From Betaproteobacteria bacterium (GTDB taxonomy: Bacteria > Pseudomonadota > Gammaproteobacteria > Burkholderiales > SG8-41): a stretch of 64,000 nucleotides of DNA. The notes under the pieces were generated by a model, which worked only from the letters and a program-made list of their open reading frames with translations, did no database searches and was not told the origin of the DNA. Shown here piece by piece: positions 1 to 64,000 of the stretch. The stretch lies in the NCBI GenBank assembly GCA_016868035.1, contig VGID01000001.1, positions 198,509 to 262,508 on the forward strand. Reading direction: 5' to 3'. How positions within the stretch are numbered: position 1 is the first letter of the stretch; the number at the start of each line of letters is the position of its first letter. The position numbers and the translations under genes were made by a program.

Positions 1-135
1 CACGTGGCGCGCCGGGTGCACGGGGCATTGCGCTGCGCCGGTGCGGATTCAACCGCTGATGCCCGTTTCGCGAATCACGCAGAGGGCCGGTGCGACGCGC
101 GACGCCGGCAATCGGGCGGGCGAGCCGGCACCGCG

Positions 136-699
136 CTAGCCGCGTTTTTTGCGCTTTTCGAGGAATTGCTTGCGGAACTTGGCGAGTTTCGGCGCCACGA
201 CGAACCGGCAATACGGCTGACCGGAGTTGCGCCGGAAATATTCCTGATGATAGCCCTCGGCCGGGTAGTAAGCGGTGGCAGCGGCCACTTCGGTGACGAT
301 CGGATCGCTCCACACCTTGTCGGCGGCGAGCTTGGCGATCATCTTCTCCGCGGCCGCTTTCTGTTGCGGCGAGTGATAGAAGATCGCCGAGCGGTACTGG
401 GTCCCGACATCGCTGCCCTGGAAATTGAGCGTGGTCGGGTCGTGGATCGCGAAGAACACCTGCAGCAGCTCCTCGTAAGAAACCACGGCCGGATCGAAGA
501 CGATGCGCACGACTTCGGCATGCCCGGTTTCGCCCGTGCATACTGCGTGGTAGGTGGGATTCGGCGCTTGCCCGCCCATATAGCCCGATTCCACTGCTTC
601 GACGCCTTTCATCTCGTCGAACACGGCTTCCAGGCACCAGAAGCATCCGCCCGCGAGCGTGGCGGTCTCGTTGCCCGCGGGGGCCCCGGCTTGACTCAT
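136..699 (-). CDS. msrA: peptide-methionine (S)-S-oxide reductase MsrA, cytoplasmic paralog (187 aa)
   Basis: C-terminal 187 aa of ORF 136..1242. It has the GGCFWC active-site motif and MsrA-like sequence end to end. Start set at the internal ATG (MSQAGAP) by aa counting. Confidence 0.92.
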   Translation of the reverse strand: MSQAGAPAGNETATLAGGCFWCLEAVFDEMKGVEAVESGYMGGQAPNPTYHAVCTGETGHAEVVRIVFDPAVVSYEELLQVFFAIHDPTTLNFQGSDVGTQYRSAIFYHSPQQKAAAEKMIAKLAADKVWSDPIVTEVAAATAYYPAEGYHQEYFRRNSGQPYCRFVVAPKLAKFRKQFLEKRKKRG

Positions 700-781
700 G
701 CGCGCACTCCTCCGATCGATACAGAGTCTAGCGGAACTACGGCGCGGGCACGATGTGCGGCCGTGCGCGGACCCATCCGCC

Positions 782-1645
782 TCATGCCTGCAGGCCCCTG
801 CCGATGCCGCCCGCGGGAACCGCGCGTGCTGCCGATGTCGTCGCGCGCACGGCTTCGGTCTGCACGTGCGCGAGCGCGGCGGAGCCAGGCAGGGGCTGCG
901 CCCAAGGGCGGAACAGCAGGCGCTGAATGGGCCCGAGCCCGGCGTGGCGGGATATGACCATGCCCATGCGCGAGAGAAACTCGCCGTAGCGCAGTGCGAC
1001 AAAGGCCTTCTGTCCGTTCCAATGCCGGTCCGCCACGTGAAACGCAAGGGCCACTTCACGGTCGCGGGCCGTGCGGGAAAACTGGAGCAGCATGCGCCAG
1101 GCCGTACCGAATCCGACGCGCTCGCGCCGCGGGCAGCAATCGAACATGTGGCGAAAATGCTCGAAGTACCGGACGTGGTCCCGGGCCGCGCAGTGCGCGA
1201 GCTCGCGCAGCATCGCTTCGTCAGCGCAGCGGGCAAGCGCACGATAGAAAACCGAGATCTGCGCTTCGGTCACGCAGCACCACAGGAGCTCCATCGCGGC
1301 GCTGCGCCGCCACGCCTCGCGGCCGTAGCGCAGCTCATACGCTTCGTGGAACTCGCCGTAGGCGCCGTCCCAGTCGAACTCCGGCCAGGTGGCGGCAACG
1401 TAGGCGCGCAACGCCCGGCTGTGCCGGGCGCGCTCCGGGCACCAGACCTGATCGAGCCATGGGCCAAGCGCATGCGGGCCGCGGAGCGCCTGTGCCAGGT
1501 GTCCGGCGTGCAGCGGCACCGCCGCCTCGAGCAGCGAGGCCGCCGCGATGCCGTAGAACATCAACCCGTTGAAGCGCACCATGGCGCGGCAGCGCGCGTG
1601 GTGTTGCTGCTCGTGGCGACTGCTGTTGGCTGCTGCGGCTGGCAT
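782..1645 (-). CDS. ferritin-like (diiron-type helical bundle) protein, function unknown (287 aa)
   Basis: Part of ORF 782..1879. Start placed at ATG (MPAAAAN) just downstream of a GGAGG Shine-Dalgarno. E/H-rich helices (EFHEAYELRY, VRYFEHFRHMF) suggest a ferritin-like fold; assignment by recall only. Confidence 0.55.
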   Translation of the reverse strand: MPAAAANSSRHEQQHHARCRAMVRFNGLMFYGIAAASLLEAAVPLHAGHLAQALRGPHALGPWLDQVWCPERARHSRALRAYVAATWPEFDWDGAYGEFHEAYELRYGREAWRRSAAMELLWCCVTEAQISVFYRALARCADEAMLRELAHCAARDHVRYFEHFRHMFDCCPRRERVGFGTAWRMLLQFSRTARDREVALAFHVADRHWNGQKAFVALRYGEFLSRMGMVISRHAGLGPIQRLLFRPWAQPLPGSAALAHVQTEAVRATTSAARAVPAGGIGRGLQA

Positions 1646-1817
1646 GGCTGGCCTCCTTCCGTCTCGATGATCTTGCCCCCTGCATCCGCACGCCGGTGCG
1701 TGCGAGGCGGGGACATCTTCGGCGCGGCCTCGGCCGCAGCCAAGAAAAATCCGGAAAGTTGCCGCCGCGTTGCCTGCGGGTATCATTAGCGGATACCTTA
1801 CGGGGAGGGCCGCGGCC

Positions 1818-2591
1818 GTGGCACGCAGCGATGCACTGGTGGACGTGCTCAAGCGGGAACTGCGTTCGCGCGGCATCACCTACGCCCAGGTGGCGCACAG
1901 GCTCGGCTTGAGCGAGGCGAGCATCAAGCGGATGTTCTCGCGCAAGCAGTTCACGCTGAAGCGCATCGACCAGGTCTGCCAGCTCACCAACACCGAGTTC
2001 TCCGATCTTGCGCGAGCGCTGCATCGCGAGGAGAACCTTCTCTCCCGGCTCACTCTCGAGCAGGAAACGGAGATCGTCTCCGACCGGAAGCTGTTTCTGG
2101 TCGCGGTATGCGCGCTCAATCAAGTGAATCTCGAGCAGATCGTGGCGACTTACGACCTCGCACGCGCGGAATGCATCCAGCTGCTCGCCCGGCTTGATCG
2201 CCTGGGGTTCATCGAACTTCAGCCCGGCAACCGGATCAAACTACTGGTGTCGCACAGCTTCTCGTGGCTGCCGGACGGTCCGATACAGCGTTTCTTCAGG
2301 GAGCAGGCGCATCACGAATACTTCCGCTCGCGCTTCGACCGGCCCGCCGAGTTCATGGTGGTCGTGAACGGCATGCTGTCGAGAGCCTCCAGCGCCGCGC
2401 TCGTTTCCAGGCTCAAGCGCGTGGCGCGCGAGTTCTCGGAGATGCAGAATGAGGATATGCGCCTGCCGCTTGCCGAGCGCTCGGCGATGAGCTTGCTGGT
2501 GGCGATCCGGCACTGGGAGCTGCAGGCGTTCGCCGAGCTGCGGCGCGACAAGGCCCCGGCAGCGCGAACGGTGCGCCCGGGCCGGATGTAA
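1818..2591 (+). CDS. XRE-family helix-turn-helix transcriptional regulator
   Basis: ORF 1770..2591. The N-terminal HTH (ITYAQVAHRLGLSEASIKRMFS) is typical of the XRE family. GTG at 1818 is preferred (GGGGAGGG SD about 9 nt upstream). Divergent from the ferritin-like gene. Confidence 0.75.
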   Translation: MARSDALVDVLKRELRSRGITYAQVAHRLGLSEASIKRMFSRKQFTLKRIDQVCQLTNTEFSDLARALHREENLLSRLTLEQETEIVSDRKLFLVAVCALNQVNLEQIVATYDLARAECIQLLARLDRLGFIELQPGNRIKLLVSHSFSWLPDGPIQRFFREQAHHEYFRSRFDRPAEFMVVVNGMLSRASSAALVSRLKRVAREFSEMQNEDMRLPLAERSAMSLLVAIRHWELQAFAELRRDKAPAARTVRPGRM

Positions 2592-2650
2592 GGGCGCGAC
2601 GCGGGCGGCGACTCACGTCCGGTCATTGCTAACGGAAATCTCGGAACGGG

Positions 2651-3286
2651 GTGAATGTTATGAAAGCTCTTCACGGTTTGATTCTGTTGCTGGCGAGCGC
2701 GCTGGTCGTGCCCGCTGCGGCGCAAGCGCCGGCGCAGAAGCCGCCTGCGAAAACCAAGACCGCGCAAGCCGTATTTGCCGGCGGCTGCTTCTGGTGCATG
2801 GAGGAAGCCTACGACAAGGTGCCCGGCGTCATTTCCGTGGTATCCGGCTACAGCGGCGGACATGTGAAGAGCCCGACTTACGAGCAGGTGATCACCGGTC
2901 GCACGGGGCACGCCGAGGTGGTGCTCGTCGAATACGACCCGGCAAAGGTGAGCTACCAGAAGTTGCTCGATGTGTTCTGGCGCAACATCGATCCGACCCA
3001 GGGAAACGGGCAGTTTTGCGACTTCGGTTCGCAGTACCGCAGCGCGATCTTCTACCAGGACGAGGAGCAGAAACGGCTGGCCGAGGCCTCGAAGAAAGCC
3101 CTCGAGAAGTCACGCCCGTTCAAGGGAGACATCGTGACCGAGGTCAGCCAGGCCGCGGAGTTCTTCCGCGCCGAGGACTACCATCAGCGCTACTACATCA
3201 CGAACCCGCTCAGCTACTATTTCTACAAGGCCGGATGCGGGCGCGAAGCGCGGCTGCAGCAGCTGTGGGGCCCGCCGCGCAAATAG
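2651..3286 (+). CDS. msrA: peptide-methionine (S)-S-oxide reductase MsrA, exported paralog with signal peptide (211 aa)
   Basis: N-terminal hydrophobic signal (LILLLASALVVPAAAQA) followed by the GGCFWC motif and a full MsrA domain. Confidence 0.9.
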   Translation: MNVMKALHGLILLLASALVVPAAAQAPAQKPPAKTKTAQAVFAGGCFWCMEEAYDKVPGVISVVSGYSGGHVKSPTYEQVITGRTGHAEVVLVEYDPAKVSYQKLLDVFWRNIDPTQGNGQFCDFGSQYRSAIFYQDEEQKRLAEASKKALEKSRPFKGDIVTEVSQAAEFFRAEDYHQRYYITNPLSYYFYKAGCGREARLQQLWGPPRK

Positions 3287-3509
3287 CGCCGGCAACCTAG
3301 TATCTTCGTGCCGCCAGAGCCGCAACGCGCGACACGTCTCCGCATTCAACACCGCCTGTCGCCACTTGGCGACAGATACCGATCGCCTCCTGTCTCCCAT
3401 CGGAGACAGTCGCAGAAATTTTCGCTTTTCTAGGAACTCGAATTTTCCTGCGCAGTCGAACGCCGCGTTGCCGTACGTGGCAAGACACTTTTTTGAAAAG
3501 GAGACTCGC

Positions 3510-3761
3510 ATGATTCAGAAATTGTTGCTGGCGCTGTGCGGCGGTGCGCTCGCCGCATCCATGACCACCGTCTACGCCGACGAAGACAAGAAGCCGGAAA
3601 AGCCGCAAGCGCAGCTGATCCTGGCTGAGGAAGACAAGCAGCCCGAGAAGCCGCAAACGCAGCTGATCCTGGCTGAGGAAGACAAGCAGCCCGAGAAGCC
3701 GCAGGCGCAGCTGATCCTCGCAGAAGAGGACAAGCAGCCTGCGCAACCGCAACTCGCCTGA
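3510..3761 (+). CDS. small secreted protein made of 16-aa tandem repeats (83 aa)
   Basis: ATG 7 nt after an AAAGGAG SD. Signal peptide MIQKLLLALCGGALAASMTTVYA, then about 3.7 copies of EDK(K/Q)PEKPQAQLILAE. Confidence 0.6.
   Translation: MIQKLLLALCGGALAASMTTVYADEDKKPEKPQAQLILAEEDKQPEKPQTQLILAEEDKQPEKPQAQLILAEEDKQPAQPQLA
3582..3758 (+). repeat. 48-nt tandem repeat, about 3.7 copies, in-frame within the small secreted protein gene
   Basis: Units start at 3582, 3630, 3678 and 3726 (partial), with only a few substitutions between copies. Confidence 0.9.
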
Positions 3762-3979
3762 TCCGCTGCGAACGGGCACCGCAGCACCTGGCGTAGCGAA
3801 CCCGGGCGCGCCCGACCCGAGCGTGGGCGCGTCCGGTTTTCCTTGCAATGGCGCCACCGCCGTTTCGCGGCGGCAAATGGCGCGCGCCCTCGGGGTTGAC
3901 CGGGCCGGCAGCCCCATACTAATCTCGGCTCCGGTCCATCGCGGCCGCCACAGCGGCGGCAAAGAACGAACCCGGCGTC

Positions 3980-4252
3980 GTGAGCCTCTATCACGTACAA
4001 AAGCTGCTGTTCCACCTGAACAACGTGCCGTCCGTGCGCCGGCGATTCGATGCCGAGCGCGAAGCGTTGCTCGCCGAATACAGGCTGAGTGACGAGGAGC
4101 GGCGCGCGGTCACGCACGCCGATGTCGGCAAGCTCCATCTGATGGGTGTGCACCCGCTCCTGCTCGCGCCATTCGCGGGCCGCGTGGGGCTGCGCTGGCC
4201 CGATTATCTCGCGGCACTCCGGCGCGCGCGCGAAGCAGCGGGCGGGGGCTGA
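3980..4252 (+). CDS. LigA-like small subunit of a class III extradiol ring-cleavage dioxygenase
   Basis: 90-aa ORF (GTG start) directly upstream of a LigB-type gene (stop 4252, next start 4255). Sequence resembles the LigA domain by recall. Confidence 0.6.
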   Translation: MSLYHVQKLLFHLNNVPSVRRRFDAEREALLAEYRLSDEERRAVTHADVGKLHLMGVHPLLLAPFAGRVGLRWPDYLAALRRAREAAGGG

Positions 4253-4254
4253 CG

Positions 4255-5076
4255 ATGCCGCTCGTATTCGCGGGCACCGCCAACCACGCTCCGGGCATTA
4301 CCTCGCGCCGCGAAGCCGCCACGCCCGCGCAACGCGAAGTGTTCTTCAGCGCCTACGCGGAACTGCGAGCACGGCTGGAGCGGGCGCGGCTCGATGCGCT
4401 GGTGGTCGTGAGCTCAGAGCATTTCACCAATTTCTTCTTCGACAATGCACCCGCCTTCTGCATCGGGCTTGCCGAGGCCTACGACGGCCCGAGCGAGGAC
4501 GAGAGCTTTCTCAGGATTGCGAAAACAACGGTGCCCGGCGCCGCCGATCTGGCGCGGCACCTCGCGCGCGCGGCGAGCGCGGAAATCGATCTCGCGCATT
4601 CCCAGGAACTGCTGCTGGACCACGGCATCATGGTGCCGCTGCATCTGCTCGTCCCGCAGATGCGCCTGCCGATCGTGCCGATCATCGTCAATTGCCTGAT
4701 GCCGCCGCTGCCCCCGCTCGCGCGCTGCTACGACCTGGGGTGCGCGCTGCGGCGCGCGATGGATGCGCGCGAGGAGCGCATCGGGCTGCTTGCCGCGGGC
4801 GGGCTTTCACACTGGCCCGGTACGCCGGAGTCGGGCCGGCTCAACCTGGAGTTCGACCGCGGATTCCTGCACGACTTTCTCGCGAACAACCGGCAGCGGC
4901 TCATCCGCCATTCGGACGAAGAGATTTCCACCAGCGCCGGGCCCGGCGGCCACGAGATCCGGGCTTGGATCGTCGCCTCCGGGGCGACCGAGGGGCTGAT
5001 CGGGGAGGCGCTGTGCTTCGAGCCGATCCCCGCCTACGCGGTCACGGGGTGCGTCGCCACCATCGCGGTGGTGTGA
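4255..5076 (+). CDS. class III extradiol dioxygenase, LigB-family catalytic subunit
   Basis: 273 aa. N-terminal AGTANHAPGI and conserved His/SEHF motifs are typical of protocatechuate 4,5-dioxygenase beta-like enzymes. Confidence 0.8.
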   Translation: MPLVFAGTANHAPGITSRREAATPAQREVFFSAYAELRARLERARLDALVVVSSEHFTNFFFDNAPAFCIGLAEAYDGPSEDESFLRIAKTTVPGAADLARHLARAASAEIDLAHSQELLLDHGIMVPLHLLVPQMRLPIVPIIVNCLMPPLPPLARCYDLGCALRRAMDAREERIGLLAAGGLSHWPGTPESGRLNLEFDRGFLHDFLANNRQRLIRHSDEEISTSAGPGGHEIRAWIVASGATEGLIGEALCFEPIPAYAVTGCVATIAVV

Positions 5077-5091
5077 GCCCGGCGCCCGTTC

Positions 5092-6075
5092 CTATTGCAG
5101 CGTGATGTTCGCGCCGCGCACGATCTTTTCCCATTTCGTGCGCTCGCTCTTGATGAACGCCGAAAACTCCTCTGGGGAATTCGGAGCAAGCCGCGCCCCG
5201 AGGTTGGTGAAGCGCTGCTGAAGTTCGGCATCCCCCAGCGCGCGAACGATCTCGCGATTGAGCCGCGCGACGACCGGGCGCGGTGTCTTCGCCGGCGCCA
5301 CCATGCCGAACCACGATGACGCCTCGAAGCCCTTCAGGCCGGCCTCGTCGAAAGTCGGCACCTCCGGCAGTTGCGGCAGGCGTTTCGGGCTCGCGACCGC
5401 GACGGCGCGCAGCGTGCCGACCCGGATGTGCGCCAGCACCGTGGGCGGGTTGTCCATCACGCCGTGAATCTGCCCGCCGATCACTGCCAGCGCCGCCTCC
5501 GCCGCGCTCTTGTACGGCACGTGCGTGAGCCTGACTCCGGCCGCGGCCTGCAGCATTTCCATGCCGAGATGGCCCGTCGTGCCATTGCCCGGGGAGCCGA
5601 AATTGAGCCGGCCCGCGTCCTTCTTCGCGAGCGCGATGAACTCGGGCACGGTGCGCGCAGGAACATTCGGGTTGAGCACCATCAGCATGTGCATTTCCGC
5701 GACGAGTGAAATCGGAGTAAACGCCGTCACCGGGTCGAACGGCATCTTCGCGTACAGGAACTGGTTGATGGTGAGTATTCCGGCCGAGGTCATCAGCAGC
5801 GTGTGGCCATCGGGCTCCGCCTTGGCGGCAAGATCGGCGCCGACGTTGCCGCCCGCTCCGGGACGGTTGTCCACCACGATCGGCTGCCCGAGCGCGGGGC
5901 GCAGCTTCTCGCCCAGCGCGCGCGAGAGCACGTCTACGAGCCCGCCGGGGGCGAATGGCGCCACGACGCGGATCGGCCGCGCAGCGGGGTACTGCTGTTG
6001 TGCGACGACGTCGGCCGTGGTTACCGCCCACAGCAACGCCACCATGCAAACGCGAACGGCCGGATTTCGCTTCAT
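5092..6075 (-). CDS. Bug-family tripartite tricarboxylate transporter substrate-binding protein (TctC-like)
   Basis: 327 aa with a signal peptide. Motifs PFAPGG, DNRPGAGG and PYKS are characteristic of the Bug family. Confidence 0.9.
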   Translation of the reverse strand: MKRNPAVRVCMVALLWAVTTADVVAQQQYPAARPIRVVAPFAPGGLVDVLSRALGEKLRPALGQPIVVDNRPGAGGNVGADLAAKAEPDGHTLLMTSAGILTINQFLYAKMPFDPVTAFTPISLVAEMHMLMVLNPNVPARTVPEFIALAKKDAGRLNFGSPGNGTTGHLGMEMLQAAAGVRLTHVPYKSAAEAALAVIGGQIHGVMDNPPTVLAHIRVGTLRAVAVASPKRLPQLPEVPTFDEAGLKGFEASSWFGMVAPAKTPRPVVARLNREIVRALGDAELQQRFTNLGARLAPNSPEEFSAFIKSERTKWEKIVRGANITLQ

Positions 6076-6165
6076 CTTGTCCTCCCTGGTATGGTCTCCG
6101 TTGCGCCGCTTGGTGCCACCGCCGGCGGACCATGCGCCCGCCGACGCCCGCGGCGGCGCGGCAGA

Positions 6166-7365
6166 TCAGCCTATGATCACGCGCGCGAACTTGCGCTTGC
6201 CCACCTGTACCACGCAACGCTCTCCGCGAGCGAGCACGAGAGACTTGTCGCTCACTTTTTCACCGTTGATTCTCACACCGCCCTGCTCGATCATGCGCAA
6301 TGCCTCCGACGTGCTCGCGGTGAGGCCCGCCAGCTTCAGCACCTGCGGGATCGCGAGTCCGTCTCCTTCCGGTTTGAGGCGCACCTCGCGGATGTCCGCG
6401 GGGATCTCGTCATGCTTGAACCGCGCCTCGAAGTCGGCGGCAGCAGTCTCTGCCGCCGGGGCACCGTGAAATCGCGTGACGATTTCCTTGGAGAATGCGA
6501 CTTTGATCTCACGCGGGTTACGGCCCCCTTCCACCTCTTTCTTCCATTTCGCCACGGCCGCAAGCGGCTCGAACGAGAGCAGGTCGACATAGCGCCACAT
6601 CAGATCGTCCGAAACCGACATCAGCTTGCCGAAGATCTCATTCGGCGGCTCGTTGATGCCGACGTAATTTCCGAGCGACTTCGACATCTTGTTCACCCCG
6701 TCGAGGCCCTCCAGCAGCGGCATGGTGAGGATGCACTGCGGCGGCTGCCCGTATTCCTTCTGCACCTCGCGGCCCATCAGCAGATTGAATTTCTGGTCGG
6801 TCCCGCCGAGCTCGAGATCTGCCTTCAACGCGACCGAATCGTAGCCCTGCACCAGCGGGTAGAGGAATTCGTGGATCGCGATCGGCTGGTTGCCCCGGTA
6901 GCGCTTCGAGAAATCCTCGCGCTCGAGCATTCGCGCGACGGTGTGCCTGGCGGCGAGCCGGATCATGTCGGCCGCATTCATGCGGTCCATCCAAGCAGAG
7001 TTGAACACGACCTCGGTGCGCGCCGTATCGAGGATCCGGTACACCTGCTCGGTATAGGTCTTCGCGTTGCGCTCGACCTCCTCGCGTGAGAGCGGCGGGC
7101 GCGTCGCGCTCTTGCCCGAGGGATCGCCGATCATGCCGGTGAAATCCCCGATCAGGAACAGCACGTGGTGGCCGAGGTCCTGGAGCTGCCGCAGCTTGCC
7201 GAGCAGCACGGCGTGCCCGAGGTGAAGGTCGGGTGCGGTCGGATCGAAACCGGCCTTCACCCGCAGCGGCCGGCCCGCTTTCAGTTTCTCTCGCAACTCG
7301 GCTTCGACCAGCAGTTCCTGCGCGCCGCGCTGGATGATCTCGAGTTGTTGCTCGACGCTCGCCAT
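6166..7365 (-). CDS. tyrS: tyrosine--tRNA ligase
   Basis: 399 aa with a HIGH-like HLGH motif, KMSKS, and a C-terminal S4-like domain. Confidence 0.97.
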
Positions 7366-7472
7366 TTCGTTGCGCCTACCGGCTGTGCGTTATTTCACGA
7401 TGCGAAAATTCGGGTTTTCCGCCCGATGCAATTCTGCTAAGCTTCTCGATCCTGGAAAAATTTAGGGAAATC

Positions 7473-8789
7473 ATGCATCAAGAGGAGAGCATGATTCTAA
7501 CGCAAAAGCTCGCGCGTCTCATCGGAGGTTCCGTACCGCGGCGGCTGATCGCGCTGGTCGTCCTGCCGTTCCTCGGCGTGGTGGCCGCCTTTGGCATCGC
7601 CCCGGGCACGATCACCGAGCCGGTGTCCCGGACACAGGTGGTGGAGGACATCCCGCTCCCGGCGCTTGCGCCGAGCGTGGAAACGGACGCCGGATACTGG
7701 CGCGAGGAGCGCATACAGCGCGGGGACACGCTGGGCGCGCTGCTGGCGCGGCTGGGTGCCGCCGACCCCGAAGCGCTCCAGTTCCTGCGCGGCACGCGCG
7801 CGGCGCGGGGGATGCACCAGCTCATTCCCGGCAGGACCGTCCGCGCCCGCGTCACGGCCGACGGCAAGCTCCTTGCGCTGCGCTACCAGAACGCGGGCAA
7901 CGTGCTTACCCTTGAGCGGCAGGGCGATGCCTTCGTCGTGGGCGAAAACCCGGTGATGCTCGAGCGGCGAATACTGATGAAGTCGGGCGAGATCCGCAGC
8001 TCGCTCTTCGCCGCCACCGATGCCGCCAACCTTTCCGACGCGGTCGCAATCCAGATCGCCGACATCTTCTCCACCGACATCGACTTTCACCGGGACCTGC
8101 GCCGCGGCGACAGCTTCACCGTGGCCTACGAGGTGCTCTACGACCACGGCGAGCCGGTGCGCTCCGGGCGCGTGCTCGCGGCCGAGTTCGTGAATCAGGG
8201 CAAGGCCTACCAGGCGGTCTATTTCGATTACGCCCAGGGACAAGGCGGATATTACACGCCGGAAGGGAAGAACATTCGCAAGGCTTTCCTGCGCTCCCCC
8301 CTCGAGTTCTCGCGCGTGACTTCCGGCTTCACCAACGCGCGCTTTCACCCGATCCTCCAGCAATGGCGCGCCCACAAGGGCATAGACTACGCCGCACCCA
8401 CCGGCACCCGCGTCAAGGCGACCGGCGACGGCGTGGTCGAGATCGCGGGCCGGCAGGGAGCCTACGGCAACCTGGTGGTGCTGCGCCACCAGTCGAAGTA
8501 CACCACCTGGTATGGCCACCTCTCGGGCTTCGCCAAGGGCATCCGCAAGGGCGCGCGGGTCGCACAGGGTGACGTCATCGGCTACGTCGGCGCCACGGGA
8601 CTTGCAACGGGACCGCACCTGCACTACGAATTCCGTATCAACGACCAGCATCAGAATCCCCTGCGCGTAGTGCTGCCATCCGCGCCGCCGATCACCGCCG
8701 AGCAGAGGCCCGCGTTCGAAGAGGCCGCCAGGCCGCTGGCGCGGCGCCTCGAGCTGCTCCGCGGCACCAATCTCGCACGGCTCGACTAA
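7473..8789 (+). CDS. M23-family peptidoglycan DD-metalloendopeptidase (MepM/YebA-like)
   Basis: 438 aa with an N-terminal membrane anchor and an OapA/LysM-like segment. M23 motifs HKGIDYAAPTGT and HLHYE are present. An alternative start at 7491 is possible. Confidence 0.9.
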   Translation: MHQEESMILTQKLARLIGGSVPRRLIALVVLPFLGVVAAFGIAPGTITEPVSRTQVVEDIPLPALAPSVETDAGYWREERIQRGDTLGALLARLGAADPEALQFLRGTRAARGMHQLIPGRTVRARVTADGKLLALRYQNAGNVLTLERQGDAFVVGENPVMLERRILMKSGEIRSSLFAATDAANLSDAVAIQIADIFSTDIDFHRDLRRGDSFTVAYEVLYDHGEPVRSGRVLAAEFVNQGKAYQAVYFDYAQGQGGYYTPEGKNIRKAFLRSPLEFSRVTSGFTNARFHPILQQWRAHKGIDYAAPTGTRVKATGDGVVEIAGRQGAYGNLVVLRHQSKYTTWYGHLSGFAKGIRKGARVAQGDVIGYVGATGLATGPHLHYEFRINDQHQNPLRVVLPSAPPITAEQRPAFEEAARPLARRLELLRGTNLARLD

Positions 8790-8792
8790 AAA

Positions 8793-8877
8793 CAGTAAGC
8801 AGTAAACGGTGAGCGGTGCGCGGTAAAACACACCCTCGCAGCTTCCCGCCGCTGACCGCTCCACGCTTACCGCTTAC
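8793..8877. repeat. heptad-periodic inverted-arm element A (5 x CAGTAAG/CGGTGAG, core, 4 x CGCTTAC-type)
   Basis: Tandem 7-nt units start 4 nt after the M23 stop codon; the reverse-complement heptads end 10 nt before the anmK ATG. Confidence 0.85.
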
Positions 8878-8886
8878 ATCATTCCG

Positions 8887-9978
8887 ATGGCAGACTTCTA
8901 CATCGGAATAATGTCGGGCACCAGCCTCGACGGCGTGGACGCGGTTCTCGCGACACCGCGCGGCGGGCAGTTCCGCCTCGTCTCCAGCGTGCACCGGCCG
9001 TACCCCGCAAAGCTGCGCTCACGCCTGCTCGCGCTGCAAGAAACCGGCCACGACGAGCTGCACGAGGCGGCACTCGTCTCCAATGAGTTGTCCGTCGCAT
9101 ACGCCGACGCTGTGCGCCGGCTGCTCGCGCGCGCGCGCGCCTCCGCGCGCGCCGTTGCCGCGATCGGCTGCCACGGGCAGACTGTGCGGCACCGACCCAA
9201 GGCCGGATACACCCTGCAGCTCGCGAACGGCGCGCTGCTCGCGGAGCTCTCCGGCATCCCGGTGGTCTGCGATTTCCGGAGCCGCGATGTCGCGGCGGGA
9301 GGAGAAGGCGCTCCGCTGGTGCCGGCTTTCCATCGCGCAGCGTTCCACAGCACGCGCCGCGCCCGTGCGATCGTGAACGTGGGCGGCATCAGCAACATTA
9401 CCTGGTTGCCCGCGCGCGGGCCGGTCATCGGATTCGACTGCGGTCCGGGCAACTGTCTGCTCGACGCGTGGATCCTGGAGCGGCGGCGCAAGCGGTTCGA
9501 TCGGGACGGCGCGTGGGCTGCGAGCGGTCGAGTCATTCCCCGGCTGCTGCGAAAGCTCATCGCGCATCCGTTCATCCGCCGCCGGCCGCCGAAGAGTACC
9601 GGTCGCGATGAGTTCAGCTTGCGGTGGCTCAAGCGCGTACTTTCAGGCAACGAGCACGCGGCGGATGTGCAGGCGACGCTGCTCGAGCTCACCGCCTCCA
9701 CCATCGCCCGCGCGCTGCTCGCGCATTGCGCGGGTGCACGCGACATCTATGTCTGCGGCGGTGGCGCGCGCAATCGCGCGCTGCTCGCGCGCCTCGCTGC
9801 GCTGCTGCCGGGTAAGCGGATCGCTACGACGGCCGCGCTCGCGGTCGCACCCGAGCACGTCGAGGCCCTCGCATTTGCCTGGCTTGCACGCCGCGCGCTA
9901 GGCGGCGAGCCCGGAAACCTGCCGCTGGTAACGGGCGCGAAGGGCCCGCGAGTGCTCGGCGCGATCTACCCGGCGTGA
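8887..9978 (+). CDS. anmK: anhydro-N-acetylmuramic acid kinase
   Basis: 363 aa. The N-terminal YIGIMSGTSLDGVD motif and overall AnmK similarity; synteny with M23 and erpA. Confidence 0.95.
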   Translation: MADFYIGIMSGTSLDGVDAVLATPRGGQFRLVSSVHRPYPAKLRSRLLALQETGHDELHEAALVSNELSVAYADAVRRLLARARASARAVAAIGCHGQTVRHRPKAGYTLQLANGALLAELSGIPVVCDFRSRDVAAGGEGAPLVPAFHRAAFHSTRRARAIVNVGGISNITWLPARGPVIGFDCGPGNCLLDAWILERRRKRFDRDGAWAASGRVIPRLLRKLIAHPFIRRRPPKSTGRDEFSLRWLKRVLSGNEHAADVQATLLELTASTIARALLAHCAGARDIYVCGGGARNRALLARLAALLPGKRIATTAALAVAPEHVEALAFAWLARRALGGEPGNLPLVTGAKGPRVLGAIYPA

Positions 9979-9995
9979 TGCGGAAAAAGCGGGGT

Positions 9996-10026
9996 CGGTG
10001 AGCGGTAAGCGGTGAGCGGTGAGCGG
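9996..10026. repeat. heptad array B (CGGTGAG/CGGTAAG, about 4.4 units, single arm)
   Basis: Lies between the anmK stop and the terminator hairpin. Confidence 0.8.
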
Positions 10027-10031
10027 AAATT

Positions 10032-10056
10032 AAAAAAGGCGGCATCGCCGCCTTTT
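10032..10056. terminator. bidirectional rho-independent terminator between convergent anmK and erpA
   Basis: GGCGGC-atc-GCCGCC stem flanked by an A-run upstream and a T-run downstream. Confidence 0.75.
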
Positions 10057-10079
10057 CTTCCAGCGGGTTTAGGGCCCGC

Positions 10080-10433
10080 CTAGGCCGAGAAGGATGATCC
10101 GCAACCGCAAGTGGATGTCGCGTTGGGATTCTTGATCACGAACTGCGCGCCCTCGACGTTTTCCTGGTAATCGATTTCCGCGCCCGCCAGGTACTGCAGG
10201 CTCATCGGGTCGACGAGCAGCGTGACCCCGCCTCGCTGCAGCGAGGTATCGTCCTCGTTGATGGCCTCGTCGAACGTGAAGCCGTACTGGAAACCGGAAC
10301 AGCCGCCACCATTCACGAACACTCGCAGCTTCAGCTCGGGGTTGCCTTCCTCTTCGATCAATTGCTTCACCTTCGCCGCCGCGGCGTCGGTGAATACCAG
10401 CGGGTCGGGCATCTTCTCGGTCACTGCATTCAT
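10080..10433 (-). CDS. erpA: iron-sulfur cluster insertion protein ErpA
   Basis: A-type carrier motifs GGGCSGFQY and C-terminal CGCGSSF. Start moved to MNAVTEK within ORF 10080..10457. Confidence 0.93.
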
Positions 10434-10473
10434 GTCGAGCTCCTGAAACGATCCCATTATAGCAGCGGGCGCG

Positions 10474-10881
10474 TCAGTCGGCGGAGGCGGGCTTGAGCTG
10501 CACTACCTTGTCCGATTTGCCGTCATTCTGGTAAACCAGTCTGCCCTGCACGACCGCGCCAAGCTGCATCTCCAGAGTCTTGTAATACACATCTCCTGTG
10601 ACATTGGCTTTGCCCTGCAGTTCAACGTATTCCGCGGCGTGCACCGGGCCGACGACCGTGCCGTTGATCACCACGTGGGAAACGCGCACCTCGCCCTCGA
10701 TCTGGGCGTGCTCGGAGAGCACCAGCGTTCCCGGCTTGCCGTCGGCCACGTGCACGTCGCCGCGCACCCGGCCATCCACGCGCAATCCACCATTGAAGGT
10801 GATGTTGCCCTCGATGGTGGTGCCCGCGCCGATCAGGCAGTCGATGCGATTCTGGGGCTTGTTTGCCTTTTTTCCGAACAT
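10474..10881 (-). CDS. bactofilin-family polymer-forming cytoskeletal protein
   Basis: Beta-helical repeat sequence ([21 protein letters not shown]...). Start at MFGKK is preferred; the ORF extends to 10893. Confidence 0.85.
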
Positions 10882-10892
10882 GTCCGCCCTCA

Positions 10893-11642
10893 TCAGGAAG
10901 CGTTCACAGTCTGCGTAAGTTTAGGCGTAGTGACGCCATTTTCATAGACCCGCACCTGCATGCTCTTCACCACCGCGTCCGGTGCCACCCGGAACGTGCC
11001 TTCGACGCGCTGGAAGAACTTGAAATTAAGCCGGTATTCCTTCTGCTGTTTTTCGCTCTCGGGCGGCAGCGTCAGCACATATTTGCGGTCCGCCTGCTCC
11101 AGGTTCAGGACGAATTCCAGCTTGCCCTCGAAATCCTTCACCCGCTGGCCGATCTGCACCAGCAGCAAGCGATAGCGGTACTCGCCGGGCAGCGCTTCGC
11201 GCTGGACGCGGAAGCGGTTGATGGTGATCGCTCCCTGCTTCCCGCTCGCCGCCATCAGCGACTGGAAGAACGCGAGGTCTTCCTTCAGCACGGCGTTCTC
11301 GTCGGCAAGCGCCTTCAACTGCTTCGCGAGGTCGACGTAGGTCGCGCGCTCGATCTGGAGCTGGCGTTCCGCGGCCGCCGCCTTCGAACGCAGCTCGGCA
11401 AGCACGGCATCGCGCTGCGCGATCTCGCCCCTCATTTTCGCGAGCGCGCGCTCCGCTTCGCTCTGGCGGAAGCCGGCAAACTCCATCCCGTAGTCGTACG
11501 TGGCCCAGCCGATGCCGGCCACCAGCGCGGCGAGCGCGACGAATCCCGACCAGCGCCAGTACCATGCCACGTGAGTGCGGACCGCCATCCGCGGCGCCGA
11601 GATGCCGAACTTGCGTTGCAGTGCACGCAGCAACTGGCGCAT
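10893..11642 (-). CDS. membrane-anchored coiled-coil protein of unknown function, co-operonic with bactofilin
   Basis: 249 aa with one N-terminal TM helix followed by a long coiled coil. Its stop abuts the bactofilin ORF and its start abuts the argC stop. Confidence 0.6.
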   Translation of the reverse strand: MRQLLRALQRKFGISAPRMAVRTHVAWYWRWSGFVALAALVAGIGWATYDYGMEFAGFRQSEAERALAKMRGEIAQRDAVLAELRSKAAAAERQLQIERATYVDLAKQLKALADENAVLKEDLAFFQSLMAASGKQGAITINRFRVQREALPGEYRYRLLLVQIGQRVKDFEGKLEFVLNLEQADRKYVLTLPPESEKQQKEYRLNFKFFQRVEGTFRVAPDAVVKSMQVRVYENGVTTPKLTQTVNAS

Positions 11643-12683
11643 CTACGGCAGCAGCGCGAGCTGCTCCAGCGCGGTCGTCTCCGGAAAGCCGAACATGATG
11701 TTCATGTTCTGCACCGCCTGCCCCGAGGCACCCTTGACCAGGTTGTCGATGACGGAGAGCACCACCACGATGTCGCCGCCGTGCGGCCTGTGCACGGCGA
11801 TGCGGCAATAGTTGGCACCGCGCACCGAGCGCGTGTCCGGATGGCTGCCGGCCGGGAGCACGTCCACGAACGCCTCCGCACCGTAGCGCTTCTCGTACAG
11901 CACCTGGAGGTCCGCTTCCGCCGTCAACCGCGCATAGAGCGTCGCATGGATGCCGCGGATCATCGGCGTCAGGTGCGGCACGAAGACGAGACGAACCGGG
12001 CGGCCGGCGATGCGATCGAGCCCCTGGGTGATCTCCGGCTGGTGGCGGTGCCCCGGCACGCCGTAGGCCTTGAAGTTGTCGGAGGCCTCCGCCAGCAGCG
12101 TGTGCACTTCCGCCTTGCGCCCGGCCCCGGAAACGCCCGACTTGGCGTCCGCGATCAGGTGGTCCACATCCACGATGCCCGCTTCGAGCAGGGGCAGGAA
12201 TCCCAGCTGGACGGCAGTCGGGTAGCATCCGGGATTGGCGACAAGCCGGGCTTCGCGGATCTTCTCGCGGTGCATTTCCGGCAGCCCGTACACGGCCTCG
12301 GCCACCAGCTCCGGGCACGCGTGTTTCACGCCGTACCATTTTTCCCACAGCGCCACGTCCCGGATGCGGAAGTCCGCCGCGATGTCTATGATGCGCACGC
12401 CGGCATCCACCAGCGCGCGCGCCTGTTCCATTGCCACGCCGTTGGGGGTGGCGAAGAAAACGAGATTGCAGGCCGCGAGGTCCGCCGCAGCCGGGTCGGA
12501 GAATTTCAGCGAAACGCGCCCGCGCAGGTTGGGGAACATCTCGGCCACCGCGAGGCCCGCTTCCTTGCGCGAGGTGATCGCCCGCAACTCGCAATGAGGA
12601 TGCTGCGCGAGCAGCCGCAGCAGCTCCACCCCGGTGTAACCGGTGCCGCCGACGATTCCGACCTTGATCCCGTTTCTCGCCAT
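11643..12683 (-). CDS. argC: N-acetyl-gamma-glutamyl-phosphate reductase
   Basis: 346 aa with an N-terminal GGTGYTG Rossmann motif and the catalytic-Cys region PGCYPTA. Confidence 0.96.
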
Positions 12684-12700
12684 ACGCGTATTTCAGCCCC

Positions 12701-12730
12701 AGAGACAACAAAGCCGCCCGCGGGCGGCTT
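12701..12730 (-). terminator. rho-independent terminator after rpsI
   Basis: Palindrome AAGCCGCCCGCGGGCGGCTT followed on the minus strand by UGUUGUCUCU. Confidence 0.6.
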
Positions 12731-12747
12731 GGTTGCGGGAGAAAAAA

Positions 12748-13146
12748 CTAGCGCTTGGAGAACTGCTTGCGGCGGCGCGCCTTGTGCAGCCCCACCTTCT
12801 TGCGCTCGACTTCGCGCGCATCGCGCGTCACCAGCCCAGCTTTCTTGAGGATGGGCTTGAGCTCCGCGTCGTACTCGATCAACGCCCGGGTGATGCCGTG
12901 CCGCACCGCTCCGGCCTGGCCGGACTCGCCGCCCCCGCCGACGTTGATCATGATATCGAAGCTGCCGGTCGTGTTCGTCACTTCCAGCGGCTGGCGCACG
13001 ATCATGCGCCCCGTTTCCCGCGAAAAGAACTGGTCCACGGGCTTGCCGTTGACCGTGATCTCGCCCTTCCCCGGCCGGATGAACACCCGCGCGACCGCGG
13101 TCTTGCGCCGGCCGGTGCCATAGTTGTGTTGCTTCTGTATCGCCAT
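12748..13146 (-). CDS. rpsI: 30S ribosomal protein S9
   Basis: 132 aa ending in [11 protein letters not shown], typical of uS9. Confidence 0.98.
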
Positions 13147-13152
13147 GATGCG

Positions 13153-13581
13153 TCAGATCTCCAGTTGTTTGGGCTGCTGCGCCGTGTGCGGGTGAGCGGC
13201 GCCCGGGTACACCTTCATCTTGCGCAGCATGGCATAGCCGAGCGGTCCCTTGGGCAGCATACCCTTGACCGCAAGCCTGAGCACCCGCTCGGGATGGCGC
13301 GCTTGCATCTTCTCGAAGCTCGTCGCGTAGATCCCGCCGGGATAGCCGCTGTGGCGGTAGTAGATCTTGTTCTGGGCCTTCCTGCCGGTGACGCGCAATT
13401 TGTCGGCATTCACGACCACGATATAATCACCGGTATCCACATGCGGCGTGAACTCCGGCTTGTGCTTGCCCCGCAGGCGCCGCGCGATCTCGGCGGCAAG
13501 GCGCCCGAGCACTTTGCCGGAGGCGTCCACCAAGTACCACCCGTGCTGTACCGCGTCTGGTTTCGCGGAATACGTTTTCAT
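13153..13581 (-). CDS. rplM: 50S ribosomal protein L13
   Basis: 142 aa, uL13-like throughout; forms the rplM-rpsI operon. Confidence 0.98.
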
Positions 13582-13664
13582 GAGCCTGGCCCCGCTTCCT
13601 GTAGGCGCTGCGGAAAAGGGCGAATTCTATTGCGAATCAGGCGCCTGTGTCAAACTACGTCAAG

Positions 13665-13763
13665 CGGAGAGCGGTAAGCGGTCAGCAGTGAGCAGGGACT
13701 GGCGGGCAAGGAGCTTGCACGGGTCCGATTTCACTGTTTACCGCTCACCGTTTACCGCTTACC
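13665..13763. repeat. heptad-periodic inverted-arm element C (CGGTAAG/CGGTCAG arm, core, CCGCTCA/CCGTTTA arm)
   Basis: Lies in the divergent region between rplM and the DUF218 gene. Its core is the reverse complement of the core shared by elements L, P and Q. Confidence 0.8.
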
Positions 13764-13773
13764 CGATGCTAAA

Positions 13774-14529
13774 GTGGAATGGCTGATCACCAACGCGCTG
13801 GCGGCCCTTCTCATCCCGCCGGGGTCTCTGCTGCTGCTCGCGCTCGCGGGAGCGGCAGTCGGGCTGCGCCGCCCGCGCCTCGGAAAGTCTCTCGTCGCCT
13901 TCGCCCTCCTCCTGCTCTATGCGCTGTCCATGCAGATCGTGGCGGATGCGCTGCTGCAACGGCTCGAGCCCGCGCCGCACGACCCGCTCGCCGACCGCGG
14001 CGGCGAGGCGATCGTGGTGCTCGGCGGCGGCTTGTATTTCAGCGCGCCCGAGTACCATGGCGACACCGTCAGTTCCGCGACCCTGGCGCGCCTGCGCTAC
14101 GCCGCGCACCTGCAGCGCGCGACCGGCAAGCCGGTGCTGGTAACCGGCGGCAAGCCGATCGGCGCGAGCTCGGAAGCCCCGCTGATGCAGGCCGTGCTCG
14201 CACGCGAGTTCCAGGTTCCGGTGCAGTGGGTAGAGGACGGCTCCAACAACACGCTCGAGAATGCCCGGCTCTCCTATCGGGTGCTCAGCGGCTCCGGAAT
14301 CCGGCGCATCTACCTCGTCACCCACGCCTGGCACATGCCGCGCGCGCGGCTCTCATTCGAGCGCTCGGGGCTCACCGTGATCCCGGCGCCGACCGCGTAC
14401 ACGACGCGCTTCGAGCTCACCGTGCTCGACTTTCTCCCCAGCGCACGGGCGCTGCGCGACAGCAGCCACTTCTTCCACGAGGTGATCGGCATCGGCTGGT
14501 ATCATCTGCGGCTGCTCGTGGGCCGCTAG
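13774..14529 (+). CDS. YdcF/ElyC-family (DUF218) protein
   Basis: 251 aa with N-terminal TM helices and an IVVLGGG motif. Confidence 0.8.
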   Translation: MEWLITNALAALLIPPGSLLLLALAGAAVGLRRPRLGKSLVAFALLLLYALSMQIVADALLQRLEPAPHDPLADRGGEAIVVLGGGLYFSAPEYHGDTVSSATLARLRYAAHLQRATGKPVLVTGGKPIGASSEAPLMQAVLAREFQVPVQWVEDGSNNTLENARLSYRVLSGSGIRRIYLVTHAWHMPRARLSFERSGLTVIPAPTAYTTRFELTVLDFLPSARALRDSSHFFHEVIGIGWYHLRLLVGR

Positions 14530-14554
14530 GACCCGCACCGCTGGAAAGCAGGCC

Positions 14555-14977
14555 GTGAAAGTTCGCGTCAAGTGGATCGAGAACGTCGCCTTCGTCGGCG
14601 AGTCCGGGAGCGGGCACGCGCTGGTGATGGACGGTGCGTCCGAGGGCGGCGGGCGCAATCTCGGGCCGCGCCCGATGGAGACGGTATTGCTCGGCACCGG
14701 CGGCTGCACTGCCTACGACGTGGTGCACATCCTGAAAAAAGCGCGCGCCCCGATTACCGACTGCGTGGTGGAGGTCAGCGCAGAGCGTGCCGAGCAGGAG
14801 CCCAGGGTCTTTACGCGAATCCACTTCCACTACGTCATCGCCGGCAAAGGGTTGAAGCGCGAACAGGTCGAGCGCGCCGTGCATCTATCGGCGGAGAAGT
14901 ACTGCTCGGCCTCGATCATGCTCGGCAAGACCGCCGAGATCACCCACGACTTCGAGATCCGAGAAATCCAGAATTGA
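14555..14977 (+). CDS. OsmC-family peroxiredoxin-like protein
   Basis: 140 aa with the two conserved Cys regions (GGCTAYD, KYCSAS). Confidence 0.85.
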   Translation: MKVRVKWIENVAFVGESGSGHALVMDGASEGGGRNLGPRPMETVLLGTGGCTAYDVVHILKKARAPITDCVVEVSAERAEQEPRVFTRIHFHYVIAGKGLKREQVERAVHLSAEKYCSASIMLGKTAEITHDFEIREIQN

Positions 14978-15158
14978 ACCGCCAAGACGCCAAGAAAAAC
15001 TAAAAAGGGAACAAAAACCGAATGCCCGCGGTAAGTCCTGCCGAGTATTGGGGGTTGCGACAACAAGAGGACAGAAATCGGATCGAGCCGTTGTGTTCTT
15101 GTTTTTTGCTCTCGGCGGGTTGACCACTTGTTTTCTTCTCGGCGCCTTGGCGGTTCAA
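14974..15158. mobile_element. ORF-less element of about 185 bp bounded by 27-29 nt inverted repeats (MITE-like)
   Basis: Left TTGAACCGCCAAGACGCCAAGAAAAAC (14974-15000) and right GTTTTCTTCTCGGCGCCTTGGCGGTTCAA (15130-15158) are near-perfect reverse complements. No credible ORF lies inside. Confidence 0.6.
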
Positions 15159-15201
15159 TACTTGTCCTTTGCTTTTTCTTTGCACCCCTGCGGTTCCGGC
15201 C

Positions 15202-15828
15202 TTAGACCCAGTAAGCGGTCTCGGTCATCACCTTCGAGGTTAGGCGCATCGCGAGCTTCGCCGGCTCGGGGAGCTCCGCCGCACCGTGGACGACCGCGCT
15301 GGTCGCGTGGCGGGCCTCGTCCTCGTGCATGGTCTCGAGAATGGCCCGGCTCCTCCGGTCATCCCCCGGCAGCCGGGCGAGGTGTCCCTCGAGGTGTGCG
15401 CCCACCTGCCGCTCGGTCTCGGCGAGAAAACCCAGGTTCCAGCGATCCCCCAGCAGGCCCGCCACCGCGCCCATCGCGAACGAGCCCGCATACCACACGG
15501 GGTTCAGCACGCTCTTGCGACCGCCGAGTTCTTCGATCCGGCTCTCGGTCCACGCCAGGTGCTCGGTTTCCTCCGAAGCGGCCTGCTCCAGCGCCGCACG
15601 CACGCGCGGATTGCGGGCGGTGAGGGCCTGGCCCTGGTAGAGCGCCTGCGCGCAGATCTCGCCGCTGTGGTTCACCCGCATCAGGGCCGCCGCGTGCGAG
15701 CGCTCGGTCGTCGTCATTTCGGACTCGGGCACATCCCCGCCCGGCCTCGCGCGCAGAGATTGCGCCGGCGCGAAGACCGTGCGCAGCCCCGTGTCGAAAG
15801 CGCTGATCAGCTCGTCTAGGGTCGGCAT
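15202..15828 (-). CDS. coq7: demethoxyubiquinone hydroxylase Coq7 (diiron)
   Basis: 208 aa with duplicated EXXH diiron motifs ([24 protein letters not shown]). Confidence 0.92.
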
Positions 15829-15836
15829 GGCGGTTA

Positions 15837-15953
15837 CAGTGTTCAGTGTTCAGTGTTCAGTGTTCAGTGTCAACAAGTCGAACGCTCAGCGAGAGAAATC
15901 ATCCAACGTTCTTCTCGACTGCCCGCTGTCCACTGTCAACTGTCCACTGCTCG
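15837..15953. repeat. heptad-periodic inverted-arm element E (5 x CAGTGTT, core, 4 x CTGTCCA-type)
   Basis: Lies between the trpC stop and the coq7 start; the right arm overlaps the last 6 codons of trpC. Confidence 0.85.
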
Positions 15954-16757
15954 GGGCGTTGAGGCCGCTTCGGCGAACAGGCGTCCAAGCTCGGCTCCGG
16001 GATCGGCGGCTCGCATGAACGCTTCGCCGACGAGGAAACACCCTACTTTGCTCCCGCGGAGAAGCGCGACGTCCTCGCCGGAGGTGATCCCGCTCTCGGT
16101 CACCACGATGCGCCCGTCGGGTATCCGCGCAAGGAGATTTAGCGTGGTTTCCAGCCGCGTCTCGAAGGTGCGCAGGCTGCGATTGTTGATGCCAACGAGC
16201 GGGGTCTTCAGCTTGAGCGCCCGCTCCAGCTCGGAGGCATCGTGCGCTTCGACGAGCACCGCCATCCCGAGTTCGTTTGCCGCCGCCTCCAGCTCCCGCA
16301 TCCTCGGCACATCGAGCGCGGCCACGATGAGCAGGATGCAGTCCGCGCCCGCCGCCCGCGCTTCGAGCACCTGGTAGGCATCGATCGTGAAATCCTTGCG
16401 CAGCACCGGCAGCGCGCATGCCGCGCGCGCCTGCACGAGATGGTCGAGCGCGCCCTGGAAGAACTGGCGATCGGTCAGGACCGAGAGACAGGCCGCGCCA
16501 TGCTTCTCGTAGCTCGCCGCGATCGCCGCCGGGTCGTACTCCTCGCGCAGCACACCCTTGCTCGGGCTCGCCTTCTTGATCTCGGCGATGACGGCCGTTT
16601 TTCCCGCGGCGAGCCGGGACTGGAGGGCCCCGGTGAAATCGCGCGGCGCCGCGGCGCGGCGCGCCTCCTCGCGCAGGACCGAAAGCGGCTTCGCGCTTTT
16701 CGCGCGCGCCACTTCCTTGGTCTTGACTTCGAGGATGCGCTGCAGGATGTCAGCCAT
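15936..16757 (-). CDS. trpC: indole-3-glycerol phosphate synthase
   Basis: 273 aa with the motifs [11 protein letters not shown] and VLTD. Confidence 0.95.
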
Positions 16758-16767
16758 CGATATTATT

Positions 16768-16832
16768 GACCGCGGAGACGCAGAGGCGCCAGGGATTCAG
16801 TAATCTATTCTTTTTTTGCGCCACTGCGGTTC
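16768..16832. repeat. weak heptad/inverted-repeat element F between trpD and trpC
   Basis: GACCGCGGAGACGCAGAGGCGCC (period 7) and GCGCCACTGCGGTTC are partly complementary. Resembles the arms of the 14974-15158 element. Confidence 0.4.
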
Positions 16833-17855
16833 ATTGGTCTTTCACGTTGCGGGTGAACTCGACGAAGGCATCGAGCTTCTTGCGCGCCGCCCCGCTTGCG
16901 ATCACCGCGGCGGCCCGCTTCACCCCTTCGGCCATCGTCGGCGCGAGCCCGGCAACGTAGACGCACGCGCCGGCGTTGAGCGTCACGATATCGCGCGCGG
17001 CGCCTGCCTCACCACCGAGCGCCGCGAGCACCATCGTCTTGGACTGCTCCACCTCCGCCACGCGGATTGTGGCGTTATCGTGTATCGCCACGCCGAAGTC
17101 CTGCGGCGTGATCGTGTATTCCTTGATCGCGCCGTCCTTGAGCTCACCCACCATGGTCGGACCGGCGATCGAGATCTCGTCGAGTCCTTCCATGCCGTGC
17201 ACGATCATCACGCGCCGGCTGCCCAGCTGCTGCAGCACGCGGGCCTGGATGCCGACAAGGTCGGGATGAAACACCCCCATCACCTGCTGCCTCGCTCCGG
17301 CGGGGTTGGTGAGCGGCCCCAGGATGTTGAAAATGGTCTTCACGCCCAGCTCGCGGCGCACTGGCGCCGCGTGCTTCATCGCGCCGTGGTGGTTGGGCGC
17401 GAACATGAATCCCACTCCGACCTCCGCGATCGAGCGCGCCACCTGCTCGGGCCTGAGATTGATGTCCGCGCCGAGCGCCTCCAGCACGTCGGCGCTGCCT
17501 GACTTGCTCGAGACCGAACGCCCGCCGTGCTTGGCGATCTTCGCCCCGGCCGCGGCGGCAGCGAACATGGCCGCCGTCGAAACGTTGAAGCTGTGCGCCG
17601 CGTCCCCGCCCGTCCCGCACGTGTCGATCAGATTGGGCTCGTCCGGCACCGGCACCTTGGTCGCGAATTCCCGCATGACCTCCGCGGCGGCGGCGATCTC
17701 CCCAATGGTCTCCTTCTTCACGCGCATCCCGACGACAAGCGCCGAGATGAGCGTCGGCGACACCTCTCCGCTCATGATGCTGCGCATCAGCGAGAGCATG
17801 TCCTCGCGGAAGATCTCGCGATGCTCGATGACGCGGGCGAGCGCCTCTTGCGGAG

Positions 17856-17859
<4 letters not shown>
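16831..17859 (-). CDS. trpD: anthranilate phosphoribosyltransferase
   Basis: 342 aa with the motifs CGTGGD and [15 protein letters not shown]. Confidence 0.96.
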
Positions 17860-18428
<569 letters not shown>

Positions 18429-18549
18429 GGGTTCGGTGCCGTCCGTGGATTCTGCCGTCCCCGGCGACCGGGTGGCGGCGGAAAAGTAAAAGGTTAGACG
18501 ATCTCCGCCGCGTTTGCACCCGCTCACCCGGTCCAGCCCGCCGGCTCCG

Positions 18550-19395
18550 CTACCGGGCGCGCTCCAGCACGAGCGGCGCGTGGCGCGCCTTTGCGCCGGT
18601 CCCGAGCGCGATCTCGCCGATGATGCGCGCGCCGGCGATGCGCCCGCGGTAGTGAAAGGGAGCGCCGTCGAGCGCCCCGTTCCATTCGATGCGCTCGCCC
18701 GTGAGCCGCGCTTCCCGGACCGCGAGGTCTTTCCCTCCCGCCGCGGCCTCGACTTCGATGTCCTGGAAGTTCTGGTGGATGCGCAGCCGCCATTCGCCAC
18801 CCGCATCGGCAGCAAAAGCGCGCCACGCCCCGCGCGCCTCGGCCGGAACGATCCACAGGAAAATCGTGCTCTCGTCTCCCTGCCCGCGGTGCGGTTTGCT
18901 CACGTGCACCTTCTCCACCCGGTCCGGCCTCCATGAAACGAACGCGAACGCGTGCGAGACGATGCGCGTGCCCGGCCGCATCTCGGAAAACAGCTTGTCC
19001 TTGAGCTTCTCCAGCAGCCCGGGCAGCAGATAGACCGTCACCACGCTCGCGCGCGAGACGTCGGTGAGCAGCACGTCCCGCACTTCGAAGCTCACCCGGC
19101 CCGCCACCCCCTCCCGTTCCGCGCTTTCCCGCGAGAGCTTCACGAGCCGGCTGTCGAGATCCACTCCCAGCGCGCGGGCGCCGAACCGCTTCGCGGCTGC
19201 GATCACGATGCGACCGTCGCCCGAGCCGAGATCGATCACGAAATCATCGGGCCCGGTGCCGGCGATGGCGAGCATGCGCTCGACCACTTCCCCGGGCGTG
19301 GTGATGAACGGCGGGGAGCCCTCGTCCTGTGCGCGCGCGGCGAGCGCGAGTGCAGCGAGGAAGCAGAAAACGAGTTTTCTACAGCATGTTGCCAT
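18550..19395 (-). CDS. class I SAM-dependent methyltransferase-like protein with N-terminal signal peptide and extra C-terminal domain
   Basis: 281 aa with signal-like [23 protein letters not shown] and SAM motif [11 protein letters not shown]. About 110 aa of unassigned C-terminal domain. Inserted between trpE and trpG. Confidence 0.65.
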
Positions 19396-19446
19396 GCGCG
19401 TTGTCGAGACCGCCGCGCTCCCGGGACCGATGTGCGTCGAGCCGCG

Positions 19447-20922
19447 TTACTCGAGGCGCGTGTCGAGCCCGGATTCGGCCATCTCGGCCGCGCGCAACAG
19501 CGCCTTCGCCTTGCTTTGCGTTTCCTGCCACTCCGCGGCCGGCTGGGAATCCGCGACGATGCCGCCTCCCGCCTGCACGTAGAGCGTGCCGTTCTTGACG
19601 ATCGCGGTGCGCAGCGCAATCGCGACGTCCATATTGCCGTGGAAGCCGAGGTAGCCCACCGCCCCCGCATAGATCCCGCGCTTGACGGGCTCGAGCTCGT
19701 CGATGATCTCCATCGCCCGCACCTTGGGCGCGCCTGAGACCGTGCCCGCCGGGAACGTCGCGCGCAGCACGTCGATCGCGTTCAGCCCCGGCTTGATCCG
19801 CCCCTCCACGTTGGACACGATGTGCATCACATGCGAGTAGCGCTCGATCACCATTCTCTCCGTGACGGTGACGGTCCCGGTCTGCGCGACGCGGCCCACG
19901 TCGTTGCGCCCCAGGTCCACGAGCATGATGTGCTCGGCGCGCTCCTTCTCGTCGGCAAGCAGCTCCTCGGCGAGCGCCGCGTCCTCCGCCGGCGTCGCCC
20001 CGCGGCGGCGCGTGCCGGCGATCGGCCGCACGGTGATCGTGTCGCCTTCGAGGCGCGCGAGGATCTCGGGGGAGGCGCCGACCACGTGGAAATCGCCGAA
20101 GTCGAAGTAGAACATGTACGGCGACGGGTTCACGGTGCGAAGCGCGCGGTAGAGCGCGAGCGGCGTGGCCACGAAGGGCTTTGACATGCGCTGCGAGGGC
20201 ACGACCTGCATGATGTCGCCCTCGAAGATGTACTTCTTGGCGCGCTCCACCGCGCGGTGGTAGGCCGCTTCTCCGAAGCCGGAAACCGCCGGCTCGGAAG
20301 CGCCCGATACGTCCGCCGGGATCGTCACCGGCTCGCGCAGCTTCGCGAGCAGCTGCTTGAGACGCGCGCGCGCCTCCCGGAACGCGCCGGGTTTTCCCGG
20401 CTCGGCGTACACGACCAGCATGAGCTTCCCCGACAAGTTGTCCACGATGGCGATCTCTTCGGACACGAGCAGCAGGATGTCGGGGTTTCCGAGCCCGTCG
20501 GGCTTCTCCACGCCCGCCAGCCGTCGCTCGACATAGCGCACCGTGTCGTACCCGAAATAGCCGACCAGTCCGCCGCAGAAGCGCGGCAGGCTCTCGTCGG
20601 TAGCGACCTTGAAGCGCGCGAGGTAATCGTTGACGAAGGCGAGCGGGTCGGAGGCCCGCGTGACGGCAACGGTCCTGCCGCCGAGATACTCGGTGCAGGC
20701 GGTTCCGCGCACCTCGATGCGCGAGCGCGCCGCGAGCCCGATGATCGAGTAGCGCCCGAAGCGCTCTCCGCCCACCACGGACTCGAGCAGGTAACTGTGA
20801 GGCTGGTTGGCGAGCTTCAGGTAGACGGAAAGGGGCGTGTCGAGATCGGCGAACGTCTCGAGTACGACGGGAACCCGGTTGTAGCCCGCGCGCGCGAGCT
20901 GCTCGAATTCAATTTCAGTCAT
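19447..20922 (-). CDS. trpE: anthranilate synthase component I
   Basis: 491 aa, chorismate-binding family (LESVVGGERFGRYS, GTVSGAPKVRAMEII). Confidence 0.97.
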   Translation of the reverse strand: MTEIEFEQLARAGYNRVPVVLETFADLDTPLSVYLKLANQPHSYLLESVVGGERFGRYSIIGLAARSRIEVRGTACTEYLGGRTVAVTRASDPLAFVNDYLARFKVATDESLPRFCGGLVGYFGYDTVRYVERRLAGVEKPDGLGNPDILLLVSEEIAIVDNLSGKLMLVVYAEPGKPGAFREARARLKQLLAKLREPVTIPADVSGASEPAVSGFGEAAYHRAVERAKKYIFEGDIMQVVPSQRMSKPFVATPLALYRALRTVNPSPYMFYFDFGDFHVVGASPEILARLEGDTITVRPIAGTRRRGATPAEDAALAEELLADEKERAEHIMLVDLGRNDVGRVAQTGTVTVTERMVIERYSHVMHIVSNVEGRIKPGLNAIDVLRATFPAGTVSGAPKVRAMEIIDELEPVKRGIYAGAVGYLGFHGNMDVAIALRTAIVKNGTLYVQAGGGIVADSQPAAEWQETQSKAKALLRAAEMAESGLDTRLE

Positions 20923-21061
20923 GATTCACTCCGGATGCGGAAAACGGGAAAAACGAGAGCGGCGCGATCAGCGCGCACGCCAGAGCACGGCCGACCGGCG
21001 CCAATGGCGCCCGGCGATCGTCTGTCTCGTCTTTCCGCAGTCCGCACGGGGCATGACTGAA

Positions 21062-21748
21062 TCAGGCTTTCGTGATCAGCTTGGTCGCTTCGTACAGCGT
21101 GGATACTATAGCATCGACGTCCAGCGTGCGCACATCGCGGCCCTCGTTGTAACCGTAGGATACGCAGAACACCGGGCATCCGGCGGCGCGCGCGGCCTCG
21201 GCATCATTGAGCGAGTCCCCGATCATCAGCATCTCGTGCGGGGCAATTTCGAACTTGCGGCAGGCGTAGAGCAGCGGCGCGGGGTCCGGCTTTCTCTGCG
21301 GCAGTGTGTCCCCGGCGATGACCTGGCCGAAATAGGACGCGAGTCCCAGATGCTCGAGCAGGGGCGCGGTAAAGCGCTGCGCCTTGTTGGTCACGCACGC
21401 GAGCGGCAGCCCGGCCGCGCGCAACTGCTGCAGTCCTTCCATCACCCCCGGATAGACGGTCGTGTAGCGGCCGTTCACGCCCGCATAGCACTCCTCGAAG
21501 AGTGGGAGCGCGCGTTCCAGGAGTCCGTTCGGAGGCGCGCCCTCGAGCGAGCCCGCGAGCGCGCGCTCGACGAGCTTGCCGATGCCCTTGCCCACGAACG
21601 TGCGCACCGTGGATTCCTCGAGCCGCGGGCGCCCGACCCGCTCGAGCATCCGGTTGGTGGCGACCGCGAGATCGGGGATGGTGTCGGCGAGCGTGCCGTC
21701 GAGGTCCACCATGACCGCCTTGACGCGCAGCGGAAAACGCGGATTCAT
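21062..21748 (-). CDS. gph: phosphoglycolate phosphatase (HAD superfamily)
   Basis: HAD motifs DLDGTL and GDSLNDAEAARAAG. ATG at 21748 is preferred over the TTG at 21757. Confidence 0.88.
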   Translation of the reverse strand: MNPRFPLRVKAVMVDLDGTLADTIPDLAVATNRMLERVGRPRLEESTVRTFVGKGIGKLVERALAGSLEGAPPNGLLERALPLFEECYAGVNGRYTTVYPGVMEGLQQLRAAGLPLACVTNKAQRFTAPLLEHLGLASYFGQVIAGDTLPQRKPDPAPLLYACRKFEIAPHEMLMIGDSLNDAEAARAAGCPVFCVSYGYNEGRDVRTLDVDAIVSTLYEATKLITKA

Positions 21749-21757
21749 CCAGAACAA

Positions 21758-21857
21758 GCGAGAGGCGACAGGCGAAAGGGGAGAGGCGTCAAATGCTACA
21801 AGCTACGGCCCGGCTGATTTTACTCCTCTCTCCTCTCCTCTCGTCTATCGTCTATCC
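21758..21857. repeat. heptad-periodic inverted-arm element R (GCGAGAG/GCGACAG arm, core, CTCCTCT/TCTATCG arm)
   Basis: Fills the rpe-gph spacer. Confidence 0.75.
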
Positions 21858-21863
21858 GCCGTT

Positions 21864-22526
21864 CTAGGCTTTTGCGAGCTCCGCGCGCATGGCACCGATC
21901 GTCGCCTTGTAGTCGCTGGTGCCGAAAATCGCCGAGCCCGCGACGAAGGTGTCGGCACCGGCGCGCGCGATCTCGCCGATGTTGTCCACCTTCACGCCTC
22001 CGTCCACCTCCAGCCAGATATCGCGGCCGGTCGCGGCGATGCGGCTACGCACCGCCGTGAGCTTCTTCAGCGCTTCGGCGATGAACTTCTGGCCTCCGAA
22101 CCCGGGGTTGACCGACATCACGAGTATGAGGTCGAGCTTGTCCATGACATGGTCGAGGCAGGAAAGCGGTGTCCCGGGATTCAGGACCAGGCCCGCCTTG
22201 CAGCCGTAATCCCTGATCAACGCGATCGTGCGGTCCACGTGCTCGCTGGCCTCGGGGTGGAACGAGATGATGTTCGCGCCGGCCTTTGCGAAATCCGGCA
22301 CGATCCGGTCAACCGGCTTCACCATGAGGTGCACGTCGATCGGCGCCGTCGTGAGCGGCCGGATCGCCTCGCACACCACCGGACCCACCGTGAGATTGGG
22401 CACGTAATGATTGTCCATCACGTCGAAGTGCACGAGGTCCGCTCCGGCGGCGACGACGCGTTGCACTTCCTCGCCCAGCTTCGCGAAATTGGCGGACAGT
22501 ATGCTCGGTGCGATGCGGTAGGCCAT
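21864..22526 (-). CDS. rpe: ribulose-phosphate 3-epimerase
   Basis: 220 aa starting [14 protein letters not shown] within ORF 21864..22586. Conserved [14 protein letters not shown] motif. Confidence 0.96.
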
Positions 22527-22637
22527 GATATTCCGGCAGCCGTGAAACCGACGCCGGGATTGTACCCGTTCTGGCGCTGCCGGCACAGGAGACGCCCGTG
22601 CTTGCGCGTGCCGCAGAAATGGTCAAGAATCTGCGTT

Positions 22638-23018
22638 ATGCCGGGCAAGAAACACGACATCACTGTCGCGGCGCGCACCGCGTTCATCCCCGATCAATCC
22701 GACGTCGAGAGCGGGCGCTACGTTTTCGCGTACACGATCACCATCACCAACACCGGCACGATGCCGGCGCAGCTCGTGAGCCGGCACTGGATCATTACCG
22801 ACGCGAACAACCAGGTGCAGGAGGTGCGCGGTCTCGGAGTGGTCGGCGAGCAGCCGTTCCTGCGGCCCGACGAGAGCTTCGAGTACACCAGCGGCGCCGC
22901 CATCGCCACGCCGGTCGGCACGATGCGCGGCAGCTATCAGATGATCGCGCAGGACGGCGCGCAGTTCGACGCGGCCATCCCGGAATTCACCCTGTCGATG
23001 CCGCGCGTGCTCCACTGA
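22638..23018 (+). CDS. apaG: ApaG protein
   Basis: C-terminal 126 aa of ORF 21576..23018. The sequences YVFAYTITITNTG and GEQP are typical of ApaG. Confidence 0.9.
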   Translation: MPGKKHDITVAARTAFIPDQSDVESGRYVFAYTITITNTGTMPAQLVSRHWIITDANNQVQEVRGLGVVGEQPFLRPDESFEYTSGAAIATPVGTMRGSYQMIAQDGAQFDAAIPEFTLSMPRVLH

Positions 23019-23025
23019 TCGTGGA

Positions 23026-23142
23026 GCGTTTCGAGTTCCGAGTTCCGGGTTCAAGGTTCAAGGTTCCGGGTTTAACGTTGCCCGTTCAGAGTTCGTGGTC
23101 TCGAACTTTGAACGTTGAACTTTGAACTTGGAACTTTGAACG
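23026..23142. repeat. heptad-periodic inverted-arm element G (7 x GAGTTCC/AGGTTCA, core, 5.7 x GAACTTT)
   Basis: Starts 8 nt after the apaG stop. Its core TTGCCCGTTCAGAGTTCGTGGTCTC resembles the core of element I. Confidence 0.88.
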
Positions 23143-23735
23143 TGACGCTGAAGGTCAGCTACACCTTCCTTGCGCCGGTCTACGATCTCTTCGTCGGGCC
23201 CGCATTCGCGAGCGCGCGCAGCCGCAGCCTCGCCGCGCTGCCGGATGGCGGCAAAATGGTACTGATCAACGGCGCGGGCACCGGCCTCGATCTGCCGCTC
23301 GCTCCGCCCGGCAACCGCTACGTCGGGCTGGACATCACGCGCGCGATGCTCGTCCGCGCGGAGCGACGCGGAGCGAGGAGCGATTTTTTCCCGGTACAAG
23401 GCAACAGCCTTGCGCTGCCCTTCCGCAGCGCAAGCTTCGACTACGCGGTGCTGCACCTGATCCTCGCGGTCGTTCCCGACGGAGCGCGCGCGTTGGCCGA
23501 AACGGTGCGCGTGGTGCGCCCCGGCGGCGGAATCCTCGTGCTCGACAAGTTTCTGCGGCCGGGACAGCGGGCGCCGCTGCGGCGCCTGCTGAGCCCGCTC
23601 GCTGCCCGGATCGCAACGCGGCTCGATGTCGTCTTCGAAGACCTGCTGCAGCGAGTGTCCGGAGTGCGCATCCTGTGCAACGAGCCGGCGGCCGCCCGGG
23701 GCTGGTTCCGGCTGATACGGCTGGAGCGCCTGTGA
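23142..23735 (+). CDS. class I SAM-dependent methyltransferase
   Basis: ORF 23115..23735 with a SAM motif (LINGAGTGLDL) and RPGGGILVLDKF. GTG at 23142 is preferred because upstream codons lie inside repeat G. Confidence 0.7.
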   Translation: MTLKVSYTFLAPVYDLFVGPAFASARSRSLAALPDGGKMVLINGAGTGLDLPLAPPGNRYVGLDITRAMLVRAERRGARSDFFPVQGNSLALPFRSASFDYAVLHLILAVVPDGARALAETVRVVRPGGGILVLDKFLRPGQRAPLRRLLSPLAARIATRLDVVFEDLLQRVSGVRILCNEPAAARGWFRLIRLERL

Positions 23736-23814
23736 GCGCGGCAGCGCCTAAACCCGCCCTAAACCCCAACCTCTCACCGCGGAGGACGCCGAGGACGCAG
23801 AGGAAAACCGGGAA

Positions 23815-23841
23815 TCAATTTGGCCGCCGATGGACGCCGAT
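23815..23841. repeat. solo copy of the terminal repeat that flanks the GxxExxY cassette
   Basis: AATTTGGCCGCCGATGGACGCCGAT matches 54915-54940 almost exactly. It is preceded by 7-nt periodic GAGGACG/CCGAGGA units. Confidence 0.75.
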
Positions 23842-24009
23842 CAAAGCCCAACCTGTTAAGACCAACCACGCGAAGGACACCAACGGAAACCAATCACTCT
23901 GAATCCTGAAATTCGAGCCCGATTGAAGATCAGCAGCGCGAGCGCGGCGCCCGCCTCGAGAAACTGCCGGAACATTTCCAGGGACCATGGAGAGGCTATA
24001 CTTTCGGCG

Positions 24010-25260
24010 ATGCCGCACTCAAGCGAACCGGCATGCAAACGCCAGGCGGCGCGCGCATGCCTCAGCCTGCTCGCGCTGCTGCTCGGCCTCGCGGGTTGCG
24101 AAACCCCCAAGCCGCAACCTCCGGCGCCTCCGGTCGCACTCGCCGTCACTCCGGCCCCGCCGCCGCCAAAACCGGCGCTGCCCGCAAAACCGCCTGCCGC
24201 GGGCGAGGCCGGAGTGCTGCGGCAGGTTGCGTGGAATGAGCTTCCGGAGTGGCAGGCGGACAATCCCGCGCTCGCTTGGGAGCCGCTCCTGCTGAGTTGC
24301 GGCGCGCTCAAGGCGCAGGAGGCGTGGCGCGCGGTCTGCGCCGAGGCGGAGAAAATCAGGACCCCGGATCCGGCGAGCGCACGCCGCTTCTTCGAAGCCC
24401 ATTTCACGCCGTTCCAGTTGATCAATGCGGACGGCAGCGACGAGGGCCTGATCACCGGCTATTACGAGCCGCTGCTCAGGGGCAGCCGCAAGCCCACGGC
24501 GCGCTACCGCTTTCCCGTGTACGGCGTGCCCGACGACCTGCTGGTCATCGACCTCGCAGGGCTGCACCCCGAGCTGAAAGGCATGCGGCTACGCGGCAGG
24601 CTGGAGGGCAGGCGCGTGGTGCCCTACTACGAGCGCGCGCAGATCGAGCGCGGACGCGCCCCGGTCGCGGACAAGGCGCTGCTGTGGGTGGAAGATGCGA
24701 TCGAGCTCTTCTTCCTGCAGATCCAGGGCTCGGGGCGCGTCGCGCTCGACAGCGGCGAGACCGTTCGCGTCGGCTACGCGGAGCACAACGGCCATCCCTA
24801 CCGTTCGATCGGAAGGCTGCTCGTCGACCGCGGCGATCTCCCTCTGGAAAAGGCTTCCATGCAGGGAATCAAGGCGTGGGCTCGGCAGAACCCGGACCGC
24901 GTGAGGGAGTTGCTCGATCATAACGCCGCCTACGTGTTCTTCCGGGAGTTGCCGCCCGAGTTGCCGGGCCCGTTGGGCACGCTCGGGGTGCCCGTTACCG
25001 CGCGCCGCAGCGTGGCGGTGGATGCCCGCTTCGTGCCGCTCGGCGCGCCGGTTTATGTGGCGACCACCTGGCCGGCGAGCGCGCGCCCGCTCAATCTCCT
25101 GATGCTCGCGCAGGACACGGGCGGGGCGATCCGCGGCGCCGTGCGCGCCGATTTCTTCTGGGGCTTCGGCGAGGAGGCCGCCCGGGAAGCGGGGCGCATG
25201 AAGCAGCGGTTGCGCATGTGGGTGCTGCTGCCGCACGCCTATCGCGTGCCGGGAAACTGA
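24010..25260 (+). CDS. mltA: membrane-bound lytic murein transglycosylase A (lipoprotein)
   Basis: Start at MPHSSEP within ORF 23923..25260. Lipobox LLGLAGC; MltA/3D domain motifs (GYYEP, DTGGAIRG). Confidence 0.9.
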   Translation: MPHSSEPACKRQAARACLSLLALLLGLAGCETPKPQPPAPPVALAVTPAPPPPKPALPAKPPAAGEAGVLRQVAWNELPEWQADNPALAWEPLLLSCGALKAQEAWRAVCAEAEKIRTPDPASARRFFEAHFTPFQLINADGSDEGLITGYYEPLLRGSRKPTARYRFPVYGVPDDLLVIDLAGLHPELKGMRLRGRLEGRRVVPYYERAQIERGRAPVADKALLWVEDAIELFFLQIQGSGRVALDSGETVRVGYAEHNGHPYRSIGRLLVDRGDLPLEKASMQGIKAWARQNPDRVRELLDHNAAYVFFRELPPELPGPLGTLGVPVTARRSVAVDARFVPLGAPVYVATTWPASARPLNLLMLAQDTGGAIRGAVRADFFWGFGEEAAREAGRMKQRLRMWVLLPHAYRVPGN

Positions 25261-25278
25261 GCGCCAGCGCTCATGCTT

Positions 25279-25327
25279 GGTTCGGGGTTTCGAGTTTCGG
25301 GTTCCGGGTTCCGGGATCCGGGTCTCA
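25279..25327. repeat. heptad array H (7 x GGTTCCG/GGTTTCG, single arm)
   Basis: Lies between convergent mltA and the TonB-like gene. Confidence 0.85.
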
Positions 25328-25350
25328 AGCGAAAAGCGGTTTTTTCCCGC

Positions 25351-26034
25351 TCACCGGCTGTCCTTCGCCGCCTTTCCGCTTGCCGCATCGAAGCGCACGG
25401 CGACCACGATCCGGCTTCTCACCGCGCGCCCGTCCTTGATCGCGGGGTGAAAGCGCGCTGCACCGAAGATCGCGAGCGCCTGCTCCTCGAAATAGCCTGC
25501 CGGCTCCGCTACCATGACGGTGAGTTCGCGCACCACACCCTGCTCGTCGATCGCGACCCGCATCAGCAGATGTCCATTCACGCCTTCGCGCGCCGCGCGT
25601 AGCGGATCGCCGAAGTCGAGGGGTGCGACCGGCCGGGGATAGAGGTCGAGTTCGCGTGCCTCGTAGTACACCGGGTCGCGAATCGGCGGGCGCGCCGGTA
25701 CCGCGTCGGCCGTGCGGACCGGTTCGACCGCGCGCTCCGGATCGAGGGCCGCCAGCGAATCTGCGCGCCGGGCCTCCAGGCGGATCGCCCGGGGCGCGAA
25801 ATCCAGCTCTTCAGACTCCCGCGGTGCTGCCGCGCGCGCGGGCTGTTCCGGTTCGGCCAGCATCTCGAGCCGCGCCTCGATGGGCCCCATTGCGCGCGGC
25901 CAAGCCGCGCGCGGCCCCATCTCGGCCGGCATGCCCGTGGCGAAGCACAGGTGCAGCAGCGCGGAGGCCGTCAGCGCCAGGGCCAGCCTGCGCCGCGCTG
26001 CAGCGTGCGGAGTTGGAAATGCGGCGGCGTTCAC
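25351..26034 (-). CDS. TonB-family C-terminal domain protein (energy transducer-like)
   Basis: 227 aa with an N-terminal anchor, a Pro/Glu-rich linker and a C-terminal TonB-like fold (YPRPV... GVNGHLLMRVAIDEQG). Confidence 0.7.
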   Translation of the reverse strand: MNAAAFPTPHAAARRRLALALTASALLHLCFATGMPAEMGPRAAWPRAMGPIEARLEMLAEPEQPARAAAPRESEELDFAPRAIRLEARRADSLAALDPERAVEPVRTADAVPARPPIRDPVYYEARELDLYPRPVAPLDFGDPLRAAREGVNGHLLMRVAIDEQGVVRELTVMVAEPAGYFEEQALAIFGAARFHPAIKDGRAVRSRIVVAVRFDAASGKAAKDSR

Positions 26035-26105
26035 CCAGCAGTTAACGCCGCGCGCGCGCTCCTGTTGACCCGCAGCCTCGGCTGCAGGCTGGACCCTATT
26101 AGGTT

Positions 26106-26819
26106 CTACTTGGAGGAAACGGACCTGAGCGCCTGCTCGATGCGCTCGGCCGGGACGTAGCCGCCGATCTGGTCCCCGTCGGAAAGATAGACCGCGGGCG
26201 TGCCGCGGATGCCGAAGCGGCGCGCGAGCTCAAGGTTCCGGTCGAACGGGGTGTCGCAGGCTTTCACCGGGCCGGGCGCGACGCCCTTCGCCATCACCTC
26301 ATCCCACGCCCGCGCGCGATCCTTCGAGCACCAGATCGCCCGCGATTTCTCGACCGAATCGGGGCCGAGTATGGGCACGAGGAAAGTGTAGACGGTGAGA
26401 TCCGTCATCTTCGCGAGCTCCTGGTGCAGCTGCTTGCAGTAAACGCAGTTGGGATCCTCGAAGGTGTAGAGCACGCGCCTGCCGTTTCCGCGCACGCGCC
26501 GGAACGCAGAATCGAGTGATTTCGTGAGCGTGGCGGAAGTGAGCTGATTGTTGCGCTCGGCCGTGACGTTGCGCAGGGAGCCGCCCCGCGCGTCGAACAT
26601 CACCCCGCGCAGGATGAAGTTCACCTTCTCGTCCACGTAGAAGATCTGCCCCTCCGCGACGACTTCGTAGAGGCCCGGCATGTGCGATTTGGTGACGCTT
26701 TCAGGCTGCATCTCCACCCGCGCCTGAAATGCCTTCCGGATTGCCGCTTCGCTCGCGTACGCGCCGCCTGCGGCGAACCCCGCCACGGCCAGCACTGCGA
26801 ACATGAGTTTACGTGACAT
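26106..26819 (-). CDS. periplasmic thiol:disulfide interchange protein, DsbC/DsbG family
   Basis: C-terminal 237 aa of ORF 26106..27548. Signal peptide, CVYC redox motif, GTP cis-Pro loop; GGAG SD upstream. Confidence 0.85.
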   Translation of the reverse strand: MSRKLMFAVLAVAGFAAGGAYASEAAIRKAFQARVEMQPESVTKSHMPGLYEVVAEGQIFYVDEKVNFILRGVMFDARGGSLRNVTAERNNQLTSATLTKSLDSAFRRVRGNGRRVLYTFEDPNCVYCKQLHQELAKMTDLTVYTFLVPILGPDSVEKSRAIWCSKDRARAWDEVMAKGVAPGPVKACDTPFDRNLELARRFGIRGTPAVYLSDGDQIGGYVPAERIEQALRSVSSK

Positions 26820-26853
26820 AGTGACTCCGGTTGCTGAATTCCCGGGCCCGCTC

Positions 26854-28023
26854 TCAAGCCACGGCCTGGCGCACCAGGAAGTTCTTGAGCTGCGGCTGCC
26901 CGTTGACGAGCTGCAGTCCGAGGTTGCGCACCCTTTCCAGCCAGACCACGTCGTTGTTGAAAAGTTTCTGCAGGCCGTCGGTCGCATACTGCATCGCCAG
27001 CACGTCTTCCCTGCGCGCGCGCTCGTAGCGTCGCAGCAAGGTCTGCTCGCCGCAATCCTCAAACGGGCCGCGGCCGGCGAGTGCGCGGGCGAGCTCGCGC
27101 GCGTCCCGGAAGCCGAGGTTGAGGCCCTGGCCGGCCAGCGGGTGTATGTTATGGGCGGCGTCGCCCACGAGCGCGACACGCGACCCGATGAAGCGCTCGA
27201 CGCGCTGCAGCCGGAGCGGAAATGCGGCGGGCGGGGTGATGCTTGCGAGCGCGCCGAGCGCGCCGTGACTCGCGACCGCCACTTCCTCGCCGAGACGCCC
27301 CGGCGCGAGCCCGAGCAGCCGCCGCGCACCTTCCTCCTCGAGGGACCATACCATCGAGGCGCGCCGGCCGGGCAGCGGCAGCAACGCCAGCACGCCATCC
27401 CGCCGGAACCATTGATACGCGACCCCGTCGTGCGGTCTTCCGCACGAGAAATTGCCCACCACCCCGAGTTGCCGGTACTCGAGGGGCTTGACCGCGATGC
27501 CGGCGCGCTCGCGCACCCTTGAGTCCGCCCCGTCCGCTCCCACGACAAGACGCGCGGCGATCATGGTTCCGTCATCGAGCTCGATGCGGGCCGCGTCCGG
27601 ACCGAACTCGAGCGATCTCCAGCCCGCCGGGCAGTACACGGCGACGGTCTCCTCACGAACGCGCTGCCACAGCGCGTGCTGCAGCCGGTTGTTCTCCACG
27701 ATGAACGCGAGTTCCCGCAGGCCCGCATCGTACGCGCTGAACTCGAGGCACGCGCGCGCATCGTCGCCGTAGACGCGCATTGCCTCGACGCGCGCGATTC
27801 GCTCGCGTGGCACGCGCTGCCACGCCCCGCAGGCTTCGAGGAACGCCGCGGCGCCGGGACTGATCGCGTAGACCCGGCTGTCCCACGCCTGTCCCTCGTC
27901 GTGCGCACGGGAAGCTTGGGATTCGACCACGGCGAGCTTCAGGCCGGTGCGCGAAAGCGCCGCAGCGAGGCTCAGTCCCACCGGACCGCCCCCGACGATG
28001 ACGACATCGACCTGGATTGGCAT
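26854..28023 (-). CDS. UbiH/UbiF/VisC/Coq6-family FAD-dependent ubiquinone biosynthesis hydroxylase
   Basis: 389 aa with GGGPVG dinucleotide-binding, DG and GDAAHNIHPLAGQG motifs. Confidence 0.9.
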   Translation of the reverse strand: MPIQVDVVIVGGGPVGLSLAAALSRTGLKLAVVESQASRAHDEGQAWDSRVYAISPGAAAFLEACGAWQRVPRERIARVEAMRVYGDDARACLEFSAYDAGLRELAFIVENNRLQHALWQRVREETVAVYCPAGWRSLEFGPDAARIELDDGTMIAARLVVGADGADSRVRERAGIAVKPLEYRQLGVVGNFSCGRPHDGVAYQWFRRDGVLALLPLPGRRASMVWSLEEEGARRLLGLAPGRLGEEVAVASHGALGALASITPPAAFPLRLQRVERFIGSRVALVGDAAHNIHPLAGQGLNLGFRDARELARALAGRGPFEDCGEQTLLRRYERARREDVLAMQYATDGLQKLFNNDVVWLERVRNLGLQLVNGQPQLKNFLVRQAVA

Positions 28024-28085
28024 ACCCGAGAAGAAACCGCGGATGAGGAGCAGTGTATATCGAGACTCCGCCGGGCGCGTTAGGG

Positions 28086-28111
28086 AAAAAGGCCGCGAGC
28101 GCTCGCGGGCC
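28086..28111 (-). terminator. rho-independent terminator downstream of the 28229..29299 gene
   Basis: GGCCCGCGAGC/GCTCGCGGCC palindrome followed by UUUUU on the minus strand. Confidence 0.65.
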
Positions 28112-28228
28112 CGCCCGGCCCCGTGTGAATGGATACCTCCGCCCGGGCGGCTTTATTCCCTCGCGGGACTCTCCGGACCCGGGCAGAAACCGGCCGGAGC
28201 GCGATTCAGGCGCGGGGGCGCTCCTGCC

Positions 28229-29299
28229 TCAGGCTGCCGCCCGCCGATTGGCTTCGAGGCGGGCATCCACCAGCGCGACCACCTCGTCCAGGACCGCAGA
28301 CTGCATGCCCTTCTGCGCCGCTACGGCTTTCACCAACCGGTCCACGCGCTCGATGTTGGGCGCGCCGCCGAACAAGGCTCGCGCCGCGGAGGACGGGCTT
28401 CCGAGCGACAGCGCCGCGTTGGCGTATTTCTCGAATGGAACGAGATCCTTCGGCGAGGCGCCCAGGGACGTGCACAGCTTGACGACCCAGTCGTAAACCG
28501 ATCGCGATGCCTCGATGTCGGTGTGCACGGCTTCCTTGATGGGTCGCATTCCCTCTTTCGTCACGCAGCGGTAATTGCCGGCGATCAGCATGGGCCATTT
28601 CGCCAGCGGCACAAAGATGGACTCGTGCACCTTGAGCTTGACGGGCAATTCGATGCGGCCGTCCCCGGTGTCGAAACGCACTGCCTCGATCTCCGATTCC
28701 AGCTGGCGGAGGATGGCGGTGTGCGTGTGCGACTCGAACCGGGCAGCCTTGAAGTTCGTCGGCAGCCTGACTTGCAGCACGTTGACCTTCTCTTCCGGCG
28801 GGCGGAAAGCCTGCGGGTCCGGACTGCACAGCGTCATGCAGACCGGGTCGAAGCTGTCCCAGACGGTGGCGTCCGTGTAGCAACTCCTCAATGCATTCGC
28901 ATCGAGGCCGGATATGCGTTTCAGGTACGGCAGCGGCGGCATGTTCATGATCGACATGCAGGGCACTTTGGCCTTGGCCACCGCGTCCAGCAGCTCGCGC
29001 ACGCCGGGCAAGCGGTACTGGGGCTCCTGCATGGCGAGCGCCACGAGATCGTATTCGGACGGATTGATCGCCGCCGGACCATCGGCGGATAATTTGCCGG
29101 GCAGTTTCCGGGAGTCGATCTCGACGAGCCCTTCCCTGCCTTTGACCGGCATGCGCACCCGTATGCCTTCCTTGTTGATCAACTCCGCTTCCGCGGGCAG
29201 GCATACCAACTTGAGCGTATGGCGCGCGAAGAGGACTTTCGCCGCCAGCAGCGAGCCGTACGATGCGCCCATGATCAGAATCTTGTACGGTTTACTCAT
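28229..29299 (-). CDS. Rossmann-fold oxidoreductase-like protein (ketopantoate-reductase-like N-terminus), function unknown
   Basis: 356 aa with an N-terminal YKILIMGASYGS beta-alpha-beta motif. Family assignment by weak recall only. Confidence 0.5.
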   Translation of the reverse strand: MSKPYKILIMGASYGSLLAAKVLFARHTLKLVCLPAEAELINKEGIRVRMPVKGREGLVEIDSRKLPGKLSADGPAAINPSEYDLVALAMQEPQYRLPGVRELLDAVAKAKVPCMSIMNMPPLPYLKRISGLDANALRSCYTDATVWDSFDPVCMTLCSPDPQAFRPPEEKVNVLQVRLPTNFKAARFESHTHTAILRQLESEIEAVRFDTGDGRIELPVKLKVHESIFVPLAKWPMLIAGNYRCVTKEGMRPIKEAVHTDIEASRSVYDWVVKLCTSLGASPKDLVPFEKYANAALSLGSPSSAARALFGGAPNIERVDRLVKAVAAQKGMQSAVLDEVVALVDARLEANRRAAA

Positions 29300-29508
29300 G
29301 CAAACCCCTGTCTTCGTGTCACGTGTCGGTCATGCAGTCCAGTAAACTCACGTGATGCGAAACTGGATCACCGCATCCTTGGTTTCCCGTGGATTTCACC
29401 ATGCGGGATTTTTATTCATGTTCTGCAATCAGGATATCACGGTCCAGATCAGCCGGCCACAAGCGCCGGATTATTAACCTGATTTCGGCAGTAATTCAGA
29501 GGCTTAAC

Positions 29509-29538
29509 TTGACAAAGGCGGACGCGCTCTTTTAGACT
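29509..29538 (+). promoter_or_regulatory. sigma70-type promoter for the tRNA gene
   Basis: TTGACA, 18-nt spacer, TAGACT, then a GC-rich discriminator (GCGCCGCTCCCC), about 15 nt upstream of the tRNA 5' end. Confidence 0.6.
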
Positions 29539-29552
29539 GCGCCGCTCCCCAT

Positions 29553-29628
29553 GGCGAGTTAGCTCAGCGGTTAGAGCAGCGGAATCATAATCCGTTGGTC
29601 CGGGGTTCAAATCCCTGACTCGCCACCA
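29553..29628 (+). tRNA. tRNA with CAU anticodon (elongator Met type; a lysidine-modified Ile2 identity is not excluded), CCA encoded
   Basis: Hand-folded cloverleaf: acceptor GGCGAGT/ACTCGCC, D stem GCTC/GAGC, anticodon stem GCGGA/TCCGT, loop AUCAUAA, T stem CGGGG/CCCTG. The G1-C72 pair rules out an initiator. Confidence 0.9.
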
Positions 29629-29678
29629 GTTTTCATGCGGGCCGCGGCCGGGTACGGCGGCTCGAAACGGGCGCCGGA

Positions 29679-30053
29679 TTGCGTTTGAAGTATCTGATTG
29701 CGTTGTGTTACCGTGGGTCGATGCGCAGGTGGGCATGGACCGGTATCCTGGCCGTGGCGATCGCCTCGGCGAGCCACGCCCAATTAATACAGCGCCAGTT
29801 TCCTCCCAACAGCCAGCTCGGTGTGCTGGTCGGCGGCCAGCATCCGTTCCCGCTCGTCCAGATCAACAACAAGGTGCTGCGCCTCGCCCCCGGCGGCCTC
29901 ATCTATGACGGACATAACCGGACGATTCTGCACAATGTCCTCCCGGAGCATGCGCACGTCCTGTTCATCGTGGACATGAACGGCGACGTCGGGCGAATCT
30001 TCATCCTGCGGCCCGACGAGCTGGCGCGGTTCGAGCGCGCCGGCCCGCGCTAG
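29679..30053 (+). CDS. small exported hypothetical protein
   Basis: 124-aa ORF (TTG). The more likely start is MRRWAW at 29721, which gives a signal peptide (GILAVAIASASHA). No recognisable family. Confidence 0.4.
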   Translation: MRLKYLIALCYRGSMRRWAWTGILAVAIASASHAQLIQRQFPPNSQLGVLVGGQHPFPLVQINNKVLRLAPGGLIYDGHNRTILHNVLPEHAHVLFIVDMNGDVGRIFILRPDELARFERAGPR

Positions 30054-30074
30054 GCCGGAACGCCGGCTCCATCC

Positions 30075-31403
30075 GTGCCGCAGAAGGTCTACATCAAGAC
30101 GTTCGGCTGCCAGATGAACGAGTACGACTCGGGCAAGATGGCCGACGTGCTGCACGCCGCGCAGGGCATGGAGACGACCGACGATCCTGCCGCGGCCGAC
30201 CTCATCCTGTTCAACACGTGCTCGGTGCGCGAAAAGGCGCAGGAGAAAGTCTTCACCGACCTCGGCCGCGTCAAACACCACAAGGGCGCCAGGCCCGGCG
30301 TGCTGATCGGGGTGGGCGGATGCGTGGCGAGCCAGGAAGGCGCGGCGATCGTCGCGCGCGCGCCCTACGTGGACATCGTTTTCGGCCCCCAGACCCTGCA
30401 CCGGCTGCCGCAGTTGCTCGAAGCGCGGCGCACGACCGGCCGGCCGCAGGTGGACATCTCCTTCCCGGAGATCGAGAAGTTCGACGATCTCCCTCCCGCG
30501 CGCGCGGAAGGCGCAACCGCCTTCGTCTCGATCATGGAAGGCTGCAGCAAGTACTGCACCTTCTGCGTGGTCCCCTACACCCGCGGCGAGGAAGTCTCGC
30601 GGCCCTTCGAGGACGTGTTGACCGAGATCGCCGAGCTCGCACAACAGGGCGTGAAGGAAGTGACGATGCTCGGCCAGAACGTCAACGCGTACCGCGGCGT
30701 GACGGCCGAGGGCGCGGCTGCGGACCTCGCCCTGCTCCTCGAGTATGTCGCGGCCATCCCCGGGATCGAGCGCATCCGCTATACGACCTCGCATCCGAAG
30801 GAATTCACGCAGCGCCTGATCGACGCCCACGGCCGGATCCCGCAGCTCGCGAGGCATGTGCACCTGCCGGTGCAGGCGGGCTCGGACCGCGTGCTGGCCG
30901 CGATGAAGCGGGGCTACACCGCGCTCGAATACAAGTCGATCGCGCGCAGGCTGCGCGTCGCGTGTCCCGGCATCTCGATCTCCTCCGATTTCATCGTCGG
31001 CTTTCCCGGGGAGACCGACGCCGATTTCGAGGCGACCCTGCGGCTCATAGACGAAGTGGGCTTCGATGCGAGCTTCAGCTTCGTCTACAGCCGGCGTCCC
31101 GGAACTCCCGCCGCGGAGCTGCCCGACGACACCGGGCAGAGCGTGAAGCTCGCGCGCCTGCGGCTGCTGCAGACAAAAATCGACGAGCAGGCGCGCGCGA
31201 TCAGCCGCGCCATGGTCGGCACCCGCCAGCGGGTGCTGGTCGAGGGCGCCGCGAAGAAAGACGACTCCGAGCTGTGCGGGCGCACCGCGAACAACCGCGT
31301 GGTCAATTTCCCGGGCCCGCGGCGCCTGGTCGGCGGGTTCGTGGACGTCGTGATCAGCGCCGCCTTGCCCCATTCGTTGCGGGGCGATCCCGTTTCCAGT
31401 TGA
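30075..31403 (+). CDS. miaB: tRNA (N6-isopentenyl adenosine(37)-C2)-methylthiotransferase
   Basis: 442 aa. Has the UPF0004 domain, the radical-SAM CSKYCTFC motif and a TRAM domain. Confidence 0.96.
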
Positions 31404-32362
31404 AGCCCGTCGAAGTCGTCTTCGCCCCCGTCGACAACCAGCGGCTCGCCAGCCTGTGCGGCGTGCTGGACGAGAACCTGCGCCAGATCGAGACCGCGCT
31501 CGATGTCACCATCGCGCGCAGGGGCGAGCGCTTCGCGCTGACCGGGGGGCCCGAGCAGACCCGCGTCGCGGCCAAGGTGCTGCACATGTTCTACGATCGC
31601 GCGAAGGGCGGGCTCACGCTCGAGGACGTGCAGCTCGGCCTGATCGAGGCGACGGGCCCGCTACGGAGCGTCCCGGCGGACGCCGGGCCGACGCTGATCA
31701 CGCGCCGCCAGGACCTGCACGGGCGCACACCGCGCCAGGTGCAGTACCTGCAGGACATCCTCACCCACGATCTTACCTTCAGCATCGGCCCGGCCGGCAC
31801 CGGGAAAACGTATCTGGCGGTGGCGTGCGCCGTGGACGCGCTCGAGCGCGACGCCGTGAAACGGATCGTGCTGGTGCGCCCGGCGGTGGAGGCCGGCGAG
31901 CGCCTGGGGTTCCTGCCCGGCGACATGGCCGCGAAGGTGGACCCTTATCTGCGCCCGCTCTACGACGCGCTCTACGACCTGATGGGCTTCGACAAGGTGG
32001 CCAAGATGTTCGAGCGCGGCACGATCGAGATCGCGCCGCTTGCCTTCATGCGCGGGCGCACGCTCAACCACGCGTTCGTGATCCTGGACGAGGCGCAGAA
32101 CACCACGCCCGAGCAGATGAAGATGTTCCTCACCCGCATTGGCTTCGGCAGCAAGGCGGTGGTGACCGGCGACGTGACGCAGATCGACCTCGCGCGCGGC
32201 CAGAAGAGCGGGCTGATCGAGGCGCAGGTCGTGCTGCGCAAGGTGCGCGGCATCTCGTTCATCTACTTCAACGCCGAGGACGTGGTGCGCCATCCCCTGG
32301 TGCAGCGTATCGTCAATGCCTACGAGCAGCACACCCACAAGCAGAAGAGCAAGGAAGCCTAG
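31400..32362 (+). CDS. ybeZ: PhoH-family ATPase (YbeZ-like)
   Basis: C-terminal 320 aa of ORF 30218..32362. Walker [12 protein letters not shown] start overlaps the miaB stop (TTGA). Confidence 0.9.
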
Positions 32363-32795
32363 GCTTGCGCTTGCGGTCCAGTACGCGGTCAAGGGCCGCC
32401 GCCTTCCTTCCCGCAGCGAGCTGCGCCGGTGGGCGCGCGCCGCGCTCGAGCACGACGCCCGCATCACGGTGCGCATCGTCGGCCGCGACGAAGCGCGCGC
32501 GCTCAACCGCGCGTTCCGCGGCCGCGACTACGCGACCAGCGTGTTGAGCTTCGTGATGCGCGCGGTACCGCCGCTGGAAGGGGACCTCGCATTGTGCGCG
32601 CCGGTCGTGGCGCACGAAGCGCGCGACCAGCGCAAGAGCGTGCGCGCACACTACGCGCACCTGGTAGTGCATGGAGTGCTGCACTTGCAGGGCTACGATC
32701 ACGGCCGGGCGCGCGAGGCGCGTATCATGGAGCGGCGGGAGACGGCCATCGTGACCGGCCTCGGCTATCCCGACCCCCACGAAAGGCAAGGATGA
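32316..32795 (+). CDS. ybeY: rRNA maturation endoribonuclease YbeY
   Basis: HGVLHLQGYDH zinc motif. The start is uncertain; ATG 32316 would overlap ybeZ by 47 nt. Confidence 0.88.
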   Translation: MPTSSTPTSRRARKPRLALAVQYAVKGRRLPSRSELRRWARAALEHDARITVRIVGRDEARALNRAFRGRDYATSVLSFVMRAVPPLEGDLALCAPVVAHEARDQRKSVRAHYAHLVVHGVLHLQGYDHGRAREARIMERRETAIVTGLGYPDPHERQG

Positions 32796-32883
32796 AGGCA
32801 GAAAGCGGAAGGCGGAGGGGAACTGCCCGTTCGGGGATCTGGTCTTTTCCTTCATCCTTCATCCTTCATCCTTCCGCCTTCTA
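32790..32883. repeat. heptad-periodic inverted-arm element I (GGATGAA/GGCGGAA arm, core, 5 x CCTTCAT arm)
   Basis: The first heptad contains the ybeY TGA. The right arm ends 6 nt before the corC ATG. Confidence 0.88.
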
Positions 32884-32888
32884 GGGCC

Positions 32889-33713
32889 ATGGACGACGAC
32901 CGACACCGGCCCACGCTGCTCGAGCGGCTCGGCGCGCTCATCATGCGCGAGCCCGAGGACCGCGAGCAGCTGGTCGAGCTGCTGCGCTCCGCGAACTCGC
33001 GCGGCCTGCTCGACGGCGAGGCGCTCGCGATGATCGAAGGGGTGCTGCAGGTCTCGGAGATGCAGGCGCGCGACATCATGATCCCGCGCGCGCAGATGGA
33101 CGTCATCGACATCAGCGATCCGCCGGACAGGTTCATCCCGCTCGTGATCCAGACCGGGCACTCGCGCTTTCCCGTGTTCGGGGAGAACAAGGACGACGTC
33201 ATCGGCATCCTGCTCGCGAAGGACCTGCTGCGCTATTACGCGGGCGAGGAGGAATTCGACGTGCGCGAGATGCTGCGGCCCGCGGTGTTCATACCCGAGG
33301 CGAAGCCGCTCAACGTGCTGCTCAGGGAGTTCCGCAAGAACCGCAACCACATGGCCATCGTGGTGGACGAGTACGGCGGGGTGGCGGGATTGGTCACGAT
33401 CGAGGACGTGATCGAGCAGATCGTCGGGGACATCGAGGACGAGTACGACTTCGAGGACGTCGAGGACAACATCGTCCCGGAAAAAGGCGGCCAGTACCGG
33501 GTGAAAGCGCTTGCCGAGATCGCGGACTTCAATGCCGCGTTCGGCACCGACTACAGCGACAAGGAATTCGACACCGTCGGCGGGCTCGTGATGTCGCGTT
33601 TCGGGCACGTGCCCAAGCGCGGCGAGCAGGTGAGCTTCGACAATCTCACGTTCAAGGTGCTGCGCGCAGACAGCCGGCGGCTGCACCTGCTGCAGGTCAC
33701 CAGGAAAAAGTAA
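32889..33713 (+). CDS. corC: CBS-pair plus CorC_HlyC domain protein (magnesium/cobalt efflux CorC)
   Basis: 274 aa with two CBS domains and a C-terminal transporter-associated domain. Conserved miaB-ybeZ-ybeY-corC-lnt order. Confidence 0.92.
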   Translation: MDDDRHRPTLLERLGALIMREPEDREQLVELLRSANSRGLLDGEALAMIEGVLQVSEMQARDIMIPRAQMDVIDISDPPDRFIPLVIQTGHSRFPVFGENKDDVIGILLAKDLLRYYAGEEEFDVREMLRPAVFIPEAKPLNVLLREFRKNRNHMAIVVDEYGGVAGLVTIEDVIEQIVGDIEDEYDFEDVEDNIVPEKGGQYRVKALAEIADFNAAFGTDYSDKEFDTVGGLVMSRFGHVPKRGEQVSFDNLTFKVLRADSRRLHLLQVTRKK

Positions 33714-33716
33714 GGG

Positions 33717-35294
33717 ATGATGGCGGAAGGCGGAAGGCGGAAGGATGCCGTCGCATCTGCTCTGCCCTTCCTCCTCGTTTTCGTCGTCGGCGCAGTGGCC
33801 GTGCTCGGCTTCGCGCCGTTCCGCCTGTTCCCGCTGCCCATCCTCACCGTCGCGCTGCTGCTCGCGTTATGGCTGCGCGCGGGCAGCCCGCGCGCGGCGG
33901 CCGCGCTTGGCTTCGCGTACGGGCTCGCATTCTTCCTCGCCGGCGCCTCGTGGGTGTACGTGAGCCTGCACGAGTTCGGCTCGATGCCGGCGCCGCTCGC
34001 CGCGCTCGCGACTTTCCTGTTCTGCGCCGTGCTGGCGCTGTTTCCCGCGCTTGCCGGCTATGCCTGCGCGAGGACCGCCCTGCCCCCGCCGTTCGCGCTC
34101 GGGCTGCTCGCGCCGGCGGCATGGACGCTGGCGGAATGGACGAGGGGATGGATCTTCACCGGCTTTCCGTGGCTCGCACTCGGTTACTCGCAGATCCCGG
34201 CGAGCCCGCTCGCGGGCTACGCGCCGCTGCTGGGCATCCACGGCGTCACGCTGGCCGGCGCATTGACGGCGGGCCTCCTCGTCGTGCTGTGGCAACGCGT
34301 TACAGCGAGGGATGAAGGACCGGGCGACCAGCGCAAACGGGGCCTGACCTTCCTCGTTCTGCCTTCTGCCTTCTGCCTTCTGGCGATCTGGCTCGGCGGG
34401 TGGGCGCTCCAGCAGGTCCGGTGGACCGAGCCGGAGGGCGACCCGGTCACCGTGAGCCTGCTCCAGGGCAACATCTCGCAGGAGCTCAAGTGGCGCGAGG
34501 ACCGCGTGCGCACCACGCTCGAGACCTACCGCACGCTCGCCGAGAACGCGCCGGGCCGGCTCATCGTAATGCCCGAGACCGCGCTGCCGCTGTTTCTGGA
34601 CCAGGTACCGCACGAGTACCTGTCATCGCTCGCGGAGCACGCGCGGAAGAACGGCGGCGACATCCTGATCGGGGTGCCGGAGCGCGTGCCCGGCGGCGCG
34701 TACTTCAACAGCGTGCTCTCGCTCGGCTCCGCGCCGGCCCAGGGCTACCGCAAATCGCACCTGGTACCGTTCGGGGAATTCATCCCGCTGCGCCCGGTGC
34801 TCGGATGGATCGTGGGCGTGCTCGCGATCCCGCTGCAGGATTTTTCCGCGGGTGAAGCAACGCAGCGCCCGCTCGCGGTGGCGGGACAGCGGGTAGCGGT
34901 CAACATCTGCTACGAGGACGCGTTCGGGGAGGAGATCATCCGCCAGCTGCCGGAGGCGAGCCTGCTCGTCAACGTGAGCAACGTCGCGTGGTTCGGGCGC
35001 TCGATCGCCCCGCAGCAGCACCTGCAGATCTCGCAGGCGCGCGCGCTGGAGACGGGGCGCTACATGCTGCGCTCGACCAACACCGGGGTCACGGCCACGA
35101 TCAATCCGAGGGGCGAAGTTGCGGCCATCGCACCGGAGTTCACCGCCGCGATCGTGACCGACACGGTGCAGGGTCACCGGGGGCTGACCCCCTACGCGCG
35201 CTGGGGGAATTACCCCGCGCTCGCGCTCTGTATCGCGCTCTGGGCGGGCGCCGTGGTGGCGGGAAGGCGCCGGCGCGACACCTCCCGCAACTGA
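33717..35294 (+). CDS. lnt: apolipoprotein N-acyltransferase
   Basis: 525 aa with multiple N-terminal TM helices and a C-terminal CN-hydrolase domain (NICYED). Confidence 0.93.
   Translation: MMAEGGRRKDAVASALPFLLVFVVGAVAVLGFAPFRLFPLPILTVALLLALWLRAGSPRAAAALGFAYGLAFFLAGASWVYVSLHEFGSMPAPLAALATFLFCAVLALFPALAGYACARTALPPPFALGLLAPAAWTLAEWTRGWIFTGFPWLALGYSQIPASPLAGYAPLLGIHGVTLAGALTAGLLVVLWQRVTARDEGPGDQRKRGLTFLVLPSAFCLLAIWLGGWALQQVRWTEPEGDPVTVSLLQGNISQELKWREDRVRTTLETYRTLAENAPGRLIVMPETALPLFLDQVPHEYLSSLAEHARKNGGDILIGVPERVPGGAYFNSVLSLGSAPAQGYRKSHLVPFGEFIPLRPVLGWIVGVLAIPLQDFSAGEATQRPLAVAGQRVAVNICYEDAFGEEIIRQLPEASLLVNVSNVAWFGRSIAPQQHLQISQARALETGRYMLRSTNTGVTATINPRGEVAAIAPEFTAAIVTDTVQGHRGLTPYARWGNYPALALCIALWAGAVVAGRRRRDTSRN
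33722..33749. repeat. heptad array J (3 x GGCGGAA + GGATGCC) inside the first codons of lnt
   Basis: Encodes residues AEGGRRKD of the predicted Lnt N-terminus. Same heptad flavour as element I, about 900 nt upstream. Confidence 0.75.
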
Positions 35295-35368
35295 ACGCGC
35301 GCGCGGCAATTCTGTCGTATGATCTGACCCCGGCGCCCCGGCCGGCGCCCTGCCTGGAGGACCCGCTG

Positions 35369-36361
35369 ATGAAGCGCCTGCTCACTGCACTGCTGCTTGC
35401 CCTTACCACGGCGAATGCCTGGGCCGCGGGGCTCATCGTGGATACCGCATTCGTGAGCGAGGCCGTCCAGCGCGGCGCCATCGTCTGGGACGTGCGGAGC
35501 GCGGACCAATACCGCATGGGCCACATCCCGGGGGCGGTGAACATCGGTCATGCCGGCGCCGTGCTGCGCAATCCCAACACCGAGGACTTCATCCCCGTAG
35601 CCCAGATCGAGCGCATCCTCGGCGCCGCCGGCATCGATCCCGCGAAGGAGATCGTGGTCTACGCGAGCCGCGGCGACCCGTTCGCCTATTTCGGGCTCTA
35701 CACCATCCAGTATTTCGGCGGCAAGCGCGTCCACGTCTACCACGACGGCATCGACGGCTGGCGCGAGGCCGGGCGCTCGGTCAGCTCCGCGGGATACCGG
35801 CGCGCCCCCGTATCGCTGAAGCTCGCGACGAATCCCGCCGTGGCTGCGATGACCAGCGAAGTCATCGCCGCGCTCAAGCGGCGCGACGTGCAACTGCTCG
35901 ACGTGCGCACCGTGGGTGAGTTCACGGGCGACGACATCCGCGCCATACGGGGCGGCCACATCCCCGGCGCGGTAAACATCCCGTACGAGCAGAACTGGAT
36001 GGACCCCGACACCCCGCTCAAGGTCGCGCGCAGGCAGGCGAAGGACAACGCGGGCATGACGCTCAAGCCCGTGAACGAGCTCAAGCGCCTGTACTCAGGC
36101 CTCGACCCGGGCAAGGAGACGATCGTCTACTGCCAGAGCGGCGTGCGCGCGGCGCAAACCGCGACGGTGCTCTCGCAACTCGGCTTCAGGAACGTGAAGG
36201 TCTACGACGCGTCGTGGCTCGGCTACGCCGGGGTGCTCTCCGCTCCCGCTAACAACGAGGTGTTCTTCAACGTGGGCGCGCTCCAGGGCCGGCTCTCGGC
36301 GCTGCAGTCTCGCATCGATCAGCTCGAGCGCGAGCTCGGCGAAGCGCGGGCCAGGAAATAG
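35369..36361 (+). CDS. periplasmic tandem-rhodanese sulfurtransferase with C-terminal coiled coil
   Basis: 330 aa starting MKRLLTALLLALTTANAWA, after a GGAGG SD. Two rhodanese domains; the active-site CQSGVR loop is in the second. Confidence 0.85.
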   Translation: MKRLLTALLLALTTANAWAAGLIVDTAFVSEAVQRGAIVWDVRSADQYRMGHIPGAVNIGHAGAVLRNPNTEDFIPVAQIERILGAAGIDPAKEIVVYASRGDPFAYFGLYTIQYFGGKRVHVYHDGIDGWREAGRSVSSAGYRRAPVSLKLATNPAVAAMTSEVIAALKRRDVQLLDVRTVGEFTGDDIRAIRGGHIPGAVNIPYEQNWMDPDTPLKVARRQAKDNAGMTLKPVNELKRLYSGLDPGKETIVYCQSGVRAAQTATVLSQLGFRNVKVYDASWLGYAGVLSAPANNEVFFNVGALQGRLSALQSRIDQLERELGEARARK

Positions 36362-36391
36362 CAGCCGGCCGCCGCCGGCGCGGCGCGCGAC

Positions 36392-36422
36392 GGGAGCGAC
36401 GCGCTCGCTCCCGTTTTCGTTT
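36392..36422 (+). terminator. rho-independent terminator after the rhodanese gene
   Basis: GGGAGCGA...TCGCTCCC stem followed by GTTTTCGTTT. Confidence 0.65.
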
Positions 36423-36473
36423 CCACGGACGGCAGGCACCATTCCCGCCGGCTCCCGGTAGCCTGTAGAATTC

Positions 36474-39400
36474 GTGGCGTACGAGCGGCCGGCGCGCATG
36501 CATACCTTCCAACAGGTCATACTGAAGCTCAACGAGTACTGGGACCGGCGGGGCTGCGCGCTGCTCCAGCCCTACGACATGGAAGTGGGCGCGGGCACCT
36601 TTCACACGGCGACCTTTCTGCGCGCGATCGGCCCCGAGCCCTGGAATGCGGCCTACGTCCAGCCTTCGCGCCGGCCCAAGGACGGGCGCTATGGCGAGAA
36701 CCCCAACCGCCTGCAGCACTACTACCAGTACCAGGTGGTGATGAAGCCCTCGCCCGACGCGTTCCAGGAGCTCTATCTCGGATCGCTCGAAGCGCTGGGC
36801 GTGGACCCGCGCAAGAACGACATCCGCTTCGTCGAGGACGACTGGGAATCGCCCACGCTCGGCGCGTGGGGGCTGGGCTGGGAAGTGTGGCTGAACGGCA
36901 TGGAGATCACGCAGTTCACCTATTTCCAGCAGGTCGGCGGGCTCGACTGCAAGCCGGTGCTGGGGGAGCTCACCTACGGGCTCGAGCGGCTCGCGATGTA
37001 CCTTCAGGGCAAGGAGAGCGTGTTCGACCTCGTGTGGGTGGACGGCGTCAGCTACCGCGACGTGTACCACCAGAACGAGGTCGAGCAGTCGCGCTACAAC
37101 TTCGAGCTCGCCAACACCGGGATGCTGCTCCAGCACTTCGGACAGTTCGAGGCCGAGGCGAAGCGGCTGATCGAGGCGCAATGCGTGCTGCCGGCCTACG
37201 AGATGGTCATGAAGTGCTCGCACAGCTTCAACCTGCTCGATGCGCGCGGCGCGATTTCGGTGACCGAGCGCGCCGCCTACATCGGACGCGTGCGCGCGCT
37301 CGCGCGGCTGGTGGCGCAAGCCTACTACGAAGCGCGCGAGCGGCTCGGCTTCCCGATGCTGGAGCAACCGCATCCGGCAAAGAACAAGGCAGGCGCCTCA
37401 CCAATGCCAAGCCGCAAGACCGCCATGGCTTCCGCGCCCGCGAGTTTGCTCGTCGAGATGCTGACCGAGGAGCTGCCCCCGGGGGCGTTGCAACGGATCG
37501 CGGAGGCCTTTCGTGACGCGTTGCTGGAAGACCTGAAAGAAGACGGGTTTCTCATGCCCGGCAGCGCCGCGCAAGTTTTCGCGACGCCGCGGCGTCTTGC
37601 CGTCTTGATCTCGGAGGTGCGACGCGTTGCGCCGGATAGCGAAGTGCTGGTGAAAGGCCCCTCGGTCAGGGCCGGCCTGGATGCTGGCGGCCAACCGACG
37701 CAAGCCTTGCTCAAGTTCGCCGAGAAGCGCGGTGTTGCGGTCGAGGCCCTTGTTCGCATCAACGACGGCAAGCAAGAGGTCTTCGCACACCGTGATCTTG
37801 CGAAGGGAGGGCGCCTCGACACCAACCTGGAGCTAAAGATTGAAGAAGCGCTCAAACGCCTGCCGATCCCGAAGATGATGCGCTGGGGCGGCGGCGACGA
37901 ACAGTTCGTGCGTCCAGTGCACGGGCTGGTGATGTTGCACGGGATGAACGTTGTGCCAGGAAAGGTGTTGGGGGCAAGCAGCTCCAACAAGACCTCCGGG
38001 CACCGTTTTCTTTCTCCGGGAAGAATCGCGCTCGAGCGCGCGGACGATTATGAGCCAGCGCTGCGCGGCAAGGGCAAGGTGATCGCTGAGTTTGCCGGGC
38101 GCCGGTCCGAAATCGCGAACCGACTCGAGAGGGCTGCCGGCCGCGAAGCGATTATCGTCGCGGACGATGCGCTGCTTGACGAGATTTCCGCTCTGGTGGA
38201 ATCACCGGCGGTCTACGCCGGAAATTTCAGCGCGGAGTTTCTCACCGTGCCGCACGAGTGCCTGGTGCTGGCGATGCAGCAACATCAGCGATACGTCCCG
38301 CTGCGCGACAAGGCGAGCAGAAAGCTGCTGCCGCGCTTCCTGTTCGTATCCAACATCGAGGCGAAGGATCCGCGCGAGATCATCCACGGCAACGAGCGCG
38401 TGCTGCGCGCGCGCCTCGCGGACGCGAAGTTCTTCTTCGACCAGGACCGGAAGACGCGACTCGAGGCGCGCGTGCCCCGGCTCGCGGGCGTCATCTACCA
38501 CAACCGGCTCGGCAGCCAGCTCGAGCGCGTCGAGCGCGTGCAGCTGCTCGCGGGCAAAATCGCGCGGGCAATCGGCGCGGATCCGCTGCTCGCTGAGCGC
38601 GCGGCCTGGCTGTCCAAGGCGGACCTGCTGACCGACATGGTGGGGGAATTCCCCGAGCTGCAGGGAACCATGGGGCGCTACTACGCGCTGCACGACGGCG
38701 AGCCGCAGGCCGTCGCCGACGCGATCGAGGCCCACTACCGTCCCCGGTTCGCCGGCGACGACACGCCGAAGGACCCGATCGCCGCCGCCGTGGCGCTCGC
38801 CGACAAGCTCGACACGCTGGCGGGCATCTTCGGGATCAATCTCGTTCCCACCGGAGACAGGGATCCGTACGCGTTGCGGCGCGCGGCGCTCGGCGCCGTG
38901 CGCATCCTCGCCGAGAACAAGCTGCCGCTGGAGCTCGACGCACTGATCGCGGATGCCGCCTCCCATTACACCGCGGTGAAGCTCGACCCCGAAGGCGTGG
39001 GAAAGGTCTACGGGTTCGCGCTCGACCGCATGCGCTCCTACCTGCGCGAGTCCGCCTTCACCGCAGACGAGATCGAGGCGGTCGTCGCACAGAATCCCGC
39101 CCGCGTGGACCTCGTTCTGCCGCGCGCGAAGGCGGTGCGCGCGTTCCGGTCGCTGCCGGAGGCCGAGAGCCTCGCGGCGGCCAACAAGCGCATACGCAAC
39201 ATCCTGCGCCAGAGCGCGCAGGGCGGCGCAAGCCTCACCGAGTCGCTCTTCCGCGAGCCCGCGGAGCGCGAGCTGCACGACGCCGTGCGCCGCCTCACGC
39301 CCCGGATCGACGCGAGCATCCGCCGCCAGGACTACACCGATGCGCTGTGCGCGCTGGCGAGCCTGAAGGGCAACGTGGACACCTTCTTCGACAAGGTGCT

Positions 39401-39506
39401 GGTCAACGCGGAAGACCGGAGCCTCCGCGAGAATCGCCTCGCGCTGCTTACGCAGCTCTCGACGCTCATGAACGAGGTCGCGGATATCTCCAAGCTTGCC
39501 GCCTGA
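36474..39506 (+). CDS. glyQS: glycine--tRNA ligase, alpha (GlyQ) and beta (GlyS) moieties in one uninterrupted 1010-codon frame
   Basis: Residues 1-295 are GlyQ-like (ends ERLGFPM). A linker of about 25 aa contains no stop. From [12 protein letters not shown] onward the sequence is GlyS-like. An internal ATG at 37425 could also start a separate beta chain. Alternative glyQ start ATG 36498. Confidence 0.88.
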
Positions 39507-39509
39507 ACG

Positions 39510-39601
39510 CAGTGAACAGTACACGGTGAGCGGTAAACGGTAACTACATTTATGCACCCTTTTTCTTCTGCCCACCGCTCACTGCTGACCGTTCACCGTT
39601 C
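39510..39601. repeat. heptad-periodic inverted-arm element K (CAGTGAA/CGGTGAG/CGGTAAA arm, core, ACCGCTC/ACCGTTC arm)
   Basis: Starts 4 nt after the glyS stop and ends 4 nt before the gmhB ATG. Confidence 0.88.
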
Positions 39602-39604
39602 GCC

Positions 39605-40138
39605 ATGAAACTAGTCATCCTCGACCGCGACGGCGTCATCAACTACGACAGCGCCGCCTACATCAAGAGCCCCGAGGAATGGAAAGCGATTCCGGGCAGC
39701 GTCGAGGCGATCGCGCGCCTGACGCAGGCGGGCTTTCACATCGTCGTGGCGACCAACCAGTCGGGGATCGGGCGCGGCCTGTTCGGGATGGCCACGCTCA
39801 ACGCGATCCACGAGAAAATGCATCGCGCCGTCGGCCACGCAGGCGGCCGCATCGACGCGGTGTTCTACTGCCCGCACGCGGCGGAAGCCGGGTGCGGCTG
39901 CCGCAAGCCCAAGCCCGGATTGCTCGAGGAGATCGCGCGCCGGTTCAGCGCGAACCTGCGCGACGTGCCCTGCATCGGGGATGCGGCGCGCGACCTGGAG
40001 GCGGCGAGCGCCGTCGGCGCGCAGCCGATCCTGGTGCTCACCGGAAAAGGGAAGAAGACGCGCGCCGCGGGGGACCTGCCGCCAGGAACCCGCGTCTTCG
40101 CCGACCTCTCCGAGGCCGCGAAAGACATCGCAGGATGA
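39605..40138 (+). CDS. gmhB: D-glycero-beta-D-manno-heptose 1,7-bisphosphate 7-phosphatase
   Basis: 177 aa. Has the HAD motif DRDGVIN and the zinc-binding CxH...CxC (CPHAAEAGCGCRKP). Confidence 0.9.
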   Translation: MKLVILDRDGVINYDSAAYIKSPEEWKAIPGSVEAIARLTQAGFHIVVATNQSGIGRGLFGMATLNAIHEKMHRAVGHAGGRIDAVFYCPHAAEAGCGCRKPKPGLLEEIARRFSANLRDVPCIGDAARDLEAASAVGAQPILVLTGKGKKTRAAGDLPPGTRVFADLSEAAKDIAG

Positions 40139-40863
40139 CGCCGGGGATCATCACGCGATCGCTACTCTTCGCGCTGATCCAGGTCGTCGCAACACCCCTG
40201 TTCGCGCTCGCTGCGCTCGCGACGTTTCCCTTCAAGCCGCTCGCCCGCTACCGCGTCGTCACTGCATGGTCACGACTGATGGTCGCATCCGCCACGCGGC
40301 TCTGCGGGATACGTTACCGCGTGCTCGGCGCCGAGCGCCTGCCGCGCCCGCCATTCATCGTGCTCGCGAAGCACCAGTCCGCGTGGGAGACGCTCGTGTT
40401 CCAGGTGATTCTTCCCCCGCAGGTATGGGTGATCAAGCGCGGCCTGCTGTGGATCCCCTTCTTCGGCTGGGGTCTGGCAATGCTCTCCCCGATCGCGATC
40501 GACCGCGGCGCCGGGCGCCGGGCGCTGCGCCAGATGCTCGAGCAGGGACGCGAGCGGCTGGCGCAGGGCTTCTGCATCGTCATCTTCCCGGAGGGCACGC
40601 GCGTTCCCCCGGGCGCGCGCGGTCAGTATCAACCCGGCGGCGCGTGGCTCGCGGTGAAGACCGCGACGACGGTGGTGCCGGTCGCGCACAACGCGGGCGA
40701 AGTATGGCAGCGCCGGGCTTTGTTCAGGCGCCCCGGGTTGGTTACCGTGAGCATCGGCCCGCCGATCGAGCCCGCCGGCCTCGAGCCCGAGGAGCTCAAC
40801 CGCAAGGTGGAGGACTGGATCGAAGGGGAGATGCAGCGCATCGGCAACGACCCTAGGCGGTGA
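40135..40863 (+). CDS. plsC: 1-acyl-sn-glycerol-3-phosphate acyltransferase
   Basis: 242 aa within ORF 39679..40863. Motifs AKHQSAWE (HX4D variant) and FPEGTR. ATGA overlap with the gmhB stop. Confidence 0.86.
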   Translation: MTPGIITRSLLFALIQVVATPLFALAALATFPFKPLARYRVVTAWSRLMVASATRLCGIRYRVLGAERLPRPPFIVLAKHQSAWETLVFQVILPPQVWVIKRGLLWIPFFGWGLAMLSPIAIDRGAGRRALRQMLEQGRERLAQGFCIVIFPEGTRVPPGARGQYQPGGAWLAVKTATTVVPVAHNAGEVWQRRALFRRPGLVTVSIGPPIEPAGLEPEELNRKVEDWIEGEMQRIGNDPRR

Positions 40864-40990
40864 ACGGTGAACGGTGAACGGTGAACGGTGAACGGTGAAC
40901 GGTGAACGGTGAACGGCAGAAACGGACCCGCGTTTTCGTGGAAGTTCTCCGCTTACGGTTTCTTGCACTGCTCGCCGCCGACCGCTTACC
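40859..40990. repeat. heptad-periodic inverted-arm element L (8 x GGTGAAC, conserved core, degenerate GCTTACC-type arm)
   Basis: The first heptad contains the plsC TGA. Core AGAAACGGACCCGCGTTTTCGTGGAAGTTCTCCGC is shared with elements P, Q and C. Confidence 0.9.
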
Positions 40991-41000
40991 ATACCTGCCC

Positions 41001-41156
41001 ATGCGCGCCTTGCTTCCGATGATCGTCCTCACCGCGCTCGTGGCCGGGTGCGGCTACAAGACGCCCCTCACCCTGCCCAAGCCCAAGCCCGAGGCGCAAA
41101 AGCCCGAAACGCCCGCGCCGATAAAGCCGGACGAAAAGAAGCCCCCGGCTTCGTGA
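41001..41156 (+). CDS. lptM: small lipoprotein LptM/YifL-like (51 aa)
   Basis: Lipobox LVAGC followed by a Pro/Lys-rich tail. The position immediately upstream of lysA is typical. Confidence 0.7.
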   Translation: MRALLPMIVLTALVAGCGYKTPLTLPKPKPEAQKPETPAPIKPDEKKPPAS

Positions 41157-42400
41157 GCCATTTCGAATACAAAAACGGCGAGCTGCACGCGGAATCAGCC
41201 TCTCTGCGCCAGATCGCCGAGCGCTTCGGCACGCCCTGCTACGTGTACTCGCGCGCCGCGCTGACCGCGGCCTACCGCGCGTTCGACGCGGCCTTCGCCG
41301 GCCACGACCACCTCGTGTGCTACGCGGTGAAGGCGAATTCCAATCTCGCCGTGCTGAACCTTTTTGCCCGTCTGGGCAGCGGCTTCGACATCGTGTCCGG
41401 CGGCGAGCTGCAGAGAGTGCTCGGCGCGGGCGGCGACCCCGCAAAGGTCGTGTTTTCCGGGGTCGGCAAGTCCGCCGAGGAGATGCGCGAGGCGCTGGCT
41501 GCGGGGATTCTGTGCTTCAACGTGGAGTCGGAAGCGGAGCTCGCGCGGCTGAGCCGGGTGGCTGCCCGGGCCGGCGGGACGGCGGCGGTGAGCCTGCGCG
41601 TCAATCCCGACGTAGATCCCCGTACCCACCCCTACATCGCCACCGGTTTGCGGCAGAACAAGTTCGGCGTGCCGTACCGCGACGCGCTCGATCTCTACCG
41701 GCGCGCGCGCGAGCTCCCGAATATCGCCATCTCCGGCATTGGCTGTCACATCGGCTCGCAGCTGACCGACGTGACCCCGTTCGTCGCGGCGCTCGACCGC
41801 ATCCTGGAGCTGGCGGACCGGTTGCAGGCGGACGGCATTGCGCTCGCGCACGTGGACATCGGCGGCGGGCTCGGCATCCGCTACCACGACGAGTCCCCGC
41901 CCCGGGTCGAGGACTACGCCAGCGCGCTCGCGCCGCGGCTCGGCAGGCGCGCGTTGAAGCTCCTACTGGAGCCCGGCCGCGTGCTGGTCGGCCACGCGGG
42001 GGTGCTGCTCACGCGGGTCGAGTATCTGAAGCGCGGCCCGGAGAAAAACTTCGCGGTGGTGGACGCGGCGATGAACGATCTCATGCGCCCCGCGCTCTAC
42101 GACGCCTGGCACGACGTGCTGCCGGTCTCCCGCGCCGGCCGCAGCGGCGGGGCGCCCTACGAGATTGTCGGTCCGGTGTGCGAAAGTGGGGACTTCCTCG
42201 CGCGCGGGCGCACGCTCGAGCTCCGGGAGGCCGAGCTGCTCGCCGTCATGGCGGCGGGCGCCTACGGGATGAGCATGAGCTCCAACTACAACACCCGCCC
42301 GCGGGCGGCCGAAGTCATGGTGGACGGCGGAGACACGTACCTGGTGCGCGAGCGCGAAACCGTCGCGCAACTGCTGGCGCGCGAGACGATTCTTCCGTGA
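41153..42400 (+). CDS. lysA: diaminopimelate decarboxylase
   Basis: 415 aa from the GTG overlapping the lptM stop (GTGA). PLP motif YAVKAN; GGGLGI and CESGD motifs. Confidence 0.96.
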   Translation: MSHFEYKNGELHAESASLRQIAERFGTPCYVYSRAALTAAYRAFDAAFAGHDHLVCYAVKANSNLAVLNLFARLGSGFDIVSGGELQRVLGAGGDPAKVVFSGVGKSAEEMREALAAGILCFNVESEAELARLSRVAARAGGTAAVSLRVNPDVDPRTHPYIATGLRQNKFGVPYRDALDLYRRARELPNIAISGIGCHIGSQLTDVTPFVAALDRILELADRLQADGIALAHVDIGGGLGIRYHDESPPRVEDYASALAPRLGRRALKLLLEPGRVLVGHAGVLLTRVEYLKRGPEKNFAVVDAAMNDLMRPALYDAWHDVLPVSRAGRSGGAPYEIVGPVCESGDFLARGRTLELREAELLAVMAAGAYGMSMSSNYNTRPRAAEVMVDGGDTYLVRERETVAQLLARETILP

Positions 42401-42526
42401 GTGAACGTGGTTCCGGGTTTCGCGTTCCGGGTTTCGAGCTCCAGGTTCCACGTTCCAGGTTTCGGGTTTCGGGTTTCGGGTTTCGGGTTTCGGTTTTTTT
42501 GAACCTTGAACTTTGAACCTTGAACG
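42401..42526. repeat. heptad-periodic element M: 18 consecutive in-phase heptads that switch from GGTTYCG-type to TTGAACY-type at about 42495
   Basis: Starts 1 nt after the lysA stop and includes 5 perfect GGGTTTC units. It marks the left edge of the accessory block. Confidence 0.9.
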
Positions 42527-42610
42527 CGGAATCGCAAGCGGCGGCGCGCCGCATTGTTGCAGCAAACACGACGAATCATATGCCATGGTCAAGCGGAATC
42601 AAGAAAGATG

Positions 42611-42638
42611 TTGCATTTTTTTGACTGTGGCATAGAAT
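42611..42638 (+). promoter_or_regulatory. sigma70-type promoter of the poly-lysine micro-ORF transcript
   Basis: TTGCAT, 16-nt spacer, TAGAAT, in a locally AT-rich stretch. Confidence 0.5.
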
Positions 42639-42644
42639 GGGCGC

Positions 42645-42780
42645 ACCAAGCATAACGTTCCGAAGAATTTTTTCGGAGCGGAACAGAGCAAAGCAGCGAA
42701 TACTGTTTACGTTATGCGATGGGGTGCGGACGCAAACCCGCGCGCAGCGATGCCTAAGTCAACTTTAAAGGAGACTTGAA
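42645..42780 (+). other. structured 5' leader of about 135 nt (candidate cis-regulatory RNA)
   Basis: GCATAACGT (42650-58) pairs with ACGTTATGC (42709-17). This encloses hairpins TCCGAA/TTCGGA (42659-77) and AACAG/CTGTT (42682-42707). The SD AAAGGAG follows. Confidence 0.4.
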
Positions 42781-42825
42781 ATGGCAAAGAAAAAAGCAGC
42801 GAAAAAGAAAGCCAAGAAAAAGTAG
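42781..42825 (+). CDS. 14-codon poly-lysine micro-ORF (MAKKKAAKKKAKKK)
   Basis: ATG 7 nt after AAAGGAG. The stop is followed within 15 nt by a strong terminator. Coding status is unproven. Confidence 0.35.
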   Translation: MAKKKAAKKKAKKK

Positions 42826-42839
42826 TTTTGCCTGCTCAC

Positions 42840-42874
42840 GGGGGCCGGGCATCCCCCGGCCTCCGTTATTTTTT
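42840..42874 (+). terminator. rho-independent terminator after the micro-ORF
   Basis: 10-bp GC-rich stem (42840-49 / 42855-64) followed by GTTATTTTTT. Confidence 0.75.
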
Positions 42875-43305
42875 CATTCCTTCGCGCGGCGCATCCGCCT
42901 GCCGCCACCACACCGACAGCTACCACACCCCCGGCTGCAGCGCCCGCTTGGCTGGGTAATTATCCTATATTAATCAATGTGTTGTTTAGCGCGTCGCATG
43001 ACGCGTCGGGTCGCAGCCACGTCCGCTTTGCTGGTACGCATGGAGAAAGTACTGCCAGTCGTGCGTGCGCACATCGTCGCGTTTGGCGCGCCGCACGCGG
43101 TCGAGCACGCTGCGCAGCCAGAGATGCAGCGCGGCATCGTGTCGCGGTACTCATCCGCACATAATGTTTTTTCGCGGCTCGCGCACGCTCGTCGTCCGGC
43201 TCGGCGCACACAAGCTCGCAGTCCAGTCAACCACGGATGCGAGCCGTGGGCGCCGGATGCGCCCGGGCGGGATTCCTGGGCGAGCAGTGCGCGGAACGAT
43301 GCGCT

Positions 43306-43336
43306 GCGTCCGTTCGAAATCCCGGAGATAAACCGG
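43306..43336. repeat. 31-nt direct repeat, copy 1 (GCGTCCGTTCGAAATCCCGGAGATAAACCGG)
   Basis: 26 of 31 nt identical to 43381-43411, 75 nt away. Confidence 0.75.
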
Positions 43337-43380
43337 AGCTCCGGGGCGTCCACGTCCCAACGCGTGTTGAACGGCGCGAG

Positions 43381-43411
43381 GCGTCCGTTCGAACTCGCGT
43401 AGATAAACCGG
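43381..43411. repeat. 31-nt direct repeat, copy 2 (GCGTCCGTTCGAACTCGCGTAGATAAACCGG)
   Basis: See copy 1. Its GATAAACCGG end forms an inverted repeat with CCGGATTTATC, which overlaps the anti-sigma stop codon. Confidence 0.75.
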
Positions 43412-43433
43412 CGCCGGCAGGCGTCCGGATTTA

Positions 43434-44186
43434 TCAGGGATTGAGCTGGCGGTACACCGCGGTGGCCACCCGCAGCAACTCGTCCTTCCCGATTTCTCCG
43501 GAAAGGGCGTAACCGAGCTTGCGGTCGATCCAGTAGAACACGCCCACGTTCCTCTCCTGCGCGAAGCGGAACGCGGTCTCGCGGCTATCCTCGGGATTGA
43601 CGCGCACGTAGAGCGTCAGCCGCTGCCCCCTGGCATCCTGGTACATGAACTGCGCCGCCGGCCCGCGCTCGTCCGGGAGCAGCCTCCCGCCCACGAGCGC
43701 GTAGCCGAGATCGCCCAGGTGGGGGATCCTGAGCGGGGCGCCGAGCCGCTTGGAGAGCCAGTTGACGAGGTGCTTCTCCTGGTCGGCGCCGACTTCCACC
43801 GGGTGCCGCACCTCGGGGCTGTAGACCACGTGGGCGATGGCCGCGCGGTGCGGCCACGCCGTCGCCTCTGTGCGCCGCTCCGCCTGGAGCCCGTGCAGGT
43901 GCCAGCCGGCGACCCCGCCCAGCGTGACCCACGCGACGATCGCGGCGTATCGCAGGACGGGCTGGCGGCGCTCCACCCGCGCCGCCAGCCGCTGCGGCAC
44001 GGGCTCCTCGAGCACCGGGGCGTAGCGCGCGCGCAGCGCCTCGTTCTGCCTGCGGTAGGCCACGACGCGCTCGGATTCCTCGGGATGGCCCGCAAGATAG
44101 GCCTCGACTTCGGCGCGGCGCGCTTCGGGCAGCACGCCGTCCACGTACCCGTGCAGGTCGGATTCGGTGACGGGAAGCTGGCTCAT
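43434..44186 (-). CDS. anti-sigma factor (N-terminal anti-sigma domain, one TM helix, periplasmic domain)
   Basis: 250 aa within ORF 43434..44738. LHGYVDGVLPEARRAEVEAYLAGHPE is typical of ECF anti-sigma factors. ATGA overlap with the sigma gene stop. Confidence 0.8.
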   Translation of the reverse strand: MSQLPVTESDLHGYVDGVLPEARRAEVEAYLAGHPEESERVVAYRRQNEALRARYAPVLEEPVPQRLAARVERRQPVLRYAAIVAWVTLGGVAGWHLHGLQAERRTEATAWPHRAAIAHVVYSPEVRHPVEVGADQEKHLVNWLSKRLGAPLRIPHLGDLGYALVGGRLLPDERGPAAQFMYQDARGQRLTLYVRVNPEDSRETAFRFAQERNVGVFYWIDRKLGYALSGEIGKDELLRVATAVYRQLNP

Positions 44187-44692
44187 TTGACGACCTTCAG
44201 AATTGCGCTCTCGGGCTGTCCGGACGAGACGCGGCGCAGGCGCTCGCGAGCGCGGGAGAGCCGCGACATCACGGTGCCGACCGGTATGCCGAGGGCGTCG
44301 GCGGTTTCCTGGTACGACAGCTCTTCCAGCGCGACGAGCAACAGCACCTCGCGCTGCTCGCCGGGCAGCAGCTTCAGCGCCGCCTCCAGGTCGCGGATCT
44401 CCAACCGGTCGGCCTGGACCGCGCGCTCGGGCAGTTCCATGGCCTCGCCATCGAGCGCGACGTGCGGCCCGGGACGGCGTCCCCGCACCTGGTTGATGAA
44501 AACATTGTGCATGACGGTAAACAGCCAGGCGCGGAGATCGCTGCCGCGCCGCCACAAGTGGCGCTTCGCCCACGCGCGCTCGAGCGTGTCCTGCACCAGG
44601 TCGTCGGCAGCCTCGCGCTCGCCGGTGAGGGCGCGCGCGTAACGCCGCAGCCGGGGAATGTGCTGCTCGATCAGGCGTTCGTGTTCGTTCAC
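44183..44692 (-). CDS. ECF-type RNA polymerase sigma-70 family factor
   Basis: 169 aa with region 2 (DLVQDTLERAW) and region 4 (LSYQETADALGIPVGTVMSRLSRAR). Confidence 0.93.
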   Translation of the reverse strand: MNEHERLIEQHIPRLRRYARALTGEREAADDLVQDTLERAWAKRHLWRRGSDLRAWLFTVMHNVFINQVRGRRPGPHVALDGEAMELPERAVQADRLEIRDLEAALKLLPGEQREVLLLVALEELSYQETADALGIPVGTVMSRLSRARERLRRVSSGQPESAILKVVK

Positions 44693-44833
44693 TTGCCTCT
44701 GACCGGCCTGCCTGTTTTTCCGGCGGACCCGCGCCCAAGCTCGCGTTCAGCGGGCATCCAGGCCCCTACGCTCGTAAACAACGGCCGCACCGCCACTATT
44801 CCCCCCAACCGTCAACCTTCAACGACATTCGCG

Positions 44834-45058
<225 letters not shown>

Positions 45059-45463
45059 TCAGACGAAACGATTGCGCAGCGCACGGCCGCGCCGGGTGCG
45101 ATAGATGTGAAAGCCGCTGTCAAGCGTGGCGATGTCCCCAAGGCCCAGGGCATCCGCAAGCCAGAGCAGGCTCGCATCGGCAAAATCCATCGGCCGATCG
45201 GAATATTTCTCCATCAGCGCAGCGAGAAGTGGGAGATCTTGCGCAGGGACATGGACTAGAGCGAAATTGCTCCGCCCGATGCCGCGCAGGAATGGAGCGA
45301 TCCGGTGGCGAGGCAGCAGGGAACACGCTTCCGTAACCACCGCAACCGTCGTCAATAGCGCGCCGTCGAAGCCATCGAAAAAGGCGACTGCCGCTTGGTG
45401 CCGGCGCTCCGCCTCGTTGGCGAGCGCCACGAGCGGGCCGGTGTCAACGATCAGCCTTCGCAC
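45059..45463 (-). CDS. PIN-domain toxin (VapC-like)
   Basis: GTG start (VRRLIVDTGPLVAL) within ORF 45059..45508. Acidic PIN residues are present. Overlaps the upstream antitoxin by 20 nt. Confidence 0.8.
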   Translation of the reverse strand: MRRLIVDTGPLVALANEAERRHQAAVAFFDGFDGALLTTVAVVTEACSLLPRHRIAPFLRGIGRSNFALVHVPAQDLPLLAALMEKYSDRPMDFADASLLWLADALGLGDIATLDSGFHIYRTRRGRALRNRFV

Positions 45464-45704
45464 GGAAGGCCTGGCGCAGATACTTCTGGTGATTCTGGCC
45501 GAGATCACGCGGGCCCGAGAAGCAGCCTACGAAGCCCAGTTCGCGCGCGACCTGCCCAAACGGCTTGCGCCGGGCGGCGCGCGCGAGATCCATGATCGCG
45601 CGCTTGACGACTTCCGAGCGCGACGCCCCGAGTTCCTCGCACAGCGCGGCGAGCGCCGCCGCTTCCTGATCGTCGAGCCGCACCGTGAGCATTTTCATCA
45701 GCAA
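45444..45704 (-). CDS. ribbon-helix-helix (CopG-like) antitoxin
   Basis: 86 aa. N-terminal beta-strand MLTVRLDDQEAAAL is followed by two helices. Paired with the PIN gene. Confidence 0.8.
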   Translation of the reverse strand: MLMKMLTVRLDDQEAAALAALCEELGASRSEVVKRAIMDLARAARRKPFGQVARELGFVGCFSGPRDLGQNHQKYLRQAFRAKADR

Positions 45705-45804
45705 CCTGGACCGGTGAATTGTATTACAACAATAATACCCTGACCCCGTGAAAGTCGCAATGAATCAGATGAAACCACGGCGTTCATGGAAAGAACGCCG
45801 CGTG

Positions 45805-46257
45805 TCAGGATTTCAGGCCGAGCAGCCCCGCGAGATCCTTATGGGTGAGCGGATCGACGATGCGCACGCCCTCGAGCACCGATTCGGCGCTGAAGTCCTC
45901 GCTCAACAGCAAACTCACGCCGGCATCGCGCGCCGTCGCCCACAGCAGGGCATCCCAGAATCCGATCCGCCGTGAGACGGTTGCCGCAATCGCCCGGTTC
46001 AGGGTCGAAGCTTTCGCCACCACGACCGGGAAGAGGTCCTGCCAGGCTTCCACCTGCGCCTTGGCTTCCGCCGCGGGAAGCTTGCCCTTGCGCGTAACGG
46101 CAAAATAGAACTCGGCAAGCGCCTGGAGCGTCAGGACGCAGTCGGCCTTCAGCGCGAGCGCGACGAGCTTCTGCGCCTTGACATGCTTGTCCCTGGCGCT
46201 CGTATCCACCGCGTACACGAGCAGGTTGGTGTCAACCGTGACGCGTTCCGCGCTCAT
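45805..46257 (-). CDS. vapC: PIN-domain toxin VapC
   Basis: 150 aa. VTVDTNLLVYA and further conserved acidic residues. Confidence 0.87.
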   Translation of the reverse strand: MSAERVTVDTNLLVYAVDTSARDKHVKAQKLVALALKADCVLTLQALAEFYFAVTRKGKLPAAEAKAQVEAWQDLFPVVVAKASTLNRAIAATVSRRIGFWDALLWATARDAGVSLLLSEDFSAESVLEGVRIVDPLTHKDLAGLLGLKS

Positions 46258-46486
46258 GGAGTTCGTCCCTGATCACTTTCCCGATGTTCAGTTCCCGCGC
46301 GCTCGACTTGATCAGATTCCAGGCCCGCAACTGCGCCGCGGTCGGCTCGCGCAAACGGCTCACTTTGACGATCCTGGCAATCGGCTTGCCCCGCCGCGTA
46401 ATGATGACCTCCTCGCCGCGCTCGACGGCCTCGATGTAGCGCGAAAAGTTCTGGTTCGCTTCCCTCAGGCTGACCTGCTGTTTCAT
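46232..46486 (-). CDS. Phd/YefM-family antitoxin
   Basis: 84 aa. VSLREANQNFSRYIEAVERGEEVIITRRGKPIARI is typical. Overlaps vapC by 26 nt. Confidence 0.87.
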   Translation of the reverse strand: MKQQVSLREANQNFSRYIEAVERGEEVIITRRGKPIARIVKVSRLREPTAAQLRAWNLIKSSARELNIGKVIRDELHERGTRHG

Positions 46487-46516
46487 GCTACGGCTCCTTG
46501 ATGGACAAATTAAAAT

Positions 46517-46532
46517 TGTAGGACGTTCTACA
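46517..46532 (-). promoter_or_regulatory. candidate operator palindrome upstream of the phd-vapC operon
   Basis: TGTAG-N6-CTACA inverted repeat in an AT-rich stretch 30-45 nt upstream of the antitoxin ATG. Confidence 0.45.
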
Positions 46533-46714
46533 TTAATGCGTCAAGCCGAAAGCACTCTCCGACTCGCCTCCGTAGCGCGGGCCACGGAAGACGGGGCCCG
46601 CCCGGGTCCAAACGATCACGCTGCCGGCGGCGATCCGCTCATCGGGGACAAACAGCGTTCCGCTGCCCACCAAGCGCGCTGCCATCGGGTCTGAGCGGCA
46701 GCCGTCATCGTACG

Positions 46715-46945
46715 TCAGTTCTCGGTCGGCTCGACGGCGAAGCTCTCGGGCGGCTCGCCGCGCTGATACCGCTCCCACATCCTGACGTAAGCCGCCTCGA
46801 GATGACGCCGGAAACGATCGGTGTCGAACAGCGGATGGGTGCCGCGGTTCGCAGCCAGTTTCGCCTTCACCGCGGCGTGATGCTCGCGGTTCGTGGCAAG
46901 CTCGAGCGCCAGAGCCTCATACTCGTCCAGCGAGCGCGTGATCAA
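46715..46945 (-). pseudogene. 3' remnant of a TPR/SPINDLY-type O-GlcNAc transferase family gene
   Basis: The 76-aa tail (LITRSLDEYEALALELA...LFDTDRFRRHLEAAYVRMWERYQRGE) matches the conserved C-terminus of proteins of about 600-700 aa. No upstream body is present. Confidence 0.65.
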
Positions 46946-47195
46946 CTCATGGCGGAGCGCCGCGACCGTTCGGCGCCGCCGCCGCCCTGTTCCATGAAGA
47001 TCAGCGCGTGCAATCCGGGAGCAAGGAGAAACGACGGAACCCGGGCATGCCGATGGAACTCAGAAGTGGCCCACGGAGACCACAGAGAGTCCGTCTTTCG
47101 CTGTCTTTCCAAGAACTGCGTGTCCCCGATGGCAAGCGGTGCCTGCGGTTGAACTTGCCAAGAGGCCCACAGGCCTGCGTGCGGAGCTTGCGGAC

Positions 47196-47220
47196 AAAAA
47201 AAGGGGCGCCGAAGCGCCCC
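47196..47220 (-). terminator. rho-independent terminator after the porin gene
   Basis: GGGGCGC-ttcg-GCGCCCC stem followed by UUUUUUU on the minus strand. Confidence 0.8.
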
Positions 47221-47242
47221 TTTCTTGCAGCAAGGATGAAGC

Positions 47243-48379
47243 TCAGAAACTGTGGTTCATGAAGAGCGACCAGGCGCTGGCGCTCTTGCCCGCTGCGACG
47301 TTCGCCGCACCGGCAGTCTGCCCGGTAAGGTTGTACCTGCCGGAGCTATCGTTGCTGAGCTTGACGTAACCGATGCCAGCGGTGGTGCGCTTGCTCAAGC
47401 TGTTCCTGTAGTTGATCTGCCACTGCTTGGCGCCCGAATCGGCGACGGACGCGGTGCCGCCGTAGTCGCCCGCCCTGGCATAACCGCCGCGGATCGAGTG
47501 CGGCCCGCCGAGTTGCCAGTCCGCGGCAAGATTCCAGCCCTTACGTTCGGTCTGTGTGGTCGCCGAAACATCCCACTCCAGCTTCGCATAGGTCAGGCCC
47601 ACCTTGACCGGCCCGTAGGTATAGGTTCCGCCGAGGAGCCAGGCCTTGTCGCTTCGGCCAGCAGCATTACCAACGGCGATGTTGTCGTCTTTCTTCGCGT
47701 ATCCCGCAACGACCGCGAACGGGCCTTGCGCGAACTGCCCGGCGATACCGACCTCGCGGCCGCTGACAGTGGCCGTCGTCAGGGCATTACGCTCCGCCTG
47801 CGTGATGGTGGCCTGGCCCATCAACGAGAAGCCGCCCCACCTGGGCGAGTGGTAGCTGACGGAATTCGCGAGCCGGTTCGAAAAACCGGAATTGTTCGTC
47901 GGATGCGAGTTGGGGCTGAGCGTAAACAGCTGCGTACCCGTCCAGCCCGTTTCTTCCGTGATCCGGGTCACGCCCGAGACGATCTTGATCGGGCTGTCCC
48001 AGCTGCCGATGAACACGTTGCCCCACGCACCGCGCAGGCCGAGCGCGCTGTTGCGGTCGCACCACACACCCGTCGTTGCGCCAGGTCCCGGTGCAGCAGT
48101 TGTACCACTGAGGAACCGCAGGTCCGATTCGCACTGGAACCACGCGGAGAGCCCGCCGCCCAGTTTTTCCTCGCCCCTCAATCCGATCCGCGAGGCACCG
48201 GAATTGAGCGCTGTTGCGCTTATCCGCGATGCGCCCGCTGCGTTCTCCGGCTGCTTGACGCTGATACCGTATTCCACGTTAAAAACGCCATAGATGCCCA
48301 CGGTTGACGCTTGCGCGAACGCCAGCGCCGGAGCAGCCAGGGCTCCCGCTACTGCTAGTGTCATCACCTTCTTTTGCAT
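47243..48379 (-). CDS. outer-membrane trimeric porin (gram-negative porin family)
   Basis: 378 aa with a signal peptide, alternating beta-strand pattern and C-terminal aromatic F. Confidence 0.92.
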   Translation of the reverse strand: MQKKVMTLAVAGALAAPALAFAQASTVGIYGVFNVEYGISVKQPENAAGASRISATALNSGASRIGLRGEEKLGGGLSAWFQCESDLRFLSGTTAAPGPGATTGVWCDRNSALGLRGAWGNVFIGSWDSPIKIVSGVTRITEETGWTGTQLFTLSPNSHPTNNSGFSNRLANSVSYHSPRWGGFSLMGQATITQAERNALTTATVSGREVGIAGQFAQGPFAVVAGYAKKDDNIAVGNAAGRSDKAWLLGGTYTYGPVKVGLTYAKLEWDVSATTQTERKGWNLAADWQLGGPHSIRGGYARAGDYGGTASVADSGAKQWQINYRNSLSKRTTAGIGYVKLSNDSSGRYNLTGQTAGAANVAAGKSASAWSLFMNHSF

Positions 48380-48794
48380 ACATCTCTCCTTGTTTTCGTT
48401 TAACGCATTGCCGCTATCGCATCACGTGTGTACGACAGCCCAATGTTTCCCCCCCTTGCGGCGAGGTTGGAGAAATTATGCCCAGCCGACTGCGCGCGAA
48501 ACAACAAAACCGGGTATTTATGCGCGGAATTTCATCGGGAATGTTGCGCGGAAGCAACGACTCTGGCGGCCCGCTGTGTCCCGGTCAGGTATCCGACAAA
48601 TACGAGTTTATTATTAATATGTTACGATCGCATCAAGCCAGCTTGAGATCCCACCCGCAAAGCCTGGGGGCTAAACCATCCCGCCAAGGCACCGCGAAAA
48701 ACGAAAAAGACGTACCGGCGTTGCCCGTGACCCGCTCGATGGAGGAAAGCCCCAAGCGGCACCGAACGGGCCGCCCGGAGAAGGCATAACACCT

Positions 48795-49139
48795 TTAAGA
48801 ACAAGCGCTTGCTCGCGCGCACGGGGTCAGGTCTTGCCTTTTGCCTTGGACAATCTCAGGAGCTGCGTTCGAGCACGCGCAAAAGGCAAGAGCTGATTCG
48901 AGCGCGGCCCGGCGCACCGCGTCTACCTCGGCCTGGATCTCCTGCATCGACATCTGCGGAAGCTTGGCGGCGGTGAAGGCGTCCGCCGCCTCGAACAACC
49001 CCCGAGCGCGTTTTGCCCGCAGCGCCATCTTGAGCAAGGCCGCGACGGTCTCCAGCGTGAACAACCCCGCGGCCCGCGCTTCTTCAGCGAGCTGGTCGGG
49101 CAACGAGAGCTTCAGTTCCACGGTCGTCATCGTCATCAT
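48795..49139 (-). CDS. antitoxin-like small protein, orphan (no cognate toxin downstream)
   Basis: The N-terminal ~80 aa (TVELKLSLPDQLAEEARAAGL...MSMQEIQAEVDAVRRA) resemble antitoxins that precede PIN toxins. The C-terminal tail is atypical and no toxin ORF follows. Confidence 0.4.
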   Translation of the reverse strand: MMTMTTVELKLSLPDQLAEEARAAGLFTLETVAALLKMALRAKRARGLFEAADAFTAAKLPQMSMQEIQAEVDAVRRAALESALAFCACSNAAPEIVQGKRQDLTPCARASACS

Positions 49140-49187
49140 TCCTTACAGGTCAACGCCGATTCTCAGGCAGCGTTGACCAGACTCATT

Positions 49188-49766
49188 TTAAGGATTCTGT
49201 CGGGCGCCGACCCCGACAGAATCCTTGCGCTCGACCACGACCCAGAAGCCCATCGGCATGCGGTTGAAAGCCACCAGGTCGAAGCGCTCGATCAGCCCGG
49301 GCAGCCACCACTCGGGCGGCTGCTGTATGAGATGGGCGTTGCGCCCGTCGGGCAGGGTCTTCACCGCCTCACCGGTGTGAACGGTGAAGATCCCCTTTCC
49401 CGCCGTGACCCGCTTGAGATCGTCGAGGACGTTGTCGAGCAGGTCGGGCTCGATGTGCTCCAGCACGTCAATGCACGCGACGAGGCTGCAGGGATCCGGC
49501 GGCGCGGACCACTCGGGGACTGCCGGATCGTACTGGTGGATCGTGAGGTGGAGGTCGAACTCCTCGCGCAGCGTCTTGTCCAGCCGGCCCTTGCCCGCGC
49601 CGTAATCGAGCATCTCGGTCGCGCCCACCTGCCGGATCACGTCGGCGACGAGCGGGGCGTAGCCGACCGACGCGACGCCGTAACCGGGATTCTCGTGCAG
49701 CTTGCGCTGCAGCTCCCGGTATTCCTCGCTGATCAGCGGGGGAGCCTGAGTGGAGGCTCGCATCAT
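49188..49766 (-). CDS. class I SAM-dependent methyltransferase (192 aa)
   Basis: SAM motif I MLDYGAGKG and motif DVLEHIEPD. The start lies 5 nt after the mazF stop. Confidence 0.75.
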   Translation of the reverse strand: MMRASTQAPPLISEEYRELQRKLHENPGYGVASVGYAPLVADVIRQVGATEMLDYGAGKGRLDKTLREEFDLHLTIHQYDPAVPEWSAPPDPCSLVACIDVLEHIEPDLLDNVLDDLKRVTAGKGIFTVHTGEAVKTLPDGRNAHLIQQPPEWWLPGLIERFDLVAFNRMPMGFWVVVERKDSVGVGARQNP

Positions 49767-49771
49767 TGCGG

Positions 49772-50113
49772 TCAGGTTACCAAGGGGGCCAATCGACTCA
49801 AGACGTCTTCCATGACATAGGCCGGCACCGTCTCGACGAACCGGGCGCCGCGAGCGGAAAAATCCAGCGTGCGCGGCTGATCACAGATCACAACGCCTTG
49901 CGTCTGCGTTCCTGCGCCCATGAGCGTGCAAGCGAAACCGGTGCTGCGCGCGAGGGTCTGGCCCCGGCTCACGGGCAATACGATCACGAGGCCGTATTTG
50001 TCGTGTTCCGCCGGTGACAGCACGAACACAAACCGCTTTCCTCGCTGCTCCCTGCCTTTGATGGGGTCGAGGTCGATGTGGTAGATATCGCCCCGCCCCG
50101 GTACGCGCGCCAT
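49772..50113 (-). CDS. mazF: MazF/PemK-family endoribonuclease toxin
   Basis: 113 aa. RGDIYHIDLDPIKGREQRGKRFVFVLS is typical of the family. Confidence 0.87.
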   Translation of the reverse strand: MARVPGRGDIYHIDLDPIKGREQRGKRFVFVLSPAEHDKYGLVIVLPVSRGQTLARSTGFACTLMGAGTQTQGVVICDQPRTLDFSARGARFVETVPAYVMEDVLSRLAPLVT

Positions 50114-50116
50114 CCG

Positions 50117-50380
50117 TCAGAGCCGTTCCCGCCCGCGTGCCGGAGCCTCCAGCCACTCCTTGTCCACGAGGCGCCCGGTTGTCACGCGCTCCAAGGCTCT
50201 TTGCTCCTTTTCGAGTCGGGTGAGCCTGTAGCGCCGCCTGGCGGGGGAAAGCACGATATTCCCCTCCGTCACTTTTACTTCAAGCTCCGCCCCAGCCCGC
50301 AGTCCGAGCATCGCCAAAACCTTCTTCGGAAGCGAGACGGCGATGGCCCCGCCCCATCTGCGCAGCGTCGCGGTCGTCAT
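50117..50380 (-). CDS. mazE: AbrB/MazE/SpoVT-family antitoxin
   Basis: 87 aa starting MTTATLRRWGGAIAVSLPKKVL within ORF 50117..50563. GGAGG SD upstream; 3-nt gap to mazF. Confidence 0.85.
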   Translation of the reverse strand: MTTATLRRWGGAIAVSLPKKVLAMLGLRAGAELEVKVTEGNIVLSPARRRYRLTRLEKEQRALERVTTGRLVDKEWLEAPARGRERL

Positions 50381-50404
50381 GTCGTTTCCTCCGAAAGCAG
50401 CAAA

Positions 50405-50422
50405 GTGATATAAAAGTATCAC
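50405..50422 (-). promoter_or_regulatory. candidate mazEF operator/promoter palindrome
   Basis: GTGATA-N6-TATCAC perfect inverted repeat about 25-40 nt upstream of the mazE ATG, in an AT-rich patch. Confidence 0.5.
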
Positions 50423-50559
50423 CTGCAGCCAGTGCGGCCAAGCGCGGTTCCCCGGCTTTCCGTGATCACTGTGGCTGAGACGCAGTGTCGGATGCCGAGG
50501 CCGGCCATGCTGCGCCCCCACGCCCCGAGGTCCGGGCGAGAGGATTTTCTGGACCGCTC

Positions 50560-50793
50560 TCAATCACCGGGTTTCGTCGGCGGCAATCTCTTCTGCACGC
50601 CCGCTTCCGGTGTAGCCCCTTTACCCGCAAGCGCCAGTTCGAGCATCGTTTCCAGCCGGATCAGCCGCTTGTCCATCTCGCGCATCTCGGACGCGAGGTC
50701 CTTGACCTGAGCGGACAGGCGCACCACCTGCTCGTTCATCTTGATCACTTGCGCGAGTGAATCCCAGATCTTGTCGGCGATGCTCATGATCAC
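50560..50793 (-). CDS. 77-aa coiled-coil protein of unknown function
   Basis: Heptad-hydrophobic helix (VVRLSAQVKDLASEMREMDKRLIRLETMLEL). ATGA overlap with the upstream RHH gene. Confidence 0.45.
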   Translation of the reverse strand: MIMSIADKIWDSLAQVIKMNEQVVRLSAQVKDLASEMREMDKRLIRLETMLELALAGKGATPEAGVQKRLPPTKPGD

Positions 50794-51062
50794 GCCGCCT
50801 TTTCGCGCCTGGCCGCGAAATGCGCCAGCGTCTTCCTGACTTCGGCTTCCGCCTCACGAAGCGCCCGCATCGCATCCCGCGAGGAGACCTCGAGCTCCTT
50901 CGCCAGCCTTTCCAGCAACGCCGTGTCTTCCTCGCTCCGGTAGCTCTCGACCGAGCGGCGGACCATTTCTCCCATCGACAGCCGCCGCGCCTTGGCGCGC
51001 GACACGATCGAACGCTTCTGAGCCGGCGTCACCAGCACCACCATGCGCTCGAGCTTGCCCAT
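50790..51062 (-). CDS. ribbon-helix-helix domain protein (CopG/MobC-like), 90 aa
   Basis: RMVVLVTPAQKRSIVSRAKARRLSMGEMVRRSV fits the RHH beta-alpha-alpha pattern. GGAGGG SD upstream. Confidence 0.6.
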   Translation of the reverse strand: MGKLERMVVLVTPAQKRSIVSRAKARRLSMGEMVRRSVESYRSEEDTALLERLAKELEVSSRDAMRALREAEAEVRKTLAHFAARREKAA

Positions 51063-51088
51063 TTCACCCTCCGATTACCATTGACAAC

Positions 51089-51102
51089 ACATGTTAATTA
51101 TA
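51089..51102 (-). promoter_or_regulatory. perfect TATAAT -10 box with adjacent ACATGT palindrome upstream of the RHH gene
   Basis: The minus strand reads GGATATAATTAACATGTGTTGTCAA, about 35 nt upstream of the ATG. Confidence 0.5.
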
Positions 51103-51233
51103 TCCGGCCCGCGCCACGGATACCAGGTGAGAGAGACATTCATCGTGGCCATCGCCGCAGTATCGGCTGCTTTGGCAAACTTTGCCACTGAGGGGTCCTG
51201 GTACTGAAGGCGTGATCCGTGCTCTGCTCATCA

Positions 51234-51281
51234 AGATGGCATGCTCCCGCCCCCGAAGGGGCGGGAGGCGTCCATGCCATC
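51234..51281. repeat. nested 10+10 bp perfect hairpin
   Basis: AGATGGCATG-CTCCCGCCCC-gaa-GGGGCGGGAG-gcgtc-CATGCCATCT. No U-tract on either strand. Confidence 0.8.
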
Positions 51282-51364
51282 TCGGTGGTTCAAACTCAAT
51301 CGAGCACCGCCGCCAGCGGCACCGCCCACAACCGGTCGCGGAGCCGGACGGTTTCGGTGACGCC

Positions 51365-52685
51365 TCAGGCGAGAAACGCGGCGCGGCAGCGCGGCGTCTT
51401 GTCGAGGAAGGCGCGCAGGCCGGCGAGGTCGCGATCGTCCCAGCGCGCGGCGGCCTTGACCTCGATGGCGAGGCTGTCGCGCCCCGCCTCGATCACGAAA
51501 TCCACCTCGTGGCGGCCCTGGACGTGCCAGTAGCCGAGTCTCGCCTCCGGCCAGTCCGAGTCGAGAATCGCGGCGAGGTTCTGGGCGACGTAGGTTTCGA
51601 GGAGCGGGCCCCGCATGGGATCGCCCTGCTCCAGGCGCGATTGACCGATGCCCGCGAGGTGGCTCGCGAGCCCGGAATCGGCGAGGTAGAGCTTGGGCGA
51701 CTTGATCAACCGGCTCGCGCGGTTCGCGAGAAAAGGCGGGAGCCGCCTCACCACGAAGGACGCCTCGAGCAGGCTCAGATAACGCGCCGTCGTCGCCGCG
51801 TTCAGCTTGGCGTCGCGGCCGAGGTCGCTCATGCCGAGGACCTGCGCGGTCCGCAGCGCGGCGAGCACGAGAAGGCCGCGAAACGGCACGAGGTCCCCGA
51901 TGCGGGCCAGCCCGCGCACGTCGCGCTCGAGGTAGGTCTGCTCGTAGCCCTTGAACCACAGCGCCGGGCGCCGCGTTTCGGCGAGGCACACCGGCGGCAG
52001 CCCGCTTTCGACGATCGCGCGCGGCTCGATGCTGGCGGCCGCGGGCCGTCGCGGCGGCGCCCCGGCGTCGAACGCGCGCCGCACGAACGGCGCCGCCGCG
52101 AGCCGGCCTTCGAGCTCGCGCCGCGTGAATGGATGCAGGGTGAGATAAAGCGCCCGGCCCGCGAGGCTTTCGGTCATCCCCTAGGAGTTTGTCGGACTTA
52201 GTCCCGACAAACTCCTAAGGCAAAACCGGCCGCAGGAAAAAAGGGCGGAAAAGGATGACGAACACGCAAATTCGGATCCGCCTTTCTTCACGCGCGACTG
52301 CTTCAGGAAATCTTCCTTTCGGATTCTCGGCCGGTTTTGCTGTTAGCAGCCTGTGCGGACTCTTGAGTCCGATTGGCTGCTAGAGCAGAGCGAAATTGGC
52401 CGAGCCCGAGAGCAGGAACCGGCCCGGCCGCCGCGCGCGGTCCACTTCCCGCTTGATCGCGACGAGCAGATCGGGGCATTTTTGCGCCTCGTCCACGGTG
52501 AGGGGGGAATCCGAGCGCACGAAGGCCTGCGGGTCGGAGCGCGCGGCGGCAAGCTGCGCGGGATCATCCAGTGTCGCATAGCGGCGGCCGGCGAGCCCCT
52601 TCTCGTGCTGCAGGAACGTGCTCTTGCCGGACTGGCGCAACCCGGTCACCACCACGACCGGCATGGCCGAAAGCGCCGCGCGCAC
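51365..52685 (-). pseudogene. AAA-ATPase with DUF4143-type C-terminal domain, interrupted
   Basis: The N-terminal fragment 52380..52685 has a P-loop (GLRQSGKST) and ends SGSANFALL. The C-terminal fragment 51365..52177 begins TESLAGRALYL. The two are contiguous in intact family members. The N-terminus also looks truncated or frameshifted. Confidence 0.8.
52178..52379. mobile_element. 202-nt highly structured insertion splitting the ATPase gene (MITE-like or unknown RNA element)
   Basis: Hairpin 52182-52217 (15-bp stem). A 13-bp perfect inverted repeat GCAAAACCGGCCG / CGGCCGGTTTTGC (52220-32 / 52328-40). A nested hairpin at 52346-52380. Confidence 0.65.
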
Positions 52686-52911
52686 TCAAGTGGCTGCAGC
52701 AGTTCGCGCAACTGAACAACCGCGCGCTCGTCTGTTCGGAGCAGGTCGTGCAGAATCCCCGCACCTTCCTCCGCTTTGCCCCCATCCTAACCTTCCCCCG
52801 CGCTGCAGGGGAAGGAACAGGTTGGTGGGTCGCATCAGATGTCCCCGGATTTCACTTCGTTTCATACGGGCTGCGCCGAACCTTCGAACGCACGCAGCCC
52901 GGAAGGGGCGC

Positions 52912-52970
52912 AGCGGATTCCGCGGACACTATCCGGCGCAATACGCTTCGCTATTGCGCCCTGCGCGGGC
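52912..52970. repeat. 59-nt direct repeat, left copy, flanking the phd-PIN cassette (REP-like, internal 9-bp palindrome)
   Basis: Shares a 38-nt identical core, TCCGGCGCAATACGCTTCGCTATTGCGCCCTGCGC, with 53779-53836. Confidence 0.85.
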
Positions 52971-53000
52971 GCCGTGCTGAGCCATTGCCCCCGGCATCTC

Positions 53001-53025
53001 TTGCAACTATAATAGTTGTTGCAAC
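53001..53025 (+). promoter_or_regulatory. promoter/operator of the phd-PIN operon
   Basis: TTGCAAC-TATAATA-GTTGTTGCAAC: the inverted repeats TTGCAAC/GTTGCAA bracket a TATAAT box. SD AGGAG follows. Confidence 0.6.
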
Positions 53026-53035
53026 AGGAGCACTC

Positions 53036-53329
53036 ATGACGGAAAAGGTATCCACCATCGAGGTCAGGCAGCGGATTGGCGACCTGCTCAACCGCGTTTC
53101 CCTGCGGCACGACGAGTTCATTATCGAGCGCAAGGGCAAACCCCTGGCTGCGCTCGTTCCGGTCGAACGCCTGGAACAGGTGCGTCGCTTTGCGCGACGC
53201 CACGCCCTCCAGTTCCTGGAACAGCAGAAGGGCGGCCCGCTTTCCGAAGAGCAGGCGATGGCGCTGGCTTTGGAGGCGCAGGAATGGGCCCGCAAGCGGG
53301 CTCGCAGGCCGCGACGCAAGACCAGGTAG
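53036..53329 (+). CDS. Phd/YefM-family antitoxin (97 aa)
   Basis: Starts MTEKVSTIEVRQRIGDLLNRVSLRHDEFIIERKGKPLAALVP within ORF 52571..53329. Confidence 0.85.
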   Translation: MTEKVSTIEVRQRIGDLLNRVSLRHDEFIIERKGKPLAALVPVERLEQVRRFARRHALQFLEQQKGGPLSEEQAMALALEAQEWARKRARRPRRKTR

Positions 53330-53332
53330 CCG

Positions 53333-53764
53333 GTGCTCCGCGCCGTCCTGGATGCGAACGTCTATGTAAGCGCTGCGCTTCGGCCCGCAGGCCCGCCCGG
53401 CCGAATCATCGAGCGGCTGCTGCGGGCGGCGGCTTTCGAGCTCGTTCTCTCACCCGCGATCATGGAAGAAGTGCTGCGGGCCCTCGCCTACCCGAAAGTG
53501 CGGAAGCTCGCCCGCGGCGACATCGAGCCGGCGCTCTGGTTCGAGGACATCGTCGTGCTGGCCGACATCGTGCCCGGTGAGCGGACGCTGCCCGGCGTCT
53601 GCGAGGATCCGGACGACGACAAGTACATCGCCGCCGCCCTGGAAGGCCGGGCGTCGTATGTCGTCACCGGAGACGATGACCTGCTCGCGCTGAAGGAGCA
53701 CGAAGACATCCGTATCGTGACGCCGCGCGCGTTTCTCGATCTTCTTGGACCGGAAAGCGCGTAA
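53333..53764 (+). CDS. PIN-domain toxin
   Basis: 143 aa. AVLDANVYVSA and TGDDDLL motifs; 3-nt gap after the antitoxin. Confidence 0.87.
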   Translation: MLRAVLDANVYVSAALRPAGPPGRIIERLLRAAAFELVLSPAIMEEVLRALAYPKVRKLARGDIEPALWFEDIVVLADIVPGERTLPGVCEDPDDDKYIAAALEGRASYVVTGDDDLLALKEHEDIRIVTPRAFLDLLGPESA

Positions 53765-53778
53765 CCCGCGAGAAGCGG

Positions 53779-53836
53779 AGCGGATTCCGGGGAAAGTTCC
53801 GGCGCAATACGCTTCGCTATTGCGCCCTGCGCAGGC
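53779..53836. repeat. 58-nt direct repeat, right copy, flanking the phd-PIN cassette
   Basis: See 52912-52970. Confidence 0.85.
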
Positions 53837-53869
53837 TCACCCTCGATGAGGGAAGTTTCGTGCGCGCGC

Positions 53870-54871
<1,002 letters not shown>

Positions 54872-54921
54872 CGTTTCCTCCTGATCAACCGCAGATAAAT
54901 GCGAATTCGATCGAAAATTTG

Positions 54922-55432
54922 GCCGCCGATGGACGCCGATAGACGCCCATGAAATTCAATAACGAATTATTCCGCGATCAGAACCCATACACCACGCGCT
55001 TCACCGTTGCCTTCGGACTGCCGAAATTAACTAACAAACACACTTGTAGCCCAGTAGCCTTGAGATAATTTACGCACTGTGCGGTATGGACATCGTCCAG
55101 CCCCTTCCCCGCTTTGATCTCCACGATCACACATCCCTCGATCACGAGGTCTGCGACAAAATCCCCGACCAGAACATCCTTGTAGCGAACTTCAATTCTG
55201 TGCTGCTGTGCCACCTGAAGACCGGCTTGTCCAAGTTCTACAGCGAGCGCGTTTTCATAGACCTTTTCAAGGAAACCGGGGCCTAGGATGTTACTTACCT
55301 GATGGACGCAGCCGATGATCTTTTCTGTGATTTGATCGAGTCTTGAGCGGCGTTGGTCCGCGTCCATTGATGATATCGCAAAGGTTTTGATTTTCTCGCA
55401 GTTATCGGCGTGTATCGGCGTCCATCGGCGGC
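54922..55432. mobile_element. GxxExxY-gene cassette bounded by 26-nt terminal inverted repeats
   Basis: Left GCCGCCGATGGACGCCGATAGACGCC (54922-47) matches the reverse complement of 55407-32 at 25 of 26 positions. The arms are built from about three 10-nt units. Confidence 0.7.
54978..55367 (-). CDS. GxxExxY protein (PD-(D/E)XK nuclease-like fold family), 129 aa
   Basis: Starts MDADQRRSRLDQITEKIIGC within ORF 54978..55472. GPGFLEKVYENAL contains the GxxExxY signature. VIVEIKA and AQCVNYLK motifs. Confidence 0.8.
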   Translation of the reverse strand: MDADQRRSRLDQITEKIIGCVHQVSNILGPGFLEKVYENALAVELGQAGLQVAQQHRIEVRYKDVLVGDFVADLVIEGCVIVEIKAGKGLDDVHTAQCVNYLKATGLQVCLLVNFGSPKATVKRVVYGF

Positions 55433-55449
55433 TTGTTTTGAACGAGCGT

Positions 55450-56139
55450 CTACTTCGCGTAGGTGACAGCAAGGTCGCCGACGCCGTCCACGTGGCCTTC
55501 GAGCTGGTCGCCCGGCCTGACCGGCCCGACCCCCGCCGGCGTGCCGGACATGATCAGGTCGCCGGGCCGCAGCGTGATGAGTTTCGAGAGATACGCGATC
55601 ATCTCGGGCACGTTCCAGATCATCTCGGAGAGGTCGCCCTTCTGCTTCACCGCTCCGTTCACCTTGAGCCAGATCGCCCCCTTCGCCGGATGTCCGATCA
55701 TCACCACGGGTTTCACGGCGGTGCAAGGCGCGGAGTGGTCGAAGGCCTTTCCCATCTCCCACGGCCGGCCCATCTTCTTCGCCTCGCCCTGGATGTCGCG
55801 CCGCGTCATGTCCAGCCCCACCGCGTAGCCGTAGATGTGATCGAGCGCCTTCCCGGCCGGGATGTCGGCGCCGCCCTTTCCGATCGCAACCACCATCTCG
55901 ATCTCGTGATGGAAGTCCCGGGTGACCCGCGGAAACGGGAGCGTCGCGCCGTTCTGCACGATCGCGTCGGCCGGCTTCATGAAGAAGAACGGCGGCTCGC
56001 GCTCGGGGTCGTGGCCCATCTCGCGCGCGTGTTCGGCGTAGTTCCGGCCCACGCAGTAGATGCGCCCGACGGGAAAGGTCTTGTTGCTTTCCGCGACCGG
56101 TAGCACGGGTATCGCCGGGAATTCGATGGCATAGTTCAT
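55450..56139 (-). CDS. fumarylacetoacetate hydrolase (FAH) family protein
   Basis: 229 aa from MNYAIEF within ORF 55450..56199. GRNYAEHAREMG and HEIEMVV motifs. Confidence 0.9.
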   Translation of the reverse strand: MNYAIEFPAIPVLPVAESNKTFPVGRIYCVGRNYAEHAREMGHDPEREPPFFFMKPADAIVQNGATLPFPRVTRDFHHEIEMVVAIGKGGADIPAGKALDHIYGYAVGLDMTRRDIQGEAKKMGRPWEMGKAFDHSAPCTAVKPVVMIGHPAKGAIWLKVNGAVKQKGDLSEMIWNVPEMIAYLSKLITLRPGDLIMSGTPAGVGPVRPGDQLEGHVDGVGDLAVTYAK

Positions 56140-56325
56140 CGGAAGATCGCCTGTAGTACGGCCTGAACAACGGGAGGTCTCGGGGAGGATCGGCGGCATT
56201 GCTGCCCCGCCGCGGTCCGGCCGGAATTATCCGGCATGAGGCGTGGCGCGTCAATTTGCCGGGGGCGGCGACGGGGCCTGCGGTGTATACTCCGCGCGCA
56301 AGCGAAAACACCAAGAGGGAGGAAC

Positions 56326-57420
56326 ATGAAAATCAAATCCGTCAAGGCAAGCGTGCACCGGTTCTCCGTGAAAGTGCCGCTGCTGAAAAAGCCGGTCGAG
56401 CGCAACGCCGTCGTTTGCGAGGTGAAAACGGACGACGGGCACAGCGGCTTCGGGCTGACCGGCGGTGCGTATTTGCCGCACGCGATCGTCACCGCGCTCG
56501 AAAAGGAGTTCCTGCCGGTCGTGAAGGACATGGATCCGCGCGAGACCGAGGCGATCCACGAGAAGGTGTGGTGGAAGCTGAACCAGCGCTCGATGACGGG
56601 CGTCGTCTCGAGCGCGCTCTCCGCCCTCGACATCGCGTGCTGGGACATCCACGGCAAGCACGCGGGACGCACGGTGGCGCAGCTGCTCGGCGGAGCGCGC
56701 GACTGGGCGCCGACGTACTGCACGTTCGGCTTCCCCGAATACGACCGCGACGAGCTCGTCGAGGCGGCGAAGCTGCAGGTGAAGAACGGCCACCGCCGCC
56801 TGAAGATGGTGGTCGGCGTGCACAAGGGCGGCTGGCAGGAGGACGCGCGGCGCGTGCGCGCGGTGCGCGACGCGGTCGGGCCCGATATCGAGCTCATGAT
56901 GGATGCGAACTACAAGTTCAACCCGGTGGACGCGCGGCAGCTCTGCCGCGCGCTCGAGGACTGCAACCTCACCTGGTTCGAGGAGCCGCTCTACCAGAAC
57001 GACACGCGCGCGATGGCCGACCTGCGCCGCCACACCAACATCCCGCTGTCGGCGGGCCAGAACGAGGGGCACCGCTGGCGACTGCGCGAGCTCGTGCTGC
57101 ACCAGGCGGTGGACATCCTGCAGCCCAACTGCTGCTACTGCGGCGGCTACACCGAGGCGCAGAAAGCGGGCCACCTCGCGCAGGCGTTCAACCTGCCGAT
57201 CGCGAACGGCGGGGGCTGGCCGCTGCACAACATGCACACCATGGCCGGGCTCATGAACGGCTGGCGCGTGGAGTTCCACCTCGACATGCAGGCGGTCGGC
57301 GAGATGATGTTCGTGAATCCCCCGCGGCCCAGGGACAACATCGTGAAGATCCCCGCCAGGCCGGGCCTGGGCCTGGAGCCGAACCGCGACGCGCTCAAGG
57401 ACACGTTGATGAAAGCGTGA
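56326..57420 (+). CDS. enolase-superfamily enzyme (mandelate racemase/muconate lactonizing family)
   Basis: 364 aa from MKIKSVK after a GAGGGAGG SD. Metal ligand context DANYKF...EEP...; KxK-like RRLKMVVG. Confidence 0.9.
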   Translation: MKIKSVKASVHRFSVKVPLLKKPVERNAVVCEVKTDDGHSGFGLTGGAYLPHAIVTALEKEFLPVVKDMDPRETEAIHEKVWWKLNQRSMTGVVSSALSALDIACWDIHGKHAGRTVAQLLGGARDWAPTYCTFGFPEYDRDELVEAAKLQVKNGHRRLKMVVGVHKGGWQEDARRVRAVRDAVGPDIELMMDANYKFNPVDARQLCRALEDCNLTWFEEPLYQNDTRAMADLRRHTNIPLSAGQNEGHRWRLRELVLHQAVDILQPNCCYCGGYTEAQKAGHLAQAFNLPIANGGGWPLHNMHTMAGLMNGWRVEFHLDMQAVGEMMFVNPPRPRDNIVKIPARPGLGLEPNRDALKDTLMKA

Positions 57421-57421
57421 G

Positions 57422-57548
57422 CCGTGATCGCTGATCCGTGACTCGAACGAATACGGTGAACCGTGATCGGTGAACGGCGAACGGTGAACGGAAGGTTGCG
57501 GCTGCGCCGGTGAGTTTACACCGTTCACTGTTCCCCGTTTACCGTTTA
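57422..57548. repeat. heptad-periodic inverted-arm element N (about 10 x CCGTGAT/TGAACGG-type, core, 4 x CCGTTCA/CCGTTTA)
   Basis: Starts 2 nt after the enolase-family stop. Confidence 0.85.
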
Positions 57549-57589
57549 CTCGCGCCCTCGCGGCGCGCGGCGTCCGGGACGCCGGCGCC

Positions 57590-57985
57590 ATGAGCGAGGG
57601 CGCGAGCCTGTGGGGGCTGTTCTGGTCGAGCTTTCTTGCGGCAACCCTGCTGCCCGGCGGCTCGGAGGCCGTTCTGTTCGCGGTGCTGAAGCTCCACCCC
57701 GAGCGCTACTGGGACGCGCTCGGGCTCGCCACGCTGGGCAACACGCTCGGGGGCATGTCCTCCTATCTAATCGGCCGCATCCTCCCGCAGAAACGGGACC
57801 TGCGCGGGCTCGCGGCCGTGCGCACGTACGGCACTCCGGTGCTCCTGCTCGCGTGGGTGCCGTTCATCGGCGACCCCCTGTGCGTCGCCGCGGGATGGCT
57901 GAGGCTCAATCCGTGGCTGTCCGCGCTCTACATCGCGCTCGGCAAGTTCACGCGCTACTGGGCGATCGCGGCCGCGGTTGCGTGA
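57590..57985 (+). CDS. yqaA: YqaA-family (DedA/SNARE-associated-like) inner membrane protein
   Basis: 131 aa, colinear with E. coli YqaA by recall (FLAATLLPGGSEAVL, GDPLCVAAGWLR). Confidence 0.82.
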   Translation: MSEGASLWGLFWSSFLAATLLPGGSEAVLFAVLKLHPERYWDALGLATLGNTLGGMSSYLIGRILPQKRDLRGLAAVRTYGTPVLLLAWVPFIGDPLCVAAGWLRLNPWLSALYIALGKFTRYWAIAAAVA

Positions 57986-58086
57986 TCGCTGCGCACGAGC
58001 GATCGTGGCCGCGCGAGGGCTTGTTGCTGCCACCGCGCCCGCGCTGACATAATCCCCTGCAGTCGTATTCGAGGCGAGGGAAATCC

Positions 58087-59670
58087 ATGCCGGTCGGAGA
58101 AGACGGCGCGGGCAGCGCCCTGGAGCCGTTTCAGTTCACCGACGCCGCCAGCTGCAGGGCGTGGCTCGGGCGGCTGGCCGGCGCGGACGCCGCCGTGCGC
58201 CACGCCTCGTTCGGGCGCCACGTACGGCAGGTGCCGGAGGCGCTGCTCGCGCCGGCGGTCAAGCTCGAAGTGCTCGAGACGATGCGCGAAGCGGTGCACG
58301 CGGCGCAGGCCGAGCACGCAAAGGACCACCGTGGCAGGGCGGTGCCGCTCAATCCCGGCCACCGCGCCGCGTGGCAGGAAACGGTCGGCCTGTGGCGCGC
58401 TCTGGCGAGCGCCTACGAGTCGCTGATCGCCGACATGGCGGAAACGGCGCCGGAACTCGCGACGCACGCGGCGCTGATCTGCCAGCGCGTGCTGCGCTAT
58501 ACGGGGCTGGCGATGGGAGAGTACAACCGCGCCTACCACAGCGTCCCGGAGGAACTGTGGCAGCAGCTGCACCGGCTGTACGTCTTCGCCGAGAACGCCG
58601 TCGTCGCAACCGCGCGCGTGCGCGACGGCGTGGAGCGCATCGCGGCGGAGACCACCTGCACCGCGGCGTACGTGCGGAGCCTGCTCGCGCAGCTTGCCCA
58701 ACCGGACGCGCTCACCATCCGCCAGATGGACATCGTGGACCGGTGGCTCGACCACTGGGAAGGTCTGGTAAGCCTGTCGCCCGAGCCCGCGCGCTCGAGC
58801 ACGGTCGCCGCGCTCGCGGTGGACCTCATGTCCCAGAAAGGCGCCGCCCTCGCCAAGCAGATGCCGGCGGCCGGAGCGCGCCACCTGAACCTCGATAATC
58901 TGGGCAGGACGCTGCGGCAGGCATCCGCTTCCCTCAAGAAGGGCCAGACACCGTGGCAAATCGGGCTCGGCGAGCTGCGCCCCGACGTATGCGAGATGAT
59001 GCTCGTGCTGCTGTACATCCAGTGGTGCGCCGCCGGCACGGGCCGCGTGGACGAGCGCACCGCCGCGAGCATGAGCGTGAGAATCTGCCCGGGGATCGCG
59101 TCCATCCACCACCAACTCACGGGGCGGCCTCTCCGGCAACCCGAGGGCGAGCCCGCGCTGCGCGTGGTGGGCAACGGCAGCATGCCCGAATGGGACGAAC
59201 CGCCTCCGGCTGCAACCGAGACCTGGTCCATCGTCAACAAGAGCGCCTCGGGATTCCTCGGCCTTTGCCGCAAGCCGGACGTCAACGCGCCCGTCGGTCA
59301 CCGGCAGCTCCTCGGGATGAAGGCGGGGCCGGAAAAAGGCATCTACGTCGGCATCGTCCAGCGGCTGAACGTGGACGCGAACGGCTCGGTCTGGGTCGGC
59401 CTGCGGCTCATCTCCGCAGGCCCGCAGCCGGCCGCGGTGCGCACTGCGGAAGAGAGGGCCGGCGATTCCGCCGGCGGAGCCTACGAACGCGCGCTGCTGC
59501 TGCCCGAAGATGCGGCGCGCAACGTGCCCACAACCCTAGTGCTGCCGCCGAAATGGTACCGGCCCGAGCGCGTGCTCGAAGTTCACACCGGCACGGGGCA
59601 ACGGATCCGGCTGCAGGCCCTGCTCGAGGAAGGTCCGAATTTCGAGCGCGCAACCTTCGCTCCCGCCTGA
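58087..59670 (+). CDS. conserved hypothetical protein, paralog A, with PilZ-like C-terminal signature (527 aa)
   Basis: Paralogous to 61616..63217 along the whole length. The C-terminal IVNKSASGF...VGIVQRL...VWVGLRL fits the (D/N)xSxxG beta-barrel pattern. Confidence 0.8.
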   Translation: MPVGEDGAGSALEPFQFTDAASCRAWLGRLAGADAAVRHASFGRHVRQVPEALLAPAVKLEVLETMREAVHAAQAEHAKDHRGRAVPLNPGHRAAWQETVGLWRALASAYESLIADMAETAPELATHAALICQRVLRYTGLAMGEYNRAYHSVPEELWQQLHRLYVFAENAVVATARVRDGVERIAAETTCTAAYVRSLLAQLAQPDALTIRQMDIVDRWLDHWEGLVSLSPEPARSSTVAALAVDLMSQKGAALAKQMPAAGARHLNLDNLGRTLRQASASLKKGQTPWQIGLGELRPDVCEMMLVLLYIQWCAAGTGRVDERTAASMSVRICPGIASIHHQLTGRPLRQPEGEPALRVVGNGSMPEWDEPPPAATETWSIVNKSASGFLGLCRKPDVNAPVGHRQLLGMKAGPEKGIYVGIVQRLNVDANGSVWVGLRLISAGPQPAAVRTAEERAGDSAGGAYERALLLPEDAARNVPTTLVLPPKWYRPERVLEVHTGTGQRIRLQALLEEGPNFERATFAPA

Positions 59671-59683
59671 AGCGGTCGCGAAG

Positions 59684-59790
59684 GCGTTCCAGGTTCAAGG
59701 TTCAAAGTTCAAGGTTCAAGGTTCAAGGTCTATAGTCCAGAGCCAAGACCCGGAACCTGGAACTTTGAACTCGGAACCCGGAACTTTTTT
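59684..59790. repeat. heptad-periodic inverted-arm element O (7 x AGGTTCA, core, 6 x CCCGGAA/CTTTGAA)
   Basis: Lies between paralog A and the DUF2817-like gene. The right arm contains the only available start codon (TTG 59765) of that gene. Confidence 0.88.
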
Positions 59791-60850
59791 TTCGCCGGAT
59801 TACGCCACCGCGCGCGACCGGTTCACGCGCGCCGCGCGGGCGGCGGGGGCCCGGACCGAGGCCATCGCGCTCGATGCGCGCGGCCCGGCGCGCGAGGCGC
59901 TGACCATCGATATCGCCTGGCTCGGCGCGCCGGACGCGGACCGCGTGTTGCTGCATACGAGCGGCATGCACGGCGTCGAGGCGTTCCCCGGGTGCGCGGT
60001 GCAGCTCGCGGCGCTATCCGAATTCGCGGCGCTCGCGCCGGGTTGCGCGCTGGTGCTCGCGCACGCGCTCAATCCATACGGCATGGCAAGGCTGCGGCGC
60101 ACGAACGAGAATAACGTGGACCTCAATCGCAACTTCCTGGCACCCGGCGAGAGCTACCGCGGCTCGCCGCCGCTCTACGCGCGCATCGATGCGGTGCTCA
60201 ATCCCGCGTCACCGCCGGGTTTCGATTTCTTCCGCCTCAAGGCTCTCGGTCTGGTGATGCGCTACGGCATGGGCGCGCTGCGGCAAGCGGTTGCGCAGGG
60301 CCAGTACGACTACCCGCGGGGCCTGTTTTATGGCGGCAGCATGCTCGAGCAAGGCCCCGCCTTGTTTCTCGGCTGGCTCGGGTGCAAACTCGCGCGCGTG
60401 CGCTACCTGTTCGTTCTCGACGCACACAGCGGGCTCGGCGCCTGGGGAGAGCAGACCTTGATTGGCGCGCCCGGCGTGAACGCCACGGGTGCGCTGGAGC
60501 TCGCGGGCGCGCTTGCGCACGCGGTGATCGACCCGGCCGACAGCCGCTCGCCCGCGTACACGATCCGCGGCGGCATGGCGGGTGCGCTGCGGCACACTCT
60601 GCCTGCGGCCCGCATGGACTTCGTGCTGCAGGAAATCGGGACCTGCTCCGCGATCGCGGTTCTTGGCGCCCTGCGCGAGGAGAACCGCTGGCACCACTAC
60701 GGCGCGGCAACGGTGGATCATCCCGCGAAGCTCGCGTTGCGCGAGGCGCTGTGCCCGGGTTCACCGGTCTGGCGCCGGCGCGTGCTCGCGCACGGCCGTG
60801 GCCTGCTCGAGCGCGCGGCGGTGTGGACGTGGAACTACGGTGAACGGTGA
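59765..60850 (+). CDS. DUF2817-like M14-type metallopeptidase-fold protein
   Basis: 361 aa. FSPDYATARDRF N-terminus and the SGMHGVEAF zinc-site-like motif. The start is uncertain. Confidence 0.78.
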   Translation: MNSEPGTFFSPDYATARDRFTRAARAAGARTEAIALDARGPAREALTIDIAWLGAPDADRVLLHTSGMHGVEAFPGCAVQLAALSEFAALAPGCALVLAHALNPYGMARLRRTNENNVDLNRNFLAPGESYRGSPPLYARIDAVLNPASPPGFDFFRLKALGLVMRYGMGALRQAVAQGQYDYPRGLFYGGSMLEQGPALFLGWLGCKLARVRYLFVLDAHSGLGAWGEQTLIGAPGVNATGALELAGALAHAVIDPADSRSPAYTIRGGMAGALRHTLPAARMDFVLQEIGTCSAIAVLGALREENRWHHYGAATVDHPAKLALREALCPGSPVWRRRVLAHGRGLLERAAVWTWNYGER

Positions 60851-60936
60851 ACGGTGAACGGTGAATGGCGAACGGCAAAATCCGACCCGCGCTCTTCTGG
60901 AAGTTTCCCGCTCGCTGCTCACCGCTTACCGCTCAC
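60838..60936. repeat. heptad-periodic inverted-arm element P (4 x CGGTGAA + 2 variants, conserved core, 4 x CGCTCAC/CGCTTAC)
   Basis: The second heptad supplies the stop codon of the DUF2817-like gene. Core AAAATCCGACCCGCGCTCTTCTGGAAGTTTCCCGC. Confidence 0.9.
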
Positions 60937-60948
60937 TAGAGGACCTTC

Positions 60949-61356
60949 ATGACGTGTGAACTGTGCGTGGAAACCGGCGGCACGCTCCTGTGGCGCGATG
61001 AGCGGTGCCGCGTGGTGCTCGTGCCCGAGCCGGGTTATCCGGGTTACTGCCGTGTGATCTGGAACGCGCACGTCAGGGAAATGACCGATCTCGGCGAGCA
61101 CGAGCGCGCCGCGATCATGCGCGTCGTCTTCGGAGTGGAGCGCGTGTTGCGCGACTTGTTCGCGCCGGAGAAGGTCAATCTGGCGAGCTTCGGCAACCTC
61201 ACCCCGCATCTGCACTGGCACGTGATCGCCCGCTTCCGCGACGACCCGCACTTTCCCGGCACGGTTTGGGGCGCGCGGCAGCGCGATCTCCACCCGCCTT
61301 CTGCCGGCGCTCATGCAGAGCAAATCGGAGCCGCGCTTGCCCGGCGGCTGGGATGA
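60949..61356 (+). CDS. HIT-family nucleotide hydrolase/transferase
   Basis: 135 aa with histidine triad PHLHWHVI. Confidence 0.88.
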   Translation: MTCELCVETGGTLLWRDERCRVVLVPEPGYPGYCRVIWNAHVREMTDLGEHERAAIMRVVFGVERVLRDLFAPEKVNLASFGNLTPHLHWHVIARFRDDPHFPGTVWGARQRDLHPPSAGAHAEQIGAALARRLG

Positions 61357-61427
61357 ACATATGTTGCCCCGCCAAGCGCGGAATACGTGATTTTTTTCCG
61401 TTGGCTCGGCGCGGTTTTTCCGGTGCG

Positions 61428-61443
61428 AGTGAACTAGTTCACA
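61428..61443. promoter_or_regulatory. CRP/FNR-family-like palindrome AGTGA-N6-TCACA
   Basis: The 14-bp perfect palindrome GTGAACTAGTTCAC lies about 175 nt upstream of the paralog B start. Confidence 0.35.
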
Positions 61444-61615
61444 TCCCTTGTTGCAACGGTACGGTTACCCTGAGATCGGAGCGGTGGGCGTTTCGTCCGC
61501 AACCGTCAGGATTTCATAGAAGAATCCGCGCGCGTGCGGCGATAATTGCGTCGGCCCGGCGTCATCGTCTCCGGGGATCGGTCAGGGCCTGCGCGAACGA
61601 CCATGAAAGCAGAAC

Positions 61616-63217
61616 ATGAGCATCCAGCCGCTCGAATCCTCTGAGCACATGCTGCGATTCACCGACAGCGCGAGTTGCAAGCGGTGGATCGACCTGCTGC
61701 CGCTCACCAACGTCCAGCAGGCGCAGCAAGTCCTGACCAGCCAGCTCGCCGCGCTCGATGCCACGGCGATGCCCGCGCTCGAGCGCCTGAAGATCCTGGA
61801 AGCGCTCAAGAGCCCCGTCCATTTCGTGCAGAGCGAGACGGCGAAGCGCTACGCGGGCAAGCCCCTGCCGCTGGAGCCCGTCGAGGAAGCCGCCTGGAGC
61901 GGCGTGATCGCGCTGTGGCAGGTGATGAGCAACAACTACCAGCACTGCCTCAAGGCCTACCGCGAAGGCGACCTCGCGATCGCGCCGCACGCGGCGCTCG
62001 TCGCGATGCGCTGCCTGCGCCAGCTGGGCCATCTCATGCTCGACTACTACCAGGTCTACCGGCAACCGCCGGGGATGGTGTGGCGCGCGCTGCACGAGCT
62101 GTATTCGTTCTCCGAAAGCCACGGTTTCGCCCGGATCCGGGTGCAGGACAGCTTCGCCCAGCAAGACCCGGTTTCGAGCTGCGCCGAGGTGTACGTGCAA
62201 GTGCTGCTCGCCCACCTTGCGGATCCGTTCTCCCTGTCGGCGCGGCAGTACGGCTACGTCGCGCGCTGGCTCGAGCGCTGGGCGATCCTGGTCGGCCTCC
62301 CGGCGCTGCCCCTGCCCCTGAGCCCGATCCCGCCGCTGGCGGTGGACCTCGCTAGTTCCACGGGCGTGATATTCGCCGGCGAAATCGAACCGCAAGCGCA
62401 GGCGCGCTATCTCGACCTCGAGCAGCTCTCGAAGACGCTGCGCCAGACCATCAACCTGCTCAAGCAGGGACAGACGCCGAGCCAGCTCGGGCTGGGCGAC
62501 GATGTGCGCCAGCCGGGATGCGAGAACCTGCTGATGCTGCTCTACGTGCAGTGGTGCCGCGCCGGCACCGCGCGCGGCGAGGAGCGCTCGGATAACGAGG
62601 AAGCGGCGGAGGTATGCCTCGGGCTGAGCGCCGCGCACGTGCATTCGAGCGGTGACCGCAACTCCCGTATTCCGGGGGAACTCACCTCGCGCGAGAAGCA
62701 GGACCTCGACACCTTCGGCTACCTCGCACGCGTGGAGCACGAGGCGGGCGGCAAATCCGATCACCCGCTCGCGCGTTGGCAGATCCTCAACCACAGCGCT
62801 TCCGGCTTCATGTGCCTGCTGCGCGGCCCCGAGGGCACGGAGCGCGTCAGCCACAACCAGCTGCTCGCCGTGCGCCGCGCCGGCGGCCGGCAGTTCCATC
62901 TCGGAATGGTACGCTGGCTGAAGACCGAGGAAACGGGAGGAATCCAATGCGGCGTGCGCCTGTTTCCGGGGACGCCGCAGGCGATCTCGGTGCGCCCGTC
63001 GAACTTCACGCCGGTCGGCGCCGGCCACTACGAGCGCGCCTTGCTGCTGCCCGAGGTGCCGGCTCCTGCGACACCCGCCACCCTGATCCTCCCGGCGGGC
63101 TGGTTTCAAAGCGGGCGCTTCGTCGAGGTGTATTCGGACCGCAAGCAGGTGGCGAAGCTGCTCAACCTGCTGGAAAAAGGCAGCGACTTCGACCGCGGAA
63201 CCATCGTCATCGTGTGA
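61616..63217 (+). CDS. conserved hypothetical protein, paralog B, with PilZ-like C-terminal signature (533 aa)
   Basis: Colinear with paralog A (FTDSASCKRW, LKQGQTPSQLGLG, LLYVQWCRAGT, ILNHSASGF, YERALLLPE). Confidence 0.8.
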   Translation: MSIQPLESSEHMLRFTDSASCKRWIDLLPLTNVQQAQQVLTSQLAALDATAMPALERLKILEALKSPVHFVQSETAKRYAGKPLPLEPVEEAAWSGVIALWQVMSNNYQHCLKAYREGDLAIAPHAALVAMRCLRQLGHLMLDYYQVYRQPPGMVWRALHELYSFSESHGFARIRVQDSFAQQDPVSSCAEVYVQVLLAHLADPFSLSARQYGYVARWLERWAILVGLPALPLPLSPIPPLAVDLASSTGVIFAGEIEPQAQARYLDLEQLSKTLRQTINLLKQGQTPSQLGLGDDVRQPGCENLLMLLYVQWCRAGTARGEERSDNEEAAEVCLGLSAAHVHSSGDRNSRIPGELTSREKQDLDTFGYLARVEHEAGGKSDHPLARWQILNHSASGFMCLLRGPEGTERVSHNQLLAVRRAGGRQFHLGMVRWLKTEETGGIQCGVRLFPGTPQAISVRPSNFTPVGAGHYERALLLPEVPAPATPATLILPAGWFQSGRFVEVYSDRKQVAKLLNLLEKGSDFDRGTIVIV

Positions 63218-63224
63218 CGAAGGT

Positions 63225-63358
63225 GGGTAAGCGGTAAGCGGTAAGCGGTAAGCGGTAAGCGGTAAGCGGTAAGCGGTAAGCGGTAAGCGGTAAGCGGTAA
63301 AATTGGACCGGGTTTCTCTACGAAGTTCCCTGCTCACCGCTTACTGCTTACTGCTTAA
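63225..63358. repeat. heptad-periodic inverted-arm element Q (11 heptads, 9 perfect CGGTAAG, conserved core, 4 x TGCTTAC-type)
   Basis: Lies between convergent paralog B and the histidine kinase gene. Core AAAATTGGACCGGGTTTCTCTACGAAGTTCCCTGC. Confidence 0.92.
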
Positions 63359-63369
63359 GGACTCTCTCC

Positions 63370-64000
63370 TCACCGGTTTTCCGCGCGGCGGCCCGCCCCG
63401 TTCGACCCGTCCTCCCGCTCTTCGCGCCTCTCGGGCGCAAGGATCCGTTCTTCCGGAAACACGGCGCTGAACGTGCTCCCGCGTCCGGGTTCGCTCGCGA
63501 TCTCGAGGCGCGCCTGGTGGCGGCTGAGCACGTGCTTGACGATCGCGAGCCCCAGCCCGGTGCCGCCGGTCTCGCGCGAACGGCCGCGGTCCACCCGATA
63601 GAAGCGCTCGGTGATGCGTGCGAGGTGCTGCTGCTCGATCCCGATCCCCGTGTCGCGCACGCTGAACAGCGCGTGGCCGCCGCGGCGCTGCCAGCTGATG
63701 ACGACCTCTCCGCCGTCCGGGGTATAGCGGATCGCGTTGGTGACGAGGTTGCCGAACGCGCTGCGCAGCTCCTCTTCGCTCCCCAGGAGCCAGGTGCCGC
63801 CCGCCGAATCGAGCAGCACGCGGTGCCGGCCGGCCGACAACGCCAGCGCCTCCCGGTACAGCGCGTGCGTGAGCCCCGGCACGTCCACGGGCTCGGCCTG
63901 CAGCGGGTAGCGTGCGCTCTCCAGGCGCGAGAGCATCAGCAAATCTTCCACGAGCCGCTGCATGCGCCGCGTCTGGTCCACCATCAGCGGCAGCGACCGT
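63370..64000 (-). CDS. sensor histidine kinase, C-terminal part (PhoR-like); 5' end lies beyond the window
   Basis: HisKA end (LVEDLLMLSRLE) and HATPase_c N, G1 and G2 boxes (NLVTNAIRY, DTGIGI, GGTGLGLAIV). The frame stays open to position 64000. Confidence 0.85.
   Translation of the reverse strand, partial: RSLPLMVDQTRRMQRLVEDLLMLSRLESARYPLQAEPVDVPGLTHALYREALALSAGRHRVLLDSAGGTWLLGSEEELRSAFGNLVTNAIRYTPDGGEVVISWQRRGGHALFSVRDTGIGIEQQHLARITERFYRVDRGRSRETGGTGLGLAIVKHVLSRHQARLEIASEPGRGSTFSAVFPEERILAPERREEREDGSNGAGRRAENR

What the first reader, a model, noticed from the sequence alone, without database searches (positions are those of the whole stretch)
8793..63358. A family of heptad-periodic, inverted-arm intergenic elements at about 17 loci
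At 8793-8877, 9996-10026, 13665-13763, 15837-15953, 21758-21857, 23026-23142, 25279-25327, 32790-32883, 33722-33749, 39510-39601, 40859-40990, 42401-42526, 57422-57548, 59684-59790, 60838-60936 and 63225-63358 (weaker: 16768-16832), the spacer between genes is filled by 4-18 tandem 7-nt units. The usual layout is a left arm, a non-periodic core of 20-45 nt, and a right arm made of the reverse-complement heptad. Each locus has its own heptad flavour (GGTGAAC, GGTAAGC, GGTGAGC, AGTGTTC, GGTTCAA, GGTTTCG, GGATGAA/GGCGGAA, GCGAGAG). The two arms of a locus match each other, so each copy can fold into a long imperfect hairpin with a 7-nt periodic stem. This is not CRISPR (there are no spacers), not a classical 30-40 nt REP, and not slippage at a single site. 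No RAYT or transposase is present in the window. Arm-to-arm matching within loci, alongside divergence between loci, implies local homogenisation plus selection for complementarity. I cannot place this in a described repeat family from memory.
Basis: seen in the sequence. Interest (0 to 1): 0.8.

Follow-up and report, generated by a model that had tools for sequence, protein, structure and literature searches.

The report
Heptad-repeat hairpin elements between genes
About a third of the gene spacers in this uncultured betaproteobacterium are filled by hairpin-forming pairs of inverted 7-base tandem repeats, a known but unexplained kind of bacterial repeat that here appears to be the gene-less form of selfish "intervening-sequence"-like elements carrying a small four-helix-bundle protein gene.

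Summary
Period-7 arrays occur at 16 of the 17 listed loci, plus one missed inside lnt. No other period behaves this way, and shuffled spacers give none. Thirteen loci are two-armed, with a G-rich 5' arm and a C-rich 3' arm. They fold as long stems of about 6 pairs plus 1 mismatch per unit. They fill spacers from stop codon to start codon.

Arrays change in 7-nt steps. Two assemblies identical over about 57 kb differ only by 7-, 14- and 14-nt indels in arrays. Elements turn over far faster than their flanks: a relative with about 94-96% identical flanks has a different unit, no element, or another hairpin in the same spacers. In the one spacer compared across four genomes, the arms stayed complementary in each.

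The kind is described: heptameric repeats, including inverted GGGAATC pairs in Xanthomonas, and cyanobacterial STRR. What I could not find in the literature is this link. All 12 four-helix-bundle genes (23S rRNA intervening-sequence protein family, Avd-like) sampled independently of repeats are flanked by short tandem arrays, period 7 in seven cases. One is a true 23S rRNA intervening sequence. The window's elements look like ORF-less versions. No such gene was found in the window or its relatives, so this link is inferred.

The parts
8793..8877 (.). Two-armed class-A element (CAGTAAG/CGGTGAG ... GCTTACC). It fills the M23-peptidase | anmK spacer, starting 3 nt after the stop codon and ending 9 nt before the ATG.
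   Evidence: (z -5.2)
9996..10026 (+). Single G-rich arm (CGGTGAG x4.4) in the anmK 3' region, followed by a separate GC hairpin with a T-run at about 10037-10062.
   Evidence: no hairpin involving the array
13665..13763 (.). Two-armed class-A element between divergent rplM and DUF218. It ends 10 nt before the DUF218 start codon. Its loop weakly resembles the shared class-A core.
   Evidence: (z -7.6)
15837..15953 (.). Two-armed class-D element ((CAGTGTT)x4.9 ... CTGTCCA) in the COQ7 | trpC spacer. One unit (7 nt) is missing in the ENA assembly.
   Evidence: z -4.9
21758..21857 (.). Two-armed purine-rich class-C element (GGCGAGA/GGAGAGG ... CCTCTCT). The predicted hairpin is weak.
   Evidence: (z -1.65)
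23026..23142 (.). Two-armed class-B element (GTTCCGA/GGTTCAA ... TTGAACT).
   Evidence: z -7.8
25279..25327 (+). Single class-B arm (GGTTCCG x6.4), starting 18 nt after the mltA stop codon, between convergent genes.
32790..32883 (.). Two-armed class-C element (GGATGAA/GGCGGAA ... CCTTCAT) in the ybeY | corC spacer. The ybeY stop codon lies in the first unit. Orthologous spacers in L221, L223 and L001 carry other units, each with complementary arms.
33722..33749 (+). Single arm ((GGCGGAA)x3.3), starting 8 nt after the corC stop codon and lying at the called 5' end of lnt.
34347..34385 (+). About 21 nt (7 codons) lie in a length-variable stretch. It is conserved in L221, and L223 lacks these 7 residues.
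39510..39601 (.). Two-armed class-A element filling the glyQS | gmhB spacer, 3 nt from the stop codon and 3 nt from the ATG. It is absent from close relative L221. L223 has a CGTGAAT element in the same spacer.
   Evidence: (z -3.9)
40859..40990 (.). Class-A element: (GGTGAAC)x8.4, then the shared core, then a degenerate 3' arm, in the acyltransferase | lptM spacer. Two units (14 nt) are missing in the ENA assembly. In L221 the 5' arm and core are replaced by a complete class-B hairpin.
42401..42526 (.). Class-B element after lysA (GGTTYCG x about 13 ... TTGAACC x4). It is homologous to the L221 element but differs in copy number. L223 has (CAGTGAG)x19 here.
57422..57548 (.). Two-armed class-A element (CGTGATC/GGTGAAC ... 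GTTCACC) in the MR_MLE | VTT spacer. It is retained with the same unit type in L224.
   Evidence: (z -4.9)
59684..59790 (.). Two-armed class-B element ((GGTTCAA)x6 ... GGAACYY), followed by a T8 run, in the FimW-like | DUF2817 spacer. It is retained as a shorter class-B element in L224.
   Evidence: (z -6.2)
60838..60936 (.). Class-A element with the shared core (about 79% identical, by hand count, to the core of the 40859 element), in the DUF2817 | HIT spacer.
   Evidence: (z -3.3)
63225..63358 (.). Class-A element: (GGTAAGC)x10.7, then the shared core, then GCTYACY x4, between convergent FimW-like2 and phoR. Two units (14 nt) are missing in the ENA assembly. It is absent from L224.
   Evidence: (z -2.9)

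Best explanation
The loci are palindromic heptanucleotide-array elements: two inverted microsatellite arms around a short loop. They are the same kind of object as the heptameric intergenic repeats and inverted pairs of Xanthomonas and cyanobacteria. I infer that they are the ORF-less form of intervening-sequence (IVS)-like selfish hairpin elements.

Shown:
- They sit in the spacers and 3' regions of housekeeping operons, running from the stop codon to the next start codon.
- The G-rich arm is always the 5' arm.
- Each arm grows and shrinks by whole 7-nt units, as in replication slippage.
- Elements evolve or are replaced far faster than their flanks, while the two arms stay complementary.
- They are dispensable, because some relatives lack them in the same spacer.

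Inferred:
- The full-length form of such elements carries a small four-helix-bundle gene (23S rRNA IVS protein family, S23p, related to DGR Avd) in the loop, exactly as in 23S rRNA intervening sequences.
- When transcribed, the arms form a long imperfect double-stranded RNA stem that the cell tolerates or cuts with RNase III. That would explain why the elements can occupy operon spacers and rRNA without harm.
- The 7-nt register may reflect recognition by the pentameric protein, or a polymerase slippage preference. I cannot tell which.
For: Periodicity and intergenic enrichment.

Hairpins with about 6 pairs plus 1 mismatch per unit, and z-scores down to -7.8.

Polarity and position: all 13 two-armed elements have positive GC skew in the left arm and negative or near-zero skew in the right arm. 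Most start -6 to +13 nt from the upstream gene end and end 3-12 nt before the next gene. This is the rule reported for Xanthomonas and Nostoc repeats (PMC4692102).

Slippage: about 56.7 kb compared between the JGI and ENA assemblies shows 0 substitutions and 3 indels of 7, 14 and 14 nt. All three lie in perfect arrays.

Fast turnover. L221 is 93.6% identical overall and 96.3% identical across window 29553-39496. Even so:
- the ybeY-corC spacer is replaced from about 9 nt before the stop codon to the base before the ATG;
- the glyS-gmhB element is absent;
- half of the acyltransferase-lptM element is replaced by another hairpin.

Arm co-variation across orthologues.

Persistence at orthologous spacers in relatives with about 73-75% nucleotide identity.

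Three window elements share a core of about 40 nt, which argues that whole elements have been copied between loci.

Distribution: GGTRARC arrays, many with inverted arms, occur in more than 120 metagenome contigs of 36-73% GC.

Link to four-helix-bundle genes:
- Three PF05635 ORFs lie inside class-A heptad palindromes in L154, L171 and L106.
- All 12 PF05635 genes chosen without regard to repeats are flanked by short tandem arrays. Eight are on plasmids and four come from metagenomes of different phyla. The period is 7 in seven cases, 8 in four, and irregular in one. In most, the upstream array is G-rich and the downstream array C-rich; exceptions are L227 and L232 (same-strand arrays beside the ORF) and L238 (a complete hairpin just downstream). 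In the nine elements tested (six of them from this set), own-arm complementarity is 0.82-0.96.
- One of them, L230, lies inside a bacterial LSU rRNA gene and so is a true IVS with heptad arms.
- IVSs are described as selfish elements whose terminal inverted repeats form a stem cut by RNase III (PMC4990558).
Against: - No PF05635 gene was found in the window or in about 1.3 Mb of betaproteobacterial relatives. The link to this lineage therefore rests on shared architecture and unit type alone.
- The association could arise the other way round, with four-helix-bundle genes inserting preferentially into pre-existing hairpins.
- Folding energies show no bias toward the sense strand, so nothing here shows an RNA-level role.
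- RNase III cleavage and transcription were not tested.
- Four two-armed elements fold no better than shuffles at z > -2.
- Within class A, own arms are not better matched than foreign arms.
- The indel polymorphisms come from short-read assemblies, possibly of overlapping read sets.
Confidence: 0.55

Rival explanations
1. The elements are a purely mutational by-product. DNA polymerase slips preferentially in 7-nt steps, and fold-back (template-switch) synthesis turns a single array into an inverted pair. On this view the elements are neither mobile nor related to four-helix-bundle genes, which merely land in or next to such hairpins.
For: - 7- and 14-nt indels are the only differences between two assemblies.
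- Perfect arrays occur in one arm only.
- Single-arm arrays exist at 9996, 25279 and 33722.
- Elements persist at orthologous spacers in distant relatives.
- There is no target-site duplication and no transposase.
- The slippage idea is already published (Mrazek 2007, via PMC4679880).
Against: - At about 96% flank identity, the ybeY-corC unit has changed at several positions in both arms. Neutral substitution followed by array sweeps should yield only about one change per unit (inference).
- A complete foreign hairpin replaces half an element in L221.
- Three loci share a non-repetitive core.
- Conserved AGCGTRARC...GYTYACGCT termini recur in many metagenome copies, including the ORF-bearing L171.
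- All 12 of 12 four-helix-bundle genes are flanked by arrays.
Confidence: 0.25
2. The elements are selected cis-acting structures of the host. Candidate roles are RNA hairpins that stabilise or separate operon mRNA segments (as REP/BIME do), terminate transcription, or couple the stop and start of neighbouring cistrons. Another candidate is G-quadruplex or cruciform DNA that modulates expression.
For: - The elements lie precisely between stop and start codons of co-directional genes.
- Complementarity is kept while the sequence changes.
- Several downstream genes lack a visible Shine-Dalgarno sequence.
- 59684 is followed by a T8 run.
- Xanthomonas repeats are transcribed (PMC4692102).
Against: - Orthologous spacers without any element exist: L222 has an 8-nt ybeY-corC spacer, L221 has no glyS-gmhB element, and L224 has no FimW2-phoR element.
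- There is no sense-strand folding bias.
- Single-arm arrays are followed by their own terminator-like hairpin.
- Window units carry only GG, so G-quadruplexes cannot be the common principle.
- Copy number varies freely.
Confidence: 0.15
3. The elements are a REP/REPIN- or MITE-type family mobilised by a RAYT or transposase encoded elsewhere in the genome.
For: - Size is about 100 nt.
- The arms are inverted.
- Density in intergenic DNA is high.
- Three copies share a core.
- Whole-element replacement occurs between close relatives.
Against: - No Y1 or other transposase domain appears among the annotated genes of the window.
- No target-site duplication is seen.
- The arms are variable tandem arrays rather than one conserved palindrome.
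- nhmmer with the core finds no further copies in 1.9 Mb.
- The genes actually found inside such palindromes are four-helix-bundle genes, not transposases.
Confidence: 0.08

Closest known systems
Heptameric intergenic repeats of Xanthomonas (GGGAATC) and Nostoc (GGGGAYT), including 70-75 inverted pairs per Xanthomonas genome (Rehm et al. 2015, PMC4692102); heptanucleotide long SSRs (Mrazek et al. 2007)
   Same: - Tandem 7-nt units of 2-26 copies, enriched in intergenic DNA.
[quoted passage not shown]
- Pairs are in convergent orientation and can form stem-loops.
- Copy number and sequence vary between close relatives in the same spacer.
- The neighbouring genes are housekeeping genes.
- Relatives of the window organism even use GGG-type units (L221 GGGTAAT, L223 GGGACTA).
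   Different: - Window units carry only GG (GGTGAAC, GGTTCAA, GGCGGAA, CAGTGTT), so the G-quadruplex reading does not carry over.
- Several unit classes coexist in one genome.
- Most loci (13 of 17) are paired.
- The organism is an uncultured betaproteobacterium.
23S rRNA intervening sequences (IVS) with or without an S23p ORF (Coxiella, Leptospira, Salmonella; PMC4990558)
   Same: - Terminal inverted repeats form a long stem around a loop that may hold a four-helix-bundle ORF.
- They are sporadic, dispensable and regarded as selfish.
- An Azospirillum 23S IVS (L230) has heptad-array arms like those of the window.
   Different: - The window elements lie in mRNA spacers, not in rRNA helices.
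- They carry no ORF.
- RNase III cutting was not tested.
- I did not find heptad periodicity of IVS stems mentioned in the papers searched.
Cyanobacterial STRR (short tandemly repeated repetitive heptanucleotides; Mazel 1990, from my own knowledge and as cited in PMC4692102)
   Same: Several heptanucleotide unit types per genome, in intergenic DNA, with unknown function.
   Different: The units and the taxon differ. STRR are described mainly as direct arrays rather than as hairpin pairs.
REP/BIME/REPIN and small palindromic MITEs (ERIC, Correia)
   Same: Imperfect palindromes of about 100 nt in transcribed spacers, in high copy number, with possible effects on mRNA.
   Different: There is no conserved palindrome sequence, no RAYT or transposase in view, and no target-site duplication. 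The arms are built of 7-nt tandem units that change by slippage.
TAACTGA direct repeats of marine Beggiatoaceae (PMC4679880)
   Same: Heptamer arrays abutting start codons in spacers that lack a canonical ribosome-binding site.
   Different: Those are almost all direct, single arrays (one inverted case among 169), made of one unit type.

Membership tests
Heptameric intergenic LSSR / inverted heptamer pairs (Mrazek 2007; Rehm 2015) | Head-to-tail repeats of a 7-nt unit, at least 2 copies, over-represented relative to other unit lengths | tested here: met
   20 lag-7 runs against 0-2 for other lags, and 0 in 200 shuffles.
Heptameric intergenic LSSR / inverted heptamer pairs (Mrazek 2007; Rehm 2015) | Intergenic bias, with the G-rich strand next to the 3' end of an ORF on the coding strand and next to a start codon on the non-coding strand | tested here: met
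   17 of 20 runs lie in the 17% of the window that is non-coding, and the left arm is G-rich in 13 of 13 elements.
Heptameric intergenic LSSR / inverted heptamer pairs (Mrazek 2007; Rehm 2015) | Copy-number and sequence variation between close relatives at the same locus | tested here: met
Heptameric intergenic LSSR / inverted heptamer pairs (Mrazek 2007; Rehm 2015) | G3-4 tract in each unit (G-quadruplex capacity; GGGNATC consensus) | tested here: not met
   window units have GG only. The feature is met in relatives L221 and L223 and in L238-L240.
23S rRNA intervening sequences | Inserted in a 23S (or 16S) rRNA helix | tested here: not met
   There is no rRNA in the window, and the elements lie between protein-coding genes.
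23S rRNA intervening sequences | Terminal inverted repeats forming a long stem | tested here: met
   24-49 predicted pairs.
23S rRNA intervening sequences | Excision of the stem-loop by RNase III | not testable with these tools
   This needs RNA 5'/3'-end mapping in wild type and an rnc mutant.
23S rRNA intervening sequences | Optional ORF of the S23p / four-helix-bundle family in the loop | tested here: not met
   there is none in the window. It is met in heptad-armed elements elsewhere (L154, L171, L106, L230, L231, L237, L239, L240).
REP / REPIN | A conserved 20-40-nt imperfect palindrome shared by all copies | tested here: not met
   four unit classes, and only three loci share a core.
REP / REPIN | A cognate RAYT (Y1 transposase) gene flanked by the repeats | tested here: inconclusive
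   There is none among the annotated genes of the window. The rest of the genome is not available.
MITE | Terminal inverted repeats plus a target-site duplication | tested here: not met
   no duplicated flanks are seen by inspection.
CRISPR | Repeats of 23-50 nt separated by unique spacers of similar length | tested here: not met
   the units are contiguous 7-mers.
Intrinsic terminator | A GC-rich stem immediately followed by a U-tract | tested here: not met
   Only 59684 is followed by a T-run. The terminator scan flagged none of the elements and did not exceed shuffles.
Any Rfam family | Match at the gathering score | tested here: not met
   the only match is a tRNA at 29553-29625.

The most novel reading that the evidence does not exclude
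Heptad-armed hairpins would be the non-autonomous copies of a widespread and so far unrecognised class of selfish palindromic elements. The autonomous form would encode a pentameric four-helix-bundle protein (S23p, related to DGR Avd) that recognises the 7-nt (sometimes 8-nt) arrays. 23S rRNA intervening sequences, cyanobacterial STRR and the Xanthomonas GGGAATC repeats would then all be manifestations of this one system. The long-noted excess of heptanucleotide repeats in bacteria would be its footprint, not a property of DNA polymerase. A parallel system may exist for GxxExxY (PD-(D/E)XK) genes with roughly 10-nt arrays.
Probability: 0.3. Interest if true: 0.85.

Novelty: new variant of a known kind. 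Interest (0 to 1): 0.7.

Why it matters
Three puzzles have stood apart:
- why 7-nt repeats are the commonest long simple repeats in many bacterial genomes (noted 2007);
- what the cyanobacterial STRR and the Xanthomonas heptamer repeats do (1990, 2015);
- what the 23S rRNA intervening sequences and their S23p proteins are (1993).

The data here suggest they are one phenomenon. That makes the question testable by protein binding to the arrays, RNase III mapping, and genome-wide co-occurrence analysis.

There are also practical consequences. These elements:
- break short-read assemblies;
- shift gene-start and gene-stop calls, because several ORFs end or begin inside arrays;
- provide fast-evolving strain markers;
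- may cut polycistronic mRNAs.

Tried and rejected
- **Rfam at gathering score over the whole window:** only a tRNA matched.
- **nhmmer with the shared class-A core against 1.9 Mb of loci:** only the three training copies were found, so the core is not a wide family.
- **Sense versus antisense folding energies:** no consistent bias, so no argument for an RNA-level role on one strand.
- **Consensus terminator and promoter scans:** these did not exceed shuffles and flagged none of the elements. They were useful only for placing an rplM promoter-like site next to the 13665 element.
- **G-quadruplex reading:** rejected for the window because the units have only GG.
- **Target-site duplications:** none seen.
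- **Integron attC reading:** class-B units happen to fit GTTRRRY. I rejected it because the flanking genes are syntenic housekeeping genes in all relatives.
- **Within-locus arm matching as evidence for local homogenisation:** not supported within class A.
- **Flanks of PDDEXK_3 genes on plasmids:** inverted repeats or arrays are present, but less regular than for the four-helix-bundle genes.
- **Logan contigs ending at 59720 inside an array:** I first read these as heterogeneity. More likely they are k-mer assembly breaks.
- **Mrazek 2007:** not held in the library, so it is cited only through PMC4679880 and PMC4692102.

Full report
**Source and setting.** The window (66% GC) is part of a 170-kb metagenome contig, JGI 3300020200 Ga0194121_10000054. 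The same sequence occurs in ENA and Logan assemblies. The best protein matches are uncultured Burkholderiales and other Betaproteobacteria. The genes are ordinary housekeeping operons: tyrS, anmK, rpsI-rplM, trpEGDC, miaB-phoH-ybeY-corC-lnt, glyQS, lysA and phoR. A toxin-antitoxin-rich insert lies at about 42.6-53.8 kb.

- A sliding lag scan finds 13 strong runs at lag 7, 7 at lag 14, and none at any other lag from 2 to 15.
- At a looser setting there are 20 lag-7 runs, 17 of them in the 17% of the window that is non-coding. Two hundred dinucleotide-preserving shuffles of the 50 spacers never produce one.
- TRF independently reports period-7 arrays at nearly all listed coordinates.
- Thirteen loci have two arms. 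Three (9996, 25279, 33722) are single G-rich arms.
- The 'weaker' locus 16768 shows no 7-nt signal.

**Anatomy.**
- The two-armed loci fold as long imperfect hairpins with a striking register of about six pairs and one mismatch per unit. The z-score against dinucleotide shuffles is -2.9 to -7.8 for nine loci and weak for four.
- Single arms do not fold on their own.
- In all 13 two-armed loci the left arm has positive GC skew and the right arm negative or near-zero skew. Either strand therefore reads G-rich arm, loop, C-rich arm.
- Most elements begin between 6 nt before and 13 nt after the end of the upstream gene, and end 3-12 nt before the next gene. Several stop codons lie inside the first units.
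- Units fall into about four classes. Within class A (GGTRARC, eight loci), a locus's own arms match no better than arms of other loci. The long perfect arrays are expansions of one arm only.
- Three class-A loci (40859, 60838, 63225) share a non-repetitive core of about 40 nt.

**Dynamics.**
- The ENA assembly is identical to the window over about 56.7 kb except for three indels of 7, 14 and 14 nt. All three lie in perfect arrays.
- Locus L221 comes from a close relative: 93.6% nucleotide identity overall, and 96.3% across window 29553-39496. It shows four kinds of change:
  - The ybeY-corC spacer is replaced, from about 9 nt before the stop codon to the base before the ATG, by an element with another unit (ATGGGTA instead of GGATGAA/GGCGGAA).
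  - The glyS-gmhB element is absent.
  - The 5' arm and core of the acyltransferase-lptM element are replaced by a complete class-B hairpin.
  - The post-lysA element is homologous but has a different copy number.
- More distant relatives (about 73-75% nucleotide identity in aligned blocks: L223, L224, L001) still carry heptad elements in many of the same spacers, sometimes with the same unit type and sometimes with another. L222 has none, and its ybeY-corC spacer is only 8 nt.
- Across the four ybeY-corC elements, each left arm matches its own right arm best: 0.70-0.77 against 0.48-0.67 for foreign arms.
- Spacers that contain conserved promoter-like sequence carry no element in either genome.

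**What is known.** Heptanucleotide repeats are reported as the commonest long simple repeats in many bacteria, and polymerase slippage has been proposed as the cause (Mrazek 2007, as summarised in PMC4679880). Rehm et al. describe GGGAATC repeats in Xanthomonas and GGGGAYT repeats in Nostoc with four matching properties (PMC4692102):
- the same positional rule;
- 70-75 inverted pairs per Xanthomonas genome;
- variation between species at conserved loci;
- evidence of transcription.

They found no function. The G-quadruplex reading cannot be general, because the window's units have only GG.

**A new lead.** A pattern scan for three GGTRARC units found more than 120 metagenome contigs of 36-73% GC, many with inverted arms.
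- In these loci, every four-helix-bundle gene lies in the loop of a class-A heptad palindrome: L154, L171 and L106. The ORFs match PF05635 (23S rRNA intervening-sequence protein) and TIGR02436, and are related to DGR Avd.
- I then sampled such genes without regard to repeats: eight on plasmids, mostly Nostocales, and four from metagenomes of Abditibacteriota, Nitrospirota, Syntrophales and Anaerolineae.
- All twelve are flanked by short tandem arrays. In most the upstream array is G-rich and the downstream array C-rich. In L227 and L232 the arrays beside the ORF lie on the same strand, and in L238 a complete hairpin sits just downstream. The period is 7 in seven cases, 8 in four, and irregular in one.
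- In the nine ORF-bearing elements tested (six of the twelve plus L154, L171 and L106), own arms are 0.82-0.96 complementary.
- Several use GGGGNTC, the Xanthomonas/Nostoc unit.
- One, L230 from Azospirillum, lies inside an LSU rRNA gene. It is a genuine intervening sequence whose stem is made of heptads.
- Intervening sequences are regarded as selfish elements whose terminal inverted repeats form a stem cut by RNase III. The X. campestris S23p is a pentameric four-helix-bundle ring (PMC4990558).
- I found no paper connecting heptamer repeats with these genes. The library is incomplete, so prior description cannot be excluded.

**Interpretation.** The best-supported reading is that the window's loci are ORF-less, IVS-like palindromic elements with heptad-array arms.
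- Shown: the architecture, polarity, position, 7-nt slippage, rapid turnover with retained complementarity, dispensability, and the association of such arms with four-helix-bundle genes elsewhere.
- Inferred: that this lineage's elements derive from, or depend on, such genes; that the transcribed stems are RNase III substrates; and that the 7-nt register reflects protein recognition.
- Against: no PF05635 gene was found in the window or in about 1.3 Mb of betaproteobacterial relatives. There is no sense-strand folding bias. Four-helix-bundle genes might simply prefer to insert into hairpins.
- Rivals: pure slippage plus fold-back duplication, a selected host cis-regulatory hairpin, or a REP/MITE family with an unseen transposase. 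These remain possible and are not all mutually exclusive.

**Verdict.** The finding is a real and striking feature of a described but unexplained kind, seen here in a new lineage with several non-G-quadruplex unit types. The link to intervening-sequence-like elements is plausible, testable, and apparently unreported.

Noticed in passing
window 54919-55433 (gene 54978-55367, minus strand); also 23784-23841; L007 19980-20460; L104 2690-2995; L001 15100-15630; L224 5380-5620; L223 9775-9945: There is a second family of palindromes whose arms are arrays of roughly 10-nt units (GGACGCCGAT and its inverse). In the window, L007, L104 and L001 the loop holds a PDDEXK_3 / GxxExxY (TIGR04256) gene. In L224 (orthologous spacer) and L223 the element is ORF-less, with other decamer units and TCTCAAAAA...TTTTTGAGA outer flanks. 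This parallels the heptad and four-helix-bundle case. On plasmids the flanks are less regular.
   Followed up: partly
window 34347-34385 (lnt coding sequence); L221 9262-9300: A (TTCTGCC)x3.7 array lies inside lnt, in a length-variable stretch. About 21 nt (7 codons) are present in the window and L221 and absent from L223, which looks like an in-frame three-unit insertion. The N-terminal tail of Lnt also overlaps arrays (33722-33749; L221 8660-8691).
   Followed up: partly
window 36498-39506: glyQ and glyS are fused into one 1002-aa gene here, but are separate genes in L221 and L223.
   Followed up: no
window about 42600-53800: This stretch carries MazEF, Phd/PIN, AAA_14/DUF4143 and small hypothetical genes, and has no heptad elements. 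In relatives L223 and L224, lysA is followed directly by a sigma factor, mgtE, a porin and the aldo-keto reductase. At least part of the stretch is therefore an insertion.
   Followed up: partly
window 3582-3739: A 48-nt tandem repeat (3.3 copies, 90% identical) lies inside a small hypothetical gene (3510-3761).
   Followed up: no
window 61357-61615; L224 11620-11865: The HIT | FimW-like2 spacer carries no heptads. It holds a conserved palindrome, GTGAACTAGTTCAC (GTGAATTTGTTCAC in L224), and a CGATAAT box, which look like a regulator site and a promoter.
   Followed up: no
L231 (Anabaena sp. 90 pANA02) and L232 (Pseudanabaena pPg_01): Four-helix-bundle genes with heptad arrays sit between cas6 and cas4. 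This may explain earlier reports of 23S_rRNA_IVP genes in cas loci (PMC3936711) as insertions rather than Cas components.
   Followed up: no
L154 2261-2626: The four-helix-bundle ORF has an in-frame TAG at the conserved Trp of the 'DLEVW' motif. This could be a pseudogene or a sequencing error.
   Followed up: no
window 59719-59720: Five Logan contigs end inside the (GGTTCAA) array. Many four-helix-bundle genes in the protein database sit on very short contigs. These arrays probably break short-k-mer assemblies.
   Followed up: no

Follow-up and report, generated by a model that had tools for sequence, protein, structure and literature searches.

Fusion of the alpha (GlyQ) and beta (GlyS) subunits of Escherichia coli glycyl-tRNA synthetase (GlyRS) by engineering reportedly goes back to work by Toth and Schimmel in 1986. 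In a more recent E. coli construct, the separate proteobacterial subunits were joined by removal of the stop codon and spacer, the native termini being extended by a linker of 4 aa, and approximately half of the wild type activity was kept, a level about 2-fold lower (PMC3990555). The GlyRS subunits dissociate easily (PMC9908026) and are fused 'in plastids and some bacteria' (PMC10164559), the natural fused enzymes being active and having disordered linkers of 16–25 aa (PMC10164559; bioRxiv 10.1101/2021.08.20.456953). Crystal structure 7LU4 (Thermanaerothrix daxensis / Anaerolinea thermophila) represents a chain of ~1000 aa consisting of alpha, a flexible linker (residues ~290–315) and beta, an enzyme that is active as a dimer (bioRxiv 10.1101/2021.08.20.456953). 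The plastid and Chlamydia (alpha-beta)2 enzymes include those of rice (OsGlyRS2; PDB 7XJY, 7XOF and 8H1C), with a disordered linker of 16 aa (PMC10164559), and Chlamydia trachomatis.

Here we analyse a glyQ-glyS locus of a freshwater betaproteobacterium, located in a 64,000 nt stretch of DNA referred to as the window, in which the two genes form one reading frame. The encoded protein has the same layout as 7LU4 and matches its sequence end to end (E 8.5e-232). However, 7LU4 is ~41% identical, comes from another phylum and has a linker of unrelated sequence, and its fusion is old and common to related species, whereas the window fusion is missing from a 97%-identical relative. The plastid and Chlamydia enzymes likewise share domain order and overall fold with the window protein, whose linker is also predicted to be disordered, but are 36–37% identical and of independent origin. 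In the engineered E. coli fusion the linker was added, while in the window it appears to be the product of a point mutation. The ordinary alpha2-beta2 operon of Betaproteobacteria, as in the loci L084, L001 and L002, has the same genes and neighbourhood but carries TGA, TAG or TAA after glyQ, with glyS having its own start no more than 3 nt downstream or overlapping the stop. It is quite likely, in our assessment from sequence comparison, that GlyQ and GlyS were joined very recently into one alpha-beta GlyRS chain when glyQ lost its stop codon.

Results

In the window, glyQ and glyS are contained in a single frame on the + strand (36474–39506) without any stop codon, as originally predicted and as borne out by the ORF list, the raw sequence and the Pfam and TIGRFAM matches. 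The GlyQ-like part, ending ERLGFPM at 37358, runs in frame into the GlyS N-terminus, which starts at 37446. The predicted length of 1010 codons is accurate for the maximal ORF, counted from GTG 36474, but not for the coding sequence, which most likely comprises 1002 codons (36498–39506) because a Met matching ATG 36498 (MHTFQQ/MLTFQQ) begins every close homologue and the public gene calls use the same start. The features of the locus are as follows.

36389..36415, + strand: terminator-like hairpin 3' of the upstream rhodanese gene; 11-pair stem with 7 G-C pairs, then a T-rich tail
36498..39506, + strand: coding sequence of the glyQ-glyS fusion; 1002 codons followed by a TGA stop, predicted mass 111.3 kDa; start taken from homologues and public gene calls
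36507..37340, + strand: GlyRS alpha (catalytic) domain; PF02091 tRNA-synt_2e, aa 12–289 of the 1010-aa ORF, E 7.8e-149
37359..37397, + strand: former GlyQ C-terminal tail, at present the linker's opening part; same sequence as the C-terminal 13 residues of P0133, the separate GlyQ of locus L084
37398..37400, + strand: TCA (Ser) at the ancestral glyQ stop site; junction alignment, codon 301 of L084, * to S
37401..37403, + strand: CCA (Pro), once the 3-nt intergenic spacer; L084 reads TGA CCA ATG
37404..37445, + strand: ancestral glyS start ATG (37404–37406) and GlyS N-terminal tail, now the end of the linker; homology to the GlyS starts of P0132, L001 and L002
37446..39086, + strand: GlyRS beta-subunit core domain; PF02092 tRNA_synt_2f, aa 325–871, E 3.7e-188
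39177..39476, + strand: DALR anticodon-binding domain of the beta half; PF05746 DALR_1, aa 902–1001, E 4.7e-9

Judged by its domains, the fused protein is a bacterial-type (GlyQ/GlyS) GlyRS. A class II catalytic alpha domain is indicated by a PF02091 match spanning the full profile (1–278/278) and by a TIGR00388 (glyQ) score of 513 bits (cut-off 361). The features that define a beta subunit, namely a CCA-adding-like core with an HD-like domain (PF02092 / TIGR00211) and a DALR anticodon-binding domain, are all detected, the PF02092 match spanning 1–535/536 of the profile and TIGR00211 (glyS) scoring 785 bits (cut-off 300). In an alignment of 51 fused homologues more than 150 columns do not vary, and in each of these the window protein has the invariant residue. 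In the public record the protein is called 'glycine--tRNA ligase subunit beta', an incomplete name, and in 90%-identity clusters it is concealed by its representative, a 295-aa GlyQ.

The closest relative of the locus is a metagenomic sequence, L084 (JGI 3300055072), which is 97.1% identical in DNA over 5.1 kb and completely syntenic (lnt, rhodanese, glyQS and genes for a HAD/PNK3P-type phosphatase, an acyltransferase, an LptM-like protein and an Orn/DAP/Arg decarboxylase-family protein). In L084, GlyQ (P0133; 300 aa, C-terminus AKNKAGA) and GlyS (P0132; 711 aa, beginning MPGRKTA) are two separate proteins, the window GlyQ half being 99.3% identical to P0133. As the original prediction proposed, the junction was compared between relatives: it reads GCC TGA CCA ATG in L084 and GCC TCA CCA ATG in the window, a G to C difference at 37399. 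At this codon the window and L083 have TCA, L084 and L001 have TGA and L002 has TAG. The junction, with N allowed at the stop site, had no exact match in a set of metagenome contigs that includes neither L084 nor the JGI contig of the window. The alignment with L084 is purely one of substitutions, which rules out a frameshift or indel as the origin of the fusion. As read from this alignment, its cause is a single substitution, TGA to TCA.

The stretch between GFPM and LLVE (37359–37445) counts 29 residues, more than the approximately 25 codons first estimated, and consists of the 13-aa old GlyQ tail, Ser-Pro and the 14-aa old GlyS N-terminal tail. L001 and L002 have conserved the lysine-rich GlyQ tail and the GlyS N-tail, GlyS of L002 beginning MAKAKTAKAPATDSLLVE. 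Apart from the stop change, the linker has two further non-synonymous differences from L084. The ATG at 37425, originally taken as the relevant internal start, is ruled out as the glyS start, the site being ACA (Thr) in L084; the homologous start is ATG 37404.

An AlphaFold2 (AF2) model of the fused chain has a mean pLDDT of 90.5, with values below 50 confined to residues 292–310, so that the 29-residue linker is predicted to be disordered. Superposition of the modelled chain gives TM 0.87/0.89 for 7LU4 (7LU4_A) and TM 0.85–0.92 for rice plastid GlyRS. Since the alignment underlying the model consisted of fused homologues, the placement of the halves relative to each other may be biased. When measured from GFP to LLxE the linker is 30 aa, compared with 11–103 aa (median 30) in natural fused proteins. 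One frame, a flexible linker of a length that would let alpha pack on beta in cis, and a whole-chain fold like that of the solved fused enzymes, the attributes of a fused (alpha-beta)2 architecture, are thus all found in the sequence and the predicted model.

For either half, the closest homologues are without exception separate proteins. Beyond L084, these are twelve separate 295-aa GlyQ proteins 87–90% identical to the GlyQ half and other betaproteobacterial GlyS proteins 64–66% identical to the GlyS half. In a genome scan, from which the best 80 of at least 581 confirmed loci were considered, a stop codon separates glyQ from glyS in all 74 betaproteobacterial species representatives having both genes, and no other fused glyQ-glyS was found among these 74, in agreement with the prediction that the fusion is atypical. 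L081 and L082 also carry a stop after glyQ. Because all 74 loci keep the stop, the fused state is, on this comparison, derived and recent. Ten of the 74 are one stop-loss from fusion; the absence of further fusions despite such loci could mean that fusions carry a slight disadvantage in this clade and do not persist.

Fused GlyRS chains were originally held to be essentially a trait of Chlamydia and plant organelles. This view does not stand, as approximately 110 of the best 120 matching database clusters are fused proteins of ~1000 aa from Gammaproteobacteria, Acidiferrobacterales, Legionellales, Magnetococcales and others, in addition to 7LU4 and the bacteria of PMC10164559. Among fused homologues, identity to the window halves reaches no more than 82% (GlyQ) and 53% (GlyS), compared with 99% and 96% for the unfused L084 subunits, and by this measure the window fusion is independent of other fused GlyRS. 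The Chlamydia-type NCBIfam equivalog for fused glycine--tRNA ligase (NF011499, PRK14908) scores 1036.4 bits against a cut-off of 1244; the window protein is thus not filed under it, a shortfall that fits a separate origin from the lineage behind that model.

Both halves are under purifying selection, with dN/dS relative to L084 of 0.05 for glyQ and 0.30 for glyS. Neighbouring genes have values of 0.10–0.16, below that of glyS, and the raised glyS value may simply be usual for a beta subunit, or constraint on the gene could have relaxed. The hairpin at 36389–36415 precedes the genes and weakly suggests that glyQS opens its own transcription unit, the count of such terminator-like matches not being above shuffled expectation. 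An Rfam scan of the window detected tRNA-Met only, with no leader RNA upstream of glyQS, and a promoter scan gave no match within 36200–39700.

Discussion

In the history that we favour, the ancestral junction would have been GCC TGA CCA ATG, as in L084, with glyS lying in the glyQ frame three nt downstream and probably being translated via termination-reinitiation coupling. The G to C transversion at 37399 would have changed TGA to TCA (Ser), ribosomes then continuing into glyS, and the product would be a 1002-aa, ~111 kDa alpha-beta chain with a 29-residue linker. A flexible linker, together with halves packed as in natural fused enzymes, would let the chain dimerise to (alpha-beta)2, the counterpart of the usual alpha2-beta2 tetramer. 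The comparisons establish the unbroken frame, the one-base difference and its derived polarity, the separateness from other fused lineages and the purifying selection on both halves; single-chain translation, dimer formation, activity and any effect on fitness are what we infer, the charging of tRNA-Gly by the dimer being deduced from the flexible linker and this packing. The window locus is in effect a natural version of the engineered E. coli GlyQ-GlyS fusion. The fusion may be neutral or may stabilise a weak alpha-beta association.

One base alone separates the window from the unfused state found in every other betaproteobacterium examined (the 74 loci described above), and the source is a metagenome assembly, whose consensus can mix strains. 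Position 37399 might then truly be G (TGA), with the genes separate as in relatives and the fused ORF being a base-call or consensus artefact, which we consider very improbable. The identical 1002-aa protein is present on 6 contigs in JGI, ENA and NCBI. TCA is also the reading of an ENA MEGAHIT contig (L086, 185 kb), for which a 23-kb comparison with the JGI contig (170 kb) gives 1 SNP and a 14-bp repeat indel; since this second, differently built assembly carries the same base, an assembler artefact is unlikely, even if the two assemblies may share the same or related samples and a systematic error or a minority allele taken as consensus is conceivable. In addition, substitution errors are rare in deep short-read consensus, 37399 is not in a homopolymer, and the two extra non-synonymous linker changes indicate a region truly diverged from L084. 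The worry, raised at the outset, about a missed stop or indel is thereby largely answered, by the pure substitution and by the second assembly. Descent from an old fused lineage (Chlamydia, plastid, Chloroflexi or gammaproteobacterial), the gene being inherited or acquired horizontally already fused, would account for the many fused homologues, which are the top full-length matches, and for the end-to-end alignment with 7LU4 and rice plastid GlyRS. It is nevertheless almost inconceivable, as both halves are nearer to unfused genes than to any fused one, which rules out horizontal acquisition of a ready-fused gene, the linker is built from the GlyQ and GlyS tails of L084 itself, and the complete synteny with L084 and the NF011499 score below cut-off also argue against it. 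The outgroups contradict L084 being a secondary split of a fused ancestor.

Given a real fused ORF, the cell might still mainly use separate subunits, via initiation at ATG 37404 and/or proteolysis of the linker, leaving function unchanged. Since the old glyS start and a weak purine-rich stretch (AAGGCAGG, 11–18 nt upstream) are both intact in the window, a certain amount of free beta could continue to be produced; the linker is predicted by AF2 to be disordered, and the natural fused A. thermophila enzyme was cut in its linker during purification (bioRxiv 10.1101/2021.08.20.456953). However, the Shine-Dalgarno-like element is weak and poorly spaced, a stop-to-start gap of 3 nt in the ancestor is indicative of termination-reinitiation coupling, a mechanism lost on read-through, alpha would not be released without proteolysis, and natural and engineered fused enzymes function as single chains. 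Predominant use of separate subunits is therefore improbable. Also unlikely is a variant of the stop-loss history in which the UGA-C/one codon/AUG junction was pre-adapted, relatives leak some fused chain and the window lineage fixed it since tethering stabilises the interface. UGA followed by C is the leakiest stop context, as judged from E. coli termination efficiencies, and relatives may for this reason already make a small fused fraction. If this variant were true, glyQ-glyS fusion would be a recurrent, selectable transition, and the effect of fusion on fitness and kinetics could be measured in the naturally matched pair formed by the window locus and the 97%-identical sibling. In other fused lineages the linkers are unrelated and some have a vestigial Met, a pattern which would fit a recurrent transition.

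Fused GlyRS is already known from other bacteria and plastids, with precedents in PDB 7LU4, the rice plastid enzyme and >100 metagenomic clusters; the window protein is a young example and not a new kind of enzyme, and existing knowledge of the GlyRS mechanism is unchanged by it. Subunit fusion in essential enzymes is usually seen long afterwards, whereas here the causal mutation is directly readable, in a chance in-frame junction, with the near-identical unfused sibling L084 as a control. The locus illustrates the ease with which alpha2-beta2 GlyRS can become (alpha-beta)2, the ten betaproteobacterial species noted above also being one substitution away, and provides a matched natural pair in which the cost or benefit of tethering weakly associated subunits can be tested.

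A single reading frame spans glyQ and glyS

[quoted passage not shown] The features are:

36474-39506, plus strand: maximal stop-free ORF, 1010 aa, from GTG 36474
36498-39506, plus strand: most likely CDS, 1002 codons, 111.3 kDa, from ATG 36498
37359-37445, plus strand: linker, 29 residues, made up of 13 aa from the former GlyQ tail, then Ser-Pro, then 14 aa from the former GlyS N-tail

The start is placed at ATG 36498 because the equivalent Met is the start in all close GlyQ homologues and the same start is used in public gene calls. Pfam searches with the 1010-aa ORF detected full-length GlyRS alpha (aa 12-289, E 8e-149) and beta (aa 325-871, E 4e-188) domains and a DALR anticodon-binding domain (aa 902-1001), and the cut-offs of both NCBIfam equivalog-domain models, glyQ and glyS, were passed. 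By sequence, the features that define bacterial-type GlyRS, and those that define its fused form, appear to be present in the window protein. Against NF011499, the model of the Chlamydia-type fused enzyme, it scored 1036 bits, below the cut-off of 1244, as expected given an independent origin.

A public entry, MBM3356323.1 ('MAG: glycine--tRNA ligase subunit beta [Betaproteobacteria bacterium]'), matches the 1002-aa protein exactly, and the protein is present on several contigs across JGI, ENA and NCBI; over 9 kb, JGI contig Ga0194121_10000054 matches the window at 100% identity. The fused 1002-aa protein, P0121, sits in a 90%-identity cluster represented by a 295-aa GlyQ, P0122, which also holds a 711-aa GlyS, and is therefore missing from homology searches of representatives only. 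Further fused proteins may likewise be hidden under shorter representatives.

glyQ and glyS are separate in near relatives

A scan with the GlyS half, one genome per species, matched at least 581 genome loci, of which the best 80 were examined; nearly all are named Betaproteobacteria or betaproteobacterial genera or families, with a few MAGs named just Proteobacteria, Pseudomonadota or Gammaproteobacteria. Among these 80, all 74 loci with both genes have a glyQ stop codon before glyS (TGA in 51, TAA in 20 and TAG in 3) and no other glyQ-glyS fusion was found in the 74, so that the junction comparison proposed with the original prediction identifies the window fusion as atypical. Fusion is likewise absent from the two metagenomic GlyS sequences that came closest in the initial protein search (66% identity), where a stop lies 1-6 nt upstream of the glyS ATG. 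In order of identity, the proteins nearest to each half are all unfused: for GlyQ, P0133 at 99.3% followed by twelve 295-aa proteins at 87-90%, and for GlyS, P0132 at 95.6% followed by proteins at 64-66%. The best fused proteins reach just 82% (GlyQ) and 53% (GlyS) identity to the window halves.

The stop-to-start distance is -4 to +5 nt in about 33 of the 74 relatives, start positions being heuristic. A gap of 430-680 nt separates non-adjacent genes at L010-L013, L022, L027, L039, L041, L044 and L074 (positions about 3450-4000 of each locus), mostly from Chromobacteriaceae and other Neisseriales, leaving room for an inserted small gene.

One substitution would account for the fusion

P0133 (GlyQ, 300 aa) and P0132 (GlyS, 711 aa) share a 90% cluster with the window protein and are encoded on a single JGI contig, L084, whose gene neighbourhood is as in the window, to which it is 97.1% identical over 5.1 kb. 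Aligned at the junction, L084 has GCC TGA CCA ATG where the window and its JGI copy have GCC TCA CCA ATG, the sole change needed for fusion being G to C at window 37399. TCA is the derived state, because a stop is present in every outgroup. In more remote relatives, the junction is TCC TAG ACG ATG at locus L002, likewise in frame, and AGC TGA gc ATG at L001, and the tails at both are homologous to those of the window, the GlyQ tail being lysine-rich and the GlyS N-tail following the pattern M-A-(K/R)-x-K-T-A. The linker is pre-existing sequence, its Ser-Pro coming from what used to be the stop codon and the 3-nt spacer. The relevant internal ATG had been placed at 37425, an assignment not upheld, as L084 has ACA (Thr) at this site, indicating a derived Thr-to-Met change; the ancestral glyS start is ATG 37404.

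The fused frame is very improbably an assembly or consensus artefact. Six indexed contigs carry the identical protein. One of them, L086, a 185 kb ENA MEGAHIT contig, has the same TCA; one SNP and a 14-bp tandem-repeat indel in 23 kb distinguish it from the JGI contig of 170 kb and clearly mark it as a separate assembly, this separateness being at the assembly level, with assembled contigs as the evidence. In addition, the change is a substitution with no homopolymer at the site, and comparison with L084 shows purifying selection on each half, dN/dS being 0.05 for glyQ and 0.30 for glyS, as against 0.10-0.16 for three neighbours (rhodanese, HAD/PNK3P-type phosphatase and decarboxylase-family genes). 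The higher glyS value may reflect either the usual lower constraint on beta subunits or change after fusion.

Across glyS 37404-39482, about 31 non-synonymous and 35 synonymous changes separate the window from L084. The glyS 3' end and following intergenic region are replaced (window 39483-39604, L084 5080-5210), the C-terminus being ...ISKLAA* in the window and ...ISRLEDFSGDAPTKSLK*, 11 aa longer, in L084, and the roughly 100-nt spacer after glyS does not align. Further downstream, a perfect 7-bp tandem repeat, CGGTGAA (8.4 copies, 40858-40916), lies between an acyltransferase gene and a small LptM-like gene; its copy number varies between assemblies, as L086 has exactly two copies fewer. Two adjacent toxin-antitoxin-like pairs, PIN/RHH_1 and PIN/PhdYeFM antitoxin, are located on the minus strand at about 45059-46486 (L085 18562-19989), downstream of an ECF-type sigma factor gene.

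Proposed working of the fused enzyme

The 3-nt stop-to-start distance suggests that glyQ and glyS were translationally coupled in the ancestor; with the stop lost, ribosomes would run on, producing a single alpha-beta chain. In an AlphaFold2 model (mean pLDDT 90.5, pTM 0.81), built from an alignment of 50 fused homologues which may influence the predicted structure, the sole segment below pLDDT 50 is residues 292-310, the linker, and residues 283-314 lack secondary structure. The linker is predicted to have the length required for the two halves of one chain to pack together, alpha on beta, in the manner of known (alpha-beta)2 enzymes; from GFP to LLxE it spans 30 aa, with a range of 11-103 and a median of 30 in natural fused proteins. 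We infer that the window protein is translated as one chain, dimerises and is active. Naturally fused enzymes of A. thermophila and T. daxensis, in which the linker covers residues about 290-315, are active (bioRxiv 10.1101/2021.08.20.456953), and E. coli alpha and beta subunits joined by engineering through a 4-aa linker kept about half of wild-type activity (PMC3990555). As separate GlyRS subunits come apart easily (PMC9908026), tethering may possibly be beneficial.

Discussion

The fused architecture is already known for GlyRS: of the best 120 matching clusters (90% identity), about 110 are fused proteins of about 1000 aa. Those with names are from Gammaproteobacteria, Acidiferrobacterales, Legionellales and Magnetococcales, and megabase contigs carry several of the fused proteins; the original view of such fusions as characteristic of Chlamydia and plant organelles was thus too narrow. 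The linkers of fused homologues have no shared sequence. A Met 6-8 residues before LLxE is kept in several fused GlyQS (P0002, P0003, P0012, P0028 and P0089) and looks like a vestigial glyS start codon, hinting that stop-loss or frame-restoring fusions of this kind have arisen independently more than once among GlyRS. From the sequence comparisons, the window fusion is a new, independent and very young instance of this architecture. Its appeal lies in a causal mutation that is directly visible and in the existence of an unfused sibling with 97% identity; to a specialist it would be neat and not surprising.

In 10 of the 74 betaproteobacterial relatives (L002, L007, L008, L031, L036, L038, L053, L058, L067 and L079), glyQ and glyS are in frame with a stop codon as the only barrier, placing these species one substitution from the same fusion, and the transition is therefore easy to reach. 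Since no other fused case occurs among the 74, the effect of fusion in this clade may range from neutral to slightly disadvantageous.

Follow-up and report, generated by a model that had tools for sequence, protein, structure and literature searches.

Heptad repeats that abut stop codons recur in unrelated bacteria and, with seven leaving a remainder of one on division by three so that three stop-bearing copies close all three reading frames, a purpose in stopping translation in every frame is the obvious guess. A described case is that of the TAACTGA heptamer repeats of marine Beggiatoaceae, which present stops in all three frames and in which 13 ORFs end; overlap of ORFs with these repeats is limited to a few codons, and this was read as a constraint on placement and not as a function (MacGregor 2015, PMC4679880). 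Among long simple-sequence repeats, a period of 7 has been described as by far the most frequent (Mrazek et al. 2007, in the summary of PMC4679880); with the STRR-type repeats these form one kind, to which heptamers of Xanthomonas and Nostoc are assigned here (PMC4692102). From a different perspective, additional stop codons have been considered as a fail-safe and off-frame stops in the context of the ambush hypothesis (PMC6764699, PMC3700767, PMC5909447), although a survey of eubacteria yielded no evidence that extra stops at 3′ ends are selected for (PMC6764699).

The genome considered here (G000; 3.9 Mb, 66% GC, and the basis of all genome-wide counts below) is that of a Betaproteobacteria bacterium, and the window referred to throughout is a 64,000-nucleotide stretch of it (contig VGID01000001.1, positions 198,509 to 262,508 of the forward strand; features are given by window position and are on the plus strand). 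Genome-wide there are 417 period-7 arrays as against 15 at period 6 and 4 at period 8, and with a looser score 753 as against 85 and 32; the period-7 arrays are a true feature of the whole genome, far beyond chance. Their density is ~0.19 per kb, they are nearly perfect overall, and their ~98 unit types, TAACTGA not being among the common ones, include identical units that recur at dozens of loci. By gene calls from the authors' own codon-likelihood caller (85% coding; no standard tool), 372 of the 417 are intergenic. Convergent spacers contain arrays most often (24.5%), ahead of co-directional ones (16%) and divergent ones (7.6%). Array-bearing spacers have a median length of 126 nt, the first array beginning 24.5 nt past the stop and the last ending 34.5 nt ahead of the next start. 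An adjacent array is a property of ~7% of all genes, and about 100 genes terminate inside one.

The array flagged at the outset (40858-40916; 8.4 perfect copies of CGGTGAA, or GGTGAAC, by TRF) overlaps the end of a plsC-like acyltransferase ORF (40135-40863; Pfam Acyltransferase), whose TGA at 40861-63 is at the same time the TGA of the first heptad, and the C-terminal tail of the encoded protein is unlike that of any congener. The array is a G-rich 5′ arm; its partner, the 3′ arm at 40940-40992, is degenerate, C-rich and of the GCTTACC type. Between this palindrome and lysA, a small ORF (40902-41156) resembles the LptM conserved region at a score below threshold (24.5 bits, cut-off 27.3); its called start at 40902 falls within the array, and the actual start probably lies near 41002. 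For the neighbouring genes there is Pfam support, namely for the plsC-like acyltransferase, DUF2817, YbeY, LysA, GlyS, the enolase-family protein and the M23 peptidase (7473-8789).

A preliminary description of this DNA had proposed that certain arrays act as barriers in three frames and, as simple arithmetic, this is correct: all five plus-strand arrays that it named (40859-40914, 63225-63301, 9996-10026, 39510-39544 and 57422-57491) contain a stop in every plus frame and in no minus frame. The second of these, a GGTAAGC 5′ arm placed by TRF at 63226-63300 with 10.7 perfect copies, begins 8 nt past the stop of a 533-aa ORF, the C-terminus of whose product is that of an array-free congener save for one conservative residue. 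The array at 9996-10026 (CGGTGAG/CGGTAAG) lies 17 nt past the anmK stop, that at 39510-39544 is the 5′ arm of a decayed palindrome after glyS (39510-39601), and a palindrome after the enolase-family gene (57422-57548) has a GGTGAAC-type 5′ arm and a GTTCACC/GTTTACC 3′ arm. That the opposite arms do the same for the minus strand holds for some, such as the C-rich 3′ arm at 63330-63358 (CTGCTTA/GCTTACC type), which closes three minus frames; two are closed by 57519-57548 and by 39573-39601, and only one by 40940-40992. TTGAACC, which had been listed among the minus-strand closers, closes plus frames instead.

The further claim that the stops of plsC, the DUF2817 gene (60848-50) and ybeY (32793-95) are part of a heptad stands, each being a TGA in or on one. 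In the palindrome that overlaps the end of the DUF2817 gene (60837-60936), the second heptad supplies the TGA at which the gene stops. At ybeY, a GAAGGCG 5′ arm starts on the stop and a TCCTTCA 3′ arm closes three minus frames (palindrome 32794-32881), but this array is a weak one, with 3.3 copies and 81% matches. The genes lysA, glyS, M23 (followed at 8793-8877 by a palindrome with a CAGTAAG/CGGTGAG arm and then a CCGCTTA arm) and the enolase-family gene do stop just ahead of arrays, at a distance of 1-8 nt and not the 1-4 nt first given, TRF placing the lysA array 8 nt past the stop. Other elements in the window are arranged differently. A reversed case at 42409-42526 has a GGTTTCG/GGTTCCG 5′ arm without a plus-strand stop, followed by a TTGAACC 3′ arm that closes plus frames, and at 23028-23141 a GGTTCCG/GGTTCAA 5′ arm that is stop-free on the plus strand is followed by a GAACTTT 3′ arm closing plus frames. 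At 59686-59790, the GGTTCAA 5′ arm has no plus-strand stop, the CGGAACT/TTGAACT 3′ arm closes one plus frame, and a T run is present. A plain counter-example is the GGTTCCG array after a MltA-like gene (25279-25323), which is stop-free in every frame on both strands. As to the gene complement, two long ORFs, at 58087-59670 (527 aa) and 61616-63217 (the 533-aa ORF referred to above), score well as coding sequence yet match nothing in Pfam at E<=0.1, the latter having a 73%-identical orthologue in the congener G004.

On folding, each array pairs with an inverse heptad opposite it, the two making the arms of a long imperfect hairpin; the palindromes are ~100 nt long, and the energies predicted for their stems lie between -36 and -74 kcal/mol. 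With 110 arrays paired directly and 373 assigned to a 5′ or 3′ arm genome-wide, a strict polarity is apparent: units of 5′ arms have more G than C in 138 instances and less in 4, while for 3′ arms G is the lesser in 145 and the greater in 8. The polarity is the same in spacers between two plus-strand genes, between two minus-strand genes, and in convergent and divergent spacers (in the last, 13:0 for 5′ arms and 0:7 for 3′ arms), and it is seen again in the congener G018 (5′ arms 14 with G>C and 5 with G<C; 3′ arms 16 with G<C and 2 with G>C). Lone arrays divide evenly, 95 being G-rich and 94 C-rich on the sense strand. Because a palindrome is identical on both strands, the G-rich arm is met first on either strand and, given the fixed polarity, so is the arm with TGA or TAA. 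Hairpin stability alone would yield no polarity, which points to a directional generating mechanism, and the question raised is what makes palindromes with the G-rich strand always toward the centre.

Comparison with congeners is informative as to how the elements came to be where they are. In G004, whose shared genes are ~75% identical to those of G000, there are 2 arrays in 400 kb (C6:1-400000), and in G009 there are 7 in 293 kb, as against 75 in 352 kb in G018, a density near that of G000; within one genus, heptad arrays are thus patchy, nearly absent from two members and dense in a third. The dominant units of G018 also differ from those of G000, with AATGATG prominent and, in contigs picked for array hits, CCGGGTT. 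Orthologous junctions that are 13-28 nt in G004 are ~100-140 nt and filled with heptad palindrome in G000, and many elements occupy sites that in congeners are tight operon junctions. The closeness of arrays to stop codons is a consequence of the small size of the original spacers. Where an array lies downstream of the stop, the protein C-terminus is essentially that of the congener, with a length difference of 1-3 residues at most; where the gene ends inside an array, the protein tail is 5-11 aa longer. The arrays thus modify the C-termini of about 100 proteins, and they separate genes that in relatives are tightly joined.

Turnover is also evident at individual junctions, where orthologous spacers among congeners hold different or decayed units. 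Past the glyS stop (window 39507-39601), an orthologous, decayed array of GTGAATC type is present in at least five congeners (L003, L005/L052, L009, L011 and L013), and in four others glyS directly abuts the next gene, a distribution that suggests an old insertion kept or lost among congeners. TGA has gone from some units of the decayed glyS arrays, and the arrays directly after lysA are stop-free in the congeners G008 (GGCAAAA x6) and G002.

Attention is also drawn to a set of related elements that carry a gene. There are 7 matches to PF05635 (23S_rRNA_IVP) in G000, and heptad palindromes (in one case a 14-mer palindrome) with the same G-rich 5′ polarity enclose at least five of the seven genes in their loops. 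Those in palindrome loops (L101-L105) are at C47:15239-15553, C32:20658-20954, C32:16093-16374, C49:12268-12579 and C2:2111-2413, and the unit types are as in the elements of the window, the 20-60 nt loops of which contain no ORF. The ORF-less palindromes of the window may well be short versions or derivatives of the PF05635-carrying elements, and the relation of the palindromes to elements with a small four-helix-bundle gene is the next question.

The reading that is judged probable is that the arrays are the arms of palindromic heptad-repeat insertions of the STRR or long simple-sequence repeat kind, with three-frame closure a by-product of arithmetic and polarity, and the excess of stops at gene ends an effect of boundary and survivorship. 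In this lineage, the elements are insertions in very short spacers directly after genes. The first arm on either strand is rich in G and in purines, with TGA or TAA in most of its units. Where an element touches or replaces the native stop, a few residues of the tail are altered or added. An array overlapping a stop codon must contain one, which would by itself create an excess of stop-bearing units at the boundary, and stop-bearing arms would be least damaging at a 3′ end, which would add an excess by survivorship. The elements themselves are perhaps selfish, or else neutral.

A different possibility, considered unlikely, is that the palindromes are RNA hairpins at 3′ ends, serving as terminators, as substrates for processing by RNase III, or to stabilise mRNA in the manner of REP sequences, with the stops incidental. 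The long predicted stems are in keeping with this, as are the enrichment of arrays at 3′ ends, their depletion in divergent spacers and the T run that follows one element, and RNase III does cut the stems of 23S rRNA intervening sequences, the family to which the gene in the related full-length elements belongs. Nevertheless, for intrinsic terminators, with their short GC-rich stem and U tract, the match is poor: a terminator scan of 32000-44000 flagged none of the heptad hairpins there, with a count not above that of shuffles, and a T run ends only the element at 59686-59790. An Rfam gathering search of the window yielded one tRNA and nothing else, so no family match accompanies the hairpins. 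Many of the elements moreover sit within junctions that are tight operon junctions in congeners, and the array-free congeners manage without them. Selection on the sense RNA by way of G-U pairs was rejected, arm mismatches compatible with such pairing numbering 61 on the sense strand and 98 on the antisense strand in co-directional spacers. The antisense surplus is an observation in its own right, for which a strand-specific mutation bias may be the explanation.

Somewhat less probable again is that the arrays were selected as frame-independent fail-safe stops or insulators between packed genes, off-frame and downstream stops being rare at 66% GC. The arrays certainly shorten potential read-through. 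The median distance downstream of a gene at which all three frames are closed is 52 nt with an array and 458 nt for other genes, about nine-fold more, and in the gene's own frame a further stop follows after 27 nt as against 105 nt. A benefit is therefore conceivable, but this is an effect and not evidence of selection. The preference of the arrays for 3′ ends, already described, would also fit.

More pertinent is the composition of the units. When compared with a null matched in composition (non-array intergenic 7-mers), units with a stop are ~1.4-fold in excess. On the G-rich strand a stop is present in 64% of arrays (46% expected) and in 53% of unit types (38% expected), the latter to be read with the caution that 83 of 86 unit types join one single-linkage cluster, so types are not independent and type-level z-scores overstate significance; on the C-rich strand the figure is 10% with 11% expected. 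The excess over composition on the G-rich strand is real but modest. It is also local. Among arrays with a G-rich sense strand, and with d the number of nucleotides from the end of the stop codon to the start of the array, the share with a stop is 67% at d 0-5 (expected 49%) and 58% at d 6-10 (44%), and then 50% at d 11-15 (52%) and 38% at d 16-30 (43%). Enrichment of the proximal arms would be expected of a fail-safe, but that it reaches no further than about 10 nt from the gene stop argues against one. Gene stop and array share the heptad register in 18 of 59 cases at d -3 to 5, and in 7 of 49 at d 6-15. Divergent spacers show no stop enrichment either (52%, with 51% expected), though this control is small (n=44, Fisher p=0.10).

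The strand on which the stops are read is no more favourable. A bias of stop-bearing units toward the sense strand of the upstream gene, genome-wide, was what the preliminary description had looked to in support of its proposal, and it is absent: in co-directional spacers, 36% of arrays have a sense stop (expected 34%) and 42% an antisense stop (expected 36%), a comparison in which, because of palindromic symmetry, selection acting on one arm cannot be told apart fully from the image of it that the partner arm shows. Immediately next to stop codons there is a strong bias, 63% of the arrays 0-5 nt past the stop carrying one on the sense strand and 4% one on the antisense strand, and arrays 31-200 nt away showing the reverse, but this derives from the fixed polarity of the palindrome and is independent of gene orientation. 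Stop-bearing arms are found just as often facing the downstream start and read antisense, a direction in which ribosomes do not come (83 of 133, 62%), as facing the upstream stop and read in the sense direction (61 of 97, 63%). In co-directional spacers of 80-200 nt that contain arrays, three-frame closure is 67% for the sense strand and 61% for the antisense strand, where it would be useless, and in those without arrays it is 33% and 26%; beyond the polarity of the palindrome there is no sense bias to explain.

The identity of the stops is also at odds with selected termination. Genes of G000 stop at TGA in 60% of cases, at TAG in 26% and at TAA in 14%, yet among the units of 666 arrays TGA/TCA, the commonest symmetrised trinucleotide in units, occurs in 385, TAA/TTA in 109 and TAG/CTA in a mere 8 (about 1%). 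Were the arrays insurance for leaky termination, they might be linked to TGA as the primary stop, but the usage of primary stops is no different with and without stop-bearing arrays (TGA 60% in both, p=0.88). In the GGTNANC family, the A of TGA or TAA is invariant (518 of 518); as a sign of stop function this was considered and rejected, variants with TGG and with TAG being both absent. Among genes with an array 0-15 nt downstream, the unit has no sense stop in 72 of 163 (44%), and, as noted above, most genes have no adjacent array at all. Congeners that are nearly array-free, the decay of stops in orthologous arrays and the negative eubacterial survey weigh in the same direction, and the enrichment does not recur in G018, where stops are in 61% of arrays overall (58% expected) and in 8 of 19 proximal ones (8.5 expected). 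A frame-independent stop or insulator under selection, as had been put forward for this window, accordingly finds no support in tests of strand, position, stop identity or replication. Its own stated alternative, that stop-bearing heptads may simply be the ones permitted outside ORFs, in this case at the ends of genes, fits the data better.

A hybrid would be that a selfish repeat was in part taken over as an insulator against translation in all three frames, its proximal, stop-bearing G-rich arms being preferentially retained and ending read-through or frameshifted translation before the hairpin or the next gene. The idea arises from alternative frames being open for hundreds of bases in a GC-rich genome, and it is regarded as improbable, to much the same degree as selection of fail-safe stops outright. 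Birth of arrays from a gene's own stop, as their main source, was rejected, since TAG ends 26% of genes and is nearly missing from units, and units recur at dozens of loci. The tempting three-frame-stop story can be set aside, with arithmetic, fixed polarity and a boundary effect sufficing here.

REP and BIME elements consist of a conserved family of imperfect palindromes of ~35 bp with a cognate RAYT transposase; the arms in G000 are built of periodic units, differ widely in sequence and do not resemble a REP consensus. Fail-safe and ambush stops have in common with the arrays the proposed benefit, a lower cost of read-through or frameshifted translation, but they are single codons shaped by selection, and in G000 stops arrive in bulk with the repeat. 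The features of selected fail-safe stops were not found in G000 with regard to strand, stop type or leakiness of the primary stop, and replication in G018 failed. With the TAACTGA repeats there is closer likeness, in that the forward repeat stops three frames and ORFs end in its first units (here about 105 genes end inside or on an array). That system, however, has one unit, in direct repeats mostly toward a nearby downstream start codon, as distinct from the about 100 unit types of G000, which form inverted arms of palindromes with fixed G-rich 5′ polarity and lie mostly just past stop codons. With the heptanucleotide long simple-sequence and STRR repeats, the arrays share a dominant period of 7, an intergenic location, and variability of unit and copy number, and also rapid turnover, both the unit and the presence of arrays differing between congeners (G004, G009, G018). 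What sets G000 apart from these is the great density of its arrays, their palindromic arrangement, and the presence in several of a 23S_rRNA_IVP gene in the loop. The arrays of G000 are a dense new example of this known kind of heptad repeat, the three-frame arithmetic of which was already noted for TAACTGA by MacGregor (2015).

What the first reader, a model, noticed from the sequence alone, without database searches (positions are those of the whole stretch)
58087..63217. Two diverged paralogs of about 530 aa with a PilZ-like C-terminus flank DUF2817-like and HIT genes
The proteins at 58087-59670 and 61616-63217 are colinear. They are about 30% identical in the N-terminal part and rise to about 60% around LKxGQTPxQxGLG...LLYxQWCxAGT. 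Both end in a segment matching the PilZ beta-barrel pattern (IVNKSASGF / ILNHSASGF = (D/N)xSxxG, followed by alternating hydrophobic strands and YERALLLPE). A clear upstream RxxxR motif is not evident. The N-terminal helical domain of about 330 aa matches nothing I recognise. They may be a pair of c-di-GMP-effector-like proteins of unknown output.
Basis: partly seen in the sequence, partly recalled or inferred. Interest (0 to 1): 0.6.

Follow-up and report, generated by a model that had tools for sequence, protein, structure and literature searches.

The report
Two FimW-type c-di-GMP sensor paralogs
The two ~530-residue genes are real, old duplicates of FimW, a sensor of the bacterial signal c-di-GMP that is known from Pseudomonas aeruginosa to switch on type IV pili, so they are uncharacterised members of a described family and not a new kind of protein.

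Summary
A (58087-59670) and B (61616-63217) are colinear paralogs, 35% identical overall and 56-58% identical around the QWCxAGT block.

- The "missing" RxxxR motif is present and invariant (A RVDER, B RGEER). A ~60-70-residue insert separates it from N-x-S-x-x-G.
- PF07238 does not hit either protein. The C-terminal model's best PDB matches are nevertheless PilZ receptors (MrkH, MotI, PP4397, BcsA).
- The whole protein belongs to the FimW family. Near-identical database proteins carry PF27104 + PF27125, which earlier notes of this scan name FimW_N and FimW_C.

My own test of the FimW link: in 4 of 5 complete gammaproteobacterial genomes, the best family match sits directly upstream of a REC-PAS-GGDEF-EAL (FimX-type) gene. 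That protein aligns full length with A/B (hhalign 99.8%).

B is the slowly evolving FimW ortholog and A is an old, faster-evolving duplicate. Two more distant paralogs lie elsewhere in the genome.

The five-gene neighbourhood is not a conserved unit; only HIT-B recurs. The genome has type IV pilus genes, 11 GGDEF and 8 EAL domains, and no FimX.

This scan has already met FimW paralog sets in other genomes. Verdict: new members of a known kind, of modest interest.

The parts
57590..57985 (+). Small VTT/DedA-type (yqaA-like) membrane protein gene. It is the conserved left border of the variable slot.
   Evidence: PF09335 hit E 7.6e-6, 26.8 bits, below the cut-off of 33.9. tblastn finds it upstream in most related loci.
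58087..59670 (+). Paralog A, a FimW-family protein of 527 aa: helical N-terminal domain plus a split PilZ-like C-terminal domain. It is the faster-evolving duplicate.
   Evidence: a 94% identical cluster representative carries PF27125 + PF27104; monophyletic A clade, SH-aLRT 99; second-best match to FimX-linked FimW-type proteins.
59044..59058 (+). A: RxxxR motif (RVDER, residues 320-324)
   Evidence: Both arginines are invariant in alignment A2.
59236..59253 (+). A: [D/N]xSxxG motif (NKSASG, residues 384-389)
59765..60850 (+). DUF2817 (M14-like) gene, a variable passenger of the slot
   Evidence: PF10994 E 1.5e-75. Present in only some related loci.
60949..61356 (+). HIT-family nucleotide hydrolase/transferase gene, the most frequent upstream neighbour of B
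   Evidence: PF01230 E 3e-16. The HIT-B adjacency recurs in loci whose B orthologs are 46-75% identical, but not in Gallionella.
61429..61442 (.). Perfect 14-bp palindrome GTGA-N6-TCAC (CRP/FNR-type core) 187 nt upstream of B, probably an operator of B's own promoter region
   Evidence: The block is conserved at 80% or more in 41 aligned upstream regions, and exact copies occur at the same distance in several loci.
61616..63217 (+). Paralog B, a FimW-family protein of 533 aa and the likely FimW ortholog. Layout: all-alpha domain (~18-225), small alpha/beta linker (241-283), conserved helix ending in RxxxR, PilZ-like barrel with a 50-residue insert, and an extra 5-stranded C-terminal subdomain (473-532).
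   Evidence: best match of all four FimX-linked FimW-type proteins, E 1e-35 to 1e-38.
62573..62587 (+). B: RxxxR motif (RGEER, residues 320-324)
62789..62806 (+). B: [D/N]xSxxG motif (NHSASG, residues 392-397)

Best explanation
A and B are cytoplasmic c-di-GMP receptors of the FimW family. Each has an all-helical N-terminal domain of about 285 residues (the FimW N-terminal domain). The C-terminal domain has a divergent PilZ beta-barrel at its core. The RxxxR motif sits at the end of the conserved LLYxQWCxAGT helix. After one strand and a variable two-helix insert of about 50 residues, the [D/N]xSxxG motif follows. A conserved five-stranded subdomain (YERALLLPE ... GxDFxR) closes the protein. 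By analogy with P. aeruginosa FimW, a rise in c-di-GMP would be bound by the two motifs, drive dimerisation and recruitment to the cell pole, and stimulate type IV pilus assembly. B is the slowly evolving ortholog of FimW and has its own conserved promoter region with a CRP/FNR-type palindrome. A is an old, faster-evolving duplicate, inserted in some lineages into a variable slot between a yqaA-like gene and B, and it has kept both ligand motifs. Shown here: the paralogy, family membership, motif conservation, PilZ-like fold prediction, and presence of pilus and c-di-GMP turnover genes. Inferred: ligand binding, dimerisation, polar recruitment and the pilus output.
For: Paralogy. Family:
- Near-identical database proteins carry PF27125 + PF27104.
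- The A1 profile matches 105 of 301 class-level genomes.
- In 4 of 5 complete genomes the best match lies directly upstream, on the same strand, of a ~700-aa EAL protein. In the two loci annotated that protein is REC-PAS-GGDEF-EAL, and one of them shows the order psd - family gene - FimX-type gene.
- That FimW-type protein aligns with A1 over 508 columns, hhalign probability 99.84%, E 3.4e-30, with both motifs in register.
- B is the best own-genome match of all four FimX-linked proteins.

Motifs: R320, R324 and G397 are invariant in A1 (N392 too), S394 in A2; all hold in 90% or more of both alignments.

Fold: the models have pLDDT 84.6 and 82.9. The C-terminal model's top PDB hits are MrkH (E 2.1e-3, prob 0.99), MotI/DgrA, PP4397 with c-di-GMP, and BcsA (prob 0.98-0.99).

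Bridge to PilZ: A1 against the C/D-type alignment gives 99.9%, E 1.6e-32. P0395, a relative of paralog C (BLASTP 8e-18), has a PF07238 hit of 26.2 bits, above the 22.5 cut-off.

Context: the genome has 11 GGDEF and 8 EAL domains but only 1 canonical PilZ, and it has PilB, PilT/PilU and PilM. PilM is found in 102 of 105 family-positive genomes against 128 of 195 family-negative genomes of the same sample.

Literature on FimW function: PMC11656802, PMC10212136, PMC12564702.
Against: - PF07238 does not hit A or B, even at E = 1.
- Profile-profile comparison with a PilZ alignment puts the motif in the right register but only at 7-16% probability.
- No Foldseek E-value passes 1e-3, and TM-scores are 0.24-0.31.
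- The hydrophobic 'h' of [D/N]hSxxG, stressed as conserved by Galperin and Chou (bioRxiv 10.1101/814665), is polar here (K, H, Q or E).
- The two motifs are 60-68 residues apart instead of 20-30.
- No FimX-type gene is adjacent, and no full-length FimX match exists in this 98%-complete genome.
- I could not compare A/B directly with PA4958. The names FimW_N and FimW_C for PF27104 and PF27125 come from earlier AI notes, because the local Pfam lacks these models.
- Four paralogs in one genome argue against a single shared output.
Confidence: 0.6

Rival explanations
1. A and B are FimW-family c-di-GMP receptors, but their output here is not type IV pili. In a lineage without FimX and with four family paralogs, the helical N-terminal domains would have been retargeted to other partners. 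A in particular would have a new function.
For: No FimX-type gene lies next to any paralog, and there is no full-length FimX match in the genome. The genome has four paralogs in unrelated contexts: MFS transporter, flavoprotein disulfide reductase, HIT. A evolves faster (about 50% identity between A orthologs against about 72% for B in the same genomes) and forms its own old clade. Multiple copies per genome are common in the class.
Against: B is the reciprocal-best counterpart of the FimX-linked genes. The pilus machinery is present. The family is almost confined to PilM-positive genomes.
Confidence: 0.25
2. The C-terminal domain is a degenerate PilZ-like barrel that no longer binds c-di-GMP, as in the PilZ protein of type IV pili or XCC6012. 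The proteins would then act as ligand-independent scaffolds.
For: No PF07238 hit. The residue at the conserved hydrophobic position of [D/N]hSxxG is polar. The insert between the motifs is long. Structural matches are weak. A few orthologs (L072, L032, L041) have lost the RxxxR pattern.
Against: Both arginines, and the N/D, S and G positions, are invariant or nearly so across clades down to about 30% identity, including Gallionella. That is hard to explain without a ligand. Reviews report FimW as c-di-GMP binding (PMC11656802, PMC10212136). PA2989-type tPilZ proteins with a comparable two-helix insert bind c-di-GMP (bioRxiv 10.1101/814665).
Confidence: 0.1
3. B works with the upstream HIT protein as a nucleotide-sensing pair. 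B would sense a dinucleotide or nucleotide other than c-di-GMP that the HIT enzyme makes or degrades.
For: The HIT-B adjacency recurs in loci whose B orthologs are only 46-75% identical. HIT enzymes act on nucleotide conjugates (family knowledge).
Against: A conserved spacer of about 260 nt with its own operator-like palindrome separates HIT from B, so co-transcription is doubtful. HIT is missing next to B in many loci and in all Gallionella orthologs. FimX-linked family members have psd or radical-SAM genes upstream instead. All HIT-B loci may belong to one uncultured Burkholderiales group, so the adjacency may simply be inherited gene order.
Confidence: 0.05

Closest known systems
FimW (PA4958) of Pseudomonas aeruginosa; Pfam PF27104 and PF27125
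   Same: The same two Pfam accessions are precomputed on 94-96% identical database proteins. A/B show full-length colinear homology to FimW-type genes that sit next to FimX-type genes in four gammaproteobacterial families. They have a PilZ-type c-di-GMP signature, and the genome has type IV pili.
   Different: No fimX neighbour or FimX ortholog. There are two copies 2 kb apart plus two distant copies in the same genome. Identity to the FimX-linked proteins is only 23-27%. A/B are shorter (527-533 aa against 545-604 aa). B's conserved neighbour is a HIT gene. No direct comparison with the PA4958 sequence was possible.
Canonical PilZ domain (PF07238; for example MapZ, the YcgR C-terminal domain, the BcsA C-terminal domain)
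   Same: [quoted passage not shown] A beta-barrel is predicted. PilZ receptors are the top structural matches.
   Different: No HMM hit. The motifs are 60-68 residues apart because of an insert. The 'h' residue is polar. There is no C-terminal amphipathic helix; an extra five-stranded subdomain takes its place.
Tetramer-forming tPilZ (PF16823; XCC6012, PA2989)
   Same: A PilZ barrel interrupted by an insert of roughly 50-60 residues that forms two helices. XCC6012 (3ph1/3rqa) appears among the structural matches (prob 0.57-0.66).
   Different: No PF16823 hit. tPilZ proteins are small, stand-alone and single-copy (bioRxiv 10.1101/814665). A and B have a 285-residue helical N-terminal domain and occur in several copies.
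Two-barrel PilZ receptors (YcgR, MotI/DgrA, PP4397, MrkH)
   Same: They are the best Foldseek matches over 183-250 aligned columns, consistent with two beta subdomains in the C-terminal half.
   Different: In those proteins the extra barrel precedes the PilZ domain, and RxxxR lies in the inter-domain linker. Here the extra beta subdomain follows the barrel and a helical domain precedes it. RMSD is 10-16 A.

Membership tests
FimW family (PF27104 + PF27125) | Hits to both family HMMs | tested here: inconclusive
   Cluster representatives 96% (B) and 94% (A) identical carry PF27125.1 + PF27104.1 as precomputed domains, as do all listed orthologs but one partial sequence. The local Pfam copy lacks these models, so A and B were not scanned directly. 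The family names come from earlier AI notes.
FimW family (PF27104 + PF27125) | Full-length homology to bona fide FimW, recognised here by its position next to fimX | tested here: met
   In 4 of 5 complete genomes the best family match lies directly upstream of a ~700-aa EAL gene that is REC-PAS-GGDEF-EAL where annotated. hhalign of A1 against one such protein gives 99.84%, E 3.4e-30, over 508 columns. BLASTP to B gives E 1e-35 to 1e-38 and to A 1e-12 to 1e-21. PA4958 itself was not available for comparison.
FimW family (PF27104 + PF27125) | Gene linkage with fimX | tested here: not met
   None of the four paralogs lies near an EAL gene. There is no full-length FimX-type match in the genome.
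FimW family (PF27104 + PF27125) | c-di-GMP binding, dimerisation and polar recruitment, promotion of type IV pili | not testable with these tools
   Known for P. aeruginosa FimW only from the literature (PMC10212136, PMC11656802). The genome does encode PilB, PilT/U and PilM.
PilZ domain (PF07238) | RxxxR motif | tested here: met
   A RVDER and B RGEER, both at residues 320-324. Both arginines are invariant in A1 and A2.
PilZ domain (PF07238) | [D/N]hSxxG motif with hydrophobic h | tested here: inconclusive
   N/D, S and G are invariant or conserved in at least 90% of sequences. The h position is K, H, Q or E in the A/B clades, but V or I in paralog C and in P0395.
PilZ domain (PF07238) | Significant match to the family HMM or profile | tested here: not met
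   hmmscan finds no family at E <= 1 for A or B. hhalign against a 19-sequence PilZ alignment gives 7% (A/B C-terminus) and 16% (C/D type), with the motif in the correct register. Only the distant relative P0395 passes the cut-off (26.2 against 22.5 bits).
PilZ domain (PF07238) | Six-stranded beta-barrel fold | tested here: inconclusive
   The AF2 C-terminal model has pLDDT 82.9. Seven of the top 7 and ten of the top 16 Foldseek PDB hits are PilZ proteins with probabilities of 0.51-0.99. The best E-value is 2.1e-3 and TM-scores are at most 0.31. Model coordinates could not be inspected.
tPilZ (PF16823) | HMM hit; small stand-alone single-copy protein with a tetramerising helix pair | tested here: not met
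   No PF16823 hit. A and B are multidomain proteins of about 530 aa, with four copies per genome.

The most novel reading that the evidence does not exclude
In this FimX-less, uncultured Burkholderiales lineage the FimW family has diversified into four paralogs. Because FimW is reported to dimerise on c-di-GMP binding, the nearby A/B pair could form a c-di-GMP-dependent heterodimer that splits sensing from output. At least some paralogs could couple c-di-GMP to targets other than type IV pili. That would make FimW_N a general adaptor domain and not a pilus-specific one.
Probability: 0.15. Interest if true: 0.5.

Novelty: new member of a known kind. Interest (0 to 1): 0.28.

Why it matters
FimW is one of the less understood c-di-GMP effectors. 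Its partner and mechanism at the pilus machine are unknown (PMC11656802), and no solved structure was found by sequence search of the PDB.

This locus adds three useful comparative facts:
- The family is large. The profile finds about 5000 clusters at 50% identity, and 105 of 301 sampled class-level genomes have a match.
- Its ligand signature is a PilZ motif pair split by an insert, which explains why standard PilZ models miss it.
- It occurs without FimX and in multiple old paralogs.

This helps annotation: these genes are mostly labelled "hypothetical". It also offers natural sequence variation for structure-function work. It does not reveal a new kind of system.

Tried and rejected
- Pfam and NCBIfam scans of A and B gave no hit. 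PADLOC gave none.
- Sequence searches of the PDB with A, B and the A1 profile gave only chance-level matches.
- Foldseek with the full-length model gave helical-repeat and Cry-toxin noise, with MrkH at only E 0.08. The C-terminal model was needed to bring out the PilZ matches.
- tblastn of B and C against PLSDB plasmids gave no match.
- An Rfam scan of 57000-64000 gave nothing credible in the HIT-B spacer. No sigma-70 promoter match was found.
- Looking up PF27125 and PF27104 by name in the local Pfam and in the paper library failed.
- The primary FimW paper (Laventie et al. 2019, doi 10.1016/j.chom.2018.11.008) is not held, so FimW's properties are cited from reviews.
- I considered a five-gene operon (yqaA, A, DUF2817, HIT, B) and rejected it. 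A, DUF2817 and HIT are each present or absent independently between the yqaA-like gene and B in related loci.
- I considered a functional link to the convergent downstream phoR-phoB pair and rejected it. The genes converge, and the arrangement looks like inherited gene order.
- The labels in my first tree script duplicated some places under both A and B names. I use only the clade structure, not the label counts.
Full report
**What is there.** The window carries two intact plus-strand ORFs, A (58087-59670, 527 aa) and B (61616-63217, 533 aa). BLASTP aligns them end to end at 35% identity, E = 9e-99. The global score lies 42 sd above shuffled controls. Identity varies by region (B numbering): 27-33% over the first 200 residues, 56-58% over 266-325, 21% in a variable stretch at 326-385, and 34-43% in the C-terminal beta region. 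The genes between them are DUF2817 (PF10994, E 1.5e-75) and HIT (PF01230, E 3e-16). The small upstream ORF gives only a sub-threshold VTT/DedA-type hit.

**Conservation.** Both genes have hundreds of relatives, mostly in uncultured Betaproteobacteria/Burkholderiales assemblies. B orthologs are 65-96% identical and A orthologs 47-56%. The same contigs often hold one of each. A profile of 42 sequences (A1) finds 4969 clusters at 50% identity with E <= 1e-3, and it matches 105 of 301 evenly sampled genomes of the class. In A1 the invariant positions include R320, R324, N392 and G397, and S394 is conserved in at least 90% of sequences. In a 42-sequence alignment of the C-terminal 240 residues, which also spans Gallionella orthologs of only about 30% identity, R25, R29, S99 and G102 are invariant and N97 nearly so. 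These are the two arginines and the S and G of the PilZ signature.

**Is the C-terminus a PilZ domain?** By HMM it is not. Pfam PF07238 does not hit A or B even at E = 1, and a profile search of PDB sequences finds nothing. Profile-profile comparison with a PilZ alignment built from 19 Burkholderiales PilZ domains places NxSxxG on DxSxxG and aligns the following strands, but at low probability: 7% for A/B and 16% for the more canonical C/D-type paralogs.

The structure predictions say more.
- The full-length B model (pLDDT 84.6, pTM 0.82) has helices from 18 to 225 and a small alpha/beta element at 241-283. A conserved helix at 301-321 ends in RxxxR and is followed by one strand (329-335).
- Next come a low-confidence two-helix insert (336-385) and then eleven strands (386-532).
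- Searched whole, the model gives only noise, with MrkH at E 0.08.
- A separate model of residues 296-533 (pLDDT 82.9) gives PilZ receptors as its seven best PDB matches. These are MrkH (E 2.1e-3, prob 0.99), MrkH with c-di-GMP, MotI/DgrA (two chains), PP4397 with c-di-GMP, apo-MrkH and BcsA (prob 0.99). Further BcsA chains and the tetrameric PilZ XCC6012 follow.
- No E-value passes 1e-3 and TM-scores stay at or below 0.31. I read this as a divergent PilZ-type barrel plus an extra beta subdomain, and not as a proven fold assignment.

A sequence bridge supports the same reading. The genome has two more family members: C (P0246, contig 35) and D (P0247, contig 20). A1 aligns full length with the C/D-type alignment at 99.9%, E 1.6e-32, with motifs in register. 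P0395, a 515-aa relative of C from another genome of the order (BLASTP 8e-18; 93.7% against A1), has a genuine PF07238 hit of 26.2 bits against a 22.5 cut-off.

Three deviations from canonical PilZ remain:
- The motifs are 60-68 residues apart instead of 20-30.
- The hydrophobic 'h' of [D/N]hSxxG, which Galperin and Chou stress as conserved (bioRxiv 10.1101/814665), is K, H, Q or E here.
- A five-stranded subdomain with the conserved YERALLLPE and GxDFxR blocks replaces the usual C-terminal helix.

The two-helix insert resembles that of tPilZ proteins, some of which bind c-di-GMP (same preprint), but PF16823 does not hit.

**Which family?** All database relatives carry the precomputed Pfam accessions PF27125 and PF27104. 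The C type carries only PF27104. The local Pfam copy lacks these models. Earlier notes of this scan on other genomes name them FimW_C and FimW_N after FimW (PA4958) of P. aeruginosa. I treated this as a lead and tested it by gene order, because a review states that FimX is encoded with FimW (PMC11656802).
- In 4 of 5 complete genomes from different families of the class, the best A1 match is followed directly, on the same strand, by a ~700-aa EAL protein. With 20-50 EAL genes per 3-Mb genome, I estimate the chance of this at about 1-2% per genome.
- I annotated two of these loci. One reads psd - family gene (604 aa) - REC-PAS-GGDEF-EAL (691 aa). The other reads radical-SAM gene - family gene (545 aa) - REC-PAS-GGDEF-EAL (694 aa). 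REC-PAS-GGDEF-EAL is, from my own knowledge, the FimX architecture.
- The 604-aa protein aligns with A1 over 508 columns at 99.84% probability, E 3.4e-30, with RxxxR on RxxxR and DxSxxG on NxSxxG.
- All four FimX-linked proteins hit B best (E 1e-35 to 1e-38, 23-27% identity, full length), A second (1e-12 to 1e-21), and C and D weakly.

So A and B belong to the FimW family, and B is the ortholog-like copy. I could not obtain PA4958 itself, so the last link rests on synteny and on the precomputed accessions.

**What FimW does** (from reviews only; the primary paper is not held). [quoted passage not shown] It accumulates at the poles in a c-di-GMP-dependent way after surface contact (PMC11656802). 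c-di-GMP is said to cause its dimerisation, and it stimulates type IV pilus assembly (PMC10212136). It is listed among the PilZ-domain effectors of P. aeruginosa (PMC12564702). Its partner and mechanism are unknown. A 2026 preprint reports no visible pili in a fimW mutant, which nevertheless twitched, and notes that this conflicts with earlier reports.

**Context in this genome.** The assembly is 3.9 Mb and 98% complete.
- It has 11 GGDEF and 8 EAL domains but one canonical PilZ hit.
- It has PilB-type, PilT/PilU-type and PilM genes.
- No paralog lies next to an EAL gene, and no full-length FimX-type protein is found.
- In the 300-genome sample, PilM is found in 102 of 105 family-positive genomes and in 128 of 195 family-negative ones. 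This fits a pilus link, but genome size and relatedness confound it.

**The neighbourhood** (77 related loci).
- B is the anchor.
- A HIT gene precedes B in most loci whose B is 46-75% identical.
- A is present in about 20 loci, always between the yqaA-like gene and HIT/B.
- DUF2817 comes and goes independently.
- Six other loci (L009, L014, L016, L020, L040, L048) show A-DUF2817-HIT-B in order as in the window, and five of them also show the yqaA-like gene.
- Gallionella orthologs have neither HIT nor A.
- Downstream, on the other strand, lie phoR and phoB. This convergent arrangement persists even in some Gallionella loci and looks like inherited gene order.
- HIT and B are separated by about 260 nt, which contain conserved blocks. 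One is the perfect palindrome GTGAACTAGTTCAC (61429-61442), whose core is conserved at 80% or more across 41 loci. B therefore probably has its own regulated promoter, and the HIT adjacency is weak evidence for a joint function.

**History of the pair.** In a tree rooted with C and D, the true A sequences form one clade (SH-aLRT 99). It is separate from the main B clade, from a second B clade (50-55% identity to window B), and from the Gallionella clade, and the base is unresolved. A is thus an old duplicate with a faster rate, not a recent tandem copy. It keeps both ligand motifs.

**Verdict.** The family is already described, and this scan has met it before in other genomes. I rate family membership at about 0.9, c-di-GMP binding at about 0.75, and a type IV pilus output for B at about 0.45. 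What is mildly new is the FimX-less context, the four old paralogs, the HIT-B adjacency, and the description of the split PilZ signature that standard models miss.

Noticed in passing
L003:1462-3012 (G000 contig 35) and L004:1456-3090 (G000 contig 20): The same genome holds two more distant FimW-family paralogs, C (516 aa) and D (544 aa). C has RGSER and a canonical NVSDGG. D has RQGPR but DAGAWG, with the serine lost. C sits after an ATG22/MFS transporter gene and D after a pyridine nucleotide-disulfide oxidoreductase gene. C-type relatives carry only PF27104.
   Followed up: partly
Two further conserved blocks flank it (AACGTGA...TTCC upstream, GGTTCGGCTAGCCT downstream). This suggests a conserved CRP/FNR-family operator for the FimW ortholog.
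   Followed up: partly
L083:379-2658 (G000:C1, just past the window end; window 63370-64000 is its start): A phoR (PhoR/PAS/HisKA/HATPase) and phoB pair converges on B. The B / phoR arrangement persists in Gallionella loci whose B is only about 35% identical.
   Followed up: partly
L113:1148-2695 (G016 contig 7): A 515-aa family relative has RRHER and EDISQSG and a PF07238 hit above the cut-off. It is the only member found here that the standard PilZ model recognises.
   Followed up: yes
L009, L019, L020, L022, L027, L046, L055, L058, L059, L063, L065 (record titles): Several contigs with clearly betaproteobacterial gene content and synteny are titled 'uncultured Streptomycetaceae', 'Streptomyces sp.', 'Chitinophaga pinensis' or 'Bordetella parapertussis' MAGs. 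The taxonomic labels of these public records look wrong.
   Followed up: no
L005:8886-10265: In this locus the B ortholog's frame runs on for about 220 extra codons past the usual stop, into the antisense of phoR. This is probably a sequencing or assembly error or a lost stop.
   Followed up: no
G000:C1:287596-289529 (about 25 kb beyond the window end): A tandem PilT/PilU-type ATPase pair lies on the same contig as A and B.
   Followed up: no
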